A stretch of DNA of 64,000 nucleotides from an uncultured Chloroflexia bacterium (GTDB taxonomy: Bacteria > Chloroflexota > Limnocylindria > Limnocylindrales > CSP1-4), in the NCBI GenBank assembly GCA_963752475.1, contig CAVVYR010000008.1:574110-638109 (forward strand). The letters run 5' to 3'. Under the pieces are notes generated by a model, which saw nothing but the letters and a program-made list of their open reading frames with translations, was not told where the DNA came from and ran no database searches. Every line of letters begins with the position of its first letter. The stretch's first letter is position 1. This document shows positions 1 through 64,000 of this stretch, piece after piece. A program made the position numbers and the translations under genes.

Positions 1-681
1 GACCTCCGCGTGTCGCGTGACGCTGTCACCGATGCGCTCGGTCAGCAGCACCACGAAGCCACTGTCGCGCGCGATCCCGACGTCGATGGAGCGATCGGGC
101 CGGTCAACGAGGACCTTCGCCGAGCGTGGATGCCGGGACCGCACGATGACTGCTTCCCGACCAGCCACCGACTGCGTGCCGACGACTGCGAGGGGACCGG
201 TGACGAGGACATTGCGGAACAGCCCGTGAGGGTGGATGAACGTCTCGGCCAGGCTGCCCGCCGGCAGGCGCGTCAACGGCTGGTACTGGCGCGCGAACGT
301 CGGCAGGTCGTCCTGGTCGGAGCCAGCCACGCGAGCGGGCAACGCTCGAACACTCGCGACGTTGGTGGCCGCGTCGTAGGCCGTTGCGGTCGCGCCGTCA
401 CTGAGCCAGATGGCGTAGTCGCGTGTGAGTTGCTCCGCACTGCGTCGGGTGGTGACGCGGGCGTGGCCCGGGTGCTTGAGCTGGACCTCGACGGTCGAGA
501 CCTGCTCGCCCTTGGCGTTGACCACGCGGTCCTCGATGGACATGCGCAGCGTCTGCACCCGCAACTCGGCCTCACGAGCGAACGAGAACAACTCCTCGAT
601 GGTGGGGGCTTCGTCGGCCATGGCCACGCGCGCCGCGGAGGGCGCGATCTGGTCCTGACCTGTGGGGATGAGGTCTGACAT
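1..681 (-). CDS. Hypothetical protein, runs off the window start (possibly LolA-like fold)
   Basis: Open frame read manually from ATG at 681 (MSDLIPTG...MADEAPTIEELFSFAREAELRVQTLRMSIEDRVV...). Not in the ORF track because no stop lies in the window. Directly downstream of the methyltransferase. Confidence 0.6.
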   Translation of the reverse strand, partial: MSDLIPTGQDQIAPSAARVAMADEAPTIEELFSFAREAELRVQTLRMSIEDRVVNAKGEQVSTVEVQLKHPGHARVTTRRSAEQLTRDYAIWLSDGATATAYDAATNVASVRALPARVAGSDQDDLPTFARQYQPLTRLPAGSLAETFIHPHGLFRNVLVTGPLAVVGTQSVAGREAVIVRSRHPRSAKVLVDRPDRSIDVGIARDSGFVVLLTERIGDSVTRHAEV

Positions 682-692
682 CGCAGGTGATG

Positions 693-1334
693 CTACCCGA
701 CCGACCCGCCTTGGGGAAGTGCGCGCCGCACGGCCACGACCTCGATGAGGTGGAAGTGATGGTCCTCACCCAGCGCGGTCTGGCCATCCTCCTCCTTCTC
801 GGTCCAGTGCTCGATCTCGAAGCCGGCGAGGTACCCGCGGATCACCTCGGGCGCGGGACAGGTCATGTCTTCCTCGCCCGCGGCATCGTCGTTGTCGGCG
901 AAGAGCATGCCGCTGAAGCGTCCGCCGACCGGGATGGCGGCGAGGATTCGCGCCCAGGTGGCCTCATAGTCGTCGGCCGGCTGGAAGGGCAGGATGAGGT
1001 TGGCGTTGAGCAGGTCGCAGCCTGGGATCTCGAAGTCCTGCAATCTCGAGACCTCCGTCTCGAGGCGATCGCGATCCGCTTCGGGCGTCAGTTCCCACAG
1101 GCGCTGGGGTCCCTCGGGCGTCATGTCCGTGGCCAGCACGCGCCAGCCACGCCGGAGCAGTTCGCGCGTGTCACGTCCGGCACCACAACCGAGGTCGACC
1201 GCGAAGCGGGGGCCTGCGGCTGGGTGTTTGCCGAAGGCCTTGGCGGCGGTCCTGGTGGTGGTCCATGAGGGTCGCTCGGCGGTCACGTCGTAGTAGTCGG
1301 GCCAGTGGGTCTCGGAAGCGTTCTTGTCGGTCAT
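693..1334 (-). CDS. Class I SAM-dependent methyltransferase (TehB-like)
   Basis: Motif I AVDLGCGAGRD followed by WRVLATD; 213 aa. Confidence 0.85.
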   Translation of the reverse strand: MTDKNASETHWPDYYDVTAERPSWTTTRTAAKAFGKHPAAGPRFAVDLGCGAGRDTRELLRRGWRVLATDMTPEGPQRLWELTPEADRDRLETEVSRLQDFEIPGCDLLNANLILPFQPADDYEATWARILAAIPVGGRFSGMLFADNDDAAGEEDMTCPAPEVIRGYLAGFEIEHWTEKEEDGQTALGEDHHFHLIEVVAVRRALPQGGSVG

Positions 1335-1484
1335 CGTCAGGCCAGCGTAGCGTCATGCTCGAGGCAGCGACGTCGTCAACGCCGTCCTGATGGCGCCCGA
1401 TCAGGGCCGTGGCTTCCTGGCCCACCGGGCAGAGCCTCAGGCTGCCTCACGTGACCTTCTGTGCGCTATCGCCGAAGCTCTCCT

Positions 1485-1522
1485 TCGCCAGGCGTACGAT
1501 GTCTGGTCGTCGCCGCCATGGC
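1485..1522 (+). repeat. Left terminal half site of the array (attL-like)
   Basis: TCGCCAGGCGTACG followed by the C-site right half ATGTCTGGTCGTCGCCGCCATGGC; the C-site left half is absent. Confidence 0.75.
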
Positions 1523-1553
1523 TGGGCGGCGCAGCCGAGGCGGCGCGCTGGGA

Positions 1554-2174
1554 CTAGTCAGCTGGTGGCCCGGTGGGCAACGGATACAGCTGGCGGCCCC
1601 CGGTCATGTCCGGGACCGGCTCGTCGGGGAACGACAGCATCTCGGCCTCGAAGATGTGGCCTTCGTATGCCAGGTCCCACGGGCCTTCCGCGTCCGCTGG
1701 GGTCACCCCGTGCAGCAGCGCATAGAGTCCCTCGTAGGCACCCTCACCGGCTAGGACGTAGAAGCTGTACCGCTTGCCGCCGCCGTTGACCCAGCGTCCG
1801 GTGCCACGCCAGCGCCCGTCCTCATCTTCCAGCAAGCTCCGGCTGACCGTGTTCATGGCGCCGTCGAGCACGTCCGACGGCTTCCAGATGAGCGTGTAGT
1901 CGAGCGTGAGCCAGAGGTCGTTCGGGAGTCGTGGGTCGCTCCACTCGACCACCTGGCGCATGAGAGCTGGCCGGCCCGTCCCGACCGTGATCTCATACCC
2001 CCGCACGTCGGAGGGGACGTTCGCTTCGCTGAAGCTGTGGCCGTACACCTCGACCACGGTGCCGGTGACGAACGTTACCGGGGCCGGCACTTCCTGTGCC
2101 GCTGCGGTGGTTGCCAATCCGAAGCACAGCGCCAGGCTACCGAGGAGCGTCAGCGAGGCTCGAGCTGCAGGCAT
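1554..2174 (-). CDS. Secreted 'WSDPRL' family protein (cassette 1)
   Basis: Signal peptide ending AAA-Q; motifs VTFVTGT, EWSDPRLP, GEGAYEGL, YEGHIF; ends PPAD*. Confidence 0.85.
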   Translation of the reverse strand: MPAARASLTLLGSLALCFGLATTAAAQEVPAPVTFVTGTVVEVYGHSFSEANVPSDVRGYEITVGTGRPALMRQVVEWSDPRLPNDLWLTLDYTLIWKPSDVLDGAMNTVSRSLLEDEDGRWRGTGRWVNGGGKRYSFYVLAGEGAYEGLYALLHGVTPADAEGPWDLAYEGHIFEAEMLSFPDEPVPDMTGGRQLYPLPTGPPAD

Positions 2175-2197
2175 TACGCACCTCCAAGTGCCCGCGC

Positions 2198-2270
2198 GCG
2201 GGCCGGGTCCGCCAGTGGCTTGACGCGGTCCAGGCGGCCATGGCTGGGGCCGCGCGTCATCGCCTCCCGC
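2198..2270 (-). ncRNA. c-di-GMP-II-like riboswitch variant (copy 1)
   Basis: Minus strand GCGGGAGGCGATGAC...TGGCCGCCTG...AAGCCACTGGCGGACCCGGCCCGC just upstream of the SD; GCGGG/CCCGC closing stem. Confidence 0.65.
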
Positions 2271-2323
2271 TAACTACGATTCTCTCTCGCGCGTCCATCA
2301 AGGCCGCCTGAGCAGCGTCCGAA

Positions 2324-2369
2324 ATCGCCATGTATAACGGGTCTCGGTCTGATCGTTGCCGCCATGGCG
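2324..2369 (+). repeat. C site
   Basis: ATCGCCATGTATAACGGGTCTCGGTCTGATCGTTGCCGCCATGGCG (divergent copy). Confidence 0.85.
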
Positions 2370-2592
2370 CAGGCAGCCGAGGTGACGATGGGCTAGTCCA
2401 TGGGGTCAGGCTCGGTGGTGACCGGAACCGGAGCCTCTGGGAACGCCAGCATGTCGCCCTCGAAGACGTAGCCCTCATAGGAGACATCGGTCGGGCTTGG
2501 CATCCGCACCCCCGGTCCCCAGGGCACGGCGTGCAATCCCTCGTAGGCACCTTCGCCGGTCAACTCGTAGAAGCTGTACTTGCCGTGGGAGC

Positions 2593-3768
2593 TAGTGCCT
2601 CATGCCGCAATGGCGGGGAGCGAATGATGGACCTCGGCCTTGATGCGCCAGGGCTTGGCTGGGCGGCAGTTCCGGTTGTGCCAGCGGAGGTAGGCATGGA
2701 TGGCCGCACCCTGCTCGTCGTGGCTGGCGTGGTCGCTGCCGTTGAGCGCGAAGCGCCGGAGGGCCTGGAACTGGCACTCGATGAGGTTGAGCCAGCTCGC
2801 GTAGGTGGGCAGGTACACGAGTTCGATGTCGTGCGCGTCGGCCCACTCGCGGAGCTCCTTCTTGAGATGCGGGCTGAAGTTGTCGAGCACCACGATGAGG
2901 TGCTCGTCGAAGCGGGCCCGCAGCGAGCGCAGCAGCTCGCGCACCTCGCGCCAGGTCTTGGTCGCCCGGATGTGGCCGTAGAGCTTGCCGCTCGCGGGAT
3001 CGTAGGCCGCGAGCAGCTGGCGCACGCCCGCGGTGCGCGTGTAGGTGGCCCGGAGGCGGGCCGGGTGCTTGCTCGGATGCCAGCCCGCTCCGAGGCGTGG
3101 CTGCAGGTTCAAGGGGCCGAACTCGTCGAGGCAGAGCACCCGGCTGCCCGCGGGCGGATGGGCGTAGAGGTCGAGCACGCGGTTCTTCTTGGCCTCGAAG
3201 TCCGGATCGGGCGAGGCCTTCGGGGTCTTGTGGTGCAGGAAGCGGATGCCATGCTCACGCAGGATGCGCCGGAGCTGGCTCCCGCTGATGGTCGGCACCA
3301 CTCGCGTCCGGAGCAGGTGGTCGCGCAGCTTGGTCAGACTCCAGTCGGTGAAGGGCTCACCGAGGTCTCGGGGACGGGCGAGAGCCACCTTCACGATGGC
3401 CGCGCGCTGGGCCTCATCGATCCGGCGTGGTCGGCCCCCGCCCTTCCGAGGGTCCAGGGCCGCGAAGCCCCGCTCGTCGAAGGCGTGGATGAGTTCGGCC
3501 ACGTGCGTCGCGCTGGCGCGGTGCAGCCGCGCGATCTCGGGCACGCTCTGGCCCTGGAACGAGGCGAAGAGGAGCATCGCCCGGTGCTGCGTGGTCGGGT
3601 TCGTACTGCGACGAGCGAGCCTGAGCAGGTGCATCGCCTCCCCATCGCTGAGCTCACGGATGAACAACTCGGGCCGGCGGGCCATCTGCACCTCCCTGCG
3701 ACGACGGGCCGAGGGTCGACCCTTGCGACAGTGCGATTACCTACCGGACATTATGAATCGAGGCACTA
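2593..3768 (-). mobile_element. IS630-family insertion sequence
   Basis: TA duplication (2593-94 and 3767-68) in a CTAG context; imperfect TIRs GTGCCTC...AATG / CATT...GAGGCAC. Confidence 0.9.
2600..3691 (-). CDS. IS630-family DDE transposase
   Basis: N-terminal HTH, GGGRPRRI, LCLDEFGP, VVLDNFSPH, LPTYASWLNLIE. Confidence 0.95.
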   Translation of the reverse strand: MQMARRPELFIRELSDGEAMHLLRLARRSTNPTTQHRAMLLFASFQGQSVPEIARLHRASATHVAELIHAFDERGFAALDPRKGGGRPRRIDEAQRAAIVKVALARPRDLGEPFTDWSLTKLRDHLLRTRVVPTISGSQLRRILREHGIRFLHHKTPKASPDPDFEAKKNRVLDLYAHPPAGSRVLCLDEFGPLNLQPRLGAGWHPSKHPARLRATYTRTAGVRQLLAAYDPASGKLYGHIRATKTWREVRELLRSLRARFDEHLIVVLDNFSPHLKKELREWADAHDIELVYLPTYASWLNLIECQFQALRRFALNGSDHASHDEQGAAIHAYLRWHNRNCRPAKPWRIKAEVHHSLPAIAA

Positions 3769-4194
3769 GCGATCAATCGCCCGGTGCCACTCCAACTCCC
3801 GACCTCATCCACCAACAGATGGTTGGTCGCGATGGTGGTCCATCCCCACTCGTCGGCAGGATGGGACACCGACTGGTGGTCCAGGGTGAACCAGTGCTCG
3901 GCGGGGAGTCGTGGGTCGCTCCACTCGACTCGCTGCTCGATGAGGTCCACCCGGCCGCCGCTGGTCACCTCGTAGTCCCCCACGATGGTCGGCGGGTCTG
4001 GCTCGATGTCCTCCCAGTCCCGTGCTTCGGTGTGCACCGTCATGTCCCATGGGAACCCGGTCACGAAGGTGATGGGGCCAGGTCCCTCTGACTGCGCAGC
4101 CGCCGTGATGAGCAGGCTGGCGAGCAGGACAAGAGCGGATGCCCCCGCCAGTACTGTCCGCAATGTACGCATCTCGCACCTCCTGGGTGCATGC

Positions 4195-4269
4195 GCGGGC
4201 CGGGTTCGCCAGTGGCTCGGCGCGACTCAGGCGGCCAACGTACGCGAGTCGGACTTCACGGCCTCCCGC
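4195..4269 (-). ncRNA. c-di-GMP-II-like riboswitch variant (copy 2)
   Basis: Same leader; inner stem CGACTC/GAGTCG is compensatory relative to other copies. Confidence 0.7.
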
Positions 4270-4310
4270 TACCGATGATTCTCTCGCGAGCGTCCATCGG
4301 CAATCCCGAA

Positions 4311-4355
4311 ATCGCCATGAATAGCGGGTTTGGTCTGGTCGTCGCCGCCATGGCA
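4311..4355 (+). repeat. C site
   Basis: ATCGCCATGAATAGCGGGTTTGGTCTGGTCGTCGCCGCCATGGCA. Confidence 0.9.
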
Positions 4356-4381
4356 CAGGCAACCGAGGCGGCCAGAAAGGG

Positions 4382-5263
4382 TTACTCGGCGGGCTTGGCC
4401 TCCGTCGTCCCGTCAACATCCGTCAGCGTGGCGCTCTCCACAACCGCAGGCTCGTCCGATGCGTTTCGGATCACATAGACCGTGTCGCCCGCGAATGAAC
4501 CCGACGTGAGAATGTCGGCATCGGGCGCGATGAACCTGACCGAGTCGGTCAGCGCCCCGTCGACCTCGGATGGGGCAGCGAAGCCGCTCTCCAAGCGACC
4601 CTCTTCAAGCGCCAGGAGGCGCAGCACCCCGGCTTCGTCAGAGTCAAGCACCAGCTGGCCGCCGGGATCGAACGTGATTCGTTCGAGGATGACCGCGACC
4701 GGGGCACTGATCAGCTCGGTCAGGGTCTCCTCGGCCGGGAAGTCCCAGACCAGCAACTGGTAGTCAGCACCCGGAGCAGGCTCCCTCGGTGTCTGCGGCT
4801 CAATGCTGTTGGCGATGCCCACGATGAACGATACGTACGGTTCCGTACCGTCGATCACCCACGAGCCCGAAGCCGCGCCGTCGTAGTACAGCACCACGTC
4901 ACCAGCACCGAGGGCGATGGTGGCCATCGGGTCCGGAGCTCCATCGGAGCCGTCCTCACCCCAGAGGTGTGCCCGCGTGTCCTTCACGACCTGCGCGCTC
5001 CCTTGCTCCACGTACTCGACGTAGGTGTAGCCCGCTGGTTCCTCCGACCCTTCCTCAGCGCTGCTGCTCGGCTCGACCATGACACGCGCGAACCACGTGT
5101 GATCGACATCCGGGGGTATGGCTTCCACAGGGATGACACCGCGGTCGCTCAGGACATCGACGTCGACGCCGGACGTACCTCCTTCTGCCGCGACCGCAGG
5201 CCCGAGACTGAGAACCAGCATCGTGAGAGCGGTGCCCGCGAGGCACTGACGTACGGTACGCAT
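4382..5263 (-). CDS. Secreted protein, probable tandem cupin-like domains (cassette 3)
   Basis: Signal peptide MRTVRQCLAG...; two beta-rich repeats (YVEQGS...LGAGD, ALEEGRL...IRNASDEPA); ends KPAE*. Confidence 0.75.
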   Translation of the reverse strand: MRTVRQCLAGTALTMLVLSLGPAVAAEGGTSGVDVDVLSDRGVIPVEAIPPDVDHTWFARVMVEPSSSAEEGSEEPAGYTYVEYVEQGSAQVVKDTRAHLWGEDGSDGAPDPMATIALGAGDVVLYYDGAASGSWVIDGTEPYVSFIVGIANSIEPQTPREPAPGADYQLLVWDFPAEETLTELISAPVAVILERITFDPGGQLVLDSDEAGVLRLLALEEGRLESGFAAPSEVDGALTDSVRFIAPDADILTSGSFAGDTVYVIRNASDEPAVVESATLTDVDGTTEAKPAE

Positions 5264-5280
5264 GGATCCCCCTTTCCAGC

Positions 5281-5353
5281 GCGGGCCGGGTTCGCCAGTG
5301 GCTCGGCGCGGCTCAGGCGGCCATGGTGTGGGCCGTGCGTCGTCGCCTCCCGC
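5281..5353 (-). ncRNA. c-di-GMP-II-like riboswitch variant (copy 3)
   Basis: Full leader copy upstream of SD AAGGGGG and ATG 5263. Confidence 0.7.
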
Positions 5354-5393
5354 TCAGTTGATTCTCTCGCGGGCGTCCAACGGTTCGCACGAA

Positions 5394-5438
5394 GTCGCCA
5401 TGAATAGCGGGTTATGTCTGGTCGTCGCCGCCATGGCG
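5394..5438 (+). repeat. C site
   Basis: GTCGCCATGAATAGCGGGTTATGTCTGGTCGTCGCCGCCATGGCG. Confidence 0.9.
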
Positions 5439-5474
5439 CCCGTGCGTCCGGCAGCCGAAGGCGGTGCGAGGGGG

Positions 5475-6026
5475 TTACTCGGCAGGCGGCAAGACCCACT
5501 CTGGTGGCTCGGGCCAAGCGCCGGGGATGATGACCCCCTCGACCTCCCAACCACCGGGAGCCGGACGCTGGATTAGCATGGCCGAGAGGCCCTCGTACCC
5601 ATGCTCACCGGTGAAGTAGTTCACGTAGTGGCTGACTCCGGTGCCCGGCGTGAAGCCCTGACCCGCCATGGTCCAGGAACCGCCGTCGTTCGTCAGGCGT
5701 CCGATGAGCGTGCGCACCGTGGCCCCGGAGCCGTAGACGTCATAGTTGGAGTTCGCCTCCAACTCTCCGCTCAACCGCGGGTCGTCGGTCTCCAGGCTCA
5801 ACGTCCAGCCGTAGTTCCGCGTGGACGCGACCATCGGCTGCGGCGAAGTCTCGGTCTGGGCGGACTGGTTCGGGGCGACGGCGCGGATGGTGCCGGTGAC
5901 GACGGCGGGCGCGAGAACATCGGCTTCCGAAGCCGGGTCAGCATCCCGCGCCACGCCGGTGACGCTCGACGGTCCGAGCAGCGCCAGGGCGACGGTCCCC
6001 ACCAAGGACAACCGCAACGTACGCAT
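5475..6026 (-). CDS. Secreted WSDPRL family protein (cassette 4)
   Basis: ATG 6026 MRTLRLSLVG after SD GGGGGA; ETDDPRLSG, GEHGYEGLSA, VEGVIIPG; ends PPAE*. Confidence 0.85.
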   Translation of the reverse strand: MRTLRLSLVGTVALALLGPSSVTGVARDADPASEADVLAPAVVTGTIRAVAPNQSAQTETSPQPMVASTRNYGWTLSLETDDPRLSGELEANSNYDVYGSGATVRTLIGRLTNDGGSWTMAGQGFTPGTGVSHYVNYFTGEHGYEGLSAMLIQRPAPGGWEVEGVIIPGAWPEPPEWVLPPAE

Positions 6027-6044
6027 GACATCCCCCGTTCGTGT

Positions 6045-6117
6045 GCGGGCCGGGTTCGCCAGTGGCTCGGCGCGGTCCAAGGCGGCCATTGCTGGACCGC
6101 GCTTCGAAGCCTCCCGC
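6045..6117 (-). ncRNA. c-di-GMP-II-like riboswitch variant (copy 4)
   Basis: Perfect 10-bp inner stem GCGCGGTCCA/TGGACCGCGC. Confidence 0.7.
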
Positions 6118-6167
6118 TATGTAGATTCTCTCGCCGACGTCCATCGGCTCCTCGGCCGTGCTCCAGA

Positions 6168-6212
6168 ATCGCCATGCATAGCGGGTCATGCCTGGTGGTC
6201 GCCGCCATGGCG
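6168..6212 (+). repeat. C site
   Basis: ATCGCCATGCATAGCGGGTCATGCCTGGTGGTCGCCGCCATGGCG. Confidence 0.85.
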
Positions 6213-6238
6213 CAGGCAGCTGGGGTGGGGGAATGGGG

Positions 6239-6838
6239 TCAGCCGAAGAAGACCGCGTCGATCAGCGCGAGCAGTGCGAACAGGGCGACGGGCAGCACCA
6301 CGATTCCCAGCGCGATCAGGATCAGGAGTTCTCGGTCCGGGCGGCGAATCCCCTTGCTGCGGCGTCGGATGATGCTCCCGACCCTGTCGCCGAAGGCGGC
6401 GCCGATCGAGACCGTCACGAGCGCAGCGACGATGCCGTCGGGGATGTCGTCCTCGGGAAAGCCGAGTCGGCCACCGATACCGGTACTGAGGGCGAATCCG
6501 ACGAGGGCTGCCGCCGCCATGGCGCCGATGAGACCGACCACACCGAGGCGTCGTCGTGGGGACGGCGAGTGCCCGATGATTCCCGCCGGGACGACCGCGA
6601 TGAGGATGCAGGCTGCCCAGAGGGTGATGGTCTCAGCAGACAGACCCCGGTAGCACCCCCAGCACTCCGGGTCGTCGTATCCGGGTTCGTAGAACTCCTG
6701 GATCATGTCCACCCACGCCGCTCCGAGCACGAGGCCGAGGACGAGGCAGAGTGCCGCTGCTACCGCGATGGCCGCGATGATTCGCCCGACGCCCGCAATC
6801 GGATCGACGCTGGTCCCACCCACGGGACGAGGTGCCAT
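6239..6838 (-). CDS. Multi-pass membrane protein (cassette 5)
   Basis: ATG 6838 with SD GGAGGGG; about 5 hydrophobic segments; CWGC in the first loop. Confidence 0.7.
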   Translation of the reverse strand: MAPRPVGGTSVDPIAGVGRIIAAIAVAAALCLVLGLVLGAAWVDMIQEFYEPGYDDPECWGCYRGLSAETITLWAACILIAVVPAGIIGHSPSPRRRLGVVGLIGAMAAAALVGFALSTGIGGRLGFPEDDIPDGIVAALVTVSIGAAFGDRVGSIIRRRSKGIRRPDRELLILIALGIVVLPVALFALLALIDAVFFG

Positions 6839-6981
6839 GTCTGTCGCCCCTCCATCCACCGATCCGCCAATCCCGATCGTCGCCGGTGTCAGCGTCGGGT
6901 CAAGCAAGGTGCAGCCGTGCTACGTCTCGTAGCCTCCCGCTACCTACAATTCTCTCGCGGGCGTCCATCAGCCGACCCTGA

Positions 6982-7026
6982 ATCGCCATGAATAGCGGGT
7001 TTGGTCTGGTCATCTCCGCCATGGCG
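6982..7026 (+). repeat. C site
   Basis: ATCGCCATGAATAGCGGGTTTGGTCTGGTCATCTCCGCCATGGCG; only the 5' part of the leader (6914-6970) accompanies it. Confidence 0.85.
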
Positions 7027-7209
7027 GTTGACCGCGCTTCGATACTTAGGCACAGAAACGGGGGCACCCGGGGCGATGAGACGCTTCCTGTCCCGACGGC
7101 CAGATCCAGAGCGTCGCTTCGTCGAGCTCCTCGAGCGCGCTCGCGTGATGACGGATCCTTCATGGCGCGACCACGCCACGTCCGACGAGCAGCTCGCGAT
7201 CAGGGCGCA

Positions 7210-7824
7210 CTAGCCGCCCAGCTGGTACCTGCCCCGCTCCAGCTCCTGGACGTCGGGGCAGAAGTCGCCGCCCTCCTGCCCTTCGGTGGAGGCGATGCCC
7301 ACGAAGTACAGATCGTCCGGGTCGCCCACCAGCTTGCGATCGACGGTCAGCGTCAGGATCGTTCCCTCGACCTCGACGTCGACGACGCCCCAGAACACCG
7401 GGTCGCCCTCGGTCAGCGTCGCGTCGAACAGCGGGGCACCGGACACGGCCTCCTGCTCGAGCGTGGCTCCATGGACGACGAGGACGTGGGTGATGTCATC
7501 GGGGAAGACCGCCGCCGGATCGGCCGACAGGCCGACCCACAGCTCATCCGTCGACATCGTCTCGACGTCATACGAGAGCGGTGGCTCCGCGGCGAACTCG
7601 AAGGTGAAGCTGACGAGGGATTGCCAGGGTTCAGCGATGCTGCAGGACAAGAAGTCGGGCCCTGCGCCGCCAGGGACGTCGCCGACGGGGTCCTCGTAAA
7701 CCGCCAGCGGGACGATCGGCGCGTCGGTCGGCTCCGGCTCGACCTCGGCGGCAGCCACCCCGGTCGCGCTCGCCAGCACGAGCGCAGCGGCGGCCGTCAG
7801 GATCCTCGATATCAGGGTCATCAT
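7210..7824 (-). CDS. Secreted acidic beta-rich protein (cassette 6)
   Basis: Signal peptide ...GVAAA; EDPVGDVPGG motif; two Cys. Confidence 0.8.
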   Translation of the reverse strand: MMTLISRILTAAAALVLASATGVAAAEVEPEPTDAPIVPLAVYEDPVGDVPGGAGPDFLSCSIAEPWQSLVSFTFEFAAEPPLSYDVETMSTDELWVGLSADPAAVFPDDITHVLVVHGATLEQEAVSGAPLFDATLTEGDPVFWGVVDVEVEGTILTLTVDRKLVGDPDDLYFVGIASTEGQEGGDFCPDVQELERGRYQLGG

Positions 7825-7838
7825 CCCCTCCTGTCACG

Positions 7839-7905
7839 TTCCGCAAGTGGCGTGGCGCGGTCTGGGGCGACCGTGGTCGACGGGCCGTGCGTCATCGCCT
7901 CCCGC
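7839..7905 (-). ncRNA. Degenerate copy of the riboswitch-like leader
   Basis: 5' half intact (GCGGGAGGCGATGACGCACGGCCC); 3' closing strand lost. Confidence 0.45.
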
Positions 7906-7956
7906 TACACCCAATTCTCTCGCGGGCGTCCATCAACCACCCTTGAACAGCACGGA

Positions 7957-8001
7957 ATCGCCATGAATAGCGGGTTTGGTCTGGTCGTCGCCGCCATGAC
8001 G
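7957..8001 (+). repeat. C site
   Basis: ATCGCCATGAATAGCGGGTTTGGTCTGGTCGTCGCCGCCATGACG. Confidence 0.9.
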
Positions 8002-8027
8002 CAGGCAGCCGAGGCGGCGCGCTGGGA

Positions 8028-8933
8028 CTACTGCTCCGGGTGAAGCTGGTAGTTGAGGAAGGCCTCGGTCAGCTCCCAGGTTGCCTGCTCCTGGAGGATC
8101 TGATCTTCGCCATGCCCGGTCGGCAACTCGGCGTAGACGTATTCGATGCCTGCGGCTCCGAGTGCATCAGCGAGGTTGCGAGATGCCTCGATGGACACCA
8201 CGCCGTCTAGGTTGCCATGGAGGACGAGCATGGGAACGGTGTCCTCATCGACGTGGAACATGGGCGAAGCCTCCTGAGCGATGGTCGGGTCGGCCTCGAT
8301 CTCAGCGACCGGGATCGCCTCGTGCCAGGCGTCCCGGAGCCACTCCGGCTCGGGGATGGTCAGGTCTACGTTGCCAGCAGTCGTGATGACGCACTGCACC
8401 CGGCTGGAGATGCCGGCCAGCTCTGGATCGGAGTCATCGACGGTGTCGAGGACGCCAAGCATGGCCGCGAGGTGTCCGCCGGATGAGTCGCCGACCGCGC
8501 AGACGCGGTCCGGGTCGACGTTGTACTCGTCCGCGTGGGCACGAACCCAGCGGACCACTCGTTGTGCGTCATGGAGCTGTGCCGGCCAGCGCACCTCGCC
8601 CGTGGCCTGGTCGAGCAGCCGATAGCCGGCGAGGAAGGTGACGTACGGCTCGCCGAACCCACTTCCAGCAGCCATGTCGCCGAACGGTGCCGCTCGTTCG
8701 GGCGTGATACCGACCTCGAGTGCGCCGCCGTGGAAGAAGATGAGCGCCGGGCGCGGCGCCTCGCGGGGTTCCGGCTGGTAGATGTGCGTGTACTGGCGCA
8801 GCGGATCCTCCCCGTACACGACGAACTCCTCGACCTTGGGCCAGGTGTCGTCCTGTGCGACGACAGCACCTCCCACGCCTGCGAGCAGCGCGAGGATTGC
8901 CGTCCCGACAAGACACAGCCTCAACGTACGCAT
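8028..8933 (-). CDS. Secreted alpha/beta hydrolase, HSL-family esterase (cassette 7)
   Basis: HGGA oxyanion motif, GDSSGGHLA nucleophile elbow, HGNLD, TGHG; signal peptide MRTLRLCLVG. Confidence 0.9.
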   Translation of the reverse strand: MRTLRLCLVGTAILALLAGVGGAVVAQDDTWPKVEEFVVYGEDPLRQYTHIYQPEPREAPRPALIFFHGGALEVGITPERAAPFGDMAAGSGFGEPYVTFLAGYRLLDQATGEVRWPAQLHDAQRVVRWVRAHADEYNVDPDRVCAVGDSSGGHLAAMLGVLDTVDDSDPELAGISSRVQCVITTAGNVDLTIPEPEWLRDAWHEAIPVAEIEADPTIAQEASPMFHVDEDTVPMLVLHGNLDGVVSIEASRNLADALGAAGIEYVYAELPTGHGEDQILQEQATWELTEAFLNYQLHPEQ

Positions 8934-8950
8934 GCCATCTCCCTTCGTCA

Positions 8951-9022
8951 GCGGGCCGGGTTCGCCAGTCGCTGGGCGTGGCCTTGCGACCAGTGCTGGG
9001 ACTGCGCGTCAGAGCCTCCCGC
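8951..9022 (-). ncRNA. c-di-GMP-II-like riboswitch variant (copy 5, diverged)
   Basis: Both ends conserved (GCGGGAGGC...ACTGGCGAACCCGGCCCGC); inner stem diverged. Confidence 0.55.
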
Positions 9023-9073
9023 TACGATCGGTTCTCGCGCGAGTGTCTATACGCTCCTCTGAGCGCTACCGGA

Positions 9074-9118
9074 ATCGCCATGTATAGCGGGTTTGGTCTG
9101 ATCGTCGCCGCCATGGCG
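9074..9118 (+). repeat. C site
   Basis: ATCGCCATGTATAGCGGGTTTGGTCTGATCGTCGCCGCCATGGCG. Confidence 0.9.
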
Positions 9119-9176
9119 CAGGCAGCCGAGGCGAGCCTTGACCGGCGGAGGACTATGGAGGCACGCAGTTCGGGGC

Positions 9177-10373
9177 ATGGCCATGGCGACGCTCGGCAGA
9201 CGGCTCGGAGTGACGACGCACGCAGTAGCCATGCCGATAGTCACAGTGGCGGTGAGCCTCGCGCTCGCACTCACCGTCGAAACGGGTCCGGCCGCGGGCG
9301 CCACAGGCAAGGCCTGCCGCAGGCGAAACACCGACTCGGGTCAGACCTACACGCGCCTCCAGGCCGCGGTCAACGTTGCGCAGCACGGCGACAAGCTCGC
9401 CGTTCGTGGCACCTGTGCCGGGCACACGGCCATCGGCAAGCGCTTGACCGTCGTCGGTGAGCGAACGAGGCGGTCCGGCGGGCCGCAGCTCAGCGGGCGC
9501 AACAAGGATCGGGTCTTGACCATCGCCAAGGGCGCGAGAGTGATGATTCGCGACTTGGTCGTCACTCAAGGTGACTCGAAGTGGGGCGGCGGCATCCAGA
9601 ACAACGGCGATCTCATCCTCACCAACGTCAAGGTCCGCGGGAACCGTTGCCAGCTCAAGGACGTGGCCCTCGGAAGGGCGGGTGGCATCCTCAACCGCGG
9701 CAGGCTCTGGCTCAACGGCGCGAGCCGGGTCCAGCGCAACTGGTGCGATGATGGAACTGCCGGCGTGTGGAACGCGAAGCCGGGCACCATCGTCCTCAAC
9801 GGCTCGAGCACGATCGCCTTCAACGGCGGCGTCTATGGCGGCGGTGTTGACAACGCCGGAACCATCATCATGAACGACAGGAGCGCCATCGCTCACAACA
9901 GCGCGGGTGAGAGCACCGGAGGGGTCGGGAACTCGGGCCGTTTCGTCATGCGTGACAGGAGCACCATCAAGGGCAATGGTTGCGGCGATCCCGACTACTG
10001 CGGCACAGGTGGGGTGTGGAACGGGCCGAAGGGCTCGTTCACGATGCTCGACCGCAGCTCGATCCGAGACAGCGAACCCGCTGGCGTGTACACCGCCGGC
10101 ACGTTCACGATGAAGGGCGCGAGCACGATATCCAACAACACGGGTTGGTACTGCGACCATGCGGGCGGCGTCCACGTCTCCGGCGGCCGCTTCTCCATGA
10201 CCGGCTCGAGTCGCATCACCGGCAACAAGCTCGATCCTGAGTACGCGCCCTGCGAGACTCGTGGAGCCGGCCTCTACCACAACGGCGGTACCATCCACGG
10301 CGTGCGCTGTGGCCCAGGGACGCCAGCCAACGTCTACGGCAACACACCCGACGACTGCTACTTCGCGGAGTAA
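9177..10373 (+). CDS. Secreted right-handed beta-helix repeat protein (cassette 8, inverted orientation)
   Basis: Repeated GGGIxN/GGVxN...I..N units; signal peptide; LQAAVN start motif; start codon uncertain. Confidence 0.8.
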   Translation: MAMATLGRRLGVTTHAVAMPIVTVAVSLALALTVETGPAAGATGKACRRRNTDSGQTYTRLQAAVNVAQHGDKLAVRGTCAGHTAIGKRLTVVGERTRRSGGPQLSGRNKDRVLTIAKGARVMIRDLVVTQGDSKWGGGIQNNGDLILTNVKVRGNRCQLKDVALGRAGGILNRGRLWLNGASRVQRNWCDDGTAGVWNAKPGTIVLNGSSTIAFNGGVYGGGVDNAGTIIMNDRSAIAHNSAGESTGGVGNSGRFVMRDRSTIKGNGCGDPDYCGTGGVWNGPKGSFTMLDRSSIRDSEPAGVYTAGTFTMKGASTISNNTGWYCDHAGGVHVSGGRFSMTGSSRITGNKLDPEYAPCETRGAGLYHNGGTIHGVRCGPGTPANVYGNTPDDCYFAE

Positions 10374-10401
10374 CGGGAGCCACGCAGCAGCCCCGCTCAG
10401 T

Positions 10402-10446
10402 ATCGCCATGAATAGCGGGTTTGGTCTGGTCGTCGCCGCCAGGGCG
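10402..10446 (+). repeat. C site (no leader, no D motif)
   Basis: ATCGCCATGAATAGCGGGTTTGGTCTGGTCGTCGCCGCCAGGGCG. Confidence 0.9.
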
Positions 10447-10585
10447 ACACGCTGTGGGCTAGCCCGTCCGCGCCTGGGTGACGCGGCTTCTTTCAGGCTT
10501 CGCGACTGGGCATGCACGCCAGTCGGATCCACACTGGGTGCGACTCGATCTCAGGTGTTCTAGGTGAGCGTCGACGCGAGCGCGC

Positions 10586-11413
10586 CTACGGTGGGGCGTT
10601 GCAGGGTGTGTCGCCAGCCAGGCGGCAGGGCATGAAGCTGAAGGGCCGCGTCTCCGAGACCGCAGTCCGTCGATGACCGTAGTGCGCGGTGACCCGCCAC
10701 CACCAGCCGGTGAGGTTGTGGTCAGCGATGAACGCGCGGCAGCCTCCGAAGCTGAACTCGGACCGAGTGAGTTCCGTGAACACAAGCGGCACGGAACCTT
10801 CGTGCCACACGCGAAGGTGGTAGGTGCCTCGGCCCTCGAGCTTCGGTCCACTCCAGTCGAAGTCAAGTTGGAACCCGTACCCCCGCGTCGGTTGTGCCGG
10901 GCACCCGATGGCCGGGTCGTTCTGGGCGATCTGCGCTCCCGGGGCAGGCGCGATGAGCTCGACGCGGGTGACCGGGATCTCGCAGCGCACCGACGAACCG
11001 ACACCCGGGCCCTGGCGGCACAAATCGACACCGACCCCACCGTCGAGCAGGTCGGTGAGGGCCCCGCCGAACAGGCGATCCGGCCCGACCCCACCGAACA
11101 GGCGGTCACGGCCGAGTCCGCCGTAGAGCCGGTCTCGACCACGGTTCCCGACGAGCCGGTCGAGACCCGGCCCACCGCAGATGATGTCGTTGCCACCGCG
11201 TCCAAGGACGATGTCGTCGCCACCGCGAGCGACGATGACGTCGGCCCGCTTCGTGCCCACGATGACGTCGGCCTTGTTGGTGCCCACGATCGTGGCTGGC
11301 TTGCCACCGCACTGGGGCTGGGCCTCGGCCGCATTCGTCACCAAAGCCACTGAGGCCAGCAGCCCCGCGGAAATGAGGAAGGCACCCGATCGGCGGAACG
11401 ATGCACCGGTCAT
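10586..11413 (-). CDS. Secreted protein with RTX/hemolysin-type Ca-binding repeats (cassette 9)
   Basis: C-x-G..ATIVGT start; multiple GGxGxDxL nonapeptides; C-terminal beta domain. Confidence 0.85.
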   Translation of the reverse strand: MTGASFRRSGAFLISAGLLASVALVTNAAEAQPQCGGKPATIVGTNKADVIVGTKRADVIVARGGDDIVLGRGGNDIICGGPGLDRLVGNRGRDRLYGGLGRDRLFGGVGPDRLFGGALTDLLDGGVGVDLCRQGPGVGSSVRCEIPVTRVELIAPAPGAQIAQNDPAIGCPAQPTRGYGFQLDFDWSGPKLEGRGTYHLRVWHEGSVPLVFTELTRSEFSFGGCRAFIADHNLTGWWWRVTAHYGHRRTAVSETRPFSFMPCRLAGDTPCNAPP

Positions 11414-11510
11414 CTCGCGATCCCCCTTCGTGCCGCGGGTCTGGCGTCATCGCCTCCCGCTACTGCTGATTCTCTCGCGGGCGTCCATCGTGTTCGAGCG
11501 CACTACCGGA

Positions 11511-11555
11511 ATCGCCATGTATAGAGGGTTTGGTCTGGTCGTCGCCGCCATGGCG
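11511..11555 (+). repeat. C site
   Basis: ATCGCCATGTATAGAGGGTTTGGTCTGGTCGTCGCCGCCATGGCG; the adjacent leader (11435-11460) is internally deleted. Confidence 0.9.
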
Positions 11556-11581
11556 CGGGCAGCCGAGGCGGCGCGATGGGG

Positions 11582-12133
11582 TTACTCGGCGGCGTCCGGC
11601 TCCGGGACCTCCGGCACCTCGCTCGGGAAGATGACGCCCTCGAGGCTCAAAGCGGAAGGTTGCAGCACATTGCCCGTTTCGAGGACAACCATCGCACTGA
11701 GTCCCTCATAGCCATCGCGGCCAGTGGGCGCCACCCATCGCACGGAACGTGGATCCCCGCGCAGATCGGTGAGGTAGCCATTGCCTTCACCCAGCCAACT
11801 GCCGCCGTCGTTGGTCAGCTCGTATGTGTGCGAGTCGATGGCGGTGTCGGAGCCGCCGTCCCAGTGCCAGGTGACGGTGCGCGTCACGGTGCCATTCAGA
11901 CGAGGGTCACTCGTGCTCCAGACGCCGGCGACCGCTCCGGTGTTGATCGCGCCTCCCATATCGAGGATGACGAAGTCCCCGCCTACCTCCCGGCGTTCCC
12001 CTCTCATCAAGGCGCTCCCGGTCACCTCAGCAGCCTCCATGTTCGGCTCGTCCTGTGCCGCGACTCCGACCACCGAGCCGGCGAACAGGCCGAGCGCGAG
12101 GATGGAGATGGTGGTGGTCCTGATCGCCCGCAT
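11582..12133 (-). CDS. Secreted WSDPRL family protein (cassette 10)
   Basis: MRAIRTTTISILAL...; WSTSDPRLNG, GRDGYEGLSA, LEGVIFP; ends DAAE*. Confidence 0.85.
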   Translation of the reverse strand: MRAIRTTTISILALGLFAGSVVGVAAQDEPNMEAAEVTGSALMRGERREVGGDFVILDMGGAINTGAVAGVWSTSDPRLNGTVTRTVTWHWDGGSDTAIDSHTYELTNDGGSWLGEGNGYLTDLRGDPRSVRWVAPTGRDGYEGLSAMVVLETGNVLQPSALSLEGVIFPSEVPEVPEPDAAE

Positions 12134-12265
12134 GGGCAGTCTCCCTGCCCCCCGTGGTGGACGCGTCAAACCAAGCCCCCTCGCGTCCTCACCACATAGA
12201 GGTCGCCAGACCCTCCAAGCGTTCCATCTTCTTGCGCCGCGGGCAGCCGAGGCGGCGCGATGGGG

Positions 12266-12799
12266 TTACTCGGCGAGCGGCACGGGCACTTCGGGCGCCG
12301 GTGGCGGTTCACCCTCGAAGATGACACCGTCGAACACGGTCTGGCCCTCCTCGACGACATGGGCCACGACACTCCAGCCGTCGTACGCACCCTCGCCTCG
12401 GAGCACACTGGTCACCGGCCAGGGGCGCTGGCGCCCGCTCGCGCGATACCAGGTGTTCGGCTCTTCCTGCCACGCTCCCTCGTCGTTCTCGACCCGCATC
12501 GTCCCGTTCCAGAGGTTGAACCCCCCGGGGTCCGAGTGCTGGTCCCGGTTCGCGGCCCACGTGTACGTGCCCGAGAAGCGCGGGTCGCTGGACTCGATGA
12601 CGACGCCCGTCTCGATGACACCTCGGTACTCGACCAAGTCGTCGCCGAAGACGAACGTTCCCGGCTCGACGACCGTGTCGACGGTGGCCCTGGCCTGGAA
12701 CTCGGTGACTGTCGGCTCCTCGGCTGTGGTCACTCCCGTTCCGACGACCGCCAGCATGAGCACAGACACCGCAGCCGCGAACGGCCTGATGGCGCGCAT
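12266..12799 (-). CDS. Secreted WSDPRL family protein (cassette 11)
   Basis: MRAIRPFAAAV...; ESSDPRFSG, GEGAYDGW, FDGVIFEG; ends PLAE*. Confidence 0.85.
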   Translation of the reverse strand: MRAIRPFAAAVSVLMLAVVGTGVTTAEEPTVTEFQARATVDTVVEPGTFVFGDDLVEYRGVIETGVVIESSDPRFSGTYTWAANRDQHSDPGGFNLWNGTMRVENDEGAWQEEPNTWYRASGRQRPWPVTSVLRGEGAYDGWSVVAHVVEEGQTVFDGVIFEGEPPPAPEVPVPLAE

Positions 12800-12815
12800 G
12801 ACATCCTCCTCATCC

Positions 12816-12889
12816 GCGGGCCGGGTTCGCCAGTGGCTCGGCGCGGTCCAGGCGGCCCTGGTGGTAGGCCGTGCGTCGCAGCCTCCCGC
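12816..12889 (-). ncRNA. c-di-GMP-II-like riboswitch variant (copy 6)
   Basis: Full leader copy upstream of SD GAGGAGG. Confidence 0.7.
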
Positions 12890-12945
12890 TAGGTCCATTG
12901 TCTCGCGGGTGTCCATGGGCAGGCAGCCGAGGCGGCGCGATGGGC

Positions 12946-13851
12946 TTACTGGAGGAGCTCCATCACGGTCTCGATCGTGAGGTCGCCCGGCGTGATGTGG
13001 CCACCGGCGAACTCCACCAGCTCGACGTCGTACCCGGCTTCGGCGAGCACGGCCTCGAACGCGGCTGAGTTCTCCGGCGATACTGTCGAGTCATCCTCCC
13101 CGTGGACCAGCCGTACCCGCAGCTCAGGATGCACCCCGACCGCGCCGTAGAGCATCTCCCACAGCTCGGGTTCATGCTCCATCAGGAGGTCGCGGCCGTA
13201 CCTGCCCTCGTAGCCCACGAAGGCGTCGTAGGCGCCCGCGACGCCCATGAAGCCATCGACACGGGTCGAGGCGTCGCTGGCCGTGCACTCGAACTGGGAT
13301 GGCGGACCACCTGCGGACTCGGCGTACTCGTCCCACACGCGGTCGAAGTCCTCTCCGACGAGCGCGACATGTGCCGGCGGTCCGCCATCCAGCGACCACC
13401 CGGTCAACACCAGCGGCGCCGTCTCGCTGCCGTACTCCGAGCCACGGGCGAAGCGCACGGCGCAGGCCACGGCCTCCACGGCCGCGCGGACGACCGTCGG
13501 GTCCGCATGGAGCACGACCTCCGACCACTGGAGCGGGGGCGAGCCGGTCACGAAGACGGACACACCCTGCTCGGCCAGTGCCTTCGAATTCACCGCCGAC
13601 CCGCCTACGCTGACGACCATGGGTGCATCCTCGCTCTCGGCAGTGACGTGGACACGGAGCTTCAGCTCGGTCCCCTCACCATCCGGTGAACTTCCCGTGG
13701 CGTAGACGAGGTCCTTGATGACCGAGACCTCGGCCGGAGAGTCCGATGTCGCACCAGCTGACTCGTCGCCGTCGGTCTGGGCAGCCACGCCGAGCGGCAG
13801 CATGGCCACCGCCACGGCCACCCCCGCCAACACTGCTCGCGGCGTTCGCAT
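12946..13851 (-). CDS. Secreted alpha/beta hydrolase (cassette 12)
   Basis: GWSLDG elbow, HGEDD, GGH; signal peptide MRTPRAVLAG. Confidence 0.85.
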   Translation of the reverse strand: MRTPRAVLAGVAVAVAMLPLGVAAQTDGDESAGATSDSPAEVSVIKDLVYATGSSPDGEGTELKLRVHVTAESEDAPMVVSVGGSAVNSKALAEQGVSVFVTGSPPLQWSEVVLHADPTVVRAAVEAVACAVRFARGSEYGSETAPLVLTGWSLDGGPPAHVALVGEDFDRVWDEYAESAGGPPSQFECTASDASTRVDGFMGVAGAYDAFVGYEGRYGRDLLMEHEPELWEMLYGAVGVHPELRVRLVHGEDDSTVSPENSAAFEAVLAEAGYDVELVEFAGGHITPGDLTIETVMELLQ

Positions 13852-13869
13852 GACACTCCCCCTTCATGT

Positions 13870-13944
13870 GCGGGCCGGGTTCGCCAGTGGCTCAGCGTGG
13901 TCCAGGCGGCCAACGTCGAGGAGCCGCGCGTCAGCGCCTCCCGC
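13870..13944 (-). ncRNA. c-di-GMP-II-like riboswitch variant (copy 7)
   Basis: Full leader copy. Confidence 0.7.
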
Positions 13945-13996
13945 TACTGATGATTCTCTCGCGTGCGTCCACCGGCTCGATGGGCACTCGTCCAGA

Positions 13997-14041
13997 ATCG
14001 CCATGAATAGCGGGTTATGTCTGGTGGTCGTCACCATGGCC
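13997..14041 (+). repeat. C site
   Basis: ATCGCCATGAATAGCGGGTTATGTCTGGTGGTCGTCACCATGGCC. Confidence 0.85.
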
Positions 14042-14123
14042 AATCACGCCGCCGGGCCGTCCGGCCCTTGACCCGCTGAGCGGGGCGCGGAGGATAGGGT
14101 CGCGAGCCAGGAGGGGGAACGTG

Positions 14124-15383
14124 ATGTCCAAGCGAGGCGGGGCCTTGGCGCCGACGCTGCCGCGGATTCTGCTGGCGCTCCTGGCCATGCCCCTGGCGCT
14201 CGCGGCGAGCGCGGGCGCGCCCCACGCCGCCGCTGAGCCCGTGGATGCGATGCCTACGATCACGCTTGTCGAGCAGCGTGTAATCAGAATCGCGGACAGT
14301 CAGTTGCTCTCGCTGTCGCCTGACGGTGGCTCGATCGTCGTCACCCGACCAGCTGGGCCGATGCCAACCGAGCTCTGTATCCACGAGGTGGCGACGCTCG
14401 CCGTGCGCATCTGCGCGGACGTCAGTGACCTCGATGCGGGCCTCTGGCCCGACAGCGTGGTCTGGTCACCCGACAGTGCGTGGCTGGCCTTCGCCGAGCT
14501 GTGGCCCATGTTCTTGGTCGATGGCGACCTGTGGCTCATGGACGCCTCCACTGGTGCGCTCGGCAACTTGCTCGACGATGGCTTCAGCGGCGCCCTGGGG
14601 GAAGCGGCTGCAGGCGAACTCACCTGGAAGGGCGTCATCACGCTGCCGATGTACCCGACGTTCACGCCTGACAGCGCCGCGGTGACGTTCTCGCGGACCA
14701 CGGTCCAGGCCGGCGAGTTCAGCGGTGTTGGGGACATCGCAACGCTCCCCATCACCGGTGGCGATGCGGTCACGCTGGGCGGTTCCGAACGCGAGGAGTT
14801 GGTCGGCGAGTATCGCACCATGCAGTGGGCAGCAGACGGATCCGCCCTCTATGTCTCCCTCGTCGACCAGCAGGCTTCAAGGCTCGGACCTGACAGCGGG
14901 ATCTGGGTGTTCGAGGCTGATGGAAGGCACGCCCGCCAACTCCTGAGCATCACTGGCCGCGACGACTGGCCGACGCGCATCTTGGCGGTGTCCCCGCGTG
15001 GGGAGCGCCTCCTCGTATCGGACCCGAGGGCGGCCGCGGGCGGCGCCCCGCTATGTGCTTGCTCGGTGGTCGATGGCTCGACCGGAGCCGCGGAGCCCAT
15101 CGAGCCGCTGGGATCGGAAGCCCGCCAGTCCACGCCCATCACCGGGGCGATGCTCTCGCCGGATGGGTCGCTGGTGATCACGGTCTCAGGCCATCTCGAG
15201 AAGCAGGTGGCCGTCCGGGAGGTGGCAACGTCGAACGAGACGGTCCTGCTACGGGAGCCGTCTGGGACCGCCCCATCGGACCTCGCGGGCGAGGTCCTGA
15301 CCTGGGCCCAGGACGACACGGTGCTGGTCGATGGAGCCAGACGCGGCCGCGGTACGCTGATCGTCCTCGACCGGGGAAGCTAG
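14124..15383 (+). CDS. Secreted TolB/WD40-like beta-propeller protein (cassette 13, inverted orientation)
   Basis: Repeated SPDG/WSPDS/FTPDS/WAADG blades; signal peptide; SD AGGAGGGGG. Confidence 0.85.
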   Translation: MSKRGGALAPTLPRILLALLAMPLALAASAGAPHAAAEPVDAMPTITLVEQRVIRIADSQLLSLSPDGGSIVVTRPAGPMPTELCIHEVATLAVRICADVSDLDAGLWPDSVVWSPDSAWLAFAELWPMFLVDGDLWLMDASTGALGNLLDDGFSGALGEAAAGELTWKGVITLPMYPTFTPDSAAVTFSRTTVQAGEFSGVGDIATLPITGGDAVTLGGSEREELVGEYRTMQWAADGSALYVSLVDQQASRLGPDSGIWVFEADGRHARQLLSITGRDDWPTRILAVSPRGERLLVSDPRAAAGGAPLCACSVVDGSTGAAEPIEPLGSEARQSTPITGAMLSPDGSLVITVSGHLEKQVAVREVATSNETVLLREPSGTAPSDLAGEVLTWAQDDTVLVDGARRGRGTLIVLDRGS

Positions 15384-15477
15384 GGCAGAGCCTGGCAGCG
15401 ACGTCGTCGGGGCCAAGCCTGCGACAAGCCGTGCGGCTGCCAAGAGGCGTCAAGCTCCGCCTAGACGGTCGTGTGGG

Positions 15478-15522
15478 ATCGCCATGAATAGCGGGTTTGG
15501 TTTGGTCGTCGCCGCCATGGCG
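15478..15522 (+). repeat. C site
   Basis: ATCGCCATGAATAGCGGGTTTGGTTTGGTCGTCGCCGCCATGGCG. Confidence 0.9.
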
Positions 15523-15551
15523 CAGGCCGCCGAGGCGAAGCGATGGGGCTG

Positions 15552-16751
15552 CTACTCGATGGCCGATGCAGCGTCCGGGGTGATCACGTAGGTCTCGATG
15601 CTGTCCCGGGCCAGGCCGAGCGTCTGGAGCTCGGTCCCATCTTCAAGGGTCACGACGTCCCCATCGGATGTGGATGCGGCCCTGACCCACACGTTGCCAT
15701 CAACGTCGATATCGATCTCCTGGACGCACCGGTCCGTCAGGAAGCGACGCCAGGTCGTGCCATCGAAGCGGCCGAGACCGTCGCAGGAGACCAGGTGCGA
15801 GCACATGACCCCGCAGGGCTGCTCGGTCTTGAAGGACGCCCACAGACTGCCATCCGGCCCCAGCACGCCAGGGTTCCACCACGCGGACGTCGTGCCACCG
15901 ACGGGTAGGGGCACCTCGAGTCGCTGCTTGTCGCCGTTCTCTTTCAAGGAGCGGATGACGATGCTCTCGCCGCCGAGCGCCAGGGTCCGGACTGCACCGT
16001 CGCTTCCGATGACGAAACCGTATCCTGGCAACCCTGCCACGGGCATCCAGCCATCGTCGGTGAGGCGGCTCACGGCCGTCTTCCGGCGCAGCCACAGCGC
16101 ACCGTCCGGGGCCACGTCCCACGACCTGATGTTGTTGGCCTTCGGCTTGTCCGCCGGGTGCTTGGGCAGGCGGGTCCAGGAGTCGCCTTCGAGACGCAGG
16201 AATCGACCGCCGCCCGGGCGATCGGTCTCCCTCAAGGCCCACACGGTGCCATCGGGTTGGAGGCGGAAGTCGAGACCCTCGTACACGTTGCCCGTGCGCT
16301 TGAGCCGCGGCCGCCAAGCGGTACCGTCATGCGAGTAGAGGGTCCAGCGGACGGGCCGGCCTTCCACGGTCCCGTCATGGGCGACGATCCACGGCGTGCC
16401 ATCCGATCCGACCTGGACCGGCCACGGGACGTTCTCCCGCGTCCGCCCGTCCGGGTAGGGAAGCTCCTGCTCTGCACCCAACTCGAGGAGATCCCGGTCC
16501 CCCATGAGCCACACGCTGCCATCAAGGCCGATGGCCAACTCATCGTTCAGGCCGCTCCTCCCGATCGATCCCGCAAGCTCTCGAACACCGCCCCCAAGGA
16601 CCCGTAGGACACCCGGTTCGACCTCCTCGGTCACCAGGCCCGCGAGCAGCCCGCCGGTACCGCTCTGGCCGCTGGCCTCTTGCCCCGCTGCGGCAGTGCT
16701 CGAGGTCAGGACCAAGGCAAGCGTCAACGCCGTCGCGATACGTGCACGCAT
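15552..16751 (-). CDS. Secreted beta-propeller repeat protein (cassette 14)
   Basis: MRARIATALTLAL signal; repeated xxDGxxW blades (GLDGSVW, APDGALW, GPDGSLW, FDGTTW). Confidence 0.85.
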   Translation of the reverse strand: MRARIATALTLALVLTSSTAAAGQEASGQSGTGGLLAGLVTEEVEPGVLRVLGGGVRELAGSIGRSGLNDELAIGLDGSVWLMGDRDLLELGAEQELPYPDGRTRENVPWPVQVGSDGTPWIVAHDGTVEGRPVRWTLYSHDGTAWRPRLKRTGNVYEGLDFRLQPDGTVWALRETDRPGGGRFLRLEGDSWTRLPKHPADKPKANNIRSWDVAPDGALWLRRKTAVSRLTDDGWMPVAGLPGYGFVIGSDGAVRTLALGGESIVIRSLKENGDKQRLEVPLPVGGTTSAWWNPGVLGPDGSLWASFKTEQPCGVMCSHLVSCDGLGRFDGTTWRRFLTDRCVQEIDIDVDGNVWVRAASTSDGDVVTLEDGTELQTLGLARDSIETYVITPDAASAIE

Positions 16752-16768
16752 GACGTCCCCTCTTGCAT

Positions 16769-16844
16769 GCGGGCCGGGTTCGCCAGTGGCTCGGCGCGGT
16801 CCAAGGCGGCCAACGTACACAGGCCGCGTCTCGTAGCCTCCCGC
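16769..16844 (-). ncRNA. c-di-GMP-II-like riboswitch variant (copy 8)
   Basis: Full leader copy. Confidence 0.65.
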
Positions 16845-16884
16845 TACCTACGATTCTCTCGTGGGCGTCGACCGCGATCACAGA

Positions 16885-16929
16885 TCCGCCATGAATGGCG
16901 GGTTTGGTCTGGTCGTCGCCGCCATGGCG
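16885..16929 (+). repeat. C site
   Basis: TCCGCCATGAATGGCGGGTTTGGTCTGGTCGTCGCCGCCATGGCG. Confidence 0.9.
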
Positions 16930-17053
16930 CCGGCAGGCGAAGCGGCGCATGGGAACCCCGCCCCCGGTCCTCCACGCCGGGGGCGGGGCCTACAGGGGGG
17001 TGCCTGGTTGACAAGTCCTGAGCGCCGCAGGCAGCCGAATCGGCGCGATGGGG

Positions 17054-17623
17054 TCACTCGGCAGGCGGTCCTGGCAGCGGTGGCAGTCCGCTCTCGATGA
17101 TCCAGCCTTCATACTGCTCGTCCCACGGTCCGTCGGGGTCGTGGTCGGGCGCACCTCGCAGCAGGGCGTGCATGTCCTCGTAGGCCCCGTCACCCTCCAG
17201 AACGTAGTAGCTGTAGTGCCGCTCCGGGTCGGGACCGTAGCCCTGCTTGATGGCCCGCCCGGTGCCATGCCAGCGGCCCTCAGAGCCGTCCAGCAGGACG
17301 TTCATCTCGGTGACCATCACGAAGTAGTCCTCGATGGCCTCCACGTCGACCTCCTCGCCCTCGAGTTCGGGCGGCACGTCACCATAGAGGTACCAGGCAC
17401 CCTCGACCTCGAGCGTCGGCGGCAGGCGCGGGTCGCTCCACTCCACGGTCTGCTCCCACGTGGCGCGGCCCTCGTCCTCGGTCGCGGAGTCATTGGTGTC
17501 ACCGACCGCCGTGCCGGTGACGAAGACGGCGCGGACCGCCTCCTTGTTCATCTGCGCGGCGACCGCGACCGTGGAACCGAAGACCAGCGCCACGGCGACG
17601 GCGACCACCCATGGCGTACGCAT
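17054..17623 (-). CDS. Secreted WSDPRL family protein (cassette 15)
   Basis: MRTPWVVAVA...; VEWSDPRLP, GDGAYEDM, YEGWII; ends PPAE*. Confidence 0.85.
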   Translation of the reverse strand: MRTPWVVAVAVALVFGSTVAVAAQMNKEAVRAVFVTGTAVGDTNDSATEDEGRATWEQTVEWSDPRLPPTLEVEGAWYLYGDVPPELEGEEVDVEAIEDYFVMVTEMNVLLDGSEGRWHGTGRAIKQGYGPDPERHYSYYVLEGDGAYEDMHALLRGAPDHDPDGPWDEQYEGWIIESGLPPLPGPPAE

Positions 17624-17641
17624 GACATCCCCCTTCCTTCT

Positions 17642-17715
17642 GCGGGCCGGGTCCGCCAGTGGCTCGGCGCGGTCCAAGCGGCCATGGTGGTGGGCCGTGC
17701 GTCATCGCCTCCCGC
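17642..17715 (-). ncRNA. c-di-GMP-II-like riboswitch variant (copy 9)
   Basis: GCGGGAGGCGATGACGCACGGCCC...TGGCCGCTTGGACCGCGCCGAGCCACTGGCGGACCCGGCCCGC. Confidence 0.7.
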
Positions 17716-17789
17716 TACGTCAGATTCTCCACCTGGCGGCAATCAAGGTCTCCTGACGAGCCGAAGGCAGCCCCGGCGGCGCGATGGGG

Positions 17790-18914
17790 TCACTCAGGGA
17801 ACGTCTGCATCCCTTCGGTCGTGACCGACTCCGGCTGGGCCGGGAACACCATCGGGTCGGTCTCGAAGATGTAGCCCTCGTACGAGTGGTCGAGTGGTCC
17901 GCTGGCATCTGCACCCGGAGTCATACGCAACACGGCCCAGAGTCCGTCGTAGGCGCCCTCGCCGGTCAGTTCGTAGAGGCTGTAGCGGTGGTCGAGACCC
18001 TCGACCGCTCGACCGGTACCCCGCCAACTTCCCTCAGGGCCTTCCAGCAGGTTGCTGGTCGTGACGGCCATCGCGCCCTCCGGAGGCCCCTGCGCCTCTC
18101 GCGGGTCGAGGATGAAGGCGAGGTTCATGTTCATCCAGTGCTGCGATGGCAGGCGCGGGTCGCTCCATTCGATGACTTGCTCGATGACCCCGTAACTCTC
18201 AGCGCCGACCAACCAGCCCCCCACCTCGTGGGGTGGTCCTTCGACGATGGTGTTCGCCCCCGGGTGGTCGTACTGCTCGACCACGGTCCCGGTGACGAAG
18301 GTGACGGGAGCCGGTTCCTCGTCCTGCTCGGCCAGAGTCGCGGACAGAGGCAGCTCGATGGGGTCAGGCATCGGCGGCACCTCGCTCTCGAAGACGTAGC
18401 CGTCGTAGATGCTCGTGACGTGGCCGTCAGCATCGATGACCGGGTTGCCGCCAGCATCCACCACGAGCGACCCTTCGAGCATCGCCCAGAGACCTTCGTA
18501 CGCACCGCTGCCGGTGAGGACATACAGCCCGACCGACGACTCCGGGTCCACGAGCGAGTACTCCGTCCCGGCCCAGTCACCCTCCTCGCCGACCAGCCGG
18601 ACGGCGACGGCGAATGCTCCGACAGCGCCGTCTTCGAGTTCGTGCCAGTTGGCGTTGGTGTCGTACAAGAACCGCGACGGCAGACGCGGGTCACTCCACT
18701 CGACGGTGCGCTCGGTCAGCACGCCGCGCGAGTAGTGCACGTCACCGTCCTCCCACTCTACGGGTTCCGAAGTCATGGACGTGCTCAGCTGTGTGCCGGT
18801 GACGTGGGTCGCAGACGGCGCTTCGCCATCGTCCTGAGCCGTGACGAGCACGGCCAGACCGCCGACCAAGGCGAGCACGACCATCCCGGACAGGGTATGC
18901 AGCAACGTTCGCAT
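17790..18914 (-). CDS. Secreted protein with two tandem WSDPRL domains (cassette 16)
   Basis: EWSDPRLP, GxGAY(E/D)GLWA and Y(D/E)GY(V/I)FE each occur twice. Confidence 0.9.
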   Translation of the reverse strand: MRTLLHTLSGMVVLALVGGLAVLVTAQDDGEAPSATHVTGTQLSTSMTSEPVEWEDGDVHYSRGVLTERTVEWSDPRLPSRFLYDTNANWHELEDGAVGAFAVAVRLVGEEGDWAGTEYSLVDPESSVGLYVLTGSGAYEGLWAMLEGSLVVDAGGNPVIDADGHVTSIYDGYVFESEVPPMPDPIELPLSATLAEQDEEPAPVTFVTGTVVEQYDHPGANTIVEGPPHEVGGWLVGAESYGVIEQVIEWSDPRLPSQHWMNMNLAFILDPREAQGPPEGAMAVTTSNLLEGPEGSWRGTGRAVEGLDHRYSLYELTGEGAYDGLWAVLRMTPGADASGPLDHSYEGYIFETDPMVFPAQPESVTTEGMQTFPE

Positions 18915-18931
18915 GAGGTCCCCTCGCTTGA

Positions 18932-19006
18932 GCGGGTCGGGTTCGCCAGTGGCTCGGCGCGGTCCGGGCGGCCATGATCGAGGAGTCGCGCTTCATCGCT
19001 TCCCGC
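18932..19006 (-). ncRNA. c-di-GMP-II-like riboswitch variant (copy 10)
   Basis: GCGGGAAGCGATGAAGC...GAGCCACTGGCGAACCCGACCCGC. Confidence 0.7.
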
Positions 19007-19057
19007 AACACCGATTCTCTCGCGGACGTCCAACCGCTCGAAGTCGGCTCGACGGGA

Positions 19058-19093
19058 ATCACCATGAATAGCGGGTTATGTCTGGTCGTCGCC
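19058..19093 (+). repeat. Right terminal C site, truncated after the core (attR-like)
   Basis: ATCACCATGAATAGCGGGTTATGTCTGGTCGTCGCC, then unrelated CCTGAGGG instead of GCCATGGCG. Confidence 0.8.
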
Positions 19094-19199
19094 CCTGAGG
19101 GATGACCGTCGGTCCTCAGGTGACCCGGACTCGGGGCGCTGACCTGCTCCTGCTCAGGCAGGGGACTGGGAGCAGGAGGCTCTCGTTGTCTCGGATGAG

Positions 19200-20217
19200 G
19201 GTCTCGGTGGGACTCTCTTCCCGTGCAGCGGGCCGCGAGGGGACAGGCGGCACAGGCCGACCCGAAGCTGGCCTCGGCCGCCCGGCGGCGTCGGGCCCGC
19301 AGCGGGACGGACAGCGCGGCCGGGCAGGTGACCGTGGCCGCCTCGCGGTCGATGGCGAAGTCATCCTTGCTGAAGCGGCCACCCAGGGCGACCGACGGCT
19401 GCACCTTGATGCGCGGCTCGGCTGCGGCGGTCTCGAGCGTCTCGAGCAGTGCGCCACTGCCGTAGCCGGCATCGCCGTAGACGACGGGTGGCACGCCGGG
19501 GCCGGGCTCGCGGGCTTCGAGCTCGGCCTCGAGCAGCTCGGGTGCGACCGCCGCATCGCCGCCGTTGCCCGGCGTCACGGCCGTCGCGGTCACGATCTCG
19601 CTGTCGGGGTCGATCGCGACGTGGCCCTTGTAGCCGTCGAAGCTGCGGGCCTGGGTCTTGTGCCCGTGGCGGGCATCGGGATCGACCGTGCTGACGATCC
19701 GGTCGGGCGCCACCCGCCGGGCGATGCGGAAGGTGCCCTCGCCGTCGGTCTCGAGGTCCTGGCCCAGCAGCGTCGCGAGCAGCGCGGCGGCCTCGGCGAG
19801 GGGCGCGTCGATGGCCTCGCCCTCGAGCGCGACGAGCAGCGCGCTGGCATCGGTCGCGACCGCATCGATGAGGGCCTCGCGCGCTGCGGCGTCCTCCCAG
19901 TCGATGGCGGGCTTGCCGCCGCTTCGATAGTCGTCGTCACGCCCGAGGAGGGAACGGAGCTCGTCCTCGCGCTCGCCCGCGACCCGGAGCAGGCCGCGGA
20001 TGCCCGAGCGCAGGAGCGTGACGGTGTCCATCGTGGCCACCGCGTCATAGAGCGGCGTCGAGTCGAGCACCCGGCGGCGACCCACGAGGCCGGCCTCGCG
20101 GGCCGCGCCGAGGGCGACCTCGAAGATGCGCTCCGGATGTTCGGAACCCGCGAGGCGGGCACGCATGTCCACGAGCACGGTGTGGCTGAAGCCGGGATGG
20201 TCGAAGTCGAGCCCACC
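19200..20217 (-). pseudogene. IS1182-family transposase remnant, truncated at both ends
   Basis: HTVLVDMRARL, RVLDSTP, STVDPDARHGHK, FDGYKGH, YGDAGYG, F..D...VTCPA, CAACPL...CT; lacks N- and C-termini. Confidence 0.8.
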
Positions 20218-20249
20218 GCAGGGCGGACGGCCGCCGGGCGCCGCAGCGT

Positions 20250-21200
20250 GAGGACCTCGAGGGCTCCGGTTCCGCATCCGCTGCGTCCGGACGCCTCACG
20301 AGGGCATCGCCGCGGCCTCGCGCTCGGGGCCAGCCGACCGCCTCCATCGCTGGCGACGACGCTACGCGGACGGTGGCATCGAGGCCCTGCGCCACGAACG
20401 GCGCGGTCCGTCCGGAGCGGCTCCCGGCCGATCGAGCGGGCGGTCATCGTGGTGCGCCTCCTGACGTACTGGAACAGCAAGCGCCTCGCCGCCGAGTTCA
20501 CCCGTCGGGGCATCTACCCCTTGCGCCACCACGCGGTAGACACGCTGCTCGGCGAGTACGGTGCCGCACGGCCCGGGGTCCACCGCCCACGTGGCCCCGC
20601 GTACGAGCGCTCCGGCCCGACGAGCTCTGGCACATCGACATCAAGGGTCCCTTCTGGCTCCGACGGTCGGAGCACGAGCGCACGAAGGTTGGACGTCGGG
20701 CTCGTCGACGACCACAGCCGCTACCTCATCGGCCTGCGGGTGCTGCCCCGGCGGCCACCGAGCCCATCCTCGCCTGGTTCGACGAGTGCCTCGAGCTGGT
20801 GGGCATCCCGCTCGAGGTCTGAGCGACAACGGCAGCCCCTTCGCGACCTGGATGCCGGTACGCTCTTCGGCAAGACCCTCGAGCAGCTGCGCATCCGCCA
20901 CGTCCGAACGCAGGTCAACTCGCCCTGGACGAACGGCAAGATCGAGCGCTTCTGGGGCGTGCTCCAGCGGAGTTGCTCGACCGCGAGCTGTTCCCCACGC
21001 CCGAGGCCGCGACGAGGGACTGATGCGCTTCGCGGTCTACTACGACTATCACCGGCTCCACGGCGAACTCGACTGGCAGACTCCCGCTGAGCGCTACGAC
21101 GGCACGCCCTTCACCGATCTGGCTTCGAGCACGTGCCAGCGCTCCAGCACCTCCAGGACTGGTGACGAGTTGATGGCGCATGACTGATGTTCATAAGAAA
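20250..21200 (+). pseudogene. IS481-family (rve integrase core) transposase remnant with many frameshifts
   Basis: Fragments across frames: RPDELWHIDIKGPF, VDDHSRYL, LSDNGSPF, PWTNGKIERFW, YYDYHRLH, TPAERY. Confidence 0.8.
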
Positions 21201-21749
21201 CTAGGCAGCGTCGCAGGAGTACGTCACGTTCGAGATGAGCGTCGAGCTCCCGTCACCGTTCGGTACGGCCTGGTTCGTGTCCAGCTCGTCGATCGTGGCC
21301 GTGACCGGCAGCGTGCCCCCGGGGACGGACGTGAGCATGTTCGTCTCCCAGACCGGGTTGCCGGCCTCGTCCAGGATGCCTGCCCCGGCGTAGTCGAACA
21401 GGACCGTGCCCTCGCCACAACCCTCGACCTCGCCCGCGAAGAACACGGAGCCGCTGACCTCGAACGTGGCCTCGGCGAAGTTGCCGACCATCGTGCCGTC
21501 CAGGACGGAGATACCGTCGAACGGGTCGGACCTGGTCTGCGGGTTCAAGAACGTGAGGGTCAGGATGGTGCCGTCTTCGCTGGCCTCACAGGCCGGTAGC
21601 CCGGCTGCGGAGCCCTGACCGTACTCGCACGTGATGTTCTCGCCGAAGGTGACGGCGCTCTCGGCCTCGGTCTGCGCCATGGCGGCGCCCGGCAGCAGTG
21701 CGGCCATGAGTCCGCCTGCGAGCAGGCTGGTGATCTTCCGCTTCTTCAC
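21201..21749 (-). CDS. Secreted hypothetical beta-rich protein
   Basis: GTG 21749 after GGGAGAG; KKRK plus hydrophobic core and AMA-Q cleavage site. Confidence 0.75.
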   Translation of the reverse strand: MKKRKITSLLAGGLMAALLPGAAMAQTEAESAVTFGENITCEYGQGSAAGLPACEASEDGTILTLTFLNPQTRSDPFDGISVLDGTMVGNFAEATFEVSGSVFFAGEVEGCGEGTVLFDYAGAGILDEAGNPVWETNMLTSVPGGTLPVTATIDELDTNQAVPNGDGSSTLISNVTYSCDAA

Positions 21750-22111
21750 GAAGCACTCTCCCATCCCCCGGACAGCCACGCGGTGTTGGAGCGGGAACCG
21801 CGCCTCGGCGCGACTGCGAGGAGGGAATGTACAGCGCGCAGGTGCGAGATGTCTACACGAACATCCTTCGCCGCCGACGGGACGACATGGACGATCTCTG
21901 GACCCAACGCCCTCTACGCCGTCCTGCCAGAGGCCATCGAAGGCCAGGCCGTTCCTCGGCTCAGGGCACGTCGACCGGCCGCACCACGCCTGGAACTTGC
22001 CGTGGCCGCTGCTGAGCCAGGCCACGCCACAGACGTTGTGGACCCTTGCGCGGGTGGTCGCCGGTGGGCAATGTCACAGAGGAGTCACCGCTCTTGTCAT
22101 ACATTGTGTAG

Positions 22112-22909
22112 ATGGACATGCATCAGGAGCCGGGCCTCCGGCACCTAACCTACGATCAGCTCGTCGCCTCGACGGCCGACCACGAATGTGACGGCATCGG
22201 GCGAGACCACATCTGTGTCAGGATCGCCGCGGTCGCGGACCTGCCCACCAAGTTCGGGAACTTCCACATCGTCGGCTTCTGGAACGACCGCGATGGCAAG
22301 GACCACGTGGCCATCGTCAAGGGCGACCCCTTCGGCGTGGAGGACGTGCCCGTCCGAATGCACAGCGAGTGCCTCACGGGCGACGCCCTCGGTTCGCTTC
22401 GCTGCGACTGCCGCGACCAGTTGACCTCCGCGCTGCGCACCATCGGTGAGCAGGAGACCGGCATGGTCCTGTACCTCCGTCAGGAGGGTCGCGGCATCGG
22501 CCTGCTGAACAAGCTGCGCGCCTATGGCCTGCAGGACGAAGGCCTCGACACCGTCGACGCCAACCTCGCCCTCGGCTTCCGTGACGACGAGCGCGACTAC
22601 TCGGTCGCGGCTCACATGCTGGGCTTGCTCCAGGTGCGCTCGGTCAAGCTCATGACCAACAACCCCCGCAAGATCGAGGGGTTGCGCGAGCTGGGCGTGA
22701 CCGTGAGCGGCCGCCAGCCGCACATCATCCCGGCCAACGAACACAACCAGTTCTACCTCGAGACGAAGGCCGAACGTTCCGGCCACCTCATCGACTTCGA
22801 CGGCCATGAGCACCTGCTCGAGCAGATCGATCGACCGGTGGTCGACGGCATGGATGACGAGGTGGTCGAGGCCATCAGCACGCTCGATGCGGTGGAGGTG
22901 CGGGCATGA
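22112..22909 (+). CDS. ribA: GTP cyclohydrolase II
   Basis: VRMHSECLTGD, SLRCDC, LRQEGRGIGL, MTNNPRK. Confidence 0.95.
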   Translation: MDMHQEPGLRHLTYDQLVASTADHECDGIGRDHICVRIAAVADLPTKFGNFHIVGFWNDRDGKDHVAIVKGDPFGVEDVPVRMHSECLTGDALGSLRCDCRDQLTSALRTIGEQETGMVLYLRQEGRGIGLLNKLRAYGLQDEGLDTVDANLALGFRDDERDYSVAAHMLGLLQVRSVKLMTNNPRKIEGLRELGVTVSGRQPHIIPANEHNQFYLETKAERSGHLIDFDGHEHLLEQIDRPVVDGMDDEVVEAISTLDAVEVRA

Positions 22910-23607
22910 GCGAGCGGCGTGTGGCCATGGTCACCGGTGCCAGTGGTGGTCTTGGCCGAGTGCTCGTCCCGGACCTCGCCGGCGACGACTGGGACGTCGT
23001 CCTGGTGGGCTCTTCGCAGTCCCGGCTCGACGGGCTCGTGGCTGATTCCGGGCTCGATGCCACGAACGTGGCCACCATCGAGGCTGACCTGCGTGACCAG
23101 TCTGCGGCCACCGCGGCCATCGACGCGGCCTACGACCGCTTCGGGCGGGTCGATGCCCTCGCCCACCTCGTTGGCGGCTGGACCGGCGGCATGCACGTGG
23201 GTCGCTCGCCCGACGACCCCTACCGCGACATGATCGACCAGCATTTCTGGACCTCACTCAACGTCGTGCGCGAGCTGGCGCCCCGCATGATCGACGCCGG
23301 CTTCGGCCGCATCGCTGCGGTCTCCTCGCCCATGGCGGCTGCGCCGGAGGCGGGCATGAGTGCCTACGGTGTCGGCAAAGCTGCGCAGGAGACGCTGTTC
23401 CGGGCCCTCGCGCAGGAGGTTTCCGGCACCGGCGTGACCGTCAACGTCGTGCGGGTGCGGGCCATCGACACCTCGGCCGGAGCGGCTGGGTCGGACAAGG
23501 CCGACGCGACCTCGCCCGCCGAGATCTCCGCCGCCATCCGCTATCTCTTCAGCGACGCTGCGCGCGTGGTCAACGGCGACCACCTCGGGTTGCACGGGGG
23601 GCGTTGA
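22906..23607 (+). CDS. SDR family oxidoreductase
   Basis: TGASGGLG, YGVGK; ATGA overlap with ribA. Confidence 0.9.
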   Translation: MSERRVAMVTGASGGLGRVLVPDLAGDDWDVVLVGSSQSRLDGLVADSGLDATNVATIEADLRDQSAATAAIDAAYDRFGRVDALAHLVGGWTGGMHVGRSPDDPYRDMIDQHFWTSLNVVRELAPRMIDAGFGRIAAVSSPMAAAPEAGMSAYGVGKAAQETLFRALAQEVSGTGVTVNVVRVRAIDTSAGAAGSDKADATSPAEISAAIRYLFSDAARVVNGDHLGLHGGR

Positions 23608-23734
23608 CAGAACGCCACACCCGACTGACGGGACCCTGTACTTCAGCCGGGTCGGGGCGTAGCCTTGCCTGCGCCGGGCGGCCCGCGGCCCTCGCTCATC
23701 CCGCTGCCTGACCTGCCCGGCCCGAGGAGACGAG

Positions 23735-24802
23735 ATGGACGCTTCCCTGATCCGGCCCCGCCTCGTGGCGCTCGGCGTCGGTACCGTGCTGGCCGGCTCC
23801 GCGCTCGGCGTGGCAGCCACCTCCGCGGCCAGCGACTGCACCTACACGTTCCCGGATGGCGGCGGCACCTATGACAAGGTCGTCAAGTCCGGCCAGACCA
23901 TCTGCGGCGGCCCCGGTGACGACACGGTCCTGAAGATGAACGGGGGCCGCTTCCTGGGCTACGGTGGCAACGACCACGTCGACGAGAAGAAGGCCGGCCG
24001 CTTCATCGGCGGCGCCGGCGCCGACTCTGTCGGGACGCACCTCGATGGCGTCTTCCTCGGCGGACGGGGCCCCGACCACGTGGAGATCCTGCGCAACGGT
24101 CTCTACGACGGCGGCAAGGGCAACGACACCGCCGGTCGACAGCACAGCGGCTACTTCATCGGCGGCAACGGTCACGACAGTCTGGCCGTCCTGCTCAACG
24201 GCACCTTCTCGGGCGGCGCGCACAACGACAGCATCACCGAGGAGCACCGCCAGGGCGTCTTCGCGGCCGGGCCCGGCAACGATTCCTCGGCCAGGCAGAC
24301 CGGCGGCACCACTCGCGGCGGCTCAGGCTTCGACCGGGTCGAGGTGATGAGCGGGAACGCCGTCTTCAACGGCGGGCCGCACCGCGACATCGTGGTCGAG
24401 CTTCTCGGCTCTGCCCGCTTCTCCGGCAACAAGGGCAACGACCTCGTCGAGGATCGGCTGGGCAACAGGGCCTGGTTCTTCGGTGGGCCGGGGCATGACG
24501 GCGTCTTCCGCATGACCGACTCGGCCAGGTTCGCCGGGGGCGAGGATCGCGACACCGTCGAGTGGATGTACGACTTCGCTGTCTTCAACGGTGGCCCCAA
24601 GGCCGACGCCGTGGCCCACCAACTCGGCGGGGTCTTCGCCGGCAACAAGGGCCCCGACAGCGTCGGTGATGACGACCTCTTCTACGGCTTGTGGGCCGGC
24701 CTTGCCAACGGCGGCCCAGGCGGCGACACGATCAACGCCTGCACCGGCGGTAGCGGAACGCACACGCGCTTCGAGATCGAGACGACCACGACCTGTCCAT
24801 AG
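23735..24802 (+). CDS. Secreted Gly-rich Ca-binding (RTX-like) repeat protein
   Basis: Signal peptide; many FxGGxGxDxV repeats. Confidence 0.8.
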   Translation: MDASLIRPRLVALGVGTVLAGSALGVAATSAASDCTYTFPDGGGTYDKVVKSGQTICGGPGDDTVLKMNGGRFLGYGGNDHVDEKKAGRFIGGAGADSVGTHLDGVFLGGRGPDHVEILRNGLYDGGKGNDTAGRQHSGYFIGGNGHDSLAVLLNGTFSGGAHNDSITEEHRQGVFAAGPGNDSSARQTGGTTRGGSGFDRVEVMSGNAVFNGGPHRDIVVELLGSARFSGNKGNDLVEDRLGNRAWFFGGPGHDGVFRMTDSARFAGGEDRDTVEWMYDFAVFNGGPKADAVAHQLGGVFAGNKGPDSVGDDDLFYGLWAGLANGGPGGDTINACTGGSGTHTRFEIETTTTCP

Positions 24803-24827
24803 ACCGGTCGCGTTCGGTCCAGGGCGG

Positions 24828-25637
24828 TCAGGCCGGCGCGACGCGCTCGAGCCAATCGGTGAGGTCGCTGATGACCTCGTCGCGGTTGGCGTCGTTGAGC
24901 ACCTCGTGACGTCCGTCTTCATACAGGTGGATGGTGACGTCGTCGGTGGGCATGTCCCCGACGGCCTGGAGCGAGCGCTGATAGGGCACGAATGGGTCAC
25001 TCGTTCCGTGGAACAGCGCCACCGGCATCGTGAGCAGGTCGTTGTTCCGGGCGAATCGGTCAAGCGCCACGACCTCGGCTTCGAGCAGCCCTCGCTTGTA
25101 CTGGCCGTGGTAGACGAGCTCGTCCGCGGCGTAGGCCGCGCCGGCCGCCGGGTCACGTGAGATAGCCAGTGGGTCGTATTCGACCCGCGGCAACTGCGGC
25201 GCAGCGAGCACTTCGCGCGCCCAGGTCCAGTCACCGATGACGGCGCCACAGAAGCCGACACCGGCGACCTCGGCCGGCCAGCGTTGGGCGAAGCGGGCCG
25301 AGAGCAGGCCACCCATGGAGTGGCCGACGAGCAACAGCGGAAGGCCGGGGTGCTCCGTGCGTGCGATGTCGGCCAGCGTGTGCAGATCGTCGGTCACATG
25401 CTCGAAGTCGGTGATGAGGGCACGTTCGCCTTCCGAGCGCCCGTGACCGATATGGTCGTCGGCGTAGACCACGGCGCCACGGGCGTTGAGCGCCGCGGCC
25501 ACATGTCCGTACCGTCCTCCATGCTCAGCGTAGCCATGGACGATGAGCACGATCCGGACAGGTGGATCGGCGGGCTCCCAGCGGTGGTAGTGGATCCGGC
25601 CCTCGCTGCCGGCGAAGGTCGACTCGGTCATGGTCAT
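24828..25637 (-). CDS. Lysophospholipase/monoacylglycerol lipase-like alpha/beta hydrolase
   Basis: HGYAEH, GHGRS, GHSMGG, HGTSD, RHEVLN. Confidence 0.9.
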   Translation of the reverse strand: MTMTESTFAGSEGRIHYHRWEPADPPVRIVLIVHGYAEHGGRYGHVAAALNARGAVVYADDHIGHGRSEGERALITDFEHVTDDLHTLADIARTEHPGLPLLLVGHSMGGLLSARFAQRWPAEVAGVGFCGAVIGDWTWAREVLAAPQLPRVEYDPLAISRDPAAGAAYAADELVYHGQYKRGLLEAEVVALDRFARNNDLLTMPVALFHGTSDPFVPYQRSLQAVGDMPTDDVTIHLYEDGRHEVLNDANRDEVISDLTDWLERVAPA

Positions 25638-25647
25638 GTGCGGCTGA

Positions 25648-26283
25648 TCACTCGAACAACGTACGCACCTGCTCGGCCATGGCCGCGCCCAGGCGCGCAC
25701 ACGATTCCGGGCCCAGGTGGATGCCATCGTCGGGGTGCGCCGAGGCCACCGAGCCGGCATCGAAGAACGCGGCACCGTGGTCCGCTGCCACGAGCTGGTA
25801 CATGCCGGCCAGTCGACGCGAGGTCTCGATCGCGGCACCGAAGCCCCACATCTCGCTCTGGGCCGTGAGCGGCCCGATGGGCACAGGCGACACGAGCAGC
25901 ACCTGCGGCGGTGTGTCGTCCGGCCCCGCGAGCGTGCCCTTGGCCTCGTCGACCAGCCGAGCCGCTCCACAGGCGATCTCGGCCGCGGTGTTGTCATAGA
26001 TGCGCTTGAGGTCGTTGGTGCCAAGCATGATGATCACGAGATCGACCGGCGCGTGCGTGAGCAGGCAGGGGTAGAGGTACGTGAGTCCGTTGCGGCCCCT
26101 CTCGATGGGTGCGTCCCAGACGGTACAGCGGCCGTTGAGGCCCTCTTCGATGACCTCGTAGCCGTCCCCCAGGGCGCCGGCCATCACGCGCGGCCAGCGT
26201 CGTTCTCGCGGTAGGCGTCCGGGTCCCGAGGGGTTCGCGCCGTGGGTGTTGGAGTCGCCGAAGCAGACGATGGTGCGGGTCAT
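25648..26283 (-). CDS. SGNH/GDSL hydrolase (arylesterase-like)
   Basis: FGDSNT, EGLNGR, MLGTND, DGIH. Confidence 0.92.
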   Translation of the reverse strand: MTRTIVCFGDSNTHGANPSGPGRLPRERRWPRVMAGALGDGYEVIEEGLNGRCTVWDAPIERGRNGLTYLYPCLLTHAPVDLVIIMLGTNDLKRIYDNTAAEIACGAARLVDEAKGTLAGPDDTPPQVLLVSPVPIGPLTAQSEMWGFGAAIETSRRLAGMYQLVAADHGAAFFDAGSVASAHPDDGIHLGPESCARLGAAMAEQVRTLFE

Positions 26284-27422
26284 GCCGATACCTCCTTGAA
26301 GCGGTCGATGCGGAACATCTCGATGTCATGGCCGGTGCCGCCGTCGAGCGCCAGGTCGGCGGCGATCTCCCCGACCACCGTCGAGAACTTGAAGCCGTGC
26401 CCGCTGCAGGGCGAGACGACCACGACCTCTGGCCTGTCGGGCAGCGTATCGATGATGAAGTGCTCATCGGGCGTCATCGTGAACATGCACGTCTTGAGCG
26501 AGAGCGCCGGTCCGTCGGCCTGCGGCAGATAGCGCGAGAGCGCCGACCGCAGCAGCGCTTCGTCCTCGGGCTCGATACGCGAGCGGTCCCAGTCATCCGG
26601 ATCGACCGGTCGGCTGAGCCGCCCCATCTCTCCGATCTTCAAGCCCGGGATGCCGAACTCGGGGAAGCCGTAGAAGAGGCCCTCCTCGACGTCGAGGATG
26701 AACACCGGCAGCGCCTGCGGCGTGAACAGCTCCGGCTGCCTGGTGCCGGCCCAGAGCAGGACGCGCCGCTCGGGCACGGCCACCGGCGCCAGCTCGGATA
26801 CCAGCTTGCCGACCCAGGCACCGGCGCTGATGATGAGCCGCCGGGCGCGGTACTCGGCCGTGGCCGTACGTACGGTCACCCCGCCATCACGGGCCTCCCA
26901 CTCGGTCACGGGCTCGTGCCCGTGGATCTCGGCGCCGGCCGCCAGCGCAAGGCCCGCATGCCCGGCGATGGCACGCTCGGAGAGCACGAAACCACCATCG
27001 GGCGAGTACACGCCGACGAGGTCGTCCGGCAGCTCCAGCCCCGGGAAGCGCGCGTGGATCTGACCAGCATCGAGGAGCTCGTGGTCCAGACCGTGTTCGC
27101 GGGCGGAGGCCAGGGCGCCGACCACGGACTCTGCGTCAGGGCGCCCGGCATCGATCCCGCCGGTGTTGACGATGATGGTCTCCCCCAGGCGCTCGCCCAG
27201 CTCCTGCCAGCGCTCGTAGGCCCGACGCAGCAGGGGTACGTAGCGCGGATCTTCCGCGTAGGCCAGGCGGATGATGCGGTTGACGCCATGCGAGGAGCCG
27301 GTGTCATGCGGGATGCTCGATCGCTCCAGGCCCAGGACCCGGGCGCCACGGCCGGCCAACTCGGCCACCGCAGCACTGCCCATGCCGCCGACCCCGACGA
27401 CGATGACGTCGTACTCGTTCAT
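26280..27422 (-). CDS. solA: N-methyl-L-tryptophan oxidase / monomeric sarcosine oxidase
   Basis: GVGGMG, GSSHG..RIIR, CMFTMTPDEHFII, CSGHGFKF. Confidence 0.88.
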   Translation of the reverse strand: MNEYDVIVVGVGGMGSAAVAELAGRGARVLGLERSSIPHDTGSSHGVNRIIRLAYAEDPRYVPLLRRAYERWQELGERLGETIIVNTGGIDAGRPDAESVVGALASAREHGLDHELLDAGQIHARFPGLELPDDLVGVYSPDGGFVLSERAIAGHAGLALAAGAEIHGHEPVTEWEARDGGVTVRTATAEYRARRLIISAGAWVGKLVSELAPVAVPERRVLLWAGTRQPELFTPQALPVFILDVEEGLFYGFPEFGIPGLKIGEMGRLSRPVDPDDWDRSRIEPEDEALLRSALSRYLPQADGPALSLKTCMFTMTPDEHFIIDTLPDRPEVVVVSPCSGHGFKFSTVVGEIAADLALDGGTGHDIEMFRIDRFKEVSA

Positions 27423-27493
27423 GCACCTACCCCCGGTCGACCACGAAGACCGGGGGTACGGCCCGGCCTTCGTCGTGCGGTCACGACTCGCGG

Positions 27494-27922
27494 CTACATG
27501 CCGTCGATGGTGGACTCGTTGGCGGCTTCATCAGCTGCTGCGAAGGCGTCGCGGATGTCCTCGCGGCTGGTGTACCAGAGGAGCAGTGCGGGGATTGCGG
27601 CAGCGGCCAGGCCGTAGGCCACGTTCTGCGTGGCGATGAGCACGAACATCGCGTCGACCAGTCCGAAGACGGCCATGATCATCGTGAAGATGAGCGCCCA
27701 CGGTCGCATCGACCAGAGGGCCCAGCCGACGCCCAGGTAGATGGCGCCGATGACGACGGTCAGGATGCCGACCCAGATGACGCCGGTACCGTCCCACCTC
27801 TGGTCACCGAAGACGCCCACGCCGAGCAGCTGCAGTCCGACGAGCAGGCGAACGATGGCGATGGCGATGGCCAGCGCGCCGAGGACGAGTACGCCGAAGG
27901 GGCGCTTGTTCACGCTTTCCAT
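27494..27922 (-). CDS. Small 4-TM membrane protein
   Basis: ATG 27922 with SD AGGAGG; KRPxGV start; four hydrophobic helices. Confidence 0.8.
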   Translation of the reverse strand: MESVNKRPFGVLVLGALAIAIAIVRLLVGLQLLGVGVFGDQRWDGTGVIWVGILTVVIGAIYLGVGWALWSMRPWALIFTMIMAVFGLVDAMFVLIATQNVAYGLAAAAIPALLLWYTSREDIRDAFAAADEAANESTIDGM

Positions 27923-28177
27923 GTGGACCTCCTGAGCAGGTTCGAACCCCGTGCGTTCGAGGGGAGGGCGCGTTTCACGTCGCACGCTGGGTCCTAGCCT
28001 ATCGCAGCGTCACACGTGCAGGAGCGGCGATCACCGTCCTCGATGTGCTGAGGCGCCAACCGGGGTCGCCGTGCCATTCGCTATGCTGCGCGACGATCGA
28101 GACCGACCGACAGGGGATCAGGAGGCAGCGCCATGGCCGACCGTCATGAAGCTCGCCAACGGGGAGCAGGCCTCGCC

Positions 28178-29107
28178 TCAGAGATCTTCGATCCGCTGGG
28201 GTGTGAGCTTGGGCCCGAACCTGGGAGCCTTGATCCCGGCCCGTTCGATGAGCCGCACCACACGCGCACGCTGGCCGCGATAGGGCTCCAGGAGCTCCAG
28301 CATGCGGGTGTCATCGCCACGTGGCTCGCCGGCCAGCGCCCAGCAGACCGTGTTGGGGATGTGGAAGTCGCCCACGCTCACGGCGTCCGGATCCCCGAAG
28401 GCCTGCCGTGCGACCTCCGCGGCCGACCAGGCCCCGACCCCCGGGGTCGCGCGTAGTCGAGCGCGAGCAGCCGGCGGGGTCATGTCGACCGCTTCCTCCA
28501 GCCATGCGGCCCGCTCGGCGGCACGGATGAGCGTGATCGCCCGTCGCTGCTCGAGACCGACTGGGTGCAGCTCGTAGTAGGGCAGGGCAGCGACCACCTC
28601 CGGCCGCGGTGCCAGCCGTAGGCCGGCGGGTCCGGGGGCATCCTCGCCCCAGCGCCTGAGGATGCCGAAGTAGGCCCGATGCGCCTGCGCCGAGGTCACC
28701 TTCTGGCAGCAGATCGTCGGCACCAGCGACGGCCAGACCGCGTCGGTGCGCCCGAAGCGGAAGCCAGGCGAGGCGGCAGCCAAGTCCCGTAGCCTGCCCG
28801 CCGGCAGGACCAGGGCGGAGGGGTCGTCCTCCGCACCAAGCAGCCGCGGCACACCCAGCAGCGCAGCCGTTGCACCCGGCCCCCAGGCGGAGACGCGCCA
28901 GCCCTCGCGTGCACGAGCGATGCGTGTGGTCGCCGGACCGTCGGCTGTGCGCGACGCTCGCCAGACCACGCCGCGTTCGAAGCGGATGGTCGGGTCACCG
29001 TGGCCGTGTCGCAGCTCGCCCAGCGTGGCCGCGGGATCGACCTCGAAGTCCAGCCGCACGATCTCATCGACGTCCGGCGTCGCGCCCCCGTGCGTGTCGC
29101 CGGTCAT
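28178..29107 (-). CDS. AlkA-like HhH-GPD DNA glycosylase
   Basis: PGVGAWSA HhH, GDPDAVSVGDFH, QKVT. Confidence 0.88.
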   Translation of the reverse strand: MTGDTHGGATPDVDEIVRLDFEVDPAATLGELRHGHGDPTIRFERGVVWRASRTADGPATTRIARAREGWRVSAWGPGATAALLGVPRLLGAEDDPSALVLPAGRLRDLAAASPGFRFGRTDAVWPSLVPTICCQKVTSAQAHRAYFGILRRWGEDAPGPAGLRLAPRPEVVAALPYYELHPVGLEQRRAITLIRAAERAAWLEEAVDMTPPAARARLRATPGVGAWSAAEVARQAFGDPDAVSVGDFHIPNTVCWALAGEPRGDDTRMLELLEPYRGQRARVVRLIERAGIKAPRFGPKLTPQRIEDL

Positions 29108-30465
29108 GCCGCCGGTGTCACCTCGGCCACGAAGGTCAGGTTCTGACCCAGCGACCACAGCGCCAGCACCGTCATCGCGATCATCAGCGCCGCCAACGGC
29201 CACTGCGCGGTCGACTCACCCTCGCGTCGTCGCTCGCGCACCGCAGCGTGGCCAAGCCAGGCACCCACCACGTGCCCGAGCACGACCGCCATGACCTGCA
29301 CCGTCCACACCGCCGAGCTCGAGAGCCACTCGTCGGCGGGCTCGAAGCGCACGGTGCCGAAGAGGTCCCAGCCCTGCTGGAAGGGGTCGGAGGCGGCGAC
29401 GATGATGCGCTGGCCCTCCACCAACAGGTACGTGAGGTAGTGGGCCACGATGTAGCCGACCGCCACGGGCACGAGTCCGGCGCCCATGGCGGCGTAGCCC
29501 ACGCGGCGCCCGACGCCGATCACGAGCAGGGCCATGAGTCCGAGGAAGCCGATGAGCAGGAGGCTGTCGGTCACCGGGTGCACGCCGCCGAAGACGTCGT
29601 CGAACGGCTGCGTCTGCGAGACCCCGTCCCAGATGACCGAGCCGACGCCGACCGCTACCACCGCCAGCAGCGAGGCCGACCATGGCTCGTGGGTCAGCGC
29701 CCGACCGAAGGGGCGTCGCTGCACCTGGCCGTCGCGGCGGCGGCCCAGCAGCCCGTACGGCGCGAGCCGGCCGAGCAGCCCGAACCAGACGCTGAAGACC
29801 TCGCCGTGAACGCGCCAGCGATGCTTGCCGTACCAGGCCATGCCCACGAGGGTGATGAGGGTGTAGCCGAGCAGTACCAACCCCAGCTCGCGGCCGCCGC
29901 CCACGTTGGAGTCGAGCTCGAGCCAGACGAAGAAGCCGAACGTGACCGCCGCGGGCCAGGCCTGCGTGCGCTGGTGCCAGGGGGCTCGTCCCGGCAGGCG
30001 CAGGCCGGTCGGTCGCACGATGGCGGCGATGAGGTCGTGGAGCGTCGTGAATGGGTCGAGCCAGGCCCAGGCCGGCCCCAGCAGCGCGCTCAGCAGCGCC
30101 AGACCGATCCAGCCGTAGACCCACAGGATGATCGAGCCCACCTCGGCGTCGCTGATGCCGCCGGCGACGGCTTGGGCCACGACCCAGAGCCAGGCCAGCA
30201 GTCCGATCGCGCGCAGCAGCCAGCGGATCGGCCGCCAGACCGTGCGCACCCGACCTGGCTCCGGTTCAGGCGCAGGTCGGTCGTCTCCGAAGGCCACGAA
30301 CACGAACGACAGCGCCACCGCGATCGCGGCACCAGCGAGGTAGGCCGCGAAGGGCAGTGGCGCATCGACGTCGCCGTGCAAGGTGTGCGCGCTGGCAGGT
30401 GTCGCGGCAAGCAACAAGAGCACGGCCACGGACCCCGCCACGCGGAGCGTTCGGTTCCACCTCAT
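29104..30465 (-). CDS. Polytopic membrane protein (so-called fenitrothion hydrolase-like)
   Basis: ASAH leader, LPxxxYLxGA, PVAVGYIVAHY, SDPFxxGWDLFG. Confidence 0.75.
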   Translation of the reverse strand: MRWNRTLRVAGSVAVLLLLAATPASAHTLHGDVDAPLPFAAYLAGAAIAVALSFVFVAFGDDRPAPEPEPGRVRTVWRPIRWLLRAIGLLAWLWVVAQAVAGGISDAEVGSIILWVYGWIGLALLSALLGPAWAWLDPFTTLHDLIAAIVRPTGLRLPGRAPWHQRTQAWPAAVTFGFFVWLELDSNVGGGRELGLVLLGYTLITLVGMAWYGKHRWRVHGEVFSVWFGLLGRLAPYGLLGRRRDGQVQRRPFGRALTHEPWSASLLAVVAVGVGSVIWDGVSQTQPFDDVFGGVHPVTDSLLLIGFLGLMALLVIGVGRRVGYAAMGAGLVPVAVGYIVAHYLTYLLVEGQRIIVAASDPFQQGWDLFGTVRFEPADEWLSSSAVWTVQVMAVVLGHVVGAWLGHAAVRERRREGESTAQWPLAALMIAMTVLALWSLGQNLTFVAEVTPAA

Positions 30466-30514
30466 CTGTACAGATGAGCCTAGCAGCGCTATGGGGCGGG
30501 ACTACACTGCGCGC

Positions 30515-30835
30515 ATGCCCAAGTACAGGAAGGTCGACGCCGAGCTCATGGACAACCCGCCCAAGCCGAAGCCACGCGGTCGTCCCATCAGCCCCGAGCA
30601 GCAGGCGTTGATCAACCGCATCAAGAAGATCACTGACGAGACCGTGGTGTACGAGGCCGTCGTGGGGCCCGACGAGAAGCCGGCCACCGTGCGTGCGCAG
30701 ATCATGCGTGCGTCCAAGCTGGCCGGCGTCGAACTCGCCGTCAAGAAGTCGCCCGACGGCTTCTACTTCGGCCTGATGACGCCCAAACGCAAGTCCAAGC
30801 GCGGCCGACCGCGCAAGGACACCGGAGCCAAGTAG
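30515..30835 (+). CDS. Small basic protein with two AT-hook-like motifs
   Basis: TACACT-N6-ATG leaderless start; PRGRP and KRGRPRK. Confidence 0.75.
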   Translation: MPKYRKVDAELMDNPPKPKPRGRPISPEQQALINRIKKITDETVVYEAVVGPDEKPATVRAQIMRASKLAGVELAVKKSPDGFYFGLMTPKRKSKRGRPRKDTGAK

Positions 30836-31207
30836 CTGGCCGCCGCGGGCGGCGGGCCGGTCATCCAGGTCTTCGGCCGCAACGACTCACAGACGACGCG
30901 ACGGGCGCAGCGCTTCTTCAAGGAGCGGCGCATGCCCATCGCCTTGGTCGATCTGAAGAAGCGGCCGCCAGCACCGGGTGAGCTCAAGCGCTTCGCTCAG
31001 AAGTTCGGAGCTCGGGCGCTGTTGGACGAGGACTCGAAGGCCTACAAGAAGGCCAACCTCGGCTATCTCACCATGGGTGACAGCGAGGTCTTCGATCGCG
31101 TCATCGCCGAACCGAAGCTGCTGCGGCTCCCGCTCGTGCGTTACGGCAACGAGCTCACCATCGGTGTCGACGAGGAGACCTGGAAGGCCTGGCACCAGGC
31201 CGGCTGA
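30836..31207 (+). CDS. ArsC/Spx/YffB family protein (start codon unclear)
   Basis: IQVFG..SQTTRRAQRFFKER...PKLLRLPLVR...IGVDEETW; the conserved N-terminus lies upstream of the first ATG. Confidence 0.8.
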   Translation: MAAAGGGPVIQVFGRNDSQTTRRAQRFFKERRMPIALVDLKKRPPAPGELKRFAQKFGARALLDEDSKAYKKANLGYLTMGDSEVFDRVIAEPKLLRLPLVRYGNELTIGVDEETWKAWHQAG

Positions 31208-31273
31208 GTCGCTACCCGCTCAGCCGCCGGCGCGGATCGAGGCCGCCGTGGGTCACGGCCGCTGTGGGTCAGG

Positions 31274-33031
31274 CTAGAAGGGCCGGAGGCTACCCCACGC
31301 GAACTTGACCGTGCGGTCGGGGCCGGGTGTGACCGAGAAGTAGCGGCTCTTGAGCACACGGATGCGCGTGTTGCCGCGCTTGGCTGTGAAGAGCACGAAG
31401 TCCTCGCGGCCGTCGAAGTCCACGTCGGCAGCGATCAGGCGAGTCCTCGTCACGGGGATGGGATCCCTCTTGGGCGCGACCCACAGCCTGGCCCGTTTGA
31501 AACCGCCGCGCCTCAGGCCCTGCAATCGCTCGACGGCCGTTCGCACCTTGGTGCCATTGAGCATCATCACGTCGTCGCGACCATCACGGTTGGCATCGCC
31601 CACGGTCATCTTGACCTTCGCCGGCGTCAGGGTCGGATCCTGCCAGCGGATCCTGTACTCGTCCGTGCGCGGGAGACTGCCCGGCAGGGGGCTCTTCGTC
31701 ACTGCGGTCTTCAGGCGCACGCCGTTCACGTTCTCGCGCACCACGAGGTCGCTGCGGCCATCGCCACTGAGATCGGCCAACCATACGCTCGCGACATCGT
31801 CGAAGTCCTGGCGCTCGGCCCACCACACGACCGGATCGCTCAGTTTCGTGGAGTTGCTGAACCTGGATCGCTTGAGCACGACCATGCGTGAGTTCCCGGC
31901 ACTCTCGCCTCGACCGAAGATGGCCAGGTCCTCGCGGCCGTCAGCATGGAAGTCGCCGATGAGCAACTGCGCGCCGTTGACGGGCACGATCGTGTCGCCC
32001 TGCCACCACGTCTCGGGCGTGCCGAAGTTGACGCCATCGCTGAGCGCGACCCAGATGCGCCCGCTGGTGCCGCCGGTCTTCTTGAGCCAGGCCAGGTCAT
32101 GCCGGCCGTCGCCGTCGAGGTCGCCGAGTGCGTGATCGACGAGGTCGTCGGTAGTGATGTTCACGCCGGCGTGGGTACCGGGCTCGGGTGCGGCCTGACC
32201 CAGGGTGAACACGCGCGTGGTGCGCTGGCCGGGAATCTGCTCCATGGCCAGTGCGTCGCCGTGCTTGGTGCCGACCACGTCGTGGGCGCCCGGCGTCACG
32301 ATCTCGAGCGCCGGGTTGAGGTACTTGCGCAGGATCTCGCGGTACTTGAGCCCGATCGAGCCGCACTTCTTGGTGCTGTTGTGGAAGAGCTTGAAGCCGC
32401 CTGCGTCAGCACCGCAGGGGACAGCGCTCGAGCCGGCCCGGTAGCCGGTCAGGAAGAAGCGGCTACTCGAGGTCTTGTAGCGGTACTTCCGCAGCGACTG
32501 ATCCCAGGTCTGGTCCATGGCCGCGCGGATCTTGGAACCCTCGGCTGGCCATCTCGGCGTCCCGGGCCCGAACTTCTCGGGCCGATACCACTGGTCGGTG
32601 GTGGAGTCGACGACGTCGTAGCACTGCTTCACGCCGTCCTTCCACTTGGTGCCGCCGCGGTAGTACTTGACGTGATACCAGGCGAACTGCTTGGTCGCGA
32701 CGGCGCCGGCCTTGATCGTCTCGAGGGGATACTTCTCCGGCCACTCCGCGGCCATGACCGTGGCCACGTACTCGTAGAAGTCGACCGTCTGGACGGTGCC
32801 GTCGAGGTCGGAAGCCGGGCTGGTCGCGGCGGTCCGCAGGACCCGGATGGTCTGCGGCGGCGACATCACGCTGGGCCAGTCAGTGCACTTCCCGGGCGAG
32901 GCGTCGAAGGACAGCTCGACCCGCGGCTCAGGCGGTGCGATGGCAGCGCTGGCAGGCAAGGCGAAGGCGATGACGACGAGCAGGCTTGACAACACGGCGA
33001 CGAGCCCGCGCGCCGGCTGGGGACGGCGCAT
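31274..33031 (-). CDS. Secreted SpoIID/LytB-domain protein with FG-GAP-like repeats
   Basis: YVATVMAAEW...KAGAVA, DSTTDQWY, YREILRKY; C-terminal GDLDGDGRxDL repeats. Confidence 0.85.
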   Translation of the reverse strand: MRRPQPARGLVAVLSSLLVVIAFALPASAAIAPPEPRVELSFDASPGKCTDWPSVMSPPQTIRVLRTAATSPASDLDGTVQTVDFYEYVATVMAAEWPEKYPLETIKAGAVATKQFAWYHVKYYRGGTKWKDGVKQCYDVVDSTTDQWYRPEKFGPGTPRWPAEGSKIRAAMDQTWDQSLRKYRYKTSSSRFFLTGYRAGSSAVPCGADAGGFKLFHNSTKKCGSIGLKYREILRKYLNPALEIVTPGAHDVVGTKHGDALAMEQIPGQRTTRVFTLGQAAPEPGTHAGVNITTDDLVDHALGDLDGDGRHDLAWLKKTGGTSGRIWVALSDGVNFGTPETWWQGDTIVPVNGAQLLIGDFHADGREDLAIFGRGESAGNSRMVVLKRSRFSNSTKLSDPVVWWAERQDFDDVASVWLADLSGDGRSDLVVRENVNGVRLKTAVTKSPLPGSLPRTDEYRIRWQDPTLTPAKVKMTVGDANRDGRDDVMMLNGTKVRTAVERLQGLRRGGFKRARLWVAPKRDPIPVTRTRLIAADVDFDGREDFVLFTAKRGNTRIRVLKSRYFSVTPGPDRTVKFAWGSLRPF

Positions 33032-33132
33032 CGCGACCGACGGTAGCGCACGCGCTCGGTTTGCACAGGCCCCAGTGGTGCCTGAGCGCACCATGACCAT
33101 CGGTTCGACGAGCTTTCCGTTACGCTCACGCG

Positions 33133-34482
33133 ATGCACATCTCGATCGTCGGCGCTGGCTACGTCGGCCTCGTTACCGCTGCCTGTCTTGCCCACGTGGA
33201 GCACCGCGTGACGTGTCTGGACGTCGACCAGGCACGCATCGAGCGACTGCGTCGTGGTGACCTGCCGGTGCACGAGCCCGGTCTCGACGATCTGGTGTCA
33301 GAGGGTCTGGCCAACGGCCGCCTGAGCTTCGCATCCGACTACGTCGCGATGTGCGGGACCGACCTCATCATCGTGGCCGTGGGCACGCTCGATGCGGACG
33401 AGGAGTGGGACGGCACCATCGTGCGCGCCGCCGTCCGGGCCATCGCCGAAGGTCGCTCGCTTCCCCGTGACATCGTCATCCGCTCGACGCTCATGCCCGG
33501 CACCGCCGTGGCGCTGGCCGAGGAGATCCGCGAGATCGATCCCGACGTGCGCCTGGCCCACAACCCCGAGTTCACGCGTGAGGCCGTGGCGGTCAAGGAC
33601 TTCCTCGAGCCCGACCGTATCGTCGCTGGCGTGGACGGCCACGACGACGGCGGACGAGGCACGGCCCTGGCGCAGGCGCTGCGGCAGCTCTACGAACCCT
33701 TCGACGCGCCGTTCATCGTGACCGACCTCACGAGTGCGGAGACGATCAAGGTCGCATCCAACGTCTTCCTCGCGGCCAAGATCACCTTCGCCAACGAGAT
33801 CAGCCGCCTCACCGCCGCCACCGGGGCCGATGCCCAGGCCGTGGTCGACGGCATGGGTGCGGACAAGCGCATCGTGCGCAACTTCCTCTCTCCGGGCCCT
33901 GGCTTCGGCGGCTCCTGCTTCCCGTCGCAGGCGCGCGCGCTGCCGCAGCTGGCTGCCGGCTACGGCGTGCAGACGCCGCTGATGGATGCCATCTGGCCCA
34001 GCAACGTGAGTCAGGCCGACTGGCTGCTCGATGGTCTCGAGCGCGCCGCCGGCCGACCGATCGAAGGCATGCGGGTGGCCCTGTTGGGACTGACCTTCAA
34101 GGCCGGCACGGACGATCTGCGCGAATCACCGTCGATCCGTCTGGGTCAGGCGCTGGCCGCCCGTGGCGCGACCGTCGCCACCTTCGACCCGGTCTCGCTG
34201 GTGAGTGGCACCGAGATGCTGCGGAAGCTGGCGCCCGGCGCGGCCATCGAAGCGGCCGACTCTGCCGCTGCCGCGTGCATCGGCGCCGACGCGGTCGTGG
34301 TCGCCACCGAGTGGCCCCAGTTCGGCGAGCTGCCGTGGGCGGAGATCGCACCCACGATGGTCGGCTCGGTCGTGATCGACGGCCGTCGCATGGTCGACAC
34401 CGACGTCGCCCTCGAGGCCGGCCTTCGTGTCGTGGCCCTTGGCGTGGAGGTCAAGGGCGCAGCCCTGCAACCAGCCGACTGA
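33133..34482 (+). CDS. ugd: UDP-glucose/GDP-mannose dehydrogenase
   Basis: GAGYVG, NPEF, GFGGSCFP, FKAGTDDLRESP. Confidence 0.9.
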   Translation: MHISIVGAGYVGLVTAACLAHVEHRVTCLDVDQARIERLRRGDLPVHEPGLDDLVSEGLANGRLSFASDYVAMCGTDLIIVAVGTLDADEEWDGTIVRAAVRAIAEGRSLPRDIVIRSTLMPGTAVALAEEIREIDPDVRLAHNPEFTREAVAVKDFLEPDRIVAGVDGHDDGGRGTALAQALRQLYEPFDAPFIVTDLTSAETIKVASNVFLAAKITFANEISRLTAATGADAQAVVDGMGADKRIVRNFLSPGPGFGGSCFPSQARALPQLAAGYGVQTPLMDAIWPSNVSQADWLLDGLERAAGRPIEGMRVALLGLTFKAGTDDLRESPSIRLGQALAARGATVATFDPVSLVSGTEMLRKLAPGAAIEAADSAAAACIGADAVVVATEWPQFGELPWAEIAPTMVGSVVIDGRRMVDTDVALEAGLRVVALGVEVKGAALQPAD

Positions 34483-34570
34483 CGCTTGCCAATGGGCGAC
34501 GCTACTGGTCGGGCCGACGCCACCACCGCATTGGGGCTCTACACGTCCCGCGGGTAGCACCCGACCGGCA

Positions 34571-34993
34571 CTAGCGGTTCCCGGCCACACTCGACGAGCG
34601 ACGCTGGGCGACCCAGCTCAGCGCGACCCAGGCCACGGCCAGTCCGACCAGCGCACCGACCGTGTCGGTGACCACGTCGTCCAGACGTCCCGTGCGGTCG
34701 GGCACGAATGACTGATGCCACTCGTCGAGCACGCCGTAGGCCACCGTCAGCCCGAAGGCGAAGAGGGCATCTTGCAGCCGGGGCCCGCGGCGCCAGCTCA
34801 GAGCGAACAGGAAGGCCGCCGCCAGCGTGCCGAAGGCCAGCAGGTGCCCGGTGACGCGGAACGGCTTGTCCACGGCCGCATCCTCCGACACCCTGAGCCC
34901 GCTCTGCGACGAGAGTACGAAGATGACCACCATGATCGCGACGGCCGGCACCCAGGCCCGCCAGCGTTGCGTCCGCCCGGATGGTTCGGTCAC
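34571..34993 (-). CDS. VanZ family membrane protein
   Basis: YGVLDEWHQSFVPDR...DD...D. Confidence 0.88.
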   Translation of the reverse strand: MTEPSGRTQRWRAWVPAVAIMVVIFVLSSQSGLRVSEDAAVDKPFRVTGHLLAFGTLAAAFLFALSWRRGPRLQDALFAFGLTVAYGVLDEWHQSFVPDRTGRLDDVVTDTVGALVGLAVAWVALSWVAQRRSSSVAGNR

Positions 34994-35478
34994 CGCGGCC
35001 AGGCGATCTCGATGGCGCCGTCGCGCACCCGCAGCGGGTAGTAGCGCAGCCGTCGGACGCGAGTCTTCGCTCGAGCTCGCGCCTTGGGATCGTCGGGTCT
35101 GAGCGTCGGCTTGGGATCGGCACCCGCCGGTTTCCAGGTCGGGACGTACGTGCCGTCCGCGTCCAGCCCGCCCGTGGTCGGGAACGTGACGACCGTCCCG
35201 TCCCGCGCGTCGAAGGATCCGCGATGCAGCGGGCAATGCACGACACAGCCCTCGAGCCGGCCCTCGGAGAGCGGCGCCGACATGTGCGGACAACGGTCGT
35301 CGGTCGCGATCAGCCCGGCCTCCGTATGCGCCACCAGCAGGTCCAGGTCGCCACGACTCACGCGCTGCATCGTGCCAGCGGGCAACTCGGCCAGCGGGAC
35401 CGCGCTCTCGAAGGGTGCATCGGCCGTGCCCGGGGCCCGGAGCTCGGCGGGAAAGGGCAGGGGTTCAGGAGTGGACAT
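34990..35478 (-). CDS. Rieske 2Fe-2S ferredoxin
   Basis: CPHM...CPLHRGSFD. Confidence 0.9.
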   Translation of the reverse strand: MSTPEPLPFPAELRAPGTADAPFESAVPLAELPAGTMQRVSRGDLDLLVAHTEAGLIATDDRCPHMSAPLSEGRLEGCVVHCPLHRGSFDARDGTVVTFPTTGGLDADGTYVPTWKPAGADPKPTLRPDDPKARARAKTRVRRLRYYPLRVRDGAIEIAWPR

Positions 35479-35557
35479 GGGTCGCATCGTACCCGTGCAC
35501 GCGAGCCATCCTCGCTGGGGCATCATTCGGAGTCCCAGCCAGGCCCCAGGAGACCGC

Positions 35558-36496
35558 ATGCGCTACGCACTCATGACCGAGCCCCAGCAGGGCTATAGCT
35601 ACCAGGACATCCTCGACGCCGCCAACGCCGCCAAGGCTGCCGGTTTCGACACCTACTTCCGATCCGACCACTACTCCAGCTTCCCGGGCGAGGAAGGGCT
35701 GCCCGCGACCGACTGCTGGACCACGTTGGCTGGCCTGGCCCGCGACACCGAGGGTATCGGCCTGGGTTCGATGGTCTCGCCGGTCACGTTCCGCATCCCC
35801 GGCTCCTACGCCAAGGTCGTGGCCACGGTCATCGAGATGGCCGAGGGCACGCCGATCGAGATGGGCGTCGGTGCCGGCTGGAACGAGGAGGAGCACGCGG
35901 CCCTGGGCATCCCGTACCCGGACACCGTCGGACGCGTCGACCGCATGGAGGAGCAGCTCGCCATCGTCAAGGGCCTCTGGGACGAGCCCGACGGCTGGTC
36001 CTATGAGGGCGAGCACTGGCAGGTGAGCGGCACGCTCTTCCGGCCGCGGGGTCCGCGCCCCAACATCATCGTCGGTGGCGTCGGCCGGCCCCGCTCGTGC
36101 CGGCTCGGTGCCCAGTACGCGGACGAGTACAACATCAGCTCATCCAACCCTGCCGAAGTCCGTGAGATCAACGCCAGGCTCGACGCCGCCTGCGAGAAGC
36201 TGGGCCGGGATCCCAAGACGCTGACACGCTCGGTCATGGCCGGTGTGCTGGTGGGCCGGACCGAGGCCGACTTCTCCGATCGGCGCGCCCGCCAGGTGGA
36301 TATCTTCGGCGGCGACGAGGATGGCGCGGAAGCCTGGCTCGAGGAACGCAAGGACCGCTGGATCCTGGGCACGCCCGACCGAGCCCGCGAGATGATCGCC
36401 GAGTACGAGGCCACCGGCGTCGAGCGCCTGCTGTTCCAGGACTTCCTGCCCCAGGACCTCGATCACATCGCGGTCATGGGTGAGCTCTTCGGCTGA
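35558..36496 (+). CDS. LLM-class (probably F420-dependent) oxidoreductase
   Basis: EPQQG, FRSDHY, SPVTFR, GAGW.EEH, ADEYN. Confidence 0.9.
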   Translation: MRYALMTEPQQGYSYQDILDAANAAKAAGFDTYFRSDHYSSFPGEEGLPATDCWTTLAGLARDTEGIGLGSMVSPVTFRIPGSYAKVVATVIEMAEGTPIEMGVGAGWNEEEHAALGIPYPDTVGRVDRMEEQLAIVKGLWDEPDGWSYEGEHWQVSGTLFRPRGPRPNIIVGGVGRPRSCRLGAQYADEYNISSSNPAEVREINARLDAACEKLGRDPKTLTRSVMAGVLVGRTEADFSDRRARQVDIFGGDEDGAEAWLEERKDRWILGTPDRAREMIAEYEATGVERLLFQDFLPQDLDHIAVMGELFG

Positions 36497-36631
36497 TCGG
36501 CGCGACTGGCAGCAGCCATGTCCTGCAAGGGGATGTCCATGCGTGGCGCCGAGACCGACACGAGGACCAACTCGACCCGGATCGCCGCGCCCAGGGCCGT
36601 CTGGGCTTGACACCCCGCGTAGGGTTCGGCA

Positions 36632-37195
36632 GTGACGAACGTGGTCTCCTCCGCACCTGAGTCATCGCCCCGTCGGTACGGCCGTGGAGCGGCTGCACTG
36701 CACTGGGTCACTGCCGTGCTCATCATCGTGCTGCTCGTGCAAGGCTTCCTCATGACGAAGTTCGAGGACGGCGCGCAGAAGACCCTTTTCTACCAGCTTC
36801 ACGTGACGTTGGGCTACTTCGCCCTCATCCTCTCGGTCGTGCGCGTGTGGTGGGCGCGGCGAGACCCTCGGCCTGGTCCGCTGGAGATGCCCCAGGCTGA
36901 AGCGCTCATGTTCAAGGTGATCCACTACGTGCTGGTGCTGGGCGCCGTGATCACGGCGATCGCCGGCATCCTGCTGCTTATCGGCAGCGGCATCGTGCCC
37001 ATCAGCCCGGCGGTCGACGCGGCGGAGGTCGATTCCTCGCTGATCTTCCGCAACGCTCACTTCATCTTCGCGCTGGGCATGGTCGTGCTACTGGTGGCGC
37101 ACCTCGCGGGCGGGATCATGTACCAGCGGCGCGCGGGCCAGACCTTCGGACGCATGCGCTGGCCACGCCAGTCACCCGACCCCTCAGGCGAGTAG
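36632..37195 (+). CDS. Cytochrome b561 family protein
   Basis: RY...LHW, LH, IHY, AH, AHL heme-ligand pattern; 4 TM. Confidence 0.88.
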   Translation: MTNVVSSAPESSPRRYGRGAAALHWVTAVLIIVLLVQGFLMTKFEDGAQKTLFYQLHVTLGYFALILSVVRVWWARRDPRPGPLEMPQAEALMFKVIHYVLVLGAVITAIAGILLLIGSGIVPISPAVDAAEVDSSLIFRNAHFIFALGMVVLLVAHLAGGIMYQRRAGQTFGRMRWPRQSPDPSGE

Positions 37196-37563
37196 CGCTC
37201 AGAGATCGGTCCCGCGACCGGTTCGATGTGGTCACCGGGAGCCTGCGCTACGTCCGTTCCTGTCGCGGGCAACCACACGGGCCCGAAGGGTGGTAGGTCT
37301 GGCGGACCCGGAGTAGCCTTGGCCCGAGCGCTTGTTGCGACGGGGGGTGGCATGGGTCTGCACCCAAGACGTCATCATCGATGGCTAGCGATGACCGCGA
37401 TGGCGGTCCTGCTGGTCCAGTCGTCGCTGGCTGTCCGCGCGCAGGAGCCGGCGGCCGAGGCGTCACCGTCGGACGCCGCTCATCGGGAGCCGCAGGTTGC
37501 GTCTGGGACGTGACCGGGTGGATGTCCCGTGGCGCGACTGTGTGGCGGCCCGGCCGCTAGCGT

Positions 37564-37914
37564 CTACGCGACCGGACCGATCCTGCGCGGTGGCCAGTAG
37601 CGGAACCAGGGACGGCCTTCGACCGTCTCGGTGCTGACCGACCCGAATGCGCGTGAGTCGGTCGATGCGCTATGCGCGTCGCCTGACAACCACAGTTCGC
37701 GGCCGTCCTCGAGGACCTCGGAGACGCGCTTCACCAGCAGGCGCGACGGCTCGCGCGGATCGGGCACGAGCACGAGATCACCCTCCGCCGGTGGCGTCGA
37801 GTCATAAGCCGCGGGGTCGGCCAGCAGCCAGTCGCCCGCGTCGAGCGTCGGGCGCATCGAGTCGCCCTCGACCGTCACTCGGGCGCCCCACGAGCGGATC
37901 AGTCGGCGGAGCAT
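37564..37914 (-). CDS. sodX: Ni-SOD maturation protease
   Basis: S26 motifs GDSMRPTL, LVKRV, STDSRAFG; adjacent to sodN. Confidence 0.9.
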   Translation of the reverse strand: MLRRLIRSWGARVTVEGDSMRPTLDAGDWLLADPAAYDSTPPAEGDLVLVPDPREPSRLLVKRVSEVLEDGRELWLSGDAHSASTDSRAFGSVSTETVEGRPWFRYWPPRRIGPVA

Positions 37915-38000
37915 CGGATCATCGGTGGTCGGCCTCCTGAATCAGAACGACCCGCCCAGGGCGGTCCCGAGCGGGTCGTCGTTCGGCTTGTGGGCCGAAG

Positions 38001-38414
38001 CTACATGCGGGTCTTCTCGGGACCGCCGGAACCCTTCCACATCTCGTCGATCTTGTCGATGAGCGAGAGCAGGTTGGCGGCGTCGTCCAGATCCACGCTG
38101 TGCTTGACGGAGCTGGCGGCCTTGGCGGCCTTCCAGCAGGTGTCGTGCAGGTCGGGATACTTCTCGACGTGCTCGGGCTTGAAGTAGTCATGCCAGAGGA
38201 CGTCGATGTGGTGCTTCACGAGCTCCGCGCGCTCCTCCTTGACGGCGATGGCGCGGGTACGGAAGACCTCATCGTCGGACGCGTGGTACTTCTCGATGAT
38301 TCGATAGCACGACTCGGCCTCGATGCGCGCCTGGGCGGGGTCATAGACGCCACAGGGGATGTCGCAGTGGGCGTGGGCGCTTCGCCCAGGGGCGATGAAA
38401 CGCAGCAGATCCAT
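38001..38414 (-). CDS. sodN: Nickel superoxide dismutase
   Basis: Ni-hook HCDIPCGVYDP after a short leader; LWHDYFK. Confidence 0.95.
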   Translation of the reverse strand: MDLLRFIAPGRSAHAHCDIPCGVYDPAQARIEAESCYRIIEKYHASDDEVFRTRAIAVKEERAELVKHHIDVLWHDYFKPEHVEKYPDLHDTCWKAAKAASSVKHSVDLDDAANLLSLIDKIDEMWKGSGGPEKTRM

Positions 38415-38608
38415 CAGATGCTCTCCTTCTCCGATCGCGTGGCACGGGTGGGGTCGTTCTGACCCCGCGCCGGGGCGTCGACTTGTGATTCTGCCATGGC
38501 CGCCATTGCGTGCCCGGAACCATCGCCACCGCGGACCTTGCGAATCGCAGTACGATTCCGAAGCAGCGATGGTCGTGCCCACGTCTGGCGCTGTCCCACG
38601 GAGCACCC

Positions 38609-39670
38609 TTGAACACCGACCTCCTCTTCTATCTCACGGTCTTCGCCGTGATGTCCGCGGTCATCATCGGCGCCGGCGTGCTGCTGGCCAAGTCCGGCGA
38701 TCGCATCGCGGACGTCACCGGCCTCGGCGGACTGCTCATCGGCATGGTCCTGGTGGCTGCCGCGACCTCGCTGCCGGAGATCGCCGTGGCCGTCAGCGCC
38801 GTCATCGTGGAGGGCTCGCCAGACCTGGCCATCGGCAACCTCTTCGGCAGCAATATGGCCAACATGGCGTTGCTGGCCATGGTGGACATCGCCTGGCGCG
38901 GCAAGGTCTGGCAGCACGTCGGCAGCGGCCATGCCCGCACGGCCGCGGTGGCCACCGCGCTCACCGCCATCGCCGTGCTCGCGGTGCTGCAGCCGTTCGA
39001 GATCGTGCTCGGTTGGGTCGGTATCGAGTCCATCGTCATCTTCGTCGGCTTCATCAGCCTCATCGCCTGGACCCACCGCTCGTCTACGCCGGCAGTGCCC
39101 ACCGGCGAGATCAGCCACGACCAGGTCAGCGCCGAAGACGCCGCGCGCCAGGAGCTGAGCGGCGCTGACGTGGCCGGTAGCCGGGCCATCCTCCACACGA
39201 TCCGCTGGGATCTGGCGAAGTTCGGCTTGGCCGCGCTGATCATCCTCGTCTCCGCACCCATCCTGGTCGATGCCGCTGATGGCATCGGCCGCGAGGCCGC
39301 GCTCAGCGACTCCTTCGTGGGCGCTTCGTTCCTGGCCTTCTCGACCTCCCTGCCGGAGCTGGCCACGGCCGTCGCTGCTGCGCGCATCGGCGCGTTCGAC
39401 CTGGCCGTCGGTTCGTTGCTGGGCAGCAACGCCTTCAACATGGCCATCATCCTGCTCACCGACCTGGCGTACACCGACGGTGCGATCCTCGCCGATGTGA
39501 GTGCGGCGCAGGCCTTCGTCGGGGTGAGCGCGATCTTGCTCATGTCCATCGTCGTGGCCGGTATCGTGCACGGCGCGAGGACCAAGTCCTGGAAGTTGGA
39601 GCCCGGCTCGGGCATGACCGTCATCGTCTACTTCATCCTCATGTACATGATCTTCAACTCGGGAGCCTGA
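38609..39670 (+). CDS. Ca2+/cation antiporter (YrbG family)
   Basis: Two alpha repeats: ATSLPE...GNLFGSN and STSLPE...GSLLGSN. Confidence 0.9.
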   Translation: MNTDLLFYLTVFAVMSAVIIGAGVLLAKSGDRIADVTGLGGLLIGMVLVAAATSLPEIAVAVSAVIVEGSPDLAIGNLFGSNMANMALLAMVDIAWRGKVWQHVGSGHARTAAVATALTAIAVLAVLQPFEIVLGWVGIESIVIFVGFISLIAWTHRSSTPAVPTGEISHDQVSAEDAARQELSGADVAGSRAILHTIRWDLAKFGLAALIILVSAPILVDAADGIGREAALSDSFVGASFLAFSTSLPELATAVAAARIGAFDLAVGSLLGSNAFNMAIILLTDLAYTDGAILADVSAAQAFVGVSAILLMSIVVAGIVHGARTKSWKLEPGSGMTVIVYFILMYMIFNSGA

Positions 39671-39682
39671 GCAGGAACGGGG

Positions 39683-42403
39683 ATGACAGACAGCGAGCAG
39701 AACGCCGCGCCACGCGCGGACCAGACCATCGAGCCCTGGAGGATCGAAGCCGCGGACGTCGCCTCGGCGCTCGAGACCTCGGTCGAGGCCGGCCTTGACG
39801 CAGCGGCCGCCGGCCGGCGCCTGGCCGAGTTCGGCCGCAATGAGCTGGTCGAGAAGGCTCAGCGGCCCACGTGGATGCTCTTCGTGGACCAGTTCACCAG
39901 CCCCATGATCCTCGTGCTCATGGCCGCGGCCGCGGTCACCTTCCTCATCGGCCACTCCAAGGACACCGTCGTGATCCTGGCCATCGTGCTCTTCAACGGG
40001 ATCGTCGGGTTCGTGCAGGAGTACCGCGCGGGCCAAGCGATGGACGCGTTGAAGCAGATGTCGTCACCGCAAGCGCGCGTCGTGCGTGATGGCGAGACGA
40101 TGCTGTTGCCGGCAGCAGAGGTCGTGCCTGGCGATGTCGTGCTCCTGGAGCAGGGCGACATCGTCACGGCCGACATGCGCCTGCTCGAAGCGCCGGGCCT
40201 GAAGATCAACGAGGCGCCGCTGACGGGTGAGTCGGAGCCGGTGGCCAAGGTCACCGCGCCGCTCCCCGACGTGGGTGCCGCGACCCCGGCCGACCAACGC
40301 AACATGGCCTTCTCCGGCACTGCGGTGACCCTCGGCAGGGCGCGTGGGCTGGTGGTCTCGACCGGCATGTCGACAGCCATCGGTCGCATCGCCGAGCTGC
40401 TGCAGGAGGGCGAGGACGAGGCCACGCCCCTGCAGAAGCGACTCGCTCAGTTGGGCAAGTGGCTGGCCATCGCAGCGCTGCTGATCTGTGCCGTGGTCTT
40501 CGGCTTGGGCATCGCGCGAGGCGAGCCGGCGGAAGACATGTTCCTCGTGGCCGTCTCGCTGGCCGTCGCGGCCATCCCCGAGGGCCTGCCCGCGGTGGTC
40601 ACGATCTCGCTGGCGCTGGGTGCCCGGCGGATGGCCGGACGACGGGCGCTGGTGCGACGGTTGCCGGCGGTGGAGACGTTGGGCTCGGTCTCGGTCATCT
40701 GCACCGACAAGACCGGCACACTCACCGAGAACCGCATGGTCGTCGAACGGTTGTGGACACCCAACGGCGAGTACGAGATCGACGGTGACGGCTACTCCCC
40801 CGACGGGACCGTCACGCCGTCGGCCGACGACGACTCCCTCGCCCGACGTGCCGCCGCCGTGGCCGCCGCCTGCAACGACGCCACCTTGGTGTCGCCCGAT
40901 GGCGGGGGTGATTGGGCCATCACGGGTGACCCCACCGAGGGCTCGCTGGTGGCCTTCGCGGCCAAGCTGGGCGTGGTCCAGAAGGACTTCAACGCCTACT
41001 GCCCGCGTGTGGCCGAGGTCTCGTTCGACTCCGAGCGCCGGCGCATGACCACCGTCCATGAGCGCGGCGAGTGCGACATCGACGTGCCCGAGCCCAACTG
41101 GGTCGCGGTCAAGGGCGCCATCGAGTCGATCGCCCCGCTGCTGGCCGGCGATCAGGGCTCGGCGATGGATGCCGCTCGCGAGGTGGCCGAGCGCTACGCC
41201 GCCGACGGCTACCGCGTCCTGGCCCTGGCCGATGCCGGCATCGAGGTCGTGCCCGACGAGCCCGAGGATGCCGAGCAGGGGCTGTGCCTGGTGGGCATCG
41301 TAGCCATGGCCGATCCGCCACGCGAGTCGGCTGCCGTGGCCATCGCCGAGGCCCGCTCGGCCGGTATCACGCCGGTCATGATCACCGGTGACCACCAGCT
41401 GACCGCCACCTCGATCGCTGAGCGGCTGGGCATGCTCGACGACGGGCGCGAGTCCATCACCGGCGAAGAGCTGGCCCAGATGTCCGACGAGGATCTGGCC
41501 GAGCGGGTCGAGCACATCGGCGTCTACGCCCGCACCAACCCCGAGCAGAAGCTGCGCATCGTCGATGCCTGGCGACAGCGTGGGGCCGTCTCCGCCATGA
41601 CCGGCGACGGCGTGAACGATGCGCCGGCGCTGCGAAAGGCGGACATCGGCGTAGCCATGGGCATCACCGGCACCGACGTGTCCAAGGAAGCCTCGGACAT
41701 GATCCTCGAGGACGACGACTTCTCGACCATCGTGCACGCGGTGGAGGAGGGGCGCCGGATCTATTCCAACATCCGTCGCTTCGTGCGTTACCTGCTGACG
41801 ACCAATAGCGCCGAGATCATGGTCATGGTGGCCGCACCCTTCCTGGGCCTGCCGCTGCCGCTGCTGGCCATCCAGATCCTCTGGATCAACCTCGTCACCG
41901 ACGGCGCCCCGGCGCTCTCGCTGGGCGTGGAGCCGGCGCACCCGCGGGCCATGAAGCAGCCGCCGCGCGACCCCAAGGCCTCGATCCTTGGTGGTGGCCT
42001 GTGGCAGCACGCCGTCTGGGTGGGCTTCATGATGACGGTGATCGTACTGGGCGTACAGGCTTGGTCCTACCACGGAGGCGCGTCCGAAGAGACGTGGCGC
42101 ACGCTCGTCTTCACCGTGCTCGCGTTCATGCAGCTCTCGCACGCGTTGGTCGTGCGATCGGAGCGTGAGTCGATCTTCACGCTGGGCCTGGGCACGAACA
42201 AGGTGCTGCTGGTCGTGCTGGTCATCAGCGCGCTCGTGCAGCTGTCGCTGGTCTACGTGCCCTTCCTGCAGCCGATCTTCGAGACGACCGCCCTTTCGGC
42301 CACGGAGCTACTGGTCGTGTTGCTGGTGACGCCCATCCCGTTCATCGCGGTCGAGATCGAGAAGTGGTTCACGCGTCGGCGCGAGGGTGACTCGGCTGCG
42401 TAG
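39683..42403 (+). CDS. P2A-type cation (Ca2+) transporting ATPase
   Basis: [38 protein letters not shown]. Confidence 0.95.
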
Positions 42404-42467
42404 CGCCGGTCAACCAAGCGCTGGCGATACCATGGACACCCTTCCAGCCTCAGCAGGAGCGACCTAC

Positions 42468-43133
42468 ATGTCACAGATCCCTACGCCTCGCCGCGCCATC
42501 ATCGCCGGCGCCCTCGCGAGCCTGATGGTCGGCGCGGCCCTCCCGGTATCGGCCAACGTCAACATCCCTGAAGGTGGCGCCGTCACGCCCGACAGCGTGT
42601 TCCTCTTCCACCTCCGTGTCACCTCGACCTGTGATGGGGTGCCCATGGATGAGCTCGAGGTGAGCGTCCCCGAGAGCGTGGTGAATCCGCTGCCGGAGTC
42701 GGTGGCCGACTGGGGCACCAACATCGATGTTCCCGAGGAGGCCGACGGGCCGACCATCATCCGCTGGGACGACGGAGAGCTGGAGGACGGCCACCTGCTG
42801 GACTTCGGCATCCGCGCCCGGTTCCCCGATGAGCAGGATGCGGTCCTCGAGTTCCCGGTCACGCAGCGCTGCGGCGAGCTGGAGCAGACGTTCACACCGA
42901 CCATCCGGTTGACGACGCGTTTCGGCCAGGCCGAGATGGCGGCCATGGCCGATTCGGTGGACCAGCTGCGCGCCGACGTCGACACCCTGCGCGCCGATGT
43001 GGACAGGATCCAGGGCCAGATCGGTGAGGTCAACGTGACCGGGCTGCGCAACCGCGTCGTCGTCCTGGAGGAGACCGTGGTCGACCTCGACGAGCGGCTG
43101 GTCGTCGTCGAGGACGGAGCTTCGACCGAGTAG
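42468..43133 (+). CDS. Secreted YcnI/DUF1775-like protein with a C-terminal coiled coil
   Basis: Signal peptide; C-D-G, IRW, FPVTQRC pattern; heptad tail VDQLRADVDTLRADVD. Confidence 0.7.
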   Translation: MSQIPTPRRAIIAGALASLMVGAALPVSANVNIPEGGAVTPDSVFLFHLRVTSTCDGVPMDELEVSVPESVVNPLPESVADWGTNIDVPEEADGPTIIRWDDGELEDGHLLDFGIRARFPDEQDAVLEFPVTQRCGELEQTFTPTIRLTTRFGQAEMAAMADSVDQLRADVDTLRADVDRIQGQIGEVNVTGLRNRVVVLEETVVDLDERLVVVEDGASTE

Positions 43134-43174
43134 CGCACGAGCGGGCTCGACCCGCGACGGATCCAGGTAGCGAG

Positions 43175-43205
43175 GAAGCGCCCGCCTGACGATGGCGGGC
43201 GCTTC
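43175..43205. terminator. GC-rich hairpin, probable terminator
   Basis: GAAGCGCCCGCC-TGACGAT-GGCGGGCGCTTC, perfect 12-bp stem. Confidence 0.65.
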
Positions 43206-43466
43206 GGCTTGGGGCCTCGACCACGCAGCTCCAGCGGCCATCCCTTGATGGCTGAACTCGACGACATGGACGAAGAAGTACTGCAGCCCAGCCTCAAGCA
43301 GGCTCGGATCGTCAGTCCCGGTCTCCACTGGGCTGAGACCGAACACTCAGGGCCGCAGACTGGTTGAGATCAGCCAGGAGGGGATAGCCGAGTCGCGGCA
43401 CTCGCGACACCTGCGAGGTCACTGAGCAGCCAGTCCTGACGCATTCCACCCAGCAACCACAGCCAA
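43204..43466 (-). ncRNA. Candidate structured ncRNA
   Basis: Gene-free ~260 nt with at least 5 hairpins; ends pair (UUGGCU/AGCCGA); hairpin terminator follows. Confidence 0.35.
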
Positions 43467-43503
43467 CGGATCCTCGACGTGTCGTAGCCGATAGCATGGA
43501 CCG

Positions 43504-45375
43504 GTGAATTGGTTGATCGGCGTGGACGTCGGCGGGACGTTCACCGACCTCGTCGTCCTCGACGACGAGGGCCTCCACGGCCGCAAGGTGCCCACGAGCC
43601 CGCACCAGGCAGATGGCGTGGCGATGGCCGTGTCCGGGGAACGCGATGATGTCTTCCTGCATGGCACGACCGCGGCCACGAACGCCCTTCTCGAGGGGCG
43701 TGGAGCTCGTGTGGCGCTGGTGACCGACGAAGGCTACGAAGACCTCATCGAGATCGCTCGCCAGGAGCGCCCCTCGCTCTACGACCCCTTCGCCGACCGG
43801 CCACCACCGCTGGTGCCGCGCGCGGCCCGCTTCGGCTTCGATGGAAACGCTGACACCCTGCTGGCAGCCCTTGCGAGGGCCGAACCGGAGGCCGTGGCCA
43901 TCTCGCTGCTCGAGTCGTACGCCGATGCGACCACGGAGATCGAGTTGGAGCGCTATTGCACGGCGCTGGGGGTACCGGTCGTGCGCTCCTCGCTCGCATC
44001 GCCGGAGTTCCGTGAGTACGAGCGCACCGCCACCACCGCCCTCTCGGCCTACCTCACGCCCTCGGTGGCCGGCTACCTGGCCTCGCTCGAGCAGCGGCTG
44101 CCCATGACTCGCCGGCTGGTCATGACCTCCTCGGGGGGCCTGCTGCCGTTCGCTCGCGCCCCCGTCATGGCCGGGCGACTGGTGCTTTCCGGACCCGCCG
44201 GCGGAGCCGTGGCTGCGGCTGCGTTGGGGCACCACCATGGGGTCGAGACGGTCATCTCCTTCGACATGGGCGGCACGTCCACCGACGTCAGCCGCATCAC
44301 CGACGGCACTCCGGACGTCGCCAGTGGACACCGCGTAGGCGGCCGCACCAACCGCGTGCCCGCCATTCCCGTCCAGACCATCGGGGCCGGTGGCGGCAGC
44401 GTCGGTTGGATCGACGCGGGCGGCGCACTGCGGGTGGGTCCACGCTCGGCGGGCGCCCATCCGGGCCCGGCTGCCTACGGGCAGGGCGGCACCGACCCTA
44501 CCGTCACCGACGCCAATCTGGTGGCCGGGCACATCCCGCCGGATCTGTCGCTCGGTGGGACCGTCTCCCTGCAGCCCACGCTCGCACGGGACGCCCTGCG
44601 CCGTCTCGGGGCAGACGTGGGGCTCGACACGATGTCGGCCGCTGCGGGCATGCTCGAGATCGTGGACAGCCACATGGAGCACGCGCTGCGCGCGGTGTCC
44701 GTGGAAGAGGGTGCCGATCCCCGGGAGGCGGCGCTGGTGGCCTTCGGTGGGGCCGGCGGACTGCATGCCGCGCGGCTCGCTCGCCGACTGGGGATGCGCA
44801 AGGTGCTGGTGCCACCGCTGTCCGGCGTGTTCTCGGCTTTGGGTCTGCTGCTGGCCGCTCCGCGCAGCGACGCCACCCGGACCGTGATGGCTGCGGACGG
44901 CGTCGGTGACCTGGGCGCCTGGCGCCACGAGCTCGAGACGGAGGCCAGGAGCCGCTACGGCGAGACCTTCGGGTCCACGCCGCGCGAAGTCGGGGCCAGT
45001 GCCGACGTCCGCTACGCCGGCCAGTCGCACGAGCTGGAGGTCCCCGTCGATGCCGGCTGGGATGAGCTCCGGACGGCTTTCGTGGAGCTGCACCGGCAGC
45101 GCTTCGGGTTCGATCGCGCCAACGAGCCCATCGAGCTGGTCAACCTGCGCGCGGTGGCCCGCGGAACCGCGCCCATGACCTGGGATCAGCTGCCCCGGGT
45201 CGCAAGCGAGTCCAGGCCGCGAGGCCGCGACGGGGTCTGGTGGCGGGAGACGCTGCCAGTCGGGTTCGAACTCGACGGTCCGGCGCTGGTAGTGGAGACC
45301 GAGTCGGCCGTGCTGCTCGAGGCGGATGACCACCTCGTGGTCCTCGAGGACGGGACGCTGGAGATCGGGTCATGA
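43504..45375 (+). CDS. hyuA: Hydantoinase/oxoprolinase subunit A
   Basis: DVGGTFTD, HGTT..TNA, SGPAGG, DMGGTSTD, IGAGGGS. Confidence 0.9.
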   Translation: MNWLIGVDVGGTFTDLVVLDDEGLHGRKVPTSPHQADGVAMAVSGERDDVFLHGTTAATNALLEGRGARVALVTDEGYEDLIEIARQERPSLYDPFADRPPPLVPRAARFGFDGNADTLLAALARAEPEAVAISLLESYADATTEIELERYCTALGVPVVRSSLASPEFREYERTATTALSAYLTPSVAGYLASLEQRLPMTRRLVMTSSGGLLPFARAPVMAGRLVLSGPAGGAVAAAALGHHHGVETVISFDMGGTSTDVSRITDGTPDVASGHRVGGRTNRVPAIPVQTIGAGGGSVGWIDAGGALRVGPRSAGAHPGPAAYGQGGTDPTVTDANLVAGHIPPDLSLGGTVSLQPTLARDALRRLGADVGLDTMSAAAGMLEIVDSHMEHALRAVSVEEGADPREAALVAFGGAGGLHAARLARRLGMRKVLVPPLSGVFSALGLLLAAPRSDATRTVMAADGVGDLGAWRHELETEARSRYGETFGSTPREVGASADVRYAGQSHELEVPVDAGWDELRTAFVELHRQRFGFDRANEPIELVNLRAVARGTAPMTWDQLPRVASESRPRGRDGVWWRETLPVGFELDGPALVVETESAVLLEADDHLVVLEDGTLEIGS

Positions 45376-46922
45376 GCAGCTACGACGTCGACCCCATCAC
45401 GCTCGAGGTCGCGCGCAATCGCTTCAGTGCCATCGCCGACGAGATGGGCAGCGTGCTGCGGAGGACCGCGCTGTCACCCAACATCAAGGAGCGCGCGGAC
45501 TGCTCGGCTGCCGTATTCACCGCCGAGGGTGAGATGCTGGCCCAGGCAGAGCACATCCCCGTGCATCTCGGCTCGATGCCCGAGTCCGTGGCGGCGTGCC
45601 TGGCTCGCTTCGAGCCGGTCCCCGGGGTGCAGTACGCGGTCAACGACCCCTACCACGGCGGGACCCACCTCAACGACCTCACGATCGTGGCCCCGGTCTT
45701 CGTCGGTGGCGCGCACGTGGCCTGGGTGGCCAACCGCGCCCATCACGCTGACGTGGGCGGCGAGGCGCCCGGCTCGATGCCGGCACATGCCACCAGGCTG
45801 GAGCAGGAGGGGCACATCGTGGCCCCGACCCTGGCCGTATGCGAGGGCAGGTGGGTGGATGACTTCGTGACGCCGTTCGTCGCCGCCTCCCGCACGACCT
45901 GGGAACGGCGGGGTGACCTCGACGCGCAGATGGGTTCCAACGCGGTCGCCGTCAGGCGTTTGTCCGAGCTCGTCGCCCGCGACGGTCTCGATCGCTTCGA
46001 GGTCGTGACCGCAGCGATGCTCGACTACGGGCAGCGACGCATGGAGGCCGCCCTACGTGCCCTACCCGATGGTGCCTATCGCTTCTCCGATGTCATGGAG
46101 CAGGGGGAGCGCGACATCGGCATCAGTGTCACGGTCCGCATCGACGGCGAGACCCTCTCCGCCGACTTCGACGGGACCGACCCGCAGGTCGAGGCCAACT
46201 TCAACGCCGTGGAGGCGGTGACCCGCTCCTGCCTCTACTACGCGGTCCGAGTCGCGACCGATCCCACCATCCCGGCCAACGGTGGCTGCTACCGACCCTT
46301 GTCACTCGAGGCGCCCGTCGGCTCCATCGTCAACGCGCAGCCACCGGTCGCGGTGGCCGCGGGGAACGTGGAGACCAGCCAGCGCATCGCCGATGTCCTG
46401 CTGGGGGCGCTGGCGCAGGCGGCACCCCAGGTCGTCCCGGCCGCATCGCAAGGCACCATGAACAACGTACTCATCGGGAACGATGACTTCGCCTACTACG
46501 AGACGGTTGCGGGCGGGCAAGGGGGCCGGCCTGGTCGCGCCGGCCAGTCGGGCATCCAGACGGGCATGACCAACACGCAGAACACTCCCATCGAGGCACT
46601 GCACACGCATTACCCCTTCCGGGTGACGGCCTACACGCTGCGGCGAGGCAGCGGTGGCAACGGGGCCTTCCGTGGTGGTGACGGCATCCGACGCGAGATC
46701 GACTTCGAGGTTCCGGCCACGCTGTCGTTGATGGGAGAGCGCCGACGTCATCGGCCCTGGGGTCTGGCCGGCGGCGAGCCGGGTGCGACCGGTGAGGACT
46801 GGCTGGTGCGCGCGTCGGGTGTTCGGGAGCGGCTGCCGGGCAAGGTCACCATCGACGTCGGGCCCGGCGACCGGCTGGTCGTGCTCACGCCGGGCGGTGG
46901 TGGCTGGGGTGAGCCGGGCTGA
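45372..46922 (+). CDS. hyuB: Hydantoinase/oxoprolinase subunit B
   Basis: SPNIKERADCS, HIPVHLGSM, NDPYHGGTHLND, TPGGGGWG. Confidence 0.9.
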   Translation: MSSYDVDPITLEVARNRFSAIADEMGSVLRRTALSPNIKERADCSAAVFTAEGEMLAQAEHIPVHLGSMPESVAACLARFEPVPGVQYAVNDPYHGGTHLNDLTIVAPVFVGGAHVAWVANRAHHADVGGEAPGSMPAHATRLEQEGHIVAPTLAVCEGRWVDDFVTPFVAASRTTWERRGDLDAQMGSNAVAVRRLSELVARDGLDRFEVVTAAMLDYGQRRMEAALRALPDGAYRFSDVMEQGERDIGISVTVRIDGETLSADFDGTDPQVEANFNAVEAVTRSCLYYAVRVATDPTIPANGGCYRPLSLEAPVGSIVNAQPPVAVAAGNVETSQRIADVLLGALAQAAPQVVPAASQGTMNNVLIGNDDFAYYETVAGGQGGRPGRAGQSGIQTGMTNTQNTPIEALHTHYPFRVTAYTLRRGSGGNGAFRGGDGIRREIDFEVPATLSLMGERRRHRPWGLAGGEPGATGEDWLVRASGVRERLPGKVTIDVGPGDRLVVLTPGGGGWGEPG

Positions 46923-46948
46923 CGGCGACGCCTCGGTGGGCTGAGCGT

Positions 46949-48298
46949 TCAGCCGCGGTAGGCCTCGTCCGCGAGATAGAGCGCGTTGTCGATGATGTCG
47001 AAGGCATGCGCGAGGTCGTCCTCGGAGATGACCAGGGGCGGGTTGTTGTGGATGGTGTTCCAGCGGGTCAGCGCGAAGAGGCCGTTGTAGCGCATGTACT
47101 CCTGCATCGCCCGCATCTCGGGACTGGTGCCGTTGTAGGGTGCGAGCGGCGTGTAGGTGTCGCGGTCCATGACCAGCTCGAGGATCCCGAAGAGCCCGAT
47201 GTTGCGGTGCGTGCCGACGCTGGGATGCACCTCGTAGAGGCGTTCGTGGTGCTGGCGCATGACCTCGCCCAGCCGCGCCGAGCGCTCGATGAGCCCGTCC
47301 TGTTCGTAGACGTCGATGACCGCGAGGGCTGCCGCGCAGCCGACCGGGTGGCTGTGGTAGGTGAGCCCACCGAAGAACGGTTCATCACCGAAGGTGTCGG
47401 CGATCTCGCGTCGGATCGCGACCGCCCCAAGGGGCACGTACGACGAGGTCAGGCCCTTGGCCATCGTGATCATGTCCGGCACCACGCCCCAGTGCTCGAC
47501 CGCGAACCACTTGCCGGTTCGGCCGAAGCCGGTCATGACCTCGTCGGCGATGAGCAGGATGCCGTACCTGTCGCAGATCTCGCGCACGCCCTGCATGTAG
47601 CCATCGGGCGGGATGAGCACGCCGTTGGCCCCGACGACCGGTTCGAGCAGGAACGCCGCGATCGTCTTCGGCCCCTCGAACATGATCACTTCCTCGAGGT
47701 CCTCGAGGGATCGCTCGACGGGCTCGGGCTCGCGCCGTCCGTAGCGATGCGCATCGGGCACACGCACGAAGGCGTGGCCGCCCATCTCGTTGGTCCAGCG
47801 CCGGGGATCGCCGGTGGCCACCATGGCCTGGCCCGTGGCGCCGTGATACGAGCGATAGCGGACCAGGATCTTGGCCCGACCGGTGTACTGGCGTGCGAGC
47901 TTGATCGCGTTCTCGTTGGCGTCGGAGCCACCCGTGGTGAAGAACATCACGTCGAGGTCGCCCGGGGTCAGCGATGCCAGCTTCGCGCCCAGGCGCGCGC
48001 GCGGTTCGTGCGCGGCGTGGGGGTAGGCGTAGGCCAGCTTGCGCGCTTGGGCTGAGATGGCGTCGGCCACCCGTTCGTCGCCGTGGCCGATGTTGACCGA
48101 CATGGCCTGGGAGTTGAAGTCGAGGTAGCGCTTGCCCTCGACCGACGTGAACCAGGCGCCCTTGCCGGACTCGACCGCGATGGGTTCGGCCACGTTCTGC
48201 GCCACCCACGAGAACATCGTGTGTTTCCTGGTGAGCGCGATCATCTCTTCGGCGCTCATCGGATCGGCGCTGGTCGCCTGGCGCTCGTCGTCCGACAT
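46949..48298 (-). CDS. Class III PLP aminotransferase (taurine/beta-alanine:pyruvate-like)
   Basis: YLDF, SYHGAT, DEVMTGFGRTG, MAKGLTS. Confidence 0.9.
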   Translation of the reverse strand: MSDDERQATSADPMSAEEMIALTRKHTMFSWVAQNVAEPIAVESGKGAWFTSVEGKRYLDFNSQAMSVNIGHGDERVADAISAQARKLAYAYPHAAHEPRARLGAKLASLTPGDLDVMFFTTGGSDANENAIKLARQYTGRAKILVRYRSYHGATGQAMVATGDPRRWTNEMGGHAFVRVPDAHRYGRREPEPVERSLEDLEEVIMFEGPKTIAAFLLEPVVGANGVLIPPDGYMQGVREICDRYGILLIADEVMTGFGRTGKWFAVEHWGVVPDMITMAKGLTSSYVPLGAVAIRREIADTFGDEPFFGGLTYHSHPVGCAAALAVIDVYEQDGLIERSARLGEVMRQHHERLYEVHPSVGTHRNIGLFGILELVMDRDTYTPLAPYNGTSPEMRAMQEYMRYNGLFALTRWNTIHNNPPLVISEDDLAHAFDIIDNALYLADEAYRG

Positions 48299-48399
48299 CA
48301 CGACACCTCTGTGGCTGTATGTGCCTGTCTCGACTCTGCCACGAACGCACGCCCGGGGTGACGGCGGTTCGCCGATCCTCGACACTATCGCCATCGACC

Positions 48400-48905
48400 A
48401 AGGCGAGATCGAGGACTACCGCGTGGCAGGCAAGGAGTATGCCGGCCGCGGTTCAAGCGTTCGACGAGATGATCGAGTACATGCAGCGGGCCTGGCGTGG
48501 CGAGCTGGTAGACGGTGCCACGAAGGGTCTCACTCCGACGCCGACGAACGGTGAGTCCGTTCCTCTGGCCATCGGTGGCCATTCGCCGGCCAGCTTCGCC
48601 CGCGCCGCCCGAGTATGGCATCGGCTGGACCGCTGGTGGCGCTGCTCCCGATGACGTGAACTCGATGAACGCGTCGGTACGAGATGCCTGGGCCGCCGCC
48701 GGACGGGCCGGTGAGCCCAAGCTCTGGGCGCTCGCCTACTACGTCCTCGGTGCGGGTGGGCGCGAGACCGCGACCGACTACCTCGGCGACTACTACGGCG
48801 ACATGGGCGTGGGCATGGCCCAACAGATCCCGGCCGACGCCGATCAGATCCGCGGCGCGGTCGCGGCCTATGAGGCGGCCGGCAGCGACGAGTTCATCTT
48901 CGACC
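48400..48905 (+). pseudogene. Fragment of an LLM-class oxidoreductase, frameshifted, N-terminus missing
   Basis: FDEMIEYMQRAWRGE...LAIGGHS in one frame continues as GWTAGG...AWAAAGR...YLGDYY...AYEAAG in another. Confidence 0.65.
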
Positions 48906-48987
48906 GGCCAGGTCCCTGCGATGGCTGCGAGGCCTGGAGTGCGCTGGCACGGCCACCACGGCTTGCGAGGGCATGTAGGGTGCGCGC

Positions 48988-50262
48988 ATGGCTGAGACGC
49001 GACCCCTGCGCATCGGTTTCGTGGCCACCCGCTTCGCCGGGACCGATGGTGTTTCCCTCGAAGCGGAGAAGTGGGCCGTCGAGCTGCGGGCGATGGGCCA
49101 CGACGTCTACTACTTCGCCGGCGTCGTCGACCGTCCGGCAGAGAAGAGCCGCGAGGTAGCGGAGGCGTTCTTTGGGCACCCCGACGTGGCGGCCATCAAC
49201 GAAGCCGTCTTCGGTGACGCCAGCTCCGGCCGGCCTGCGTCCGTTAGCCGTGCTATCGATGACCTGACGTCCTACCTCAAGGGCACCCTCTACGACTTCG
49301 TGCGCGACTTCGAGCTGGACATGCTGCTGCCGGAGAACGCCCTGACCATCCCGATGCACCTGCCGTTGGGCCTGGCCATCACTCAGCTCGCGGCCGAGAG
49401 CGGCATCCCCGTGCTGGCGCATCACCACGATCTGCCCTGGGAGCGGCAGCGCTTCGGGGTCAACAGCGCCGCCGACGTCATCAGCGCGGCCTTCCCGCCG
49501 GCGCTGCCCAACGTGCGCCACGCCTGCATCAACACCACGCAGCGTGAGCAGATCGCCCGGCGTTTGGGGCGGACAGCGCGGGTGATTCCCAACGTCATGG
49601 ACTTCGAGAACCCACCGCCCACGCCCGACGAGGTGACAGCCGGCCTCCGTGCCGATCTGGGCCTTGCCGATGACGAGCTCTTCGTGCTGGCGCCGGTGCG
49701 GGTGGTACCACGCAAGGGTCTGGAGCACGCGGTCGAGCTGGTAGCACGGCTGGGTCGGAAGGCGCGGTTCGTCGTCTCGCACGCTGCCGGCGACGAGGGT
49801 CTGGAGTACGAGGCCCGCATCCGCGAGTTCGCGCGGCTGCTGGACGTGGACGTGCTGTGGGCGGCAGACCGGGTGGCCGACTTCGAGCGCGGCACGGACT
49901 CGGAAGGCCGGCAGCTCTACTCGCTGGGCGACATGTACGACGCCTGCGACCTCGTGGTCTACCCGTCGCTGATCGAGGGCTTCGGCAACGCGTACCTCGA
50001 AGCGGTCTACCACCGAAAGCCCGTGTTCGTGAACCGCTACGCCATCTACGACATCGATATCCGACCGAAGGGCTTTCGCAACATCGAGATGGACGGCTTC
50101 GTCACCGAAGCGGTCGTGGAGGAGACCAACGCGGTCCTCGACGACCCGGCGCTCATCGCCGAGTGGACTCAAGGCAACTATGCCGCCGGCCTCCGCTACT
50201 TCTCGCACAAGGCCGTTCGCGACGGCCTCCGCGCCGAGCTCGAAGAGATGTTCCCCGGCTAG
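48988..50262 (+). CDS. GT4 glycosyltransferase (mannosylglucosylglycerate synthase-like)
   Basis: GTDGVSLE.KW, HHHDLPWER, RVVPRKG.E, YPSLIEGFGNA. Confidence 0.85.
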   Translation: MAETRPLRIGFVATRFAGTDGVSLEAEKWAVELRAMGHDVYYFAGVVDRPAEKSREVAEAFFGHPDVAAINEAVFGDASSGRPASVSRAIDDLTSYLKGTLYDFVRDFELDMLLPENALTIPMHLPLGLAITQLAAESGIPVLAHHHDLPWERQRFGVNSAADVISAAFPPALPNVRHACINTTQREQIARRLGRTARVIPNVMDFENPPPTPDEVTAGLRADLGLADDELFVLAPVRVVPRKGLEHAVELVARLGRKARFVVSHAAGDEGLEYEARIREFARLLDVDVLWAADRVADFERGTDSEGRQLYSLGDMYDACDLVVYPSLIEGFGNAYLEAVYHRKPVFVNRYAIYDIDIRPKGFRNIEMDGFVTEAVVEETNAVLDDPALIAEWTQGNYAAGLRYFSHKAVRDGLRAELEEMFPG

Positions 50263-50333
50263 AACCGGGTCGCACTCCTGGCCGGATCGTCGCGATGGAC
50301 GCCGCGACGACAGCCCGCTGTGACTGAACCGGG

Positions 50334-50882
50334 CTACTCCGACGTCTCGATCGCCGACTTGTCGGGCACGAGGATCGTGTTGAGCAGGAGACGCTCGCGG
50401 TCGGCTGAAGGCTGGTTCTCGAGGTAGGGCGTGATGACACTCCGCAAGCGTTCCACGAGCTCCGCCCGCTCTGCGTCGTCGAGCCAAAGCGCAGCTTGTC
50501 GGAAGCTCAATGGATCGCGTGTGAGGTCCGCTTCCGGATGGTCCAGGTAGCGCCCGACCGATTCGACGAGGGTCCCAGCGAAGACCACGAACCCGCGGAA
50601 GAGCTCATCCGAGCTCGTGTCTGCCGCCGTCTCCGGTCCGAGCTTGGCCGCGCCGGGCGCGAGGGCATAGGTCCGCTCCGTTCCACCCCGGATCCGTCGC
50701 TCGGACACGACCTCGAGCATGCCGACATCCGCCAGGGTGGCGATCTGGCGATAGAGCGTCGCGTGCGCGATGTCCGGTAGTCGCTCTGCCAGCTGCGCCG
50801 TCGTCAGTCGCTCCGACCCGAAGGCAAGCACGATCCGCAGGCGGACCGGGTGCAGCAGGATCTCGACGTTCGGCGTGGCCAT
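50334..50882 (-). CDS. ArsR-like HTH transcriptional regulator
   Basis: LLHPVRLRI...ATLYRQ...RGGTERTY. Confidence 0.85.
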   Translation of the reverse strand: MATPNVEILLHPVRLRIVLAFGSERLTTAQLAERLPDIAHATLYRQIATLADVGMLEVVSERRIRGGTERTYALAPGAAKLGPETAADTSSDELFRGFVVFAGTLVESVGRYLDHPEADLTRDPLSFRQAALWLDDAERAELVERLRSVITPYLENQPSADRERLLLNTILVPDKSAIETSE

Positions 50883-50899
50883 GGCTCGAGTCTAGCACG

Positions 50900-50941
50900 A
50901 TTGCTATCGACTATGATAATGTTCTCACTATTGATAGCAAT
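50900..50941. promoter_or_regulatory. AT-rich palindromic operator between the divergent regulator and hydrolase
   Basis: ATTGCTATCGACTATGATAA...TTCTCACTATTGATAGCAAT inverted repeat. Confidence 0.65.
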
Positions 50942-50967
50942 AGACCACGTACCGTAGCGAGGACCAC

Positions 50968-51894
50968 ATGCCCGAGACCCGCACGACCTTCCTTCAGCCG
51001 GCCTGTCCCTGGCCGGCACCTTCACCACGCCGGACGGCGAGGGGCCGTTCCCGGCCGCCCTGCTGCTGCCGGGTTCGGGCCCGCTCGATCGCGACGGCAA
51101 CATCAAGCGGATGCCGCTCGAATGTCAGCCGTGACCTCGCGGAGCTGCTGGCCGGCGCCGGCTGGGCCTCGTTCCGCTACGACAAGCGCGGCGTGGCCGA
51201 GTCAGAAGGGGAGTACCTGCCCACCGGGTTCGAGGACGAGCTGACCGACGCCGAGGCTGCCCGCGACTGGCTGTTCGCCCGCGAGGACACCTCGAAGGTC
51301 GTCGTCATCGGCCATAGCGCGGGGGCCCTTCACGCAGCCGAGCTGGCCGGGCGCACGCCTGCCGTCGATGGTGCGATCCTGCTTGCGGCCACGGCCAAGA
51401 CAGGGGAGGAGACACTGCGCTGGCAGGCTCGCCGGATCGGCGAGAACCTCGTGCCCGGTCCCGTGAAGGCCCTCATGCGCCTCTTCCGTACCGACGTGCT
51501 GAAGCAGCAGGACGGCGCCATCAGGAAGCTCAAGGCCACGACCGACGATGTCGCACGCATCCAGCTCCAGAAGGTCAACGCCAAGTGGATGCGCGAGTTC
51601 ATCGCCTACGACCCCAAGGTGGCCATGGCGGCCGCGACCGCACCGATGCTGGCCCTCACGGGCTCGAAGGACGTGCAGGTCGACCCGGCCGATCTCCCCG
51701 TCATCGCGACCACCGCCGGTGACGCAGACGTCCTCGAGGTGTCCGACGTCGACCATATCCTGCGCCACGAGTCCGGGGCCATCTCCAACCCGCGCCACTA
51801 CTCGAAGCAGGCCAGGAACCCGATCGACCCGCGCGTCACCGAGGCCGTCGTCGGCTGGCTGGCCGAGTTGCGGGTCGACGCGGCGGCAGGGTAG
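50968..51894 (+). CDS. Alpha/beta hydrolase with two compensating frameshifts near the 5' end
   Basis: RYDKRG, GHSAG, GSKDVQV, DH; the family motif LLPGSGPLDRDGN lies in an alternative frame at ~50993-51120. Confidence 0.8.
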   Translation: MPETRTTFLQPACPWPAPSPRRTARGRSRPPCCCRVRARSIATATSSGCRSNVSRDLAELLAGAGWASFRYDKRGVAESEGEYLPTGFEDELTDAEAARDWLFAREDTSKVVVIGHSAGALHAAELAGRTPAVDGAILLAATAKTGEETLRWQARRIGENLVPGPVKALMRLFRTDVLKQQDGAIRKLKATTDDVARIQLQKVNAKWMREFIAYDPKVAMAAATAPMLALTGSKDVQVDPADLPVIATTAGDADVLEVSDVDHILRHESGAISNPRHYSKQARNPIDPRVTEAVVGWLAELRVDAAAG

Positions 51895-51945
51895 TCGGCT
51901 CGAGCTAGGCGTCCTATCCTCGACTCGACGGAAGGAGGTCCCACC

Positions 51946-52440
51946 ATGGACGAAGCCCGACCTGTCGAGGTCCGTGGCCCAGAGGACGAAGAGCAGCTCA
52001 GGCGCCTGAGCCGTCGCGTCCGCTCGACCTGGGGCGAGACCGTGGCTCGGCGCGGAGAGGTGCTCGACCCTGCTGACGGTGAGCTCATCGGGGCCTACCT
52101 CGACCGCGAGATCATCGGCGTAGCCACCTACGCGATCCGCGGCGATGAGTGCGAGGTCGTGGCCATCGAGGCCTACCAGCAGCGCATGGGCATCGCCACC
52201 GCGCTGATGGACGCCATCCGCGCCCGGGCCAAGGCTGCTGGATGTGATCGACTCTGGCTCGTGACGACGAATGACAACCTCCCCGCCATCGGCTTCTACC
52301 AGCGCTGGGGCATGGACCTCGTCGCCTTCCGCCGCGATGCCGTCACGGACGCTCGGGCGACCCTGAAGCCGGAGATCCCCGAGACCGGCCACGACGACAT
52401 CCCCATCCGCCACGAGCTGGAGTTCGCGATCGAACCGTAG
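51946..52440 (+). CDS. GNAT acetyltransferase
   Basis: QRMGIATAL, LVTTNDNL.A..FYQ. Confidence 0.9.
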   Translation: MDEARPVEVRGPEDEEQLRRLSRRVRSTWGETVARRGEVLDPADGELIGAYLDREIIGVATYAIRGDECEVVAIEAYQQRMGIATALMDAIRARAKAAGCDRLWLVTTNDNLPAIGFYQRWGMDLVAFRRDAVTDARATLKPEIPETGHDDIPIRHELEFAIEP

Positions 52441-52540
52441 GACGTACGGATTCCCGGCTTGACCTCCGCCGAATCGGTGGCAGGCTCCACCTCGTCGAGG
52501 CGCGTCTCCCTGTCGTGCCGGCTAGCAAGAAGGGTTCTCC

Positions 52541-53458
52541 ATGAAGCGACCGATCACCACGTCCCTGCTGGCAGCGGTGCTCGCAACCAGTGTGGCCGCG
52601 CCCGCAGGTGCCCAGTTCGCGGGTCTCACCACCATCGAGCCGGAGGTCCTCGACCCCGGAGCCGAACCTCGGCAGGAGCTGCGCTATCGCTACGTCGAGG
52701 GGCAGTCGGGCGCCATGGCCATGGACATGACGATGGACATCGCCGACACCTTCGACGGCATGCCTGTCGACGAGGGTGCTGTCGATCTGTCGATGAGCGC
52801 GGAACTGACGATGACCGTGACCGACGTCTACGACGACGGTTCGGCCCGCATCGAGCAGGTCTTCAGCGACTACTCGTTCGGTGAGACCGGCGATCCAGTC
52901 GCTGATGCCGAACTGGAGGCCGCCAGCGAACTGCTCGAAGGCCTCATGGTCTGGCAAGTCCTCGATGACCGTGGCGCCGTGCAGGAAGTGGGATCGGACG
53001 CCTTCGAGGCGCTGCCTCCGGAGTTGCTCGATCAGGTCTACAGCAACACATACACGGTCCAGCCGTTCCCGGAAGAGGCCGTGGGTGTGGGAGCTCGCTG
53101 GGTCGCCTCGGGAACCTTGACCTCGCAGGGCCTGCCCATGTCCATGTCGATCGAGAGCGAAGTGCTGGAGCTGCGCGAAGACGGCGCTGTGCTGGGTACG
53201 GACATCAGCGCCGATGCGGTCGGGACCACGGATCTCCTGGGCGACATGATGCCCGGCGTCTCCGCGTCGATCGACCGCCTCGAGATGTCCGGTGGCGGCA
53301 CGGTCGAGGTCGCCTTCGACACCATCATCCCGACGTCCGAGGCGGAGCTGCTGATGGGCATGGACATGACCGTGTCAGGGGGCGAGGGCGAGGATGCTTT
53401 CAGCTACAGCTTCGGCCTGGACATGGACATGGCCATGGACGTCTATCCCATCGAGTAG
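52541..53458 (+). CDS. Secreted acidic beta-rich protein (DUF6263-like)
   Basis: Signal peptide; DPGAEPR..LRY and FPEEAVGVGARW. Confidence 0.7.
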   Translation: MKRPITTSLLAAVLATSVAAPAGAQFAGLTTIEPEVLDPGAEPRQELRYRYVEGQSGAMAMDMTMDIADTFDGMPVDEGAVDLSMSAELTMTVTDVYDDGSARIEQVFSDYSFGETGDPVADAELEAASELLEGLMVWQVLDDRGAVQEVGSDAFEALPPELLDQVYSNTYTVQPFPEEAVGVGARWVASGTLTSQGLPMSMSIESEVLELREDGAVLGTDISADAVGTTDLLGDMMPGVSASIDRLEMSGGGTVEVAFDTIIPTSEAELLMGMDMTVSGGEGEDAFSYSFGLDMDMAMDVYPIE

Positions 53459-53461
53459 GCC

Positions 53462-54628
53462 TCAGCGGCGTGCTCGGTCGACGGCCACGCTCAGCGCCAG
53501 CGCCACGACGGCGACGACCGGGATCAGCAGCCAGGCAGTCGAGACACCCGCAGCATCAGCTGCCACACCCAGCACGAACGGCGAGACCAGGATGGCCACG
53601 CCCGACGCGATGATGACTCGCGCTGCGCCCTTGTCCTGGAGTGATGGCACGAGCGCCAGCGCCACCGCCACGACCAGCGGGTACTGGAAGCTGGAACCCA
53701 CGCCCCCGAGGAAGATCCCCACCGCGGCCAGGGCGATGCTGTCAGCGGTCCACGCCAGCAGCGCACCCACGATGGCGGCGAACAGACCCAGGCGCACCAA
53801 CGCGATGGGGTCGCGGCCACCGATGGCGGGGATGCTGAGCCCGACGCGCGTCGCGGCCATGCCGATGTAGAAGCTGGTGAGCACCAGGGTGGCGTCGGCC
53901 AGTGACACCTCCAGTTGCCGCTCGACGAGAGTGCTGGCCCAGAAGACGAAGGCGAACTCGACAGCGACGCCGAGCACGAGCAGCCACCACGCCATCCAGT
54001 AGCTCCCGCTGAGCCGCCCTGCGAGCGAGACCGACGACGCAGCCACGTCCTGCCGCCAACGCGAGCCCCAGAGGCCGATGACGATGAGCGCACCCGCGAC
54101 GACGAAGGCCAGCTGCCAGCCGAGGCTGCTGTTCTCGCCGAGGCCGATGACGACCGGCACGGCCATCGAGCCGAACATCGCTGTCAGGCCCGACCGACTC
54201 AGGCGGACCTGGGCCAGTGACCCACCCCCACGGGTCAGGGTCCGGTTGACGTGCGCCAGGAGCAGCCCTACGCCAAGGCCGATGGCGGCAGCGCCGGCGA
54301 GCGTCACGACGAATGCCGCAGCCGTGGCCATGGCGGCGCTGCCGAGCGCGAGCAGTACGTACGCAGCCACGTTGGCCCGAGTGGAGCCGATGCGCGCGTC
54401 GACACGGTCGCCGCTGAGCCCGGCGGCGAGGAGCCCGGTGGCCATCAGGGACGAGTGCAGCGCTGCCTCGGCATCCGAGAGCGCCAGCGCCGCCGCCAGG
54501 AACGCGGTTACGGCACCGACACCGTAGAGCAGGTAGCCGATGGCCAGCGTGTCGACATAGGCGCTGCCGGCCTCCCGGCTCGAGGCGGGAACCTCGGCCG
54601 TCGTCCCCACCCTCGGTTCAGCCGCCAT
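53462..54628 (-). CDS. MFS transporter
   Basis: About 12 TM segments; VAVEF...W motif. Confidence 0.85.
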   Translation of the reverse strand: MAAEPRVGTTAEVPASSREAGSAYVDTLAIGYLLYGVGAVTAFLAAALALSDAEAALHSSLMATGLLAAGLSGDRVDARIGSTRANVAAYVLLALGSAAMATAAAFVVTLAGAAAIGLGVGLLLAHVNRTLTRGGGSLAQVRLSRSGLTAMFGSMAVPVVIGLGENSSLGWQLAFVVAGALIVIGLWGSRWRQDVAASSVSLAGRLSGSYWMAWWLLVLGVAVEFAFVFWASTLVERQLEVSLADATLVLTSFYIGMAATRVGLSIPAIGGRDPIALVRLGLFAAIVGALLAWTADSIALAAVGIFLGGVGSSFQYPLVVAVALALVPSLQDKGAARVIIASGVAILVSPFVLGVAADAAGVSTAWLLIPVVAVVALALSVAVDRARR

Positions 54629-54685
54629 GGCCTGATGCTACTCCGGCTCGGGCCGGGTCAAGGGAGCCGCGCTAGCATCCTGCGC

Positions 54686-54967
54686 ATGGAGCCGACCGCC
54701 CGCCTGGAACGCCTGGTCAGAGAGGACTTCGGTGCCGACGCCGAACTCGTCCTGGCCGCCCTCGCCGAGCTGCCCGGGTACGCCGCGAGCGAGCGGGTGC
54801 AGGCGGCCGTGGTGAAGCTGGCCCACGGTGACTTGGGACGGCTCGATCGCCAGCTTCAGGAAGCGTGCATCGATTGGCGTGACGTGCTCGTGGCGGCTGG
54901 CTTCGCCCATGAGGACTGGCCCGATCGCGTCGATGCCTACCTCGGGTCCAACGGAGACCGCGCATGA
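54686..54967 (+). CDS. Small hypothetical protein
   Basis: TAGCAT-N7-ATG; ERVQAAVVKLA.GD...DWRDVL; ATGA overlap with the next gene. Confidence 0.7.
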   Translation: MEPTARLERLVREDFGADAELVLAALAELPGYAASERVQAAVVKLAHGDLGRLDRQLQEACIDWRDVLVAAGFAHEDWPDRVDAYLGSNGDRA

Positions 54968-56190
54968 GCGGACCCTTGCCGGACTTCGACCCCTTCGAGC
55001 TGCTCGGTGTCGATGCCAGCGCCGACGGGGCCACGGTCGATCGCGCCTACAAGGCCCGAATCCGCCACGTCCACCCGGACATCGCCGGCGTGGCCGGGCT
55101 CGACGAGACCAAGCGCCTCAACATCGCCCGCGAGTGGCTGCTCGATCCCGAGCTCCGTCAGCAGCTACCGAAGCCGACGCCGCGATGGGGCAAGCGGCCC
55201 AGGCGAACCAAGCCGCCGAAGGCGCCCCAGCCAGGGCCGCCGCCGCGAGGCCCGTCGACGACGAGCCAGCAGGCACCGCCCCGACCGCCGCGCTCAGCGA
55301 GCGACACCGACTGGTTCTGGGAGGGCAAGGCCGCACCGCCTCCCAAGCCCTCGTGGGGCTACGACCCCGATGTCGACGATCCCGCCAGGTTCGACTTCGG
55401 GGCCTGGAACGACGAGCTCCGCCTGCTCTTCGACACCATCCGCAAGCTCACGGCCGATGAGCGCGCGCGGGTCACCTACAGCCTGGGCGAGGAGCCGCCG
55501 ATGCTCTTCGACGACTTCGAGGAGATCGTGGGCGAACGCATGTGGGCACGCTCGCTGGCACTCGAGGACGCCATCGAGCAGGTCTGGCGCGAACGTGTGG
55601 ACGAAGGGCCGCCGCTGCTGTTCCCGCGTGGCCGAGTCTTCGGCAACGGCATCGTGGTCGTCAACGCCTATGCCCAGTGGCGACTGCTGGGCGAGTCGAT
55701 CGCGCAGAAGACGCGCGACCCGCTCGCGATCGCCGCCATGGAGAAGCGCTGCACGGCGCCATGGGCGTCATCGGTCGGCCACAAGCGGTTCGGGGCAGGC
55801 CAGGATCAGGTCACAGCTTGCCTCGACGACGCTCGCCGCATGACGCTGGCGCAGGCTACCCGGCTGTCGCGGGCGTGGGAGCGCGACATGGGTGGGTACC
55901 TGTTCGGGCGGCCGGGCGAGGACTGGTTCCCCGGAGTCGACGAGGACGTCCGGTCCGACCTCGTCAGTGCTCGGCTTGCGGCCGTGGATGCCTCGCGCAT
56001 CGAGCCGCCCGACGACATGCCATATGAGCAACGCAACGGCTTCCGCTGCGGTCTGCGGCTGTCGGCCTACATGATCGCGTTGGGCGGCGTGAGCCCGGAT
56101 GGCAAGGACTACCTCCGCCCGTGGACCGAAGCGCTCGACCCCAACCCCTCGTTCCTCGACCGCGCCCGCTGGGGTATGCCGCGGGACTGA
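54964..56190 (+). CDS. J-domain protein with an uncharacterised C-terminus
   Basis: DPFELLGV...AYK...HPD...LN.A; Pro-rich linker. Confidence 0.85.
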   Translation: MSGPLPDFDPFELLGVDASADGATVDRAYKARIRHVHPDIAGVAGLDETKRLNIAREWLLDPELRQQLPKPTPRWGKRPRRTKPPKAPQPGPPPRGPSTTSQQAPPRPPRSASDTDWFWEGKAAPPPKPSWGYDPDVDDPARFDFGAWNDELRLLFDTIRKLTADERARVTYSLGEEPPMLFDDFEEIVGERMWARSLALEDAIEQVWRERVDEGPPLLFPRGRVFGNGIVVVNAYAQWRLLGESIAQKTRDPLAIAAMEKRCTAPWASSVGHKRFGAGQDQVTACLDDARRMTLAQATRLSRAWERDMGGYLFGRPGEDWFPGVDEDVRSDLVSARLAAVDASRIEPPDDMPYEQRNGFRCGLRLSAYMIALGGVSPDGKDYLRPWTEALDPNPSFLDRARWGMPRD

Positions 56191-56215
56191 TGCCGCCGGA
56201 TGCCGGGCCAGGTGG

Positions 56216-56440
56216 TCAGTGGGTCGCGCGCCACCCCGGGTCGGCCGCGATCATCTCGTTGATGGCCCTGCCGATCCTGGGGCAGCAGCCGGAGATGTCG
56301 AGTTTCAAGTCGGGAGCGGAGCCGATGACGTACACGCGCCACGGCTCGACGTAGTGCTCGGGGCAGTGGACGGCCCGCGCCTTCCGGGCCAGGTCTTCCC
56401 ACAGTGCCTGGAGTGCGTCCTTGTCGTCCTTCGCTGCCAA
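56216..56440 (-). CDS. Small hypothetical protein (CPEH...GCC)
   Basis: TTG start after GGAG; HCPEH and GCC motifs. Confidence 0.5.
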   Translation of the reverse strand: MAAKDDKDALQALWEDLARKARAVHCPEHYVEPWRVYVIGSAPDLKLDISGCCPRIGRAINEMIAADPGWRATH

Positions 56441-56610
56441 ACCGGTCTCCGATCCTCTTGTCGTCTCCTCGAAACACGCCGAGCGCGTACCTCGTCTCGA
56501 GCGTAGTCGCCGCCGACCCCAAGTGGCGTTCCGGACGGGATAGAGTTCGGTTACGACTCGCGCCCACCTTGGAATCCCGCCCACGTGGGTGCCAATTCGA
56601 GGAGATCGGC

Positions 56611-57057
56611 ATGCGCATCTCATCTCCGGCCTTCGAGGACGAAGGCGATATCCCGCAGCGGTACACCTGCGACGGCGAGAACATCTCCCCCGCACTCGTG
56701 CTCGAGGACGTCCCGCCCGAGGCGGTCTCGCTGGTGCTGGTGATGGACGACCCTGACGCACCGATGGGCACGTGGGACCACTGGGTGGCCTACGATATCG
56801 AGCCCCTGACACGGATCCCCGAGGCGGTCGAGTCACTGGGCACGGCCGGCAGCAACTCCTGGGGCGACCAGGGCTACGGCGGTCCCTGTCCGCCCGGCGG
56901 CACCCATCGCTACTTCTTCGCGGCCTACGCGCTCGACAGCCGACTGGGCTGGGAGAGTGGGGCCGACAAGACGAGCGTGCTCGAGGCCGTCCATGACCAC
57001 ATCCTGGCCGAGGCCTCGCTGTTGGGCTTCTACAGCCGCGAGGAGCCTGAACCGTAG
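56611..57057 (+). CDS. YbhB/YbcL (PEBP) family protein
   Basis: YTCDG..SP, DDPDAP, HW, YGGPCPP..HRY. Confidence 0.92.
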   Translation: MRISSPAFEDEGDIPQRYTCDGENISPALVLEDVPPEAVSLVLVMDDPDAPMGTWDHWVAYDIEPLTRIPEAVESLGTAGSNSWGDQGYGGPCPPGGTHRYFFAAYALDSRLGWESGADKTSVLEAVHDHILAEASLLGFYSREEPEP

Positions 57058-57285
57058 TCAGTCGTCGCCCCCACGGACGCTCGTCTCACTCGTAGTCACC
57101 GCTGCATGACGATTCGACACTGCGCTCGTCGCAATCACCCACGCGTGGGCATGGATCGTAGCTCGTGGGGCCGTGCTGAGCCCGTTGTAGGCTCGCTCGT
57201 GGGACTTGGGTCGATGGGAGCGACATATGTCCACCGAGTCACGTCGGACCGGCCGACAGCGTCGACCTGGGCGACGGCTGACTAC
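57054..57285 (+). repeat. ~232-bp GTAG-ended inverted-repeat element (MITE/REP-like), copy 1
   Basis: Ends GTAGTCAGTCGTCGCCC / GGGCGACGGCTGACTAC (16/17); internal GTAGTCACC 38 bp from the left end. Confidence 0.7.
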
Positions 57286-57440
57286 AAGGAGCGCCGGACC
57301 GGCCCACGACATCCGCGTCGGGCAGTCGGTCGCCGATCGTCGACGAAGACCAGGCGCTTGGGCGGCGCTGGAGCGTTGCCTCGACGCAACACCAGTGTCC
57401 GCCGGGCTCGCTTCGAAACCTGTCGCCCGAGCGTGCACGT

Positions 57441-57469
57441 TTGACCGAGGCTCGCACGTTCCCTAACCT
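57441..57469 (+). promoter_or_regulatory. Sigma70-type promoter of gltBD
   Basis: TTGACC-N17-TAACCT. Confidence 0.6.
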
Positions 57470-57576
57470 TGGGCCTCCACCCACGAGTCCGGGGACGGCG
57501 GCAGGGGTTCCCGGGAGGCTGGGTAACCCCCTCTCTGACCGCCTCTGGTCGAGCACACCCACTGCAGGATCGAGCC

Positions 57577-62091
<4,515 letters not shown>

Positions 62092-62099
62092 GAGGCGGC

Positions 62100-63566
62100 A
62101 TGGGCAAGGACACCGGCTTCAAGGAATTCGAGCGCGTGGTCCCCGGCTACCAGCCGGTCGACGAGCGCATCAAGCACTGGCAGGAGTTCGCGCTGCCGAT
62201 GGCGCAATCCGAGGTGGAGGAGCAGGGCGCCCGCTGCATGAACTGCGGCGTGCCCTTCTGCCACAGCGGCTGCCCGCTCGCGAACGTCATCCCCGACTTC
62301 AACGATCACGTCTATCACGGCAAGTGGGAGCGGGCGCTCAAGGCGCTCTACTCCACCAACAACTTCCCCGAGTTCACCGGCCGGGTCTGCCCCGCACCGT
62401 GTGAGTCGGCCTGCGTGGTGGCCATCAACCGTCCGGCGGTGACGATCAAGAACATCGAGGTCGCGATCATCGAGAAGGCCTTCGAGGAGGGCTATGCCGC
62501 GGCCCGACCGACCGCCCAGCGCACCGGCAAGCGCGTGGCCGTCATCGGCTCGGGTCCGGCGGGCCTGGCTGCTGCCGATCAGCTCAACCGCGCCGGCCAT
62601 GACGTCGTCGTCTTCGAGCGCGCGGATCGACCCGGTGGCCTGCTGCGCTACGGCATCCCCGACTTCAAGCTGGGCAAGGACATCGTCGATCGGCGTGTGA
62701 ACCTGATGATCGAGGAGGGCGTCCGCTTCCGCAACGGCGTCAATGTCGGTGTCGAGTATCCCGCCACCCAGCTGCGCGCCAAGTACGACGCGGTCGTGCT
62801 CGCGGGCGGTTCGACCAAGCCGCGCGACCTGCCCCTGACCGGGCGGGATGCGCTGGGCGTCGAGTTCGCGATGGACTTCCTGCGCCAGTCGAACAAGCGC
62901 ATCGCGGGCGACGCGATCGCGGCCGAGGAGGCGATCCTCGCGAGCGGCAAGGACGTCGTCGTCATCGGTGGTGGCGACACCGGGTCTGATTGCGTGGGCA
63001 CGTCGATCCGCCAGGGCGCCAGGTCGGTGACCCAGATCGAGATCATGCCCCAGCCGCCGGAGGGCCGGACCGTGGCCACCCCTTGGCCGACGCATCCGGG
63101 GCCGCGCATGCTCTCGACCTCGACCTCGCAGGCCGAAGGCGTGACCCGCGATTGGGCCGTGATGTCGAAGGAGTTCCTGAAGGACGAGAGCGGGGCGCTC
63201 CGCGCGATCCACGCCGTCCGCGCCGATTGGTCGTCCGGGGCGCCCAAGGAGATCGAGGGCTCGGACTTCGAGATGCCAGCGCAGCTGGTGACGCTGGCCA
63301 TGGGCTTCCTGCATCCGGAGCACGCGGTCCTCGACGACTTCGGTGTCGACAAGGATGATCGCGGCAACTGTGCCTCATCCGGCTACGCCACCTCTCGCGG
63401 GGGCGTCTTCGTGGCCGGCGACATGCGCCGCGGGCAGTCGCTCGTGGTCTGGGCCATCAGCGAAGGCCGCGAGTGCGCTCGCGCCGTGGACGAGTACCTC
63501 ACCGGCCGACCCTCATTGCTGGCCGGCAAGGACGTAGCCCGTTCGGACGTCGCCCTCCCGCTCTAG
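62100..63566 (+). CDS. gltD: Glutamate synthase small subunit
   Basis: RCMNCGVPFC, GRVCPAPCE, GSGPAG, GGGDTGSDC, RRGQSLVVWAI. Confidence 0.98.
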   Translation: MGKDTGFKEFERVVPGYQPVDERIKHWQEFALPMAQSEVEEQGARCMNCGVPFCHSGCPLANVIPDFNDHVYHGKWERALKALYSTNNFPEFTGRVCPAPCESACVVAINRPAVTIKNIEVAIIEKAFEEGYAAARPTAQRTGKRVAVIGSGPAGLAAADQLNRAGHDVVVFERADRPGGLLRYGIPDFKLGKDIVDRRVNLMIEEGVRFRNGVNVGVEYPATQLRAKYDAVVLAGGSTKPRDLPLTGRDALGVEFAMDFLRQSNKRIAGDAIAAEEAILASGKDVVVIGGGDTGSDCVGTSIRQGARSVTQIEIMPQPPEGRTVATPWPTHPGPRMLSTSTSQAEGVTRDWAVMSKEFLKDESGALRAIHAVRADWSSGAPKEIEGSDFEMPAQLVTLAMGFLHPEHAVLDDFGVDKDDRGNCASSGYATSRGGVFVAGDMRRGQSLVVWAISEGRECARAVDEYLTGRPSLLAGKDVARSDVALPL

Positions 63567-63706
63567 CAGCGGCGGTCGGTGTCTGCGGCGGTCGCTCGAC
63601 GCGTCGGGATTTGACCGCGTCGGTGGTTGGCTGCGCACGCTCACCGCGTCGGCAAGTGGCCCGCGCACGCTCACCGCGTCGCCTCCACCGACACTAGCGT
63701 CCGTCT

Positions 63707-63940
63707 GTAGTCAGTCGTCGTCCCCGTCGACGCTATCGGCCACCTTCGCGACGTGATGTAGACATCCGTCGCCGGAGTCGACCCTAGTCCCACGGACTCG
63801 CCGATCAGGGCCTCGTCGCAGCCTCAGCCTCGTCTGCCGACGATGCCCGATCACGCTCAGCGCTGGGCGCCATCCGCCGCTCGATGGAGTTCGGGTGACT
63901 ACAAGCAGGACTACCGTCGACTCCAGCGACGGGTGACTAC
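63707..63940 (-). repeat. ~234-bp GTAG-ended element, copy 2 (inverted relative to copy 1)
   Basis: Ends GTAGTCAGTCGTCG / CGACGGGTGACTAC; its left part aligns with the reverse complement of the right part of copy 1; internal GGTGACTAC 38 bp from the right end. Confidence 0.7.
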
Positions 63941-63972
63941 CGACGGCGCCGAGGCCCTAGCCGCCGCCAAAG

Positions 63973-64000
63973 TCGCCAGGCGTACGACGTCTGGTCGTCG
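63973..64000 (+). repeat. Second copy of the array's left terminal site (attB/attL-like), cut by the window end
   Basis: TCGCCAGGCGTACGACGTCTGGTCGTCG, 27/28 identical to 1485-1512. Confidence 0.75.

What the first reader, a model, noticed from the sequence alone, without database searches (positions are those of the whole stretch)
1485..19093. Integron-like cassette array of secreted proteins with a non-attC 45-bp delimiter and a riboswitch-like leader per cassette
Seen: 16 genes, 15 with signal peptides, of largely unrelated folds (WSDPRL family, cupin-like, esterases, beta-helix, RTX, propellers). They are separated by 13 same-orientation C sites starting at 2324, 4311, 5394, 6168, 6982, 7957, 9074, 10402, 11511, 13997, 15478, 16885 and 19058, usually with one gene per interval. 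Minus-strand units read: C site, promoter-like box, ~75-nt structured leader, SD, gene, D motif, next C site. Established: integron cassettes use attC sites (RYYYAAC...GTTRRRY) and are mostly promoterless; these units do not fit that pattern. Inference: a site-specific gene-capture/shuffling system whose cassettes are self-expressing, second-messenger-regulated secretion units, with the recombinase acting in trans.
Basis: partly seen in the sequence, partly recalled or inferred. Interest (0 to 1): 0.95.

Follow-up and report, generated by a model that had tools for sequence, protein, structure and literature searches.

The report
Repeat-delimited array of secreted-protein genes
An uncultured soil/sediment bacterium keeps about sixteen genes for secreted proteins in a row, each with its own promoter and mostly its own riboswitch, separated by an almost invariant 47-letter DNA element whose arrays always begin with one special variant copy; it looks like a new kind of regulated, fast-changing gene island, not a classical integron.

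Summary
The repeats are real. All 13 C sites lie where stated, all on the + strand. A variant half-site (C') lies at 1485. The "leader" is a known Rfam family, the c-di-GMP-II-GCG/GAG variant aptamer: 9 copies over threshold, 1 weak and 1 fragment, so about 10 of 16 genes, not every cassette. Seven of the 16 genes are paralogues.

The organism is an uncultured Chloroflexota (Limnocylindrales-type). C occurs only in its genus, in 18 of 49 genomes, always in co-oriented arrays.

C is a sharply bounded ~47-nt element in untranscribed gaps. It sits at two fixed, helically phased distances from a leftward promoter (box plus aptamer) and from a newly recognised rightward promoter (E). Its left third decays where the box is missing.

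No integrase, serine, HUH or IS110 recombinase tracks C. C has no hairpin and does not resemble the genus dif site. Aptamer arrays also exist without C.

Against a purely regulatory reading, every array starts with the same C' variant (14 of 15 visible starts), C sites decay with distance from C', and content at syntenic loci is almost wholly different.

Best reading (0.45): a promoter-coupled protein-binding DNA site in a modular, polar, recombination-prone island. Integron-like capture remains possible (~0.2).

The parts
1485..1522 (+). C' : variant terminal site (C positions 8-21 replaced by GGCGTACGA); left end of the array
2324..2368 (+). C site (1-nt insertion)
4311..4354 (+). C site (reference copy)
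5394..5437 (+). C site
6168..6211 (+). C site
6982..7025 (+). C site
7957..8000 (+). C site
9074..9117 (+). C site between divergent genes g07 and g08
10402..10445 (+). C site between convergent gene ends (g08, g09); no promoter module beside it
11511..11554 (+). C site
13997..14040 (+). C site between box (left) and E promoter (right)
15478..15521 (+). C site between convergent gene ends (g13, g14); D on its right, decayed box on its left
16885..16928 (+). C site
19058..19101 (+). last C site, right ~8 nt replaced, next to transposase debris
2192..2276 (-). c-di-GMP-II-GCG variant aptamer (62.2 bits), leader of g01
4189..4275 (-). c-di-GMP-II-GCG aptamer (52.6 bits), leader of g02
5275..5359 (-). 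c-di-GMP-II-GCG aptamer (61.1 bits), leader of g03
6039..6123 (-). c-di-GMP-II-GAG aptamer (60.7 bits), leader of g04
7842..7899 (-). aptamer fragment (26.3 bits, E 0.29), leader of g06
8945..9027 (-). aptamer below gathering score (42.7 vs 47.9 bits), leader of g07
12810..12895 (-). c-di-GMP-II-GAG aptamer (47.4 bits), leader of g11
13864..13950 (-). c-di-GMP-II-GCG aptamer (62.4 bits), leader of g12
16763..16850 (-). c-di-GMP-II-GAG aptamer (57.2 bits), leader of g14
17636..17721 (-). c-di-GMP-II-GCG aptamer (52.5 bits), leader of g15
18926..19012 (-). c-di-GMP-II-GCG aptamer (60.5 bits), leader of g16
2278..2297 (-). promoter box TGGACGCCCGCGAGAGAATC (putative -10 GAGAAT ~7 nt before P1)
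4277..4296 (-). promoter box
5360..5379 (-). promoter box
6124..6143 (-). promoter box
6948..6967 (-). promoter box (g05; aptamer truncated)
7913..7932 (-). promoter box
11468..11487 (-). promoter box (g09; aptamer internally deleted)
12896..12915 (-). promoter box directly abutting D (no C)
13952..13971 (-). promoter box
16852..16871 (-). promoter box
19013..19032 (-). promoter box
14041..14120 (+). E module: GC hairpin GGGCCGTCCGGCCC, TTGACC-N16-GAGGAT, SD, start of g13 (rightward promoter and leader)
1527..1553 (-). D stem-loop after stop of g01
4355..4381 (-). D (diverged) after stop of g03
6212..6238 (-). D (diverged) after stop of g05
8001..8027 (-). D after stop of g07
11555..11581 (-). 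D after stop of g10
12239..12265 (-). D after stop of g11, no C: self-contained hairpin GCGCCGC-11 nt-GCGGCGC
12919..12945 (-). D after stop of g12, no C
15522..15548 (-). D after stop of g14
17027..17053 (-). D after stop of g15
17763..17789 (-). D after stop of g16, no C
1554..2174 (-). g01, secreted F1-family protein (SDPRL / GEGAYEGL motifs; modelled 8-strand beta-barrel)
2581..3770 (-). IS630-type insertion sequence (DDE_3 transposase 2600-3691) splitting g02; 99% copy at C7:327621
3741..4172 (-). g02 N-terminal part (F1 family), interrupted by the IS; C-terminal remnant about 2400-2550
4382..5263 (-). g03, secreted, no Pfam family
5475..6029 (-). g04, F1 family
6239..6838 (-). g05, membrane-anchored protein, no Pfam family
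7210..7824 (-). g06, secreted; 93% identical (ORF only) to a non-array gene of G054
8028..8933 (-). g07, secreted BD-FAE / alpha-beta hydrolase esterase
9138..10373 (+). g08, plus-strand secreted protein, no Pfam family
10586..11413 (-). g09, secreted protein with RTX calcium-binding repeats
11582..12136 (-). g10, F1 family
12266..12799 (-). g11, F1 family
12946..13851 (-). g12, secreted, no significant Pfam family
14121..15383 (+). g13, plus-strand secreted protein driven by E module
15552..16754 (-). g14, secreted, no Pfam family
17054..17626 (-). g15, F1 family
17790..18914 (-). g16, two tandem F1 domains
19102..21090 (.). right border: transposase debris (DDE_Tnp_1 fragment in frame 18742-20277 minus; weak rve_3 fragment plus)

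Best explanation
Window 1485-19101 is a polar island of 16 separately expressed genes for secreted proteins in an uncultured Chloroflexota (Limnocylindrales-type) genome. It is built from five reusable intergenic modules.
(1) A promoter box (TGGACGCCCGCGAGAGAATC, putative -10 GAGAAT) that fires into a c-di-GMP-II-GCG/GAG variant riboswitch aptamer, followed by SD and ATG. This serves the minus-strand genes.
(2) A second promoter module, E (GC hairpin, TTGACC-N16-GAGGAT, short leader), for plus-strand genes.
(3) A GC stem-loop, D, right after the stop codon. It is terminator-like.
(4) The ~47-nt C element.
(5) A variant, C', that marks the start of every array.

C lies in the untranscribed gap between the terminator of one unit and the promoter or promoters of the next. 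I infer that C is a double-stranded DNA site for an unidentified sequence-specific protein that acts on the promoters on either side. On its right, C also supplies the 3' arm of the D hairpin. It is not an attC-like recombination hairpin.

The island changes quickly between species. I infer that this happens by duplication, by recombination between the repeated modules (C being the longest near-perfect repeat) and by ordinary deletions, not through a dedicated integrase.

Shown: the modules, their order, spacing, distribution and conservation patterns. Inferred: protein binding, promoter activity, and the mode of array growth. C' and the polarity of the arrays are not explained by this reading and keep the cassette hypothesis alive.
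For: Leader identity. There are 9 aptamers over the Rfam gathering score, plus 1 weak and 1 fragment.

The box belongs to the riboswitch unit, not to C. It lies directly upstream of 13 aptamers on other contigs that have no C.

C is sharply bounded. Over 77 distinct copies, information falls to background within 2-3 nt on both sides.

C-to-box gap, over 41 pairs: 13 at 11-15 nt, 27 at 23-25 nt and 1 at 80 nt. The spacers are only ~0.5 identical.

Distance from C to the -35 of E, over 38 pairs: 13 at 17-21 nt, 22 at 27-31 nt, 2 at 24 nt and 1 at 50 nt.

69 of 93 distinct C sites have at least one promoter module beside them: box 41, E 38, both 10. The 10 with no module are the most decayed, at 6.0 mismatches against 3.6-4.8.

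The left third of C has about 0.76 mismatches per site when a box is on that side and about 1.82 when not (weighted means computed from its table).

D is a stem-loop. It folds in 25 of 25 C-linked copies using the right end of C, and two copies without C carry the compensatory pair CCACC/GGTGG.

C is optional. About 35 aptamers occur in this genome but only 14 C sites. G052, G050 and G058 have 25, 23 and 18 aptamers and no C.

No recombinase tracks C.

Recent events are not conservative at C. g06 homology covers the ORF only. The inner differences of the G054 inter-array duplication end in the aptamer 5' end, the D loop and the E promoter.
Against: C' is the left-most site in 14 of 15 arrays whose left end is visible. 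This includes three separate arrays in one genome (G054) and two verified chromosomal contexts. A regulatory site gives no reason for one conserved variant at array starts.

C sites decay with distance from C'. Mean within-array rho is 0.30, reached by 66 of 5000 permutations, and the proximal and distal halves average 3.51 and 5.24 mismatches.

24 of 93 C sites have no promoter beside them. The 14 with only D are as well conserved as the rest (3.93 mismatches). They include the window copies 10402 and 15478 with 1 mismatch each.

Near-invariance of all 47 nt across species whose proteins are 30-78% identical is more than a typical operator needs.

The two spacing classes could partly reflect descent from two ancestral module versions. 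The long C-E spacers share a semi-conserved CACGCCGCC.

There is no expression or binding data. The Logan contigs broke at the repeats.
Confidence: 0.45

Rival explanations
1. A true site-specific gene-cassette system, integron-like in logic but not in parts. C' would be the primary site at which new units enter, as attI is. C would be the unit-borne site, as attC is. A recombinase encoded elsewhere, of an unrecognised type, would excise units as circles and insert them at C'. C' would then always stay first, and older units would drift outward and decay.
For: C' is unique and first in 14 of 15 arrays, and three arrays in G054 each start with it. C decay is polar. There is one co-oriented C per gene boundary in all four gene-end configurations: 18, 15, 13 and 7 of 78. 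C sequence variants are independent of both flanks. Syntenic loci share almost no units. The outer ends of the 98-99% inter-array duplication in G054 lie in C-type sites. C is more conserved than the genes or the aptamer.
Against: This genome (89% complete) has only XerC- and XerD-like tyrosine recombinases plus a 143-aa fragment. It has no Resolvase or Y1 match. A Y2_Tnp search found nothing, but its control genomes did not ring either. One weak Recombinase-domain fragment was found. Tyrosine-recombinase and IS110 counts do not track C: G014 has 10 C sites and 2 tyrosine recombinases, and G053 has 24 C sites and no IS110. C has no dyad arms and no single-strand hairpin, with z between -0.1 and -1.0. 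It is unlike the genus dif site. In G054:C17, C' is fused after position 28 of a normal C; this is a non-conservative join. The g06 exchange ends 130 and 184 nt from the nearest C sites. The promoter-linked phasing and context-dependent decay are not predicted by this reading. The first unit next to C' may be shared by G000 and G054: an F1-type 3' remnant was read by eye. That is the opposite of 'newest first'.
Confidence: 0.22
2. C acts at the RNA level. It would be read through from the upstream gene and serve as part of a terminator, insulator or processing signal between units of a long transcript. The D + C hairpin would be the core of that signal.
For: D plus the right end of C folds into a 10+3-bp GC hairpin of -20 to -26 kcal/mol in the C-linked copies. 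D lies at a fixed 4 nt from C in 14 of 25 D-linked sites. Two copies show compensatory changes in D.
Against: Only the right ~12 nt of C take part in the hairpin, yet all 47 nt are conserved. 38 of 93 C sites have E, not D, on the right. C lies upstream of the transcription starts inferred for both promoter types, and it keeps one orientation whatever the direction of the neighbouring genes. Folding z-scores are not significant. A 1-nt indel copy and in-frame stop variants exclude a peptide.
Confidence: 0.1
3. C has no function of its own. It would be a repeat that spread with tandem duplications and is kept uniform by gene conversion within arrays. C' would simply be the end copy that escapes conversion.
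For: Arrays clearly grow by duplication: identical 170-nt upstream regions at C7:512036 and C7:514838, and 98-99% inter-array segments in G054. C is optional for the riboswitch units.
Against: Between species, C has 0-3 mismatches in 38 nt while flanking spacers are ~50% identical and proteins are 30-78% identical. Conversion within a genome cannot hold sequence constant across species. C' has the same replaced segment in arrays at unrelated loci and in different species, so it is not a random degenerate end copy. Spacing to the promoters is constrained.
Confidence: 0.08

Closest known systems
Chromosomal integrons and CALIN elements (clusters of attC sites lacking an integrase)
   Same: An array of many short co-oriented sites, one per gene unit. 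Cassettes are mostly of unknown function. Content varies strongly between relatives. One end carries a distinct site, as attI does. There is no integrase nearby, as in CALIN. Definitions were taken from passages of PMC4889954.
   Different: C is conserved in sequence and has no palindromic or hairpin structure, whereas attC is conserved in structure. The R/L box consensus is not visible by eye. No integron integrase occurs anywhere in the genome. The units carry their own promoters, whereas integron 'cassettes rarely contain promoters' (PMC4889954 passage). IntegronFinder was not available to run.
c-di-GMP-II riboswitch variants c-di-GMP-II-GCG (RF03170) and c-di-GMP-II-GAG (RF03169)
   Same: 9 leaders score over the curated gathering thresholds across the full model length. 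Each lies directly before an SD and a start codon.
   Different: The copy number is unusual: about 35 per genome, and 10-36 in roughly half of the genus. The aptamers sit in arrays together with a shared promoter box. The ligand of these variants is, from recall, unknown. The defining paper was not held.
Reused or 'putative mobile' promoters (Nijveen, Matus-Garcia and van Passel 2012, PMC3575422; abstract and opening text read)
   Same: Highly similar promoter regions stand in front of non-homologous genes. [quoted passage not shown]
   Different: Here the reused region is a set of separable modules, with a separate 47-nt element, a terminal variant and array polarity. From what I read, none of these is described there.
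Mosaic intergenic repeats (BIME/REP, BOX, Correia, ERIC, REPIN). Correia, ERIC and REPIN are named in PMC3575422; their properties are recalled.
   Same: Short conserved intergenic modules are combined in mosaics. Some carry promoters or terminators.
   Different: Those repeats are scattered genome-wide. C is confined to one to three arrays per genome. No RAYT/Y1 transposase is present. C has no hairpin.
Xer-dependent dif modules of Acinetobacter plasmids (pdif modules; recalled, no paper read)
   Same: Gene modules are bounded by repeated short sites and shuffled by host recombinases, without a dedicated integrase.
   Different: The genus has its own conserved single-copy dif, ACTTCCGATAA-N6-TTATGTAACAY, in 32 of 49 genomes. 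C shares only TTATGT with it, and only in a minority variant, plus 5 of 11 positions in the XerC arm. C sites are all direct repeats, not alternating.

Membership tests
Integron | Integron integrase (IntI-type tyrosine recombinase) next to the array | tested here: not met
   There are 3 Phage_integrase matches in the whole genome, none on the array's contig. Two are XerC/XerD-like and one is a 143-aa fragment. The flanks encode housekeeping genes.
Integron | attC sites: imperfect palindromes that fold as single-strand hairpins with R/L boxes | tested here: not met
   Single-strand DNA folds of C on both strands give z = -0.09 and -0.11. No RYYYAAC...GTTRRRY frame is seen by eye. The attC covariance model was not run because it is not available here.
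Integron | Cassettes mostly promoterless and expressed from a common Pc | tested here: not met
   11 promoter boxes and one E promoter module lie inside the array. Promoter activity itself is inferred.
Integron | A distinct primary site (attI) at one end of a co-oriented array | tested here: met
   This is met as an analogy only. C' is first in 14 of 15 arrays with a visible start, and all sites are co-oriented.
Integron | Excision of cassettes as circles and re-insertion at the primary site | not testable with these tools
   The public runs were available only as Logan contigs, which break at the repeats.
CALIN | At least two attC sites without a neighbouring integron integrase | tested here: not met
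   The sites are not attC by structure.
c-di-GMP-II-GCG / -GAG riboswitch aptamers (RF03170 / RF03169) | Covariance-model score over the curated gathering threshold, full length | tested here: met
   9 matches at 47.4-62.4 bits, covering model positions 1-85 or 1-86.
c-di-GMP-II-GCG / -GAG riboswitch aptamers (RF03170 / RF03169) | Position in a 5' leader before SD and start codon | tested here: met
   The aptamer 3' end lies 8-15 nt before a GGGGGA-type SD and the ATG.
c-di-GMP-II-GCG / -GAG riboswitch aptamers (RF03170 / RF03169) | Ligand binding and ligand-dependent control | not testable with these tools
The ligand of the variants is unknown to me (recalled).
Xer / dif modules | Sites with XerC arm, 6-8-nt centre and XerD arm, like the host dif | tested here: not met
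   The host dif was found and is conserved. C matches TTATGT only, and only in the TTATGT subset of the 33 of 93 'ATG'-variant copies.
REP / REPIN-type repeats | Genome-wide scatter, hairpin, and a RAYT (Y1) transposase | tested here: not met
   12 of 14 genome copies are in one array. There is no hairpin and there are 0 Y1_Tnp matches.
Reused (putative mobile) promoters | Highly similar promoter region upstream of non-homologous genes | tested here: met
   Box plus aptamer leaders, 70-86% identical, stand before unrelated genes such as g03, g07, g12, g14 and the F1 family.

The most novel reading that the evidence does not exclude
The C'/C arrays are a previously unknown gene-capture system that works like an integron but shares none of its parts. 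A double-stranded, sequence-conserved 47-bp unit site (C) and a distinct entry site (C') at the head of each array would be recombined by an enzyme of an unrecognised class encoded elsewhere. The system would move complete self-regulated units (promoter, riboswitch, signal peptide, gene, terminator) in and out of terminus-proximal islands of a Chloroflexota genus.
Probability: 0.2. Interest if true: 0.92.

Novelty: new variant of a known kind. Interest (0 to 1): 0.7.

Why it matters
Whatever the mechanism, this is a clean natural case of modular gene expression. Unrelated genes for secreted proteins are fitted with the same exchangeable promoter, riboswitch, signal-peptide start and terminator, and are lined up in islands that differ almost completely between sister species.

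It provides dozens of natural variants of an orphan riboswitch class (c-di-GMP-II-GCG/GAG) with a coherent regulon of secreted proteins, dominated by one beta-barrel family. That should help in finding the ligand.

The C/C' architecture has an invariant 47-bp site with helical phasing to two promoter types, a dedicated first site and polar decay. It is either the footprint of an unknown array-organising DNA-binding protein or the first sign of an integrase-free cassette system. Both can be tested directly with one oligonucleotide pull-down and one long-read data set.

Tried and rejected
1. Coding potential of C. A peptide on the plus strand (MNSGFGLVVAAM...) or on the minus strand is rejected. 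The 2324 copy has a 1-nt insertion, and common variants give an in-frame TGA (GGGTGATG...).

2. attC-like hairpin. Folding z is about 0.

3. Xer/dif reading. My recalled likeness of TTATGTCTGGT to a XerD arm was tested against the genus's own dif and did not hold.

4. Sigma-70 consensus promoters and U-tract terminators. The scan found 0 promoter-like sites and 5 terminator-like sites (4.0 expected). None lies at the modules, so the promoter assignments rest on conservation and position only.

5. Read laying on 4 runs (one RNA). All are Logan contigs that break at the repeats. The listed joints are repeat cross-mapping, and there is no evidence for or against circles or expression.

6. Metagenome contigs searched with g08. 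Only relatives at <=43% aa identity were found (58% over one short fragment). No strain-level relative was found.

7. Whole-genus BLAST with the array. No close relative was found. The best single units were 93% (g06), 84% (g01) and 83% (g08).

8. Genes next to isolated C sites (GAF protein, DUF4397, SnoaL, rhodanese, a weak HTH_32 fragment). No clear regulator was found.

9. Association of C sequence variants (TGG vs ATG core) with either flank. None was found.

10. F1 family identity. No Pfam family matches. The model has pLDDT 79.8. The best PDB matches are DUF3224 and AbyU-type barrels at E >= 1.1e-3 and TM 0.39-0.62, so this is only a lead.

11. The defining paper for the variant aptamers was not held under the DOI or the PMC id I tried. 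What I say about their ligand is recalled.

Supplementary files were not consulted.

13. Literature searches that found nothing on this system: 'Limnocylindr' + 'riboswitch' gave 0 papers; 'c-di-GMP-II' + variant + GCG + GAG gave 1 paper, a methods mention only; the integron/attC/Chloroflexi/CALIN search returned only general integron papers.

Full report
WHAT IS THERE. The window is the last 64 kb of contig C8 of a 4.25-Mb, 89%-complete assembly with 67-70% G+C. Between 1485 and 19101 lie 16 genes: 14 on the minus strand and two (g08, g13) on the plus strand. The direct-repeat search recovered the finding's families at once.

On the minus strand a typical unit reads as follows:
- stop codon
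- D motif (CCCCATCGCGCCGCCTCGGCTGCCTGC)
- C element (GCCATGGCGGCGACGACCAGACCAAACCCGCTATTCATGGCGAT)
- a spacer that is not conserved
- box ATGGACGCCCGCGAGAGAATC
- ~7 nt
- an 85-nt structured leader
- GGGGGA
- ATG

All 13 listed C sites are present and all are on the + strand. 12 are within 9 substitutions of the 4311 copy. The 2324 copy has a 1-nt insertion.

THE LEADER IS A KNOWN RIBOSWITCH FAMILY. Rfam places 9 leaders over the gathering score of c-di-GMP-II-GCG (RF03170) or c-di-GMP-II-GAG (RF03169), all full length. One more is below threshold and one is a fragment. So about 10 of 16 genes have the aptamer. g05 and g09 have a box with a truncated aptamer, and g10, g08 and g13 have none.

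The whole genome has 35-36 matches, in clusters on C1, C7, C14, C29, C31 and C32 as well. Most of these have no C site beside them.

The box accompanies the aptamer genome-wide. 13 copies sit directly upstream of aptamers on other contigs, ending ~7 nt before P1. I therefore read it as the promoter (-10 GAGAAT/GACAAT) of the riboswitch unit. This is an inference: the sigma-70 consensus scan found nothing and there are no expression data.

I could not read the paper that defined these variants. From recall, their ligand is unknown, so 'second-messenger-regulated' is not established.

THE GENES. Seven of the 16 (g01, g02, g04, g10, g11, g15, and g16 with two domains) are one family with SDPRL and GEGAYEGL motifs. 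A model (pLDDT 79.8) is an 8-stranded beta-barrel behind a signal peptide, with weak likeness to DUF3224 and AbyU-type barrels. The protein atlas finds only Chloroflexota hypotheticals.

g07 is a BD-FAE esterase and g09 carries RTX calcium-binding repeats. The rest have no Pfam family. An IS630-type element (2581-3770) splits g02 and has a 99% copy on C7. Transposase debris lies at the right border.

The signal-peptide starts (MRTLRL.L.G) are 50-60% identical between otherwise unrelated proteins. The shared 5' module therefore seems to reach into the coding region.

WHERE ELSE. The C core occurs only in MAG records labelled uncultured Chloroflexia, Chloroflexota or Candidatus Limnocylindrales (20 stretches). 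Within the genus it is found in 18 of 49 genomes, with up to 27 copies in two or three arrays each. The reversed-pattern control gave 0 hits. A few single hits at 3 mismatches may be chance. Within every array all copies point the same way.

The aptamer is genus-wide (46 of 49 genomes) but expanded to 10-36 copies in about half. C occurs only in aptamer-rich genomes. However, G052 (93% complete, 25 aptamers), G050 (23) and G058 (18) have none. Expansion of the riboswitch regulon therefore does not need C.

ANATOMY OF C. Over 77 distinct copies from 8 genomes, C is a sharply bounded unit of about 47 nt. Information content is 1.3-2.0 bits inside and falls to background within 2-3 nt outside. 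Between species, copies differ by 0-3 of 38 nt, while array proteins are 30-78% identical. C has no hairpin on either strand (z about -0.1) and cannot be coding (indel and stop variants).

With crude gene calls, C occurs in all four intergenic configurations. Of 78 sites, 18 have a 5' end on the left and a 3' end on the right, 15 lie between convergent ends, 13 lie between divergent starts, and 7 have a 3' end on the left and a 5' end on the right. The other 25 have a neighbour further than 400 nt away or none.

A SECOND PROMOTER MODULE. Clustering the right flanks of C revealed a block in 36 of 94 copies (38 of 93 by pattern). It consists of a GC hairpin GGGCCGTCCGGCCC, then TTGACC-N16-GAGGAT, a short leader, an SD and a start codon. 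This E module drives genes on the C-sense strand. In the window it precedes g13 (14041-14120).

D resolves into a GC stem-loop directly after the stop codon. It is self-contained where C is absent (GCGCCGC-11 nt-GCGGCGC). Where C is present, the right end of C supplies its 3' arm. Two copies carry the compensatory pair CCACC/GGTGG. D, E and box/aptamer all occur in this genome without C.

EVIDENCE THAT C IS COUPLED TO PROMOTERS. Of 93 distinct C sites, 69 have at least one promoter module beside them: box on the left in 41, E on the right in 38, both in 10. Fourteen have only D. Ten have nothing, and these are the most decayed (6.0 mismatches against 3.6-4.8).

The C-to-box gap falls into two tight classes one helical turn apart. 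Of 41 pairs, 13 are at 11-15 nt, 27 at 23-25 nt and 1 at 80 nt. The spacers themselves are only about 50% identical.

The distance from C to the -35 of E is likewise bimodal. Of 38 pairs, 13 are at 17-21 nt, 22 at 27-31 nt, 2 at 24 nt and 1 at 50 nt. Here the long class shares a semi-conserved CACGCCGCC, so descent may contribute.

The left third of C has about 0.76 mismatches per site when a box lies on that side and about 1.82 when it does not. The central third is conserved in every context.

C thus sits in the untranscribed gap between a terminator-like hairpin and one or two promoters, at fixed phase. That is the signature of a protein-binding regulatory site.

EVIDENCE ON RECOMBINATION.

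Recombinase inventory:
- The genome has three Phage_integrase matches. Two are XerC/XerD-like and one is a 143-aa fragment.
- It has no Resolvase, Y1_Tnp or Y2_Tnp match. For Y2_Tnp the controls did not ring either, so that answer is weak.
- It has one weak Recombinase-domain fragment and seven IS110-family genes.
- Neither tyrosine-recombinase counts nor IS110 counts track C across the genus. G014 has 10 C sites and 2 tyrosine recombinases. G053 has 24 C sites and no IS110.
- The genus has a conserved single-copy dif in 32 of 49 genomes, and C is unlike it.
- The array flanks are housekeeping genes: methyltransferase, ribA, SDR and hydrolase in the window, and the his operon in G021, G022 and G005.

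Recent events. g06 is 93% identical to a gene of G054 that lies outside any array. The homology runs from ~6 nt before the ATG to the stop codon, 130 and 184 nt from the nearest C sites.

In G054, two arrays share co-linear segments of 98-99% identity. Their inner differences are deletions that end in the aptamer 5' end, the D loop and the E promoter. Their outer ends lie in C-type sites, but on the left C' is fused after position 28 of a normal C. That is not a conservative join.

Logan contigs gave no usable evidence on circles. No strain-level relative was found.

WHAT THE REGULATORY READING DOES NOT EXPLAIN. The site at 1485 is a distinct variant, C'. It reads CGGAATCGCCA + GGCGTACGA + YGTCTGGTCGTCGCCGCCATGGC, with 14 nt of C replaced by 9 nt. 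It recurs in other genomes and is the left-most site, in C orientation, in 14 of the 15 arrays whose left end I could see. G024:C5 is the exception, and G054:C17 has a second copy that came in with the duplication.

The three arrays of G054 each begin with C'. The his-linked arrays of G021, G022 and G005 also begin with it. So do the arrays of G000, G054:C7 and G053:C2, which share the window's methyltransferase flank at 75-77% identity. The sequences to the left of C' are unrelated between loci.

C sites also decay with distance from C'. Mean within-array Spearman rho is 0.30, reached by 66 of 5000 within-array permutations. The proximal and distal halves average 3.51 and 5.24 mismatches. The arrays are not all independent.

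Arrays at syntenic loci share almost no units. W and G054:C7 share the flank, C' and D, but only two units, at about 50% aa identity.

These features are what an entry-site model (attI-like C', attC-like C) predicts, and I cannot derive them from regulation alone. On the other hand, an F1-type 3' remnant next to C' in G054, read by eye, suggests that the first unit is old rather than new.

VERDICT. The riboswitch part is known. The C/C' architecture is, as far as my searches reach, undescribed.

I commit to C being a promoter-coupled, protein-bound DNA element within a modular, polar, recombination-prone island (0.45). The islands would be reshaped by duplication, by recombination between modules and by deletions. 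A true integrase-free cassette system remains the main rival (0.22). RNA-level and no-function readings are less likely (0.10, 0.08). The remainder is for something not considered.

Noticed in passing
G000:C7:606488-606515 (outside the window); genus-wide: A conserved single-copy dif candidate, ACTTCCGATAA-N6-TTATGTAACAY, occurs in 32 of 49 genomes. In G021, G005, G054 (C10) and G053 (C3), a C array lies 25-70 kb from dif in one constant relative orientation, with the C' end away from dif. If so, the arrays are terminus-proximal and the aptamer-led genes would be head-on to replication.
   Followed up: partly
window 2581-3770: A 1190-bp IS630-type element is inserted in g02. A 99% identical copy lies at C7:327621-328810, and 79-89% identical copies occur in other species. 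The element is probably active.
   Followed up: partly
G000:C31:719-1105; G022:C7:37505-37969; G013:C9:32441-32779; G055:C5:14409-14846: IS110-family (DEDD) transposase genes lie inside or beside aptamer or C arrays in several genomes. They might target one of the conserved modules. The family does not track C overall, since G053 has none.
   Followed up: partly
G000:C7:512036 and C7:514838; C14 and C31 aptamer clusters: These aptamer units have identical 170-nt upstream regions. That indicates a recent ~2.8-kb tandem duplication without any C site. The C14 and C31 clusters also share upstream sequence.
   Followed up: no
window 4382-5263, 5475-6029, 8028-8933, 17790-18914 (N-termini): The first ~30 residues (MRTLRL.L.G...) are 50-60% identical between proteins that are otherwise unrelated. 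The shared 5' module appears to extend into the signal peptide.
   Followed up: no
L050 (G054:C1:119158-119779) and upstream: The non-array homologue of g06 sits directly behind what looks like the C-terminus of a paralogue, read by eye. This suggests a tandem pair without riboswitch or C.
   Followed up: no
L013 (G022:C7) 1546-3953 and 14207-16494; L016 (G014:C12) 5705-7698: IS21-type elements (IstA-like rve/Mu-transposase plus IstB ATPase) lie inside or beside C arrays of two other species.
   Followed up: no
L030, L051, L026 left of C': In three arrays, C' begins ~10 nt after a perfect GC hairpin with a T-rich tail (GACGCGGCACCC...GGGTGCCGCGTC). This looks like the terminator of the flanking gene.
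   Followed up: no
L020:11463-11549 and L020:12739-13362 (G000:C8:571463 and about 572.7 kb, just before the window): One more aptamer-led gene (389 aa, no Pfam family) lies next to a MarR-family regulator gene, 2.6 kb before the window start.
   Followed up: no

Follow-up and report, generated by a model that had tools for sequence, protein, structure and literature searches.

The 64,000-nucleotide stretch of DNA analysed here (the window), which comes from an uncultured bacterium of the Chloroflexota, contains at positions 1485–19104 what can be read, with about even confidence, as a lineage-specific cassette array that is integron-like but not an integron. Judged by their sequences, arrays of this kind are confined to one genus of uncultured Chloroflexota and hold unrelated genes, which appear to encode mostly secreted proteins. 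According to the preliminary description of this DNA, the two ends of the array are half-sites placed around an identical core, and this was borne out, with the shared segment trimmed from 16 to 14 bp. The 16-mer ATGTCTGGTCGTCGCC is found at 1499–1514 and again at 19078–19093, each time with only half of the repeat unit alongside. At the left end the non-repeat sequence ..TTCGCCAGGCGTACG stands before it and the right arm of the repeat GCCATGGC.. after it, and at the right end the order is the left arm of the repeat ..CACCATGAATAGCGGGTT, the 16-mer and the non-repeat sequence CCTGAGGG.. With up to three mismatches allowed, this 16-mer was registered 14 times in the window against 1.58 expected and a maximum of 5 in 100 shuffles; 12 of these 14 matches lie within 1499–19093 on a single strand, and the copies starting at 1499, 5414 and 19078 are exact. 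Since its first two bases (AT) differ among sites, the common core is the 14 bp GGCGACGACCAGAC (minus strand), located at 1501–1514 and 19080–19093. A public contig spans the left junction (1119–2621) with 0 differences, but it is likely to originate from the same sample and gives no independent support.

The entire site occupies about 46 bp and, read on the minus strand, where most genes of the array lie and which sets the orientation of the sites, is composed of the left arm GCCATGGC, the 14-bp core and the right arm nnAACCCGCTATTCATGGCGATT. In the logo of 78 sites with short left and internal right arms, collected from the window and its relatives, conservation is confined to these ~46 bp and peaks in the core, while the conserved block runs from GCCATGGC to GGCGATT and is bounded by GCCATGG and TCATGGC. 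The core is exact in 57 of the 102 sites found at 16 loci, and it joins two classes of left arms (short and long) with two classes of right arms (internal and terminal). In the window the 5′-most site has its core at 19080–19093 (minus strand), followed on the same strand by the internal right arm ATAACCCGCTATTCATGGTGATT (19057–19079); the array body with ~14 cassettes covers 1515–19079 (minus strand), and next to the core of the 3′-terminal site (1501–1514, minus strand) the plus strand continues with the short left arm GCCATGGC. Between the two ends further site 16-mers start at 2345, 4331, 5414, 6188, 7002, 7977, 9094, 10422, 11531, 14017, 15498 and 16905, those at 2345, 6188, 7002 and 14017 being degenerate. 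The site contains two direct CATGGCG repeats 30 bp apart, and its left arm of type A can pair with the start of the core; single-strand DNA folds calculated for five sites were not better than those of shuffled sequences (z from −0.2 to −1.7).

Two other readings of the core were rejected. As a promoter with −35 and −10 elements it is unsuitable, because its TATTCA stretch has no −10-like conservation and the riboswitch genes have their own box elsewhere. The small plus-strand ORF that covers the site (MNSGF..) was discarded because wobble positions are not where variation is seen, and within the core no codon position varies at all. At 14017–14090 of the window (plus strand), as well as in the type B arms of its relatives, an ATG within CCATGAATAGC opens a short frame running through the core; in type B arms this frame opposite the site ends at the TGA of CCCTTGACCC after ~22 codons, and its variation is unlike coding constraint.

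The left end of the array has a right arm of its own, the terminal half-site at 1485–1500 (minus strand), which reads ATCGTACGCCTGGCGA. Together with the core it makes a near-palindrome GGCGACGAC-CAGAC-(A/G)TCGTACGCC, which can also be written as GGCGACGAC-CAGAC-GTCGTACGCC. A degenerate 27-mer composed of core and terminal half-site was found at 30 places in 15 of the 49 genomes of the genus and nowhere for the reversed control; a search of 185,579 species genomes for its exact form gave 15 stretches, all of this lineage. At 25 of the 30 terminal places the left arm is the short one or a close variant of it, and at the other 5 it is the long one. Beyond ~15 nt of the left flank, TCGCCAGGCGTACGA(T), sequences differ from locus to locus. 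Thus, the half-site TCGCCAGGCGTACG-core predicted earlier is real and recurrent, but the assumption that it represents ordinary host DNA did not survive: on the evidence of its copies, the left flank is a conserved half of a site, found in many chromosomal contexts. Some terminal places have a less regular structure. At one locus of genome G054 (L037, G054:C1:113284 onward) three tandem copies of the unit CGACCAGACGTCGTACGCGTGG, made up of part of the core and the terminal half-site, follow a terminal site, and at another locus (L043) the terminal half-site is directly followed by a partial core and the internal right arm.

At the right end the minus strand of positions 19094–19104 reads CATCCCTCAGG and is a candidate for the long left half-site. 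It has 7 of 11 bases in common with the CATGTAACAGG motif that precedes the core at sites combining terminal, core and long segments (term-core-long), and for random 11-mers of the window the probability of at least 7 matches out of 11 is 0.0048. Junctions in the form of an empty site, anticipated in the preliminary description, were indeed detected at six places: at five terminal places in the genus the core is preceded by the conserved CCATGTAACAGG or its variant, and the sixth is on a metagenome contig. One of these term-core-long junctions, in genome G051, belongs to the same methyltransferase-side locus as the left end of the window. Downstream of the right core there is a 128-bp spacer (19094–19221, no strand assigned), which starts with the inverted repeat CCTGAGG..CCTCAGG and is unique to the window genome, with matches in 0 of the 48 other genomes of the genus. 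It is followed by an internal fragment of an IS1182-like element (19222–20222, plus strand; Pfam DDE_Tnp_1), which corresponds to positions 494–1494 of the 1865-bp element, is truncated at both ends and is 99.6% identical to three other copies; full copies of 1865 bp are located at C8:308089–309953 and on contigs C21 and C4. The earlier reservation that the right arm might have been truncated by IS1182 therefore fails, since 19094 is not the terminal base of the IS and the fragment lies 128 bp away from the core. The missing right arm of the repeat was also searched for beyond the IS remnants and is not there. A second truncated IS fragment (20222–21190, plus strand), 96% identical to copies on C4 and C20, may be IS3-like, which is a guess; Pfam gave nothing. 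The two truncated fragments abut at 19222–21190, and full copies of both elements stand side by side at C4:162305–165345 of the window genome (G000).

A direct joint of positions 1514 and 19094 was not found in public contigs (Logan), and the joints between repeat sites listed there show neither excision nor its absence, because their sides are short and they come from related organisms. Among the related loci no clean empty site was found. At all four loci with enough upstream sequence for examining term-core-long sites (G051, G056, G022 and G013) a further site of the array type is present 1.8–2.8 kb upstream. Site-free relatives, represented by nine loci after gltD and by L161 and L162 before RpiB-like or methyltransferase genes, were rejected as clean empty sites, since the junction contains no core and is a point at which synteny is lost. 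The earlier scheme, in which circles integrate at a host attB site and then accrete in tandem, is supported in part: the geometry of the core and the empty-form junctions speak for it, and the nature of the left flank, half of a site rather than ordinary host DNA, does not.

Along the minus strand the unit of the array begins at the stop codon of the upstream gene and includes an ~35-nt arm CCCCATCGCGCCGCCTCGGCTGCCTGC, then GCCATGGC, the core, nnAACCCGCTATTCATGGCGATT and ~20 variable nucleotides, after which come the box TGGACGCCCGCGAGAGAATC, an aptamer of the c-di-GMP-II-GCG/GAG variant, a ribosome-binding site and ATG. From its place directly before the aptamers, the box looks like a dedicated promoter. 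Within positions 1–25000 Rfam models revealed 11 aptamers, all on the minus strand and all preceded by this box. Nine exceed the gathering score (RF03170/RF03169), and each of them is directly upstream of a minus-strand ORF (2192–2276, 4189–4275, 5275–5359, 6039–6123, 12810–12895, 13864–13950, 16763–16850, 17636–17721 and 18926–19012), while two are weaker and score below it (8945–9027 and 7842–7899). The whole genome has 35–36 aptamers of this variant, often clustered (C14, C32, C7, C31). The 26 copies inspected from outside the window array all have the box, and 25 of them do without the site, the exception being C29:239412; one can therefore conclude that the riboswitch leader is a part of individual gene modules and the ~46-bp block is a separate entity.

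Pfam assigned a BD-FAE esterase (8028–8933) and an RTX-repeat protein (10586–11413), whereas most other ORFs of the array belong to no Pfam family and many have a signal-peptide-like start. An ORF for a transposase with DDE_3 and HTH domains (2600–3691, minus strand; Pfam) is part of an IS that breaks one cassette gene. The cassette at 14033–15497 (plus strand) carries its gene (14121–15383) in the opposite direction and has the left arm of type B, GGGTCAAGGGCCGGACGGCCC.., and no riboswitch; nevertheless, the sites flanking it retain the orientation of the array. The same combination, absence of the riboswitch and the other left arm (GGGTCAAGGGCCGGACGGCCC..), is characteristic of reverse-oriented cassettes. 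At the 16 loci 101 of 102 sites are on the majority strand of their own locus, while the ORFs of the arrays are divided into 61 forward and 53 reverse ones. These 114 ORFs fall into 59 families, 43 of which are singletons. At two cassette junctions of the window (~12236–12297 and 12895–12950) the site is missing, and the type A arm that comes after the stop codon runs straight into the following promoter box, as though the ~75 bp separating two CATGG motifs had been lost by deletion or had never entered.

Comparison of related genomes revealed turnover of cassettes between preserved flanks. In a draw of relatives, a query combining the leader with the site matched 15 of 24 genomes of the same genus and 0 of 16 from the neighbouring family. 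At the methyltransferase-side locus, to which the left flank of the window also belongs (76% identity), the left flanks of G051 and G053 are 90% alike as far as 16 nt beyond the first core. Similarity returns at base one of the terminal core (94% over a 71-bp piece of the right flank, 96% over the 1527 bp of that flank), while all sequence between the shared flanks differs. Seven genomes have a flank in common at a second locus (84–93% identity) and part from one another at the core. A cassette can also recur in another array or at another position: G014 and G055 share one at 93% identity; a cassette 88.6% identical in G053:C7 and G022:C7 is the last in one array and the last but one in the other; and the segment 9110–10421 of the window is 83.5% identical to the terminal cassette of G005:C6. 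Differences in the cassettes of orthologous loci with breaks at the cores fit an exchange at the core. The core is the one segment shared by all four types of arms, so that exchange at or within it is the simplest account of these data. A 2.1-kb segment flanked by short-core-term and long-core-term sites, present in G013 and G051, has the arrangement that would be expected if a circle with a long-core-term site had entered a terminal site.

Not all rearrangements follow this pattern. Two recent, nearly identical duplications, in G014 and G054, arose through homologous recombination or conversion, as the limits of their shared tracts show. The tract common to the copies in G014 extends 37 and 24 nt past the two cores. 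In G054 the copies are 99.2% identical, including a rare variant of the core, up to the last core base, have 2 differences in the next 13 nt and are unrelated further on; this end of the tract counts in favour of exchange at the core, while the 5′ break is inside the riboswitch aptamer. In the pairs G014/G055 and G053/G022 the cassette body is more similar than the internal right arm in front of it, which does not fit a simple crossover at the core. Other arrays have ragged 5′ ends with no long half-site. Decay of sites with distance from the terminal end was observed in G021, but not in the window.

Taken together, an integron-like array that recombines at its core with the help of homologous recombination seems to us as probable as all other explanations combined. 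According to this model, site-specific recombination, its strand exchange taking place within the core or beside it, would swap, add and remove cassettes, and the two ends of the window array would be hybrids comparable to attL and attR. The recombinase acting on the core would be encoded elsewhere. Homologous recombination between conserved leaders and sites additionally reshuffles the cassettes, as the duplications in G014 and G054 show. A more specific version is only tentative and falls short of an even chance: this genus of Limnocylindria-like Chloroflexota may capture cassettes without an integron integrase, shuffling self-regulated modules with their own promoter and orphan riboswitch by means of the 14-bp core and an unrecognised recombinase, and dedicated terminal sites would be the places beside housekeeping genes where arrays are founded. 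The enzyme of such a platform could belong to a new family, or it could be a retargeted Xer pair or an RNA-guided recombinase of the IS110 type.

The search for this enzyme in the window genome, which is 88.8% complete, gave two full tyrosine recombinases. Both are of the XerC/XerD type and score 115–118 bits on the integron-integrase model TIGR02249 with its cut-off of 265. There was no tyrosine recombinase on contig C8, no serine recombinase or Y1 transposase (RAYT) in the genome, and no recombinase among the ORFs flanking the window array and related arrays in the Pfam scan. The Xer pair is present in 49 of 49 genomes, with or without sites, and several site-bearing genomes have tyrosine recombinases of the Xer type only. 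The only ATAA-N6-TTAT motif of the window genome, found with the dif consensus, is at C7:606485–606518 (L240, ..CTTCCGATAATGTAAGTTATGTAACA..) and is likely, from this match, to be the chromosomal dif site; it is AT-rich, and the core GGCGACGACCAGAC shares nothing with it. The IS110 family occurs in 13 of 15 site-bearing and in 19 of 34 other genomes, and this difference was rejected as a correlation with the sites because it does not discriminate. One IS110-family element with a DEDD transposase (L011:14772–16012, G013:C9) is located within an array precisely inside the right arm of a site, where it is flanked by CCCGCT and ATTCATGG and has GATCT at either junction; the site is thus able to serve as an IS target. 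Other IS110-family genes lie at most ~4 kb from arrays on G022:C7, G054:C1 and G022:C4. The most widespread family of array genes (14 members in 9 genomes; those members that were scanned match nothing in Pfam) is missing from the window array, and a recombinase encoded by the cassettes was accordingly discarded. A phage or plasmid carrier was rejected as well: the single viral match had no arms and was taken as chance, and there was no plasmid match.

The main rival, which we regard as rather unlikely, attributes to the 46-bp site a regulatory or structural role, such as that of an operator, insulator or terminator-like element between co-regulated genes of secreted proteins. Arrays would then arise by duplication, divergence and homologous recombination, and the end forms would be mere variants. 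It is compatible with the demonstrable movement of pieces by homologous recombination and the failure to find a recombinase, as well as with the two direct CATGGCG repeats and the possible pairing of the type A arm with the core start; in addition, the same genome has riboswitch-led arrays without the site. Against it stand the uniform orientation of the sites (101 of 102), although the genes themselves are oriented 61 to 53, and the lack of relationship among the genes, whose 114 ORFs make up 59 families. The fact that 25 of the 26 riboswitch genes inspected from outside the window array do without the site also argues against it, as do the single-strand folds, which do not surpass shuffles. 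Finally, it leaves unexplained why a conserved terminal half-site and a long one take the place of the arms precisely where the core begins and ends.

It is improbable, in our estimation, that the whole array is cargo of a larger mobile element, with the terminal half-site as the end of this element and insertion by the 3′ ends of housekeeping genes. Terminal sites are indeed located 13–20 nt from the stop codons of convergent gltD-like and RpiB-like genes, in G013 there are 22 kb inserted after gltD in comparison with nine relatives without a site there, and the three tandem core/term units of G054:C1, with their 22-nt period, are reminiscent of the multiple binding sites of transposon ends. 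At the same time neither a transposase nor any other conserved gene goes along with the arrays, a second end to match the terminal one was not found, and the contents turn over between relatives with fixed flanks. Equally poor chances are given to a miniature mobile or REP-like element with short CCATGG-type ends, inserted many times between gene modules and leaving partial copies at the array ends. In its favour are the small size of the site, its place between genes, its restriction to the lineage and its borders GCCATGG and TCATGGC, as well as its absence from two junctions of the array (~12236 and 12916) and the IS110-family element precisely inside one copy, but outside arrays the window genome has only three more sites (two on C19 and one on C29) and that at the C8 contig end, each array keeps one orientation, no Y1/RAYT transposase was found, and partial copies would not give two conserved alternative half-sites.

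The preferred reading, a cassette array recombining at its core, invites comparison with known systems. Among systems that store single-gene cassettes and reshuffle them, integrons are the only one well understood to date. They rely on one integrase family and on folded attC sites. Xer-dependent integrative elements (IMEX) at dif, a type of site with two Xer-binding arms on either side of a 6-bp spacer, and pdif modules of Acinetobacter plasmids are another kind of system, in which modules are accreted in tandem by host recombinases with genes elsewhere. Arrays of the window type resemble the latter in tandem accretion at a short core site, with one complete site kept at one end, but the core and arms are unlike the dif-like site of the genome, there are several arrays per chromosome, and their sites are all direct, whereas pdif modules alternate. 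With known clusters of c-di-GMP-II-GAG/GCG riboswitches (RF03169/RF03170) they have in common the forward cassettes made of box, aptamer, ribosome-binding site and gene of a secreted protein, and differ by the addition of the 46-bp site, reverse cassettes without riboswitch and dedicated end forms, features missing from the remaining riboswitch clusters of the window genome. As integrons and CALINs are defined in the literature, the latter are clusters of attC sites lacking an integron integrase (PMC4889954). Directly repeated sites separating unrelated cassettes, by which such arrays are recognised, are present here. The likeness extends to the predominance of unknown, unrelated ORFs between directly oriented, species-specific sites, to hybrid end sites, to several arrays per genome with no integrase nearby and to IS in the arrays. 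There are also differences. No IntI was found in the window genome, and the site, with its short, double-stranded-looking core and near-palindromic terminal form, does not look like an attC, whose R″/L″ and L′/R′ boxes fold as an imperfect hairpin. By eye, no RYYYAAC...GTTRRRY pair was seen in the window sites, only single likenesses of 6 out of 7. Many cassettes have their own promoter-like box and riboswitch, and instead of adjoining an integrase gene the special site occupies the end that is distal to the forward genes. A search of the literature on integrons, gene cassettes, recombination sites, attC or CALIN in Limnocylindr- taxa or Chloroflexi, with supplementary files outside its scope, brought up no paper that describes the site.

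If the preferred reading is true, a second, unrelated type of site with the same function in an uncultured but abundant lineage of soil and sediment would mean that cassette platforms arose more than once; it would also point to an unknown recombinase and offer a defined 14-bp/46-bp site for it. The array also ties an orphan riboswitch (c-di-GMP-II GAG/GCG variants) to a large and variable set of secreted proteins, which may help to find its ligand.

The other end of the window repeats the motif of its beginning. A second terminal half-site (63973–63988), together with the first 12 bases of the core (63989–64000), occupies positions 63973–64000 of the minus strand, where the contig ends, and by its composition is the presumable start of another array or a single site. 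Since the contig ends within this terminal site, assembly probably broke at a repeat and a second array may follow. The site is 410 nt past a gltD-like gene, and in G013 a term-core-long site is found 13 nt past the stop codon of the same gene.

Follow-up and report, generated by a model that had tools for sequence, protein, structure and literature searches.

A class II c-di-GMP-type riboswitch array with an A-C-G pocket ahead of secreted-protein genes in an uncultured Chloroflexota bacterium

Aptamer array and downstream genes

The window, by which we mean the whole 64,000 nt stretch analysed, carries on its minus strand an array of ten full copies of a c-di-GMP class II type riboswitch, together with three decayed copies. 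The 24 nt 3' core, searched with up to three mismatches, matched ten times (2198, 4195, 5281, 6045, 8951, 12816, 13870, 16769, 17642 and 18932), on the minus strand only, and zero times in each of 100 shuffles. The complete window was scanned with Rfam cmscan, and the curated variant cut-offs, 47.9 bits for RF03170 (c-di-GMP-II-GCG) or 40 bits for RF03169 (c-di-GMP-II-GAG), were passed by nine of the ten copies. RF03170 was the best model above cut-off for six: 2192..2276 (62.2 bits), 4189..4275 (52.6), 5275..5359 (61.1), 13864..13950 (62.4), 17636..17721 (52.5) and 18926..19012 (60.5). RF03169 was best for 6039..6123 (60.7 bits), 12810..12895 (47.4) and 16763..16850 (57.2). The most diverged copy, 8945..9027, was the sole one to miss, with 42.7 bits on RF03170; it scored 80.7 bits on our own model R1, whose top match was copy 17636..17721 with 103.9 bits. 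The parent model RF01786 (cut-off 53.5 bits) was reached by none of the ten; scores of the nine copies listed ranged from 34.1 to 52.0 bits, the highest being that of copy 6039..6123. The core matches and Rfam models confirm an earlier note that had placed ten full copies here, and the variant-model scores favour its covariance-model prediction; the decayed copies had escaped it.

Those three also lie on the minus strand. As read from the sequence, 6921..6942 keeps the 5' part UAGCGGGAGGCUACGAGACG and has lost the remaining aptamer, and in 11435..11462 an internal deletion has removed P3, pseudoknot and pocket, so that the 5' strand of P1 and P2 is fused to the 3' strand of P1. In 7824..7915 the pocket stretch (positions 68 to 73) is lost, with scores of 44.9 bits on R1 and 26.3 bits on RF03169. 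A further copy, of G-C-G type, is situated 2.6 kb ahead of the window start (G000:C8:571463-571549).

Every full copy stands ahead of a minus-strand gene. The first four are followed by 1554..2174 (206 aa, signal peptide, a member of a beta-barrel paralogue family, no Pfam match), 3741..4172 (143 aa, signal peptide, a short and probably truncated member of that family), 4382..5263 (293 aa, signal peptide, no known family) and 5475..6026 (183 aa, signal peptide, a distant family member). Copy 5 precedes 8028..8933, a secreted alpha/beta-hydrolase of 301 aa (Pfam BD-FAE, E 1.5e-37). Behind copies 6 to 8 are 12266..12799 (177 aa, signal peptide, distant beta-barrel family member), 12946..13851 (301 aa) and 15552..16751 (399 aa), the latter two with signal peptides and no Pfam match. 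Copy 9 leads 17054..17623 (189 aa, signal peptide), the beta-barrel family member chosen for modelling, and copy 10 leads 17790..18914 (374 aa, signal peptide), in which the family domain occurs twice in tandem. The decayed copies 7824..7915 and 11435..11462 are followed by 7210-7824 (204 aa, signal peptide) and 10586-11413 (RTX repeats; Pfam HemolysinCabind, E 3.3e-17).

An N-terminus that is basic and then hydrophobic was found in 11 of 11 window genes that follow an intact or a decayed copy, in 31 of 36 downstream proteins genome-wide and, among relatives, behind 18 of 25 copies of the A-C-G type. Six of the eleven window genes fall into a single beta-barrel family that lacks annotation. 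The AlphaFold2 model of the 17054..17623 protein (pLDDT 81.8) resembles soluble eight-stranded barrels with Z scores of 8.9 to 10.3.

Fold, covariation and conservation

Across 73 distinct sequences, pairing in the class II structure reaches 94.3%, as against just 27-42% in slid controls, and 11 of its 20 pairs change on both sides, a value reached by none of 500 shuffles. Two-sided changes affect all eight P3 pairs and three of the five P1 pairs. The compensatory example of the earlier note, CGACUC/GAGUCG in copy 4189 against CGGUCC/GGACCG in copy 6039, is real in the alignment. Variant-model scores and covariation thus support its reading of a c-di-GMP class II fold.

Among the 52 distinct A-C-G copies, A13, A61, A69, C70 and G73 are each invariant (52/52), while stem and loop of P3 vary. 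In the pseudoknot the loop side has changed from UGGG to UGGC and covaries with a 3' side changed from GUG to GCG. The invariant core letters, together with decayed copies that lost the core, suggest selection on the core.

The repeat does extend beyond the aptamer. An upstream box has 13 of its 15 genome-wide occurrences in the window, and the promoter-like box is repeated too; even genes with unrelated mature proteins have in common the opening ~55 nt of the coding sequence (MRTLRLSL...); and 18 of 36 downstream proteins genome-wide are paralogous. The copies could then be a 5' module of promoter, leader and signal-peptide coding sequence that gene duplication has spread, kept by recency and no longer sensing a ligand. 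Divergence is however patterned: P3 changes are compensated, P3 loops differ between copies in length and sequence, and pocket and pseudoknot are invariant. Core-less copies exist and look like decay, and the A-C-G aptamer type is retained in 20 or more genomes of the genus as well as in a second family of the phylum. We therefore consider the module reading very improbable. The ten copies are very probably functional aptamers of class II fold and of the pocket subtype A69-C70-G73, with P1 and P2, then an internal loop and P3, whose loop forms a pseudoknot with the 3' strand, each copy leading its own unit of a regulon.

Pocket letters and ligand

Against the solved class II pocket, the letters of all ten copies are A69-C70-G73, where the parent has A-A-G and the two named variants have G-C-G and G-A-G; the GCG and GAG consensus lines differ at position 70 only. 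The register of the parent consensus, A61-N7-A69-A70-N2-G73, agrees with the contacts given for PDB 3Q3Z (PMC13715770). In that structure A69 and G73 are the only residues reported to hydrogen-bond the two ligand guanines, and A70 merely stacks between the bases (PMC13715770). Relative to the parent the copies have altered the intercalating A70 alone, to C, and have kept the base-reading A69 and G73; judged by these three letters, the named GCG variant is more distant from the parent than they are.

The earlier note had proposed three pocket changes. UGGG to UGGC belongs to the pseudoknot, as described above, and AGU to ACU corresponds to position 62, which has no reported contact; neither is a pocket change. 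GCAACC to GAACCC does strike one known contact, A70, and leaves A69 and G73 untouched. Its suggested likeness to the GCG variant needs refining as to the pocket letters, which are A-C-G and not G-C-G.

With RF03170 (clan CL00127) the copies share the fold, the pseudoknot letters (loop CGCC with GGCG) and C70, but the model has a conserved G69 where all ten window copies have A69. The G-C-G copies of the genus, moreover, occur singly and ahead of a small DUF5658-like membrane protein (E 3.2e-4; 21.9 bits, under the Pfam cut-off of 25.2 bits), whereas the window copies precede secreted proteins. RF03169, the best model for copies 6039, 12810 and 16763, shares the fold but reads G69-A70, so that both variable letters differ from A69-C70. 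The parent (RF01786; PDB 3Q3Z) shares the architecture, A13, A61, A69, G73 and a first P2 pair that is G-C in family consensus and window copies alike; the copies differ from it by A70 to C and by the compensated pseudoknot letters, and none attains its cut-off.

We consider c-di-GMP itself the ligand, as the somewhat probable reading, with an affinity that is perhaps altered because C replaces the stacking A70. What speaks against it is that the change is shared by all 52 distinct copies of the type, which may indicate a changed ligand rather than tuned affinity, the more so as the same scaffold has four distinct A70 rows and one G69 row. The A-C-G pocket could then sense something other than c-di-GMP, for example 3',3'-cGAMP, a different dinucleotide, cyclic or linear, or another signal, and the 31 A-C-G, three A-A-G and one G-C-G copies that coexist in this one genome would answer different signals. 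The failure of all ten copies at the parent cut-off fits such a reading, and the GAG and GCG variants were reportedly described without an established ligand. Small pocket changes do shift cyclic-dinucleotide selectivity: in an engineered class II RNA, A9G/U55C changed the Kd for 2',3'-cGAMP from 460 to 139 nM and that for 3',3'-cGAMP from 11.1 to 33.4 nM (PMC13715770). Against a changed specificity stand the retained guanine-bonding residues A69 and G73, A70 being a stacking residue, and the fact that A-A-G and A-C-G copies front genes of one paralogue family, whose cluster includes both C4:69720 and C32:15619. We regard it as possible, though not the reading to be expected.

Regulon and ligand supply

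Genome-wide 39 matches were found, comprising 31 A-C-G, three A-A-G, one G-C-G and four degenerate ones. The regulon to which the ten units belong comprises 31 or more of them in this genome; C. difficile 630, for comparison, has four copies of class II. Among 36 further genomes of the genus, 34 have matches, with a maximum of 47 in one genome; the copy number that the earlier note called exceptional is so in density, the array itself belonging to a genus-wide expansion. GEMM-I (c-di-GMP-I) riboswitches of Geobacter are said, partly after work cited in PMC5473149, to occur in many copies per genome and to include cGAMP-sensing variants arisen through a single pocket change. They would be a precedent for multi-copy cyclic-dinucleotide riboswitches and for a specificity split by one pocket change, but they have an unrelated class I fold and are found in another phylum with other target genes.

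The genome encodes seven GGDEF, three EAL and one DAC domain, the search for synthases having covered GGDEF and DAC. Of the same 36 genomes of the genus, all have GGDEF and 34 have the riboswitch; in the sister family both GGDEF and the riboswitch are absent from 24 of 24 genomes, a co-occurrence that comprises two lineages only.

Leader layout

Each aptamer is preceded, at a distance of 8-11 nt, by a conserved 20 nt box with GAGAAT at its end (2278-2297, 4277-4296, 5360-5379, 6124-6143, 12896-12915, 13952-13971, 16852-16871 and 19013-19032 for copies 1 to 4, 6 to 8 and 10) and persists at the decayed copies (6948-6967, 7913-7932 and 11468-11487). The box is a putative -10 region, and the transcription start is equally putative. 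TGGACG is spaced just 7 nt from GAGAAT, and a scan for sigma-70-type promoters found none where 1.4 were expected. Exact-match contigs from RNA libraries cross the putative promoter region, which could be due to read-through transcription or to library DNA.

Past P1, at 6-10 nt, a G-rich Shine-Dalgarno site is followed by the signal-peptide gene. The distance from the last C of CCCGC to the start codon is 16-23 nt, close to the 17-25 nt given before. A terminator scan of positions 1-19500 found five terminator-like sites, a number equal to the chance expectation, and none in the leaders. Control seems to be exerted on translation without a terminator, a further difference from the parent class.

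Direction of the switch

In another family of the phylum, A-C-G aptamers end in a hairpin, CCCGAUCC/GGAUCGGG, seen by eye in four of the six loci listed and followed in the same four, again by eye, by a U-rich tail; its 5' arm consists of the pocket and the 3' strand of P1. Only L072 of the four passes the terminator criterion of the scanner, and L065 fails. In 10 of 13 G-C-G copies of the genus the same complement serves as ribosome-binding site. The window copies are devoid of the explicit anti-Shine-Dalgarno helix of these relatives, CCC against GGG being all that remains, and RNAalifold on the leader gave no conserved alternative structure other than part of the aptamer. In folding models of 31 copies with P1 enforced, the Shine-Dalgarno site became more open in 15, less open in four and unchanged in 12, mean accessibility showing a small gain from 0.40 (free) to 0.47 (bound).

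The stretch from P1 to the Shine-Dalgarno site is very short, which also admits OFF switches: the folded, pseudoknotted aptamer with its ligand, ending some 6-10 nt ahead of that site, would hinder the 30S subunit or stack on a hairpin over the start codon. A post-P1 hairpin pairing the AUG can form in some copies (-12.2 kcal/mol in 4189, -13.9 kcal/mol in 2192), and the four less open copies point the same way. The hairpin is however not general, with a mean z of +0.14 against shuffles, z below -1 in only 5 of 32 copies and the AUG paired in only 11 of 32. Related A-C-G and G-C-G copies bear platforms of ON logic, and the known class II switches, those of C. difficile for adhesins and pili, are ON, with secreted or surface proteins regulated as in the window (PMC11477304). 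An OFF direction appears rather unlikely, and the copies are probably ON switches.

For an ON switch the following course is proposed. Each aptamer would head a short transcription unit of its own. The GGDEF enzymes of the genome would supply a cyclic dinucleotide, whose binding would shut P1 and lock the C-rich 3' strand CCCGGCCCGC inside the aptamer; the locked strand would be unable to mask the neighbouring G-rich ribosome-binding site, and translation would rise, hence an ON switch. In our best reading, the array would consist of translational ON switches that answer to c-di-GMP, or to a closely related cyclic dinucleotide, and govern a secretome regulon.

Family membership of the array

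An earlier note had pointed out ten c-di-GMP-II-like aptamers from the sequence alone, and all ten were recovered: ten minus-strand matches to their 3' core motif lie between 2198 and 18955, against none in 100 shuffles. The intact copies are named here by their starts (2192, 4189, 5275, 6039, 8945, 12810, 13864, 16763, 17636 and 18926). The covariance-model score that the note had proposed as a check exceeds a curated Rfam cut-off (RF03170 or RF03169) in nine of them. By a scan of the window, RF03170 (c-di-GMP-II-GCG; gathering cut-off 47.9 bits) was the best model for six copies at 52.5-62.4 bits and RF03169 (c-di-GMP-II-GAG; 40 bits) for three at 47.4-60.7 bits, while copy 8945-9027 remained under the RF03170 cut-off with 42.7 bits. 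Taken singly, RF03170 places nine of the ten window copies over its cut-off (49.9-62.4 bits) and 33 of 35 matches genome-wide; for RF03169 these figures are nine of ten (46.0-60.7 bits; 8945-9027 scores 35.9 bits) and 34 of 36. None of the window copies was parent-type according to RF01786 (cut-off 53.5 bits), where nine scored 34.1-52.0 bits and one was without listing; one of the three A-A-G copies elsewhere in the genome, at 69720 of contig C4, scored exactly 53.5 bits. No other Rfam family exceeded its own cut-off anywhere in the 64-kb window.

Three decayed copies were found beyond the ten of the earlier note. The one at 7824-7915 has lost the stretch of positions 68-73, the one at ~6921-6942 is reduced to the initial 20 nt of the aptamer, with the upstream box before it intact, and in the one at ~11435-11462 P1/P2 is directly joined to the P1 3' strand.

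A structural model was built from the ten copies and used to align 90 matches from the window, other loci of the same genome and related genomes, 73 of which are distinct. The copies belong to the c-di-GMP class II fold of clan CL00127, with P1, P2, an internal loop, P3 and a pseudoknot between the P3 loop and the 3' strand. Among the 73 distinct sequences 94.3% of the alignment cells are paired under this structure, pseudoknot included; when partners were slid by one to three columns as a control, pairing was only 27-42%. Covariation, the second test named in the earlier note, was found in P1 and P3: two-sided changes occur at 11 of 20 pairs (eight of eight in P3, three of five in P1), a result equalled by none of 500 shuffles, in an alignment that was fitted to its own model and is thus biased toward the structure. 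P2 and the four pseudoknot pairs are near-invariant, which agrees with the structure and neither supports nor contradicts it. The outer P1 extension of the Rfam models is mostly mismatched in the copies and was left out.

Letters of the ligand pocket

In the c-di-GMP-II crystal structure 3Q3Z, A13 forms the floor and A61 the ceiling of the ligand pocket, A14-U60 (the first pair of P2) abuts the ligand backbone, A69 reads G-alpha, G73 reads G-beta and A70 intercalates between both bases (PMC13715770). Parent-type aptamers that pass RF01786, from small genomes of the phylum, have the consensus ...GAGcc-A-GUgGUGC-A-A-CC-G..., with A61, A69, A70 and G73 in the 3Q3Z register. The consensus lines of RF03170 (GGCGAGCCCG) and RF03169 (GGCGAGACCG) share G at 69 and are told apart by position 70 alone; since these letters fit 69, 70 and 73, we infer that the names GCG and GAG stand for them. 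Pocket types are given below in the same manner.

All ten window copies read GGCG(A/G)ACCCG, that is A69-C70-G73, set against the GAG consensus as GGCGAACCCG. Nine of them pass the RF03170 score and nine the RF03169 score, but all ten depart from the letter sets of these models (G69, C70 and G73; G69, A70 and G73), and they are outside RF01786, whose membership is defined by score together with A69, A70 and G73. The array is neither a new fold nor a new class; it is a distinct A-C-G pocket subtype of the known class II family, detected via the Rfam GCG and GAG models. The earlier note had found that the copies resemble the GCG variant type, a reading that was essentially right; by their three pocket letters they are A-C-G and not G-C-G. 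Of the three pocket changes it listed, GCAACC to GAACCC stood, whereas UGGG to UGGC falls on the loop side of the pseudoknot, where it covaries with the 3' side, and AGU to ACU falls at position 62.

A69-C70-G73 is found in 52 of the 73 distinct aligned sequences. A13, A61, A69, C70 and G73 are invariant among these 52, and 51 of them have G-C as the first pair of P2, like the parent consensus. As judged from the aligned nucleotides, the stacking A70 is the sole reported contact that has changed.

Distribution of the pocket types

The alignment splits into an amplified and a single-copy kind. The amplified kind shares the scaffold GCGGGAGGC...UGGCCGCC...GAGCCACUGGCGAACCCGGCCCGC and comprises, as distinct rows, 52 A-C-G, four A-A-G, one G-C-G and one A-C-A, whereas the single-copy kind is built on GCGGGAAGCG...CGGUCGCC...GGAGC-AGUGGCGAGCCCGGUCCCG and is G-C-G in 13 of 13. 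Scanned as a whole with an HMM, the genome (4.25 Mb in 38 contigs, 68% G+C, 88.8% completeness) gave 39 matches, of which 31 are A-C-G, three A-A-G, one G-C-G and four degenerate or partial.

The single-copy G-C-G kind precedes a small membrane protein of ~97 aa with a weak Pfam match to DUF5658 (E 3.2e-4, below cut-off); the copy of this genome lies at C8:571463-571549, 2.6 kb before the window start. Aptamer and protein (FDYxSFxVM...RHGLAAELNPIV...GGxSNV) are kept genus-wide, at loci L034, L041, L042, L048-L051, L054-L056, L058 and L059, and may represent the ancestral conserved target of the variant.

RF03170 matches were obtained in 34 of 36 other genomes of the genus, with 0 to 47 matches each and at least ten in 11 genomes, among at most 60 candidates scored per genome. 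None was obtained in the 24 genomes of the sister family, each of ~1.1 Mb. Over a spread of the phylum 35 of 151 genomes had a match, 21 of them over cut-off, a tally that includes one sub-threshold match in G204, a genome flagged as unpublished that no other result draws on; outside the genus there were one to eight per genome among at most 27 candidates scored. A-C-G copies also occur at six loci in another family of the phylum, G-A-G and G-C-G copies in sister genera and another family of the class, and true A-A-G parent copies in small genomes of the phylum. A single-protein search found two related loci, both in MAGs labelled uncultured Chloroflexia.

Anatomy of the unit

The order of parts is shared by 35 aligned units of the genome and the ten window leaders. 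A 20-nt box, TGGACGCCCGCGAGAGAATC, has 34 matches in the genome with at most four mismatches, 11 of them in the window, and the aptamer begins with (U)AGCGGG 8-11 nt 3' of it. The closing CCCGC is followed by a spacer of 6-10 nt, a Shine-Dalgarno sequence (AGGGGGA or GGAGG) and, 5-7 nt on, the ATG. All ten copies, which are on the minus strand like their genes, end 5-17 nt ahead of a start codon, counted from the end of the Rfam match, and copies genome-wide likewise lie directly before a gene on the same strand.

The motif GAGAAT has A2 and T6 of a -10 hexamer, and a start ~7 nt past it would set the 5' end just before P1. This start site is only inferred, because a scan for sigma-70 promoters found none (1.4 expected), TGGACG lies only 7 nt 5' of GAGAAT, and the terminator-like sites in 1-19500 (five found, 4.2 expected) are all within genes, with none in the leaders. 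A sigma-54 -24/-12 promoter was considered for TGGACG-N7-GAGAAT and rejected by eye, the GG-N10-GC spacing being unfit. The boxA sequence CGCCATGGCGGCGACGA has 302 matches with at most three mismatches, too unspecific in a G+C-rich genome for the count to be used. One search of RNA runs gave three with 6-8% of the sampled words; RNA contigs over 12700-19100 were short, exact in some cases and derived from other copies or organisms in others, and uninformative on starts or strand.

Further upstream, ~40-60 nt before the GAGAAT box, a 19-nt box ACCCGCTATTCATGGCGAT accompanies eight of the ten intact and all three decayed units, usually with the 10-nt palindrome CGCCATGGCG ~10 nt upstream of it. 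Thirteen of its 15 occurrences in the genome are in the window, on the minus strand at 2324, 4311, 5394, 6168, 6982, 7957, 9074, 10402, 11511, 13997, 15478, 16885 and 19058; those at 10402 and 15478 have neither riboswitch nor promoter-like box behind them. The box resembles an operator at which a DNA-binding protein specific to the cluster would act, or alternatively it could be part of the duplicated module.

Direction of the switch

No clear anti-Shine-Dalgarno helix was found in the window copies, and RNAalifold on 32 aligned leaders gave no conserved alternative helix. In folding models of 31 copies, enforcing P1 raises the mean unpaired value of the Shine-Dalgarno sequence only slightly, from 0.40 to 0.47; access improves in 15 of the copies and declines in four. 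Single-sequence minimum-free-energy folds of the ten leaders were mutually discordant and often did not recover the aptamer. A hairpin after P1 over the AUG was rejected as a general platform: its mean z against shuffles is +0.14, z is below -1 in five of 32 leaders and the AUG is paired in 11 of 32.

Explicit platforms are found in relatives. Of the six A-C-G loci in the other family, four show by eye a hairpin in which CCCGAUCC of the aptamer, as 5' arm, pairs with GGAUCGGG; a U-rich tail follows the hairpin, which would act as a terminator. A scanner called this terminator at locus L072 and not at L065, where a sigma-70-like promoter ends ~28 nt before the aptamer. Among the 13 G-C-G copies of the genus, ten use GGAUCGGG(GG), the complement of CCCGGUCC, as their ribosome-binding site; the copy of this genome is not one of the ten. 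In both platforms closure of P1 by the ligand would free expression, which is an ON logic, and the passages of PMC11477304 on C. difficile describe the same logic for its class II switches. The same is expected here by descent, so that the window copies are probably ON switches, which would act through the remaining CCC/GGG complementarity.

Downstream genes and their products

The products of all 11 genes behind an intact copy or the decayed copy 7824-7915 carry an N-terminus that is first basic and then hydrophobic, in many cases MRTLRLSL.G.. with its end close to AAAQ; read by eye, these are predicted signal peptides. Across the genome the same kind of N-terminus is seen in 31 of 36 downstream products; the five exceptions are two SRPBCC/polyketide-cyclase-like proteins, one methyltransferase and two open frames probably mispicked or broken. 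Compared without their first 30 residues, 18 of the 36 group as a single family of paralogues, six of which are in the window. Pfam gave no match for this family, and its relatives in a large protein collection are 46 matches, all annotated only as 'hypothetical protein' and one labelled Chloroflexota.

An AlphaFold2 model of a family member is an eight-stranded barrel with pLDDT 81.8. VIA-align related it to Cyc15, a Diels-Alderase (Z 10.3, rmsd 3.0 over 111 residues), DUF3224 2ooj (Z 10.0) and allene oxide cyclase (AOC) 1z8k (Z 9.4). Foldseek results were marginal (best E-value 1.3e-3), and a language-model atlas yielded nothing beyond hypothetical proteins of Chloroflexota and a weak lead to DUF3224. 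The predicted fold may be that of the eight-stranded, soluble allene-oxide-cyclase/DUF3224-like barrels. The other window targets are a BD-FAE esterase, an RTX-repeat protein (behind a decayed copy) and four proteins without family.

The first ~55 nt of coding sequence (ATGCGTACGTTGCGGCTGTCCCTGGTCGGGACGGTC..., MRTLRLSLVGTV) are conserved at the nucleotide level even across unrelated mature proteins (esterase, barrel family, unknowns), for instance in the genes at 6026, 8933, 13851, 17623 and 18914, among others, and on contigs C14, C31 and C32 of this genome. Since the coding start is conserved between unrelated genes, promoter-like box, riboswitch, Shine-Dalgarno sequence and signal-peptide coding seem to constitute one ~250-nt 5' module, its parts moving or persisting together.

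Many products end in PPAE, PLAE, KPAE or similar, for example those of genes ending at 5475, 12266, 17054 and 4382. A terminal E/D is present in 18 of 34 riboswitch-controlled products versus 444 of the genome's 3235 long open frames with high GC3, and a terminal P..[AVITP]E in 12 of 34 versus 37 of 3235, counts that are not independent as half of the 34 are paralogues. The ending may be a processing or sorting mark.

Two further frames were noted. Just past the last unit, 19102-21090 on the plus strand is a long open frame with a weak rve_3 (integrase core domain) match (E 1.7e-4, below the Pfam cut-off), which could be a mobile-element remnant at the array edge. The family member behind copy 4189 (3741-4172, minus strand) is short compared to its paralogues, with 143 aa and an early end, and directly after it follows a 363-aa frame with coding-like GC3 (2600-3691); the two may be a broken or rearranged gene.

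Which ligand, and what the array means

The genome encodes seven GGDEF, three EAL and one DAC domain. GGDEF is present in 36 of 36 genus genomes (5-20 each) and in none of the 24 genomes of the sister family, which are also without the riboswitch, a co-occurrence that concerns only two lineages and is weak evidence. Two copies of this genome, C1:140450-140535 and C6:589516-589602, lie ~2-3 kb upstream of GGDEF genes (C1:143523 and C6:591719); one is A-A-G, the other degenerate (GGAGGAUCCGG). An EAL gene (C1:149795) is ~9 kb from the C1 copy. The regulon may be linked to signal-making and signal-breaking enzymes.

We put c-di-GMP first, with modest confidence, as the ligand that the A-C-G copies would bind, because A69 and G73 are kept, A70 only stacks, and genes of one family follow both A-A-G and A-C-G copies; C70 may then tune affinity. 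That the A-C-G pocket has a changed specificity instead would be suggested by the invariance of C70 in these copies and by three pocket types standing side by side in one genome, and on balance we consider it the less likely reading. Slightly less likely still is the far-reaching form of that idea, by which A69-C70-G73 would be a third class of specificity that the c-di-GMP-II fold has in nature, the amplified type would answer a signal other than c-di-GMP, and the three pocket types would split control of the secretome and of a membrane protein between different nucleotide signals.

In the literature searched, c-di-GMP-II-GCG and -GAG appear in three papers, each time as entries in model lists, and as far as found the Rfam variant class II aptamers are orphans. 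Here at least 31 copies per genome of one pocket subtype stand before a coherent set of secreted proteins, beside parent-type and G-C-G copies on one scaffold, and these coexisting types are natural single-nucleotide 'mutants' at 69 or 70 for decoding what the variants sense. What makes the array notable is its density (17 kb contain ten intact and three decayed units), the genus-wide amplification, the coherent, unannotated secreted targets and the presence of three pocket types in one genome. Should the ligand turn out to be plain c-di-GMP, the array, with ten intact copies over 17 kb and as many as 47 matches per genome, would still be one of the densest riboswitch arrays that we know of. 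The sequences also point to a large regulon of exported proteins, controlled after transcription, in a genus of uncultured Chloroflexota; the main target family there is without annotation.
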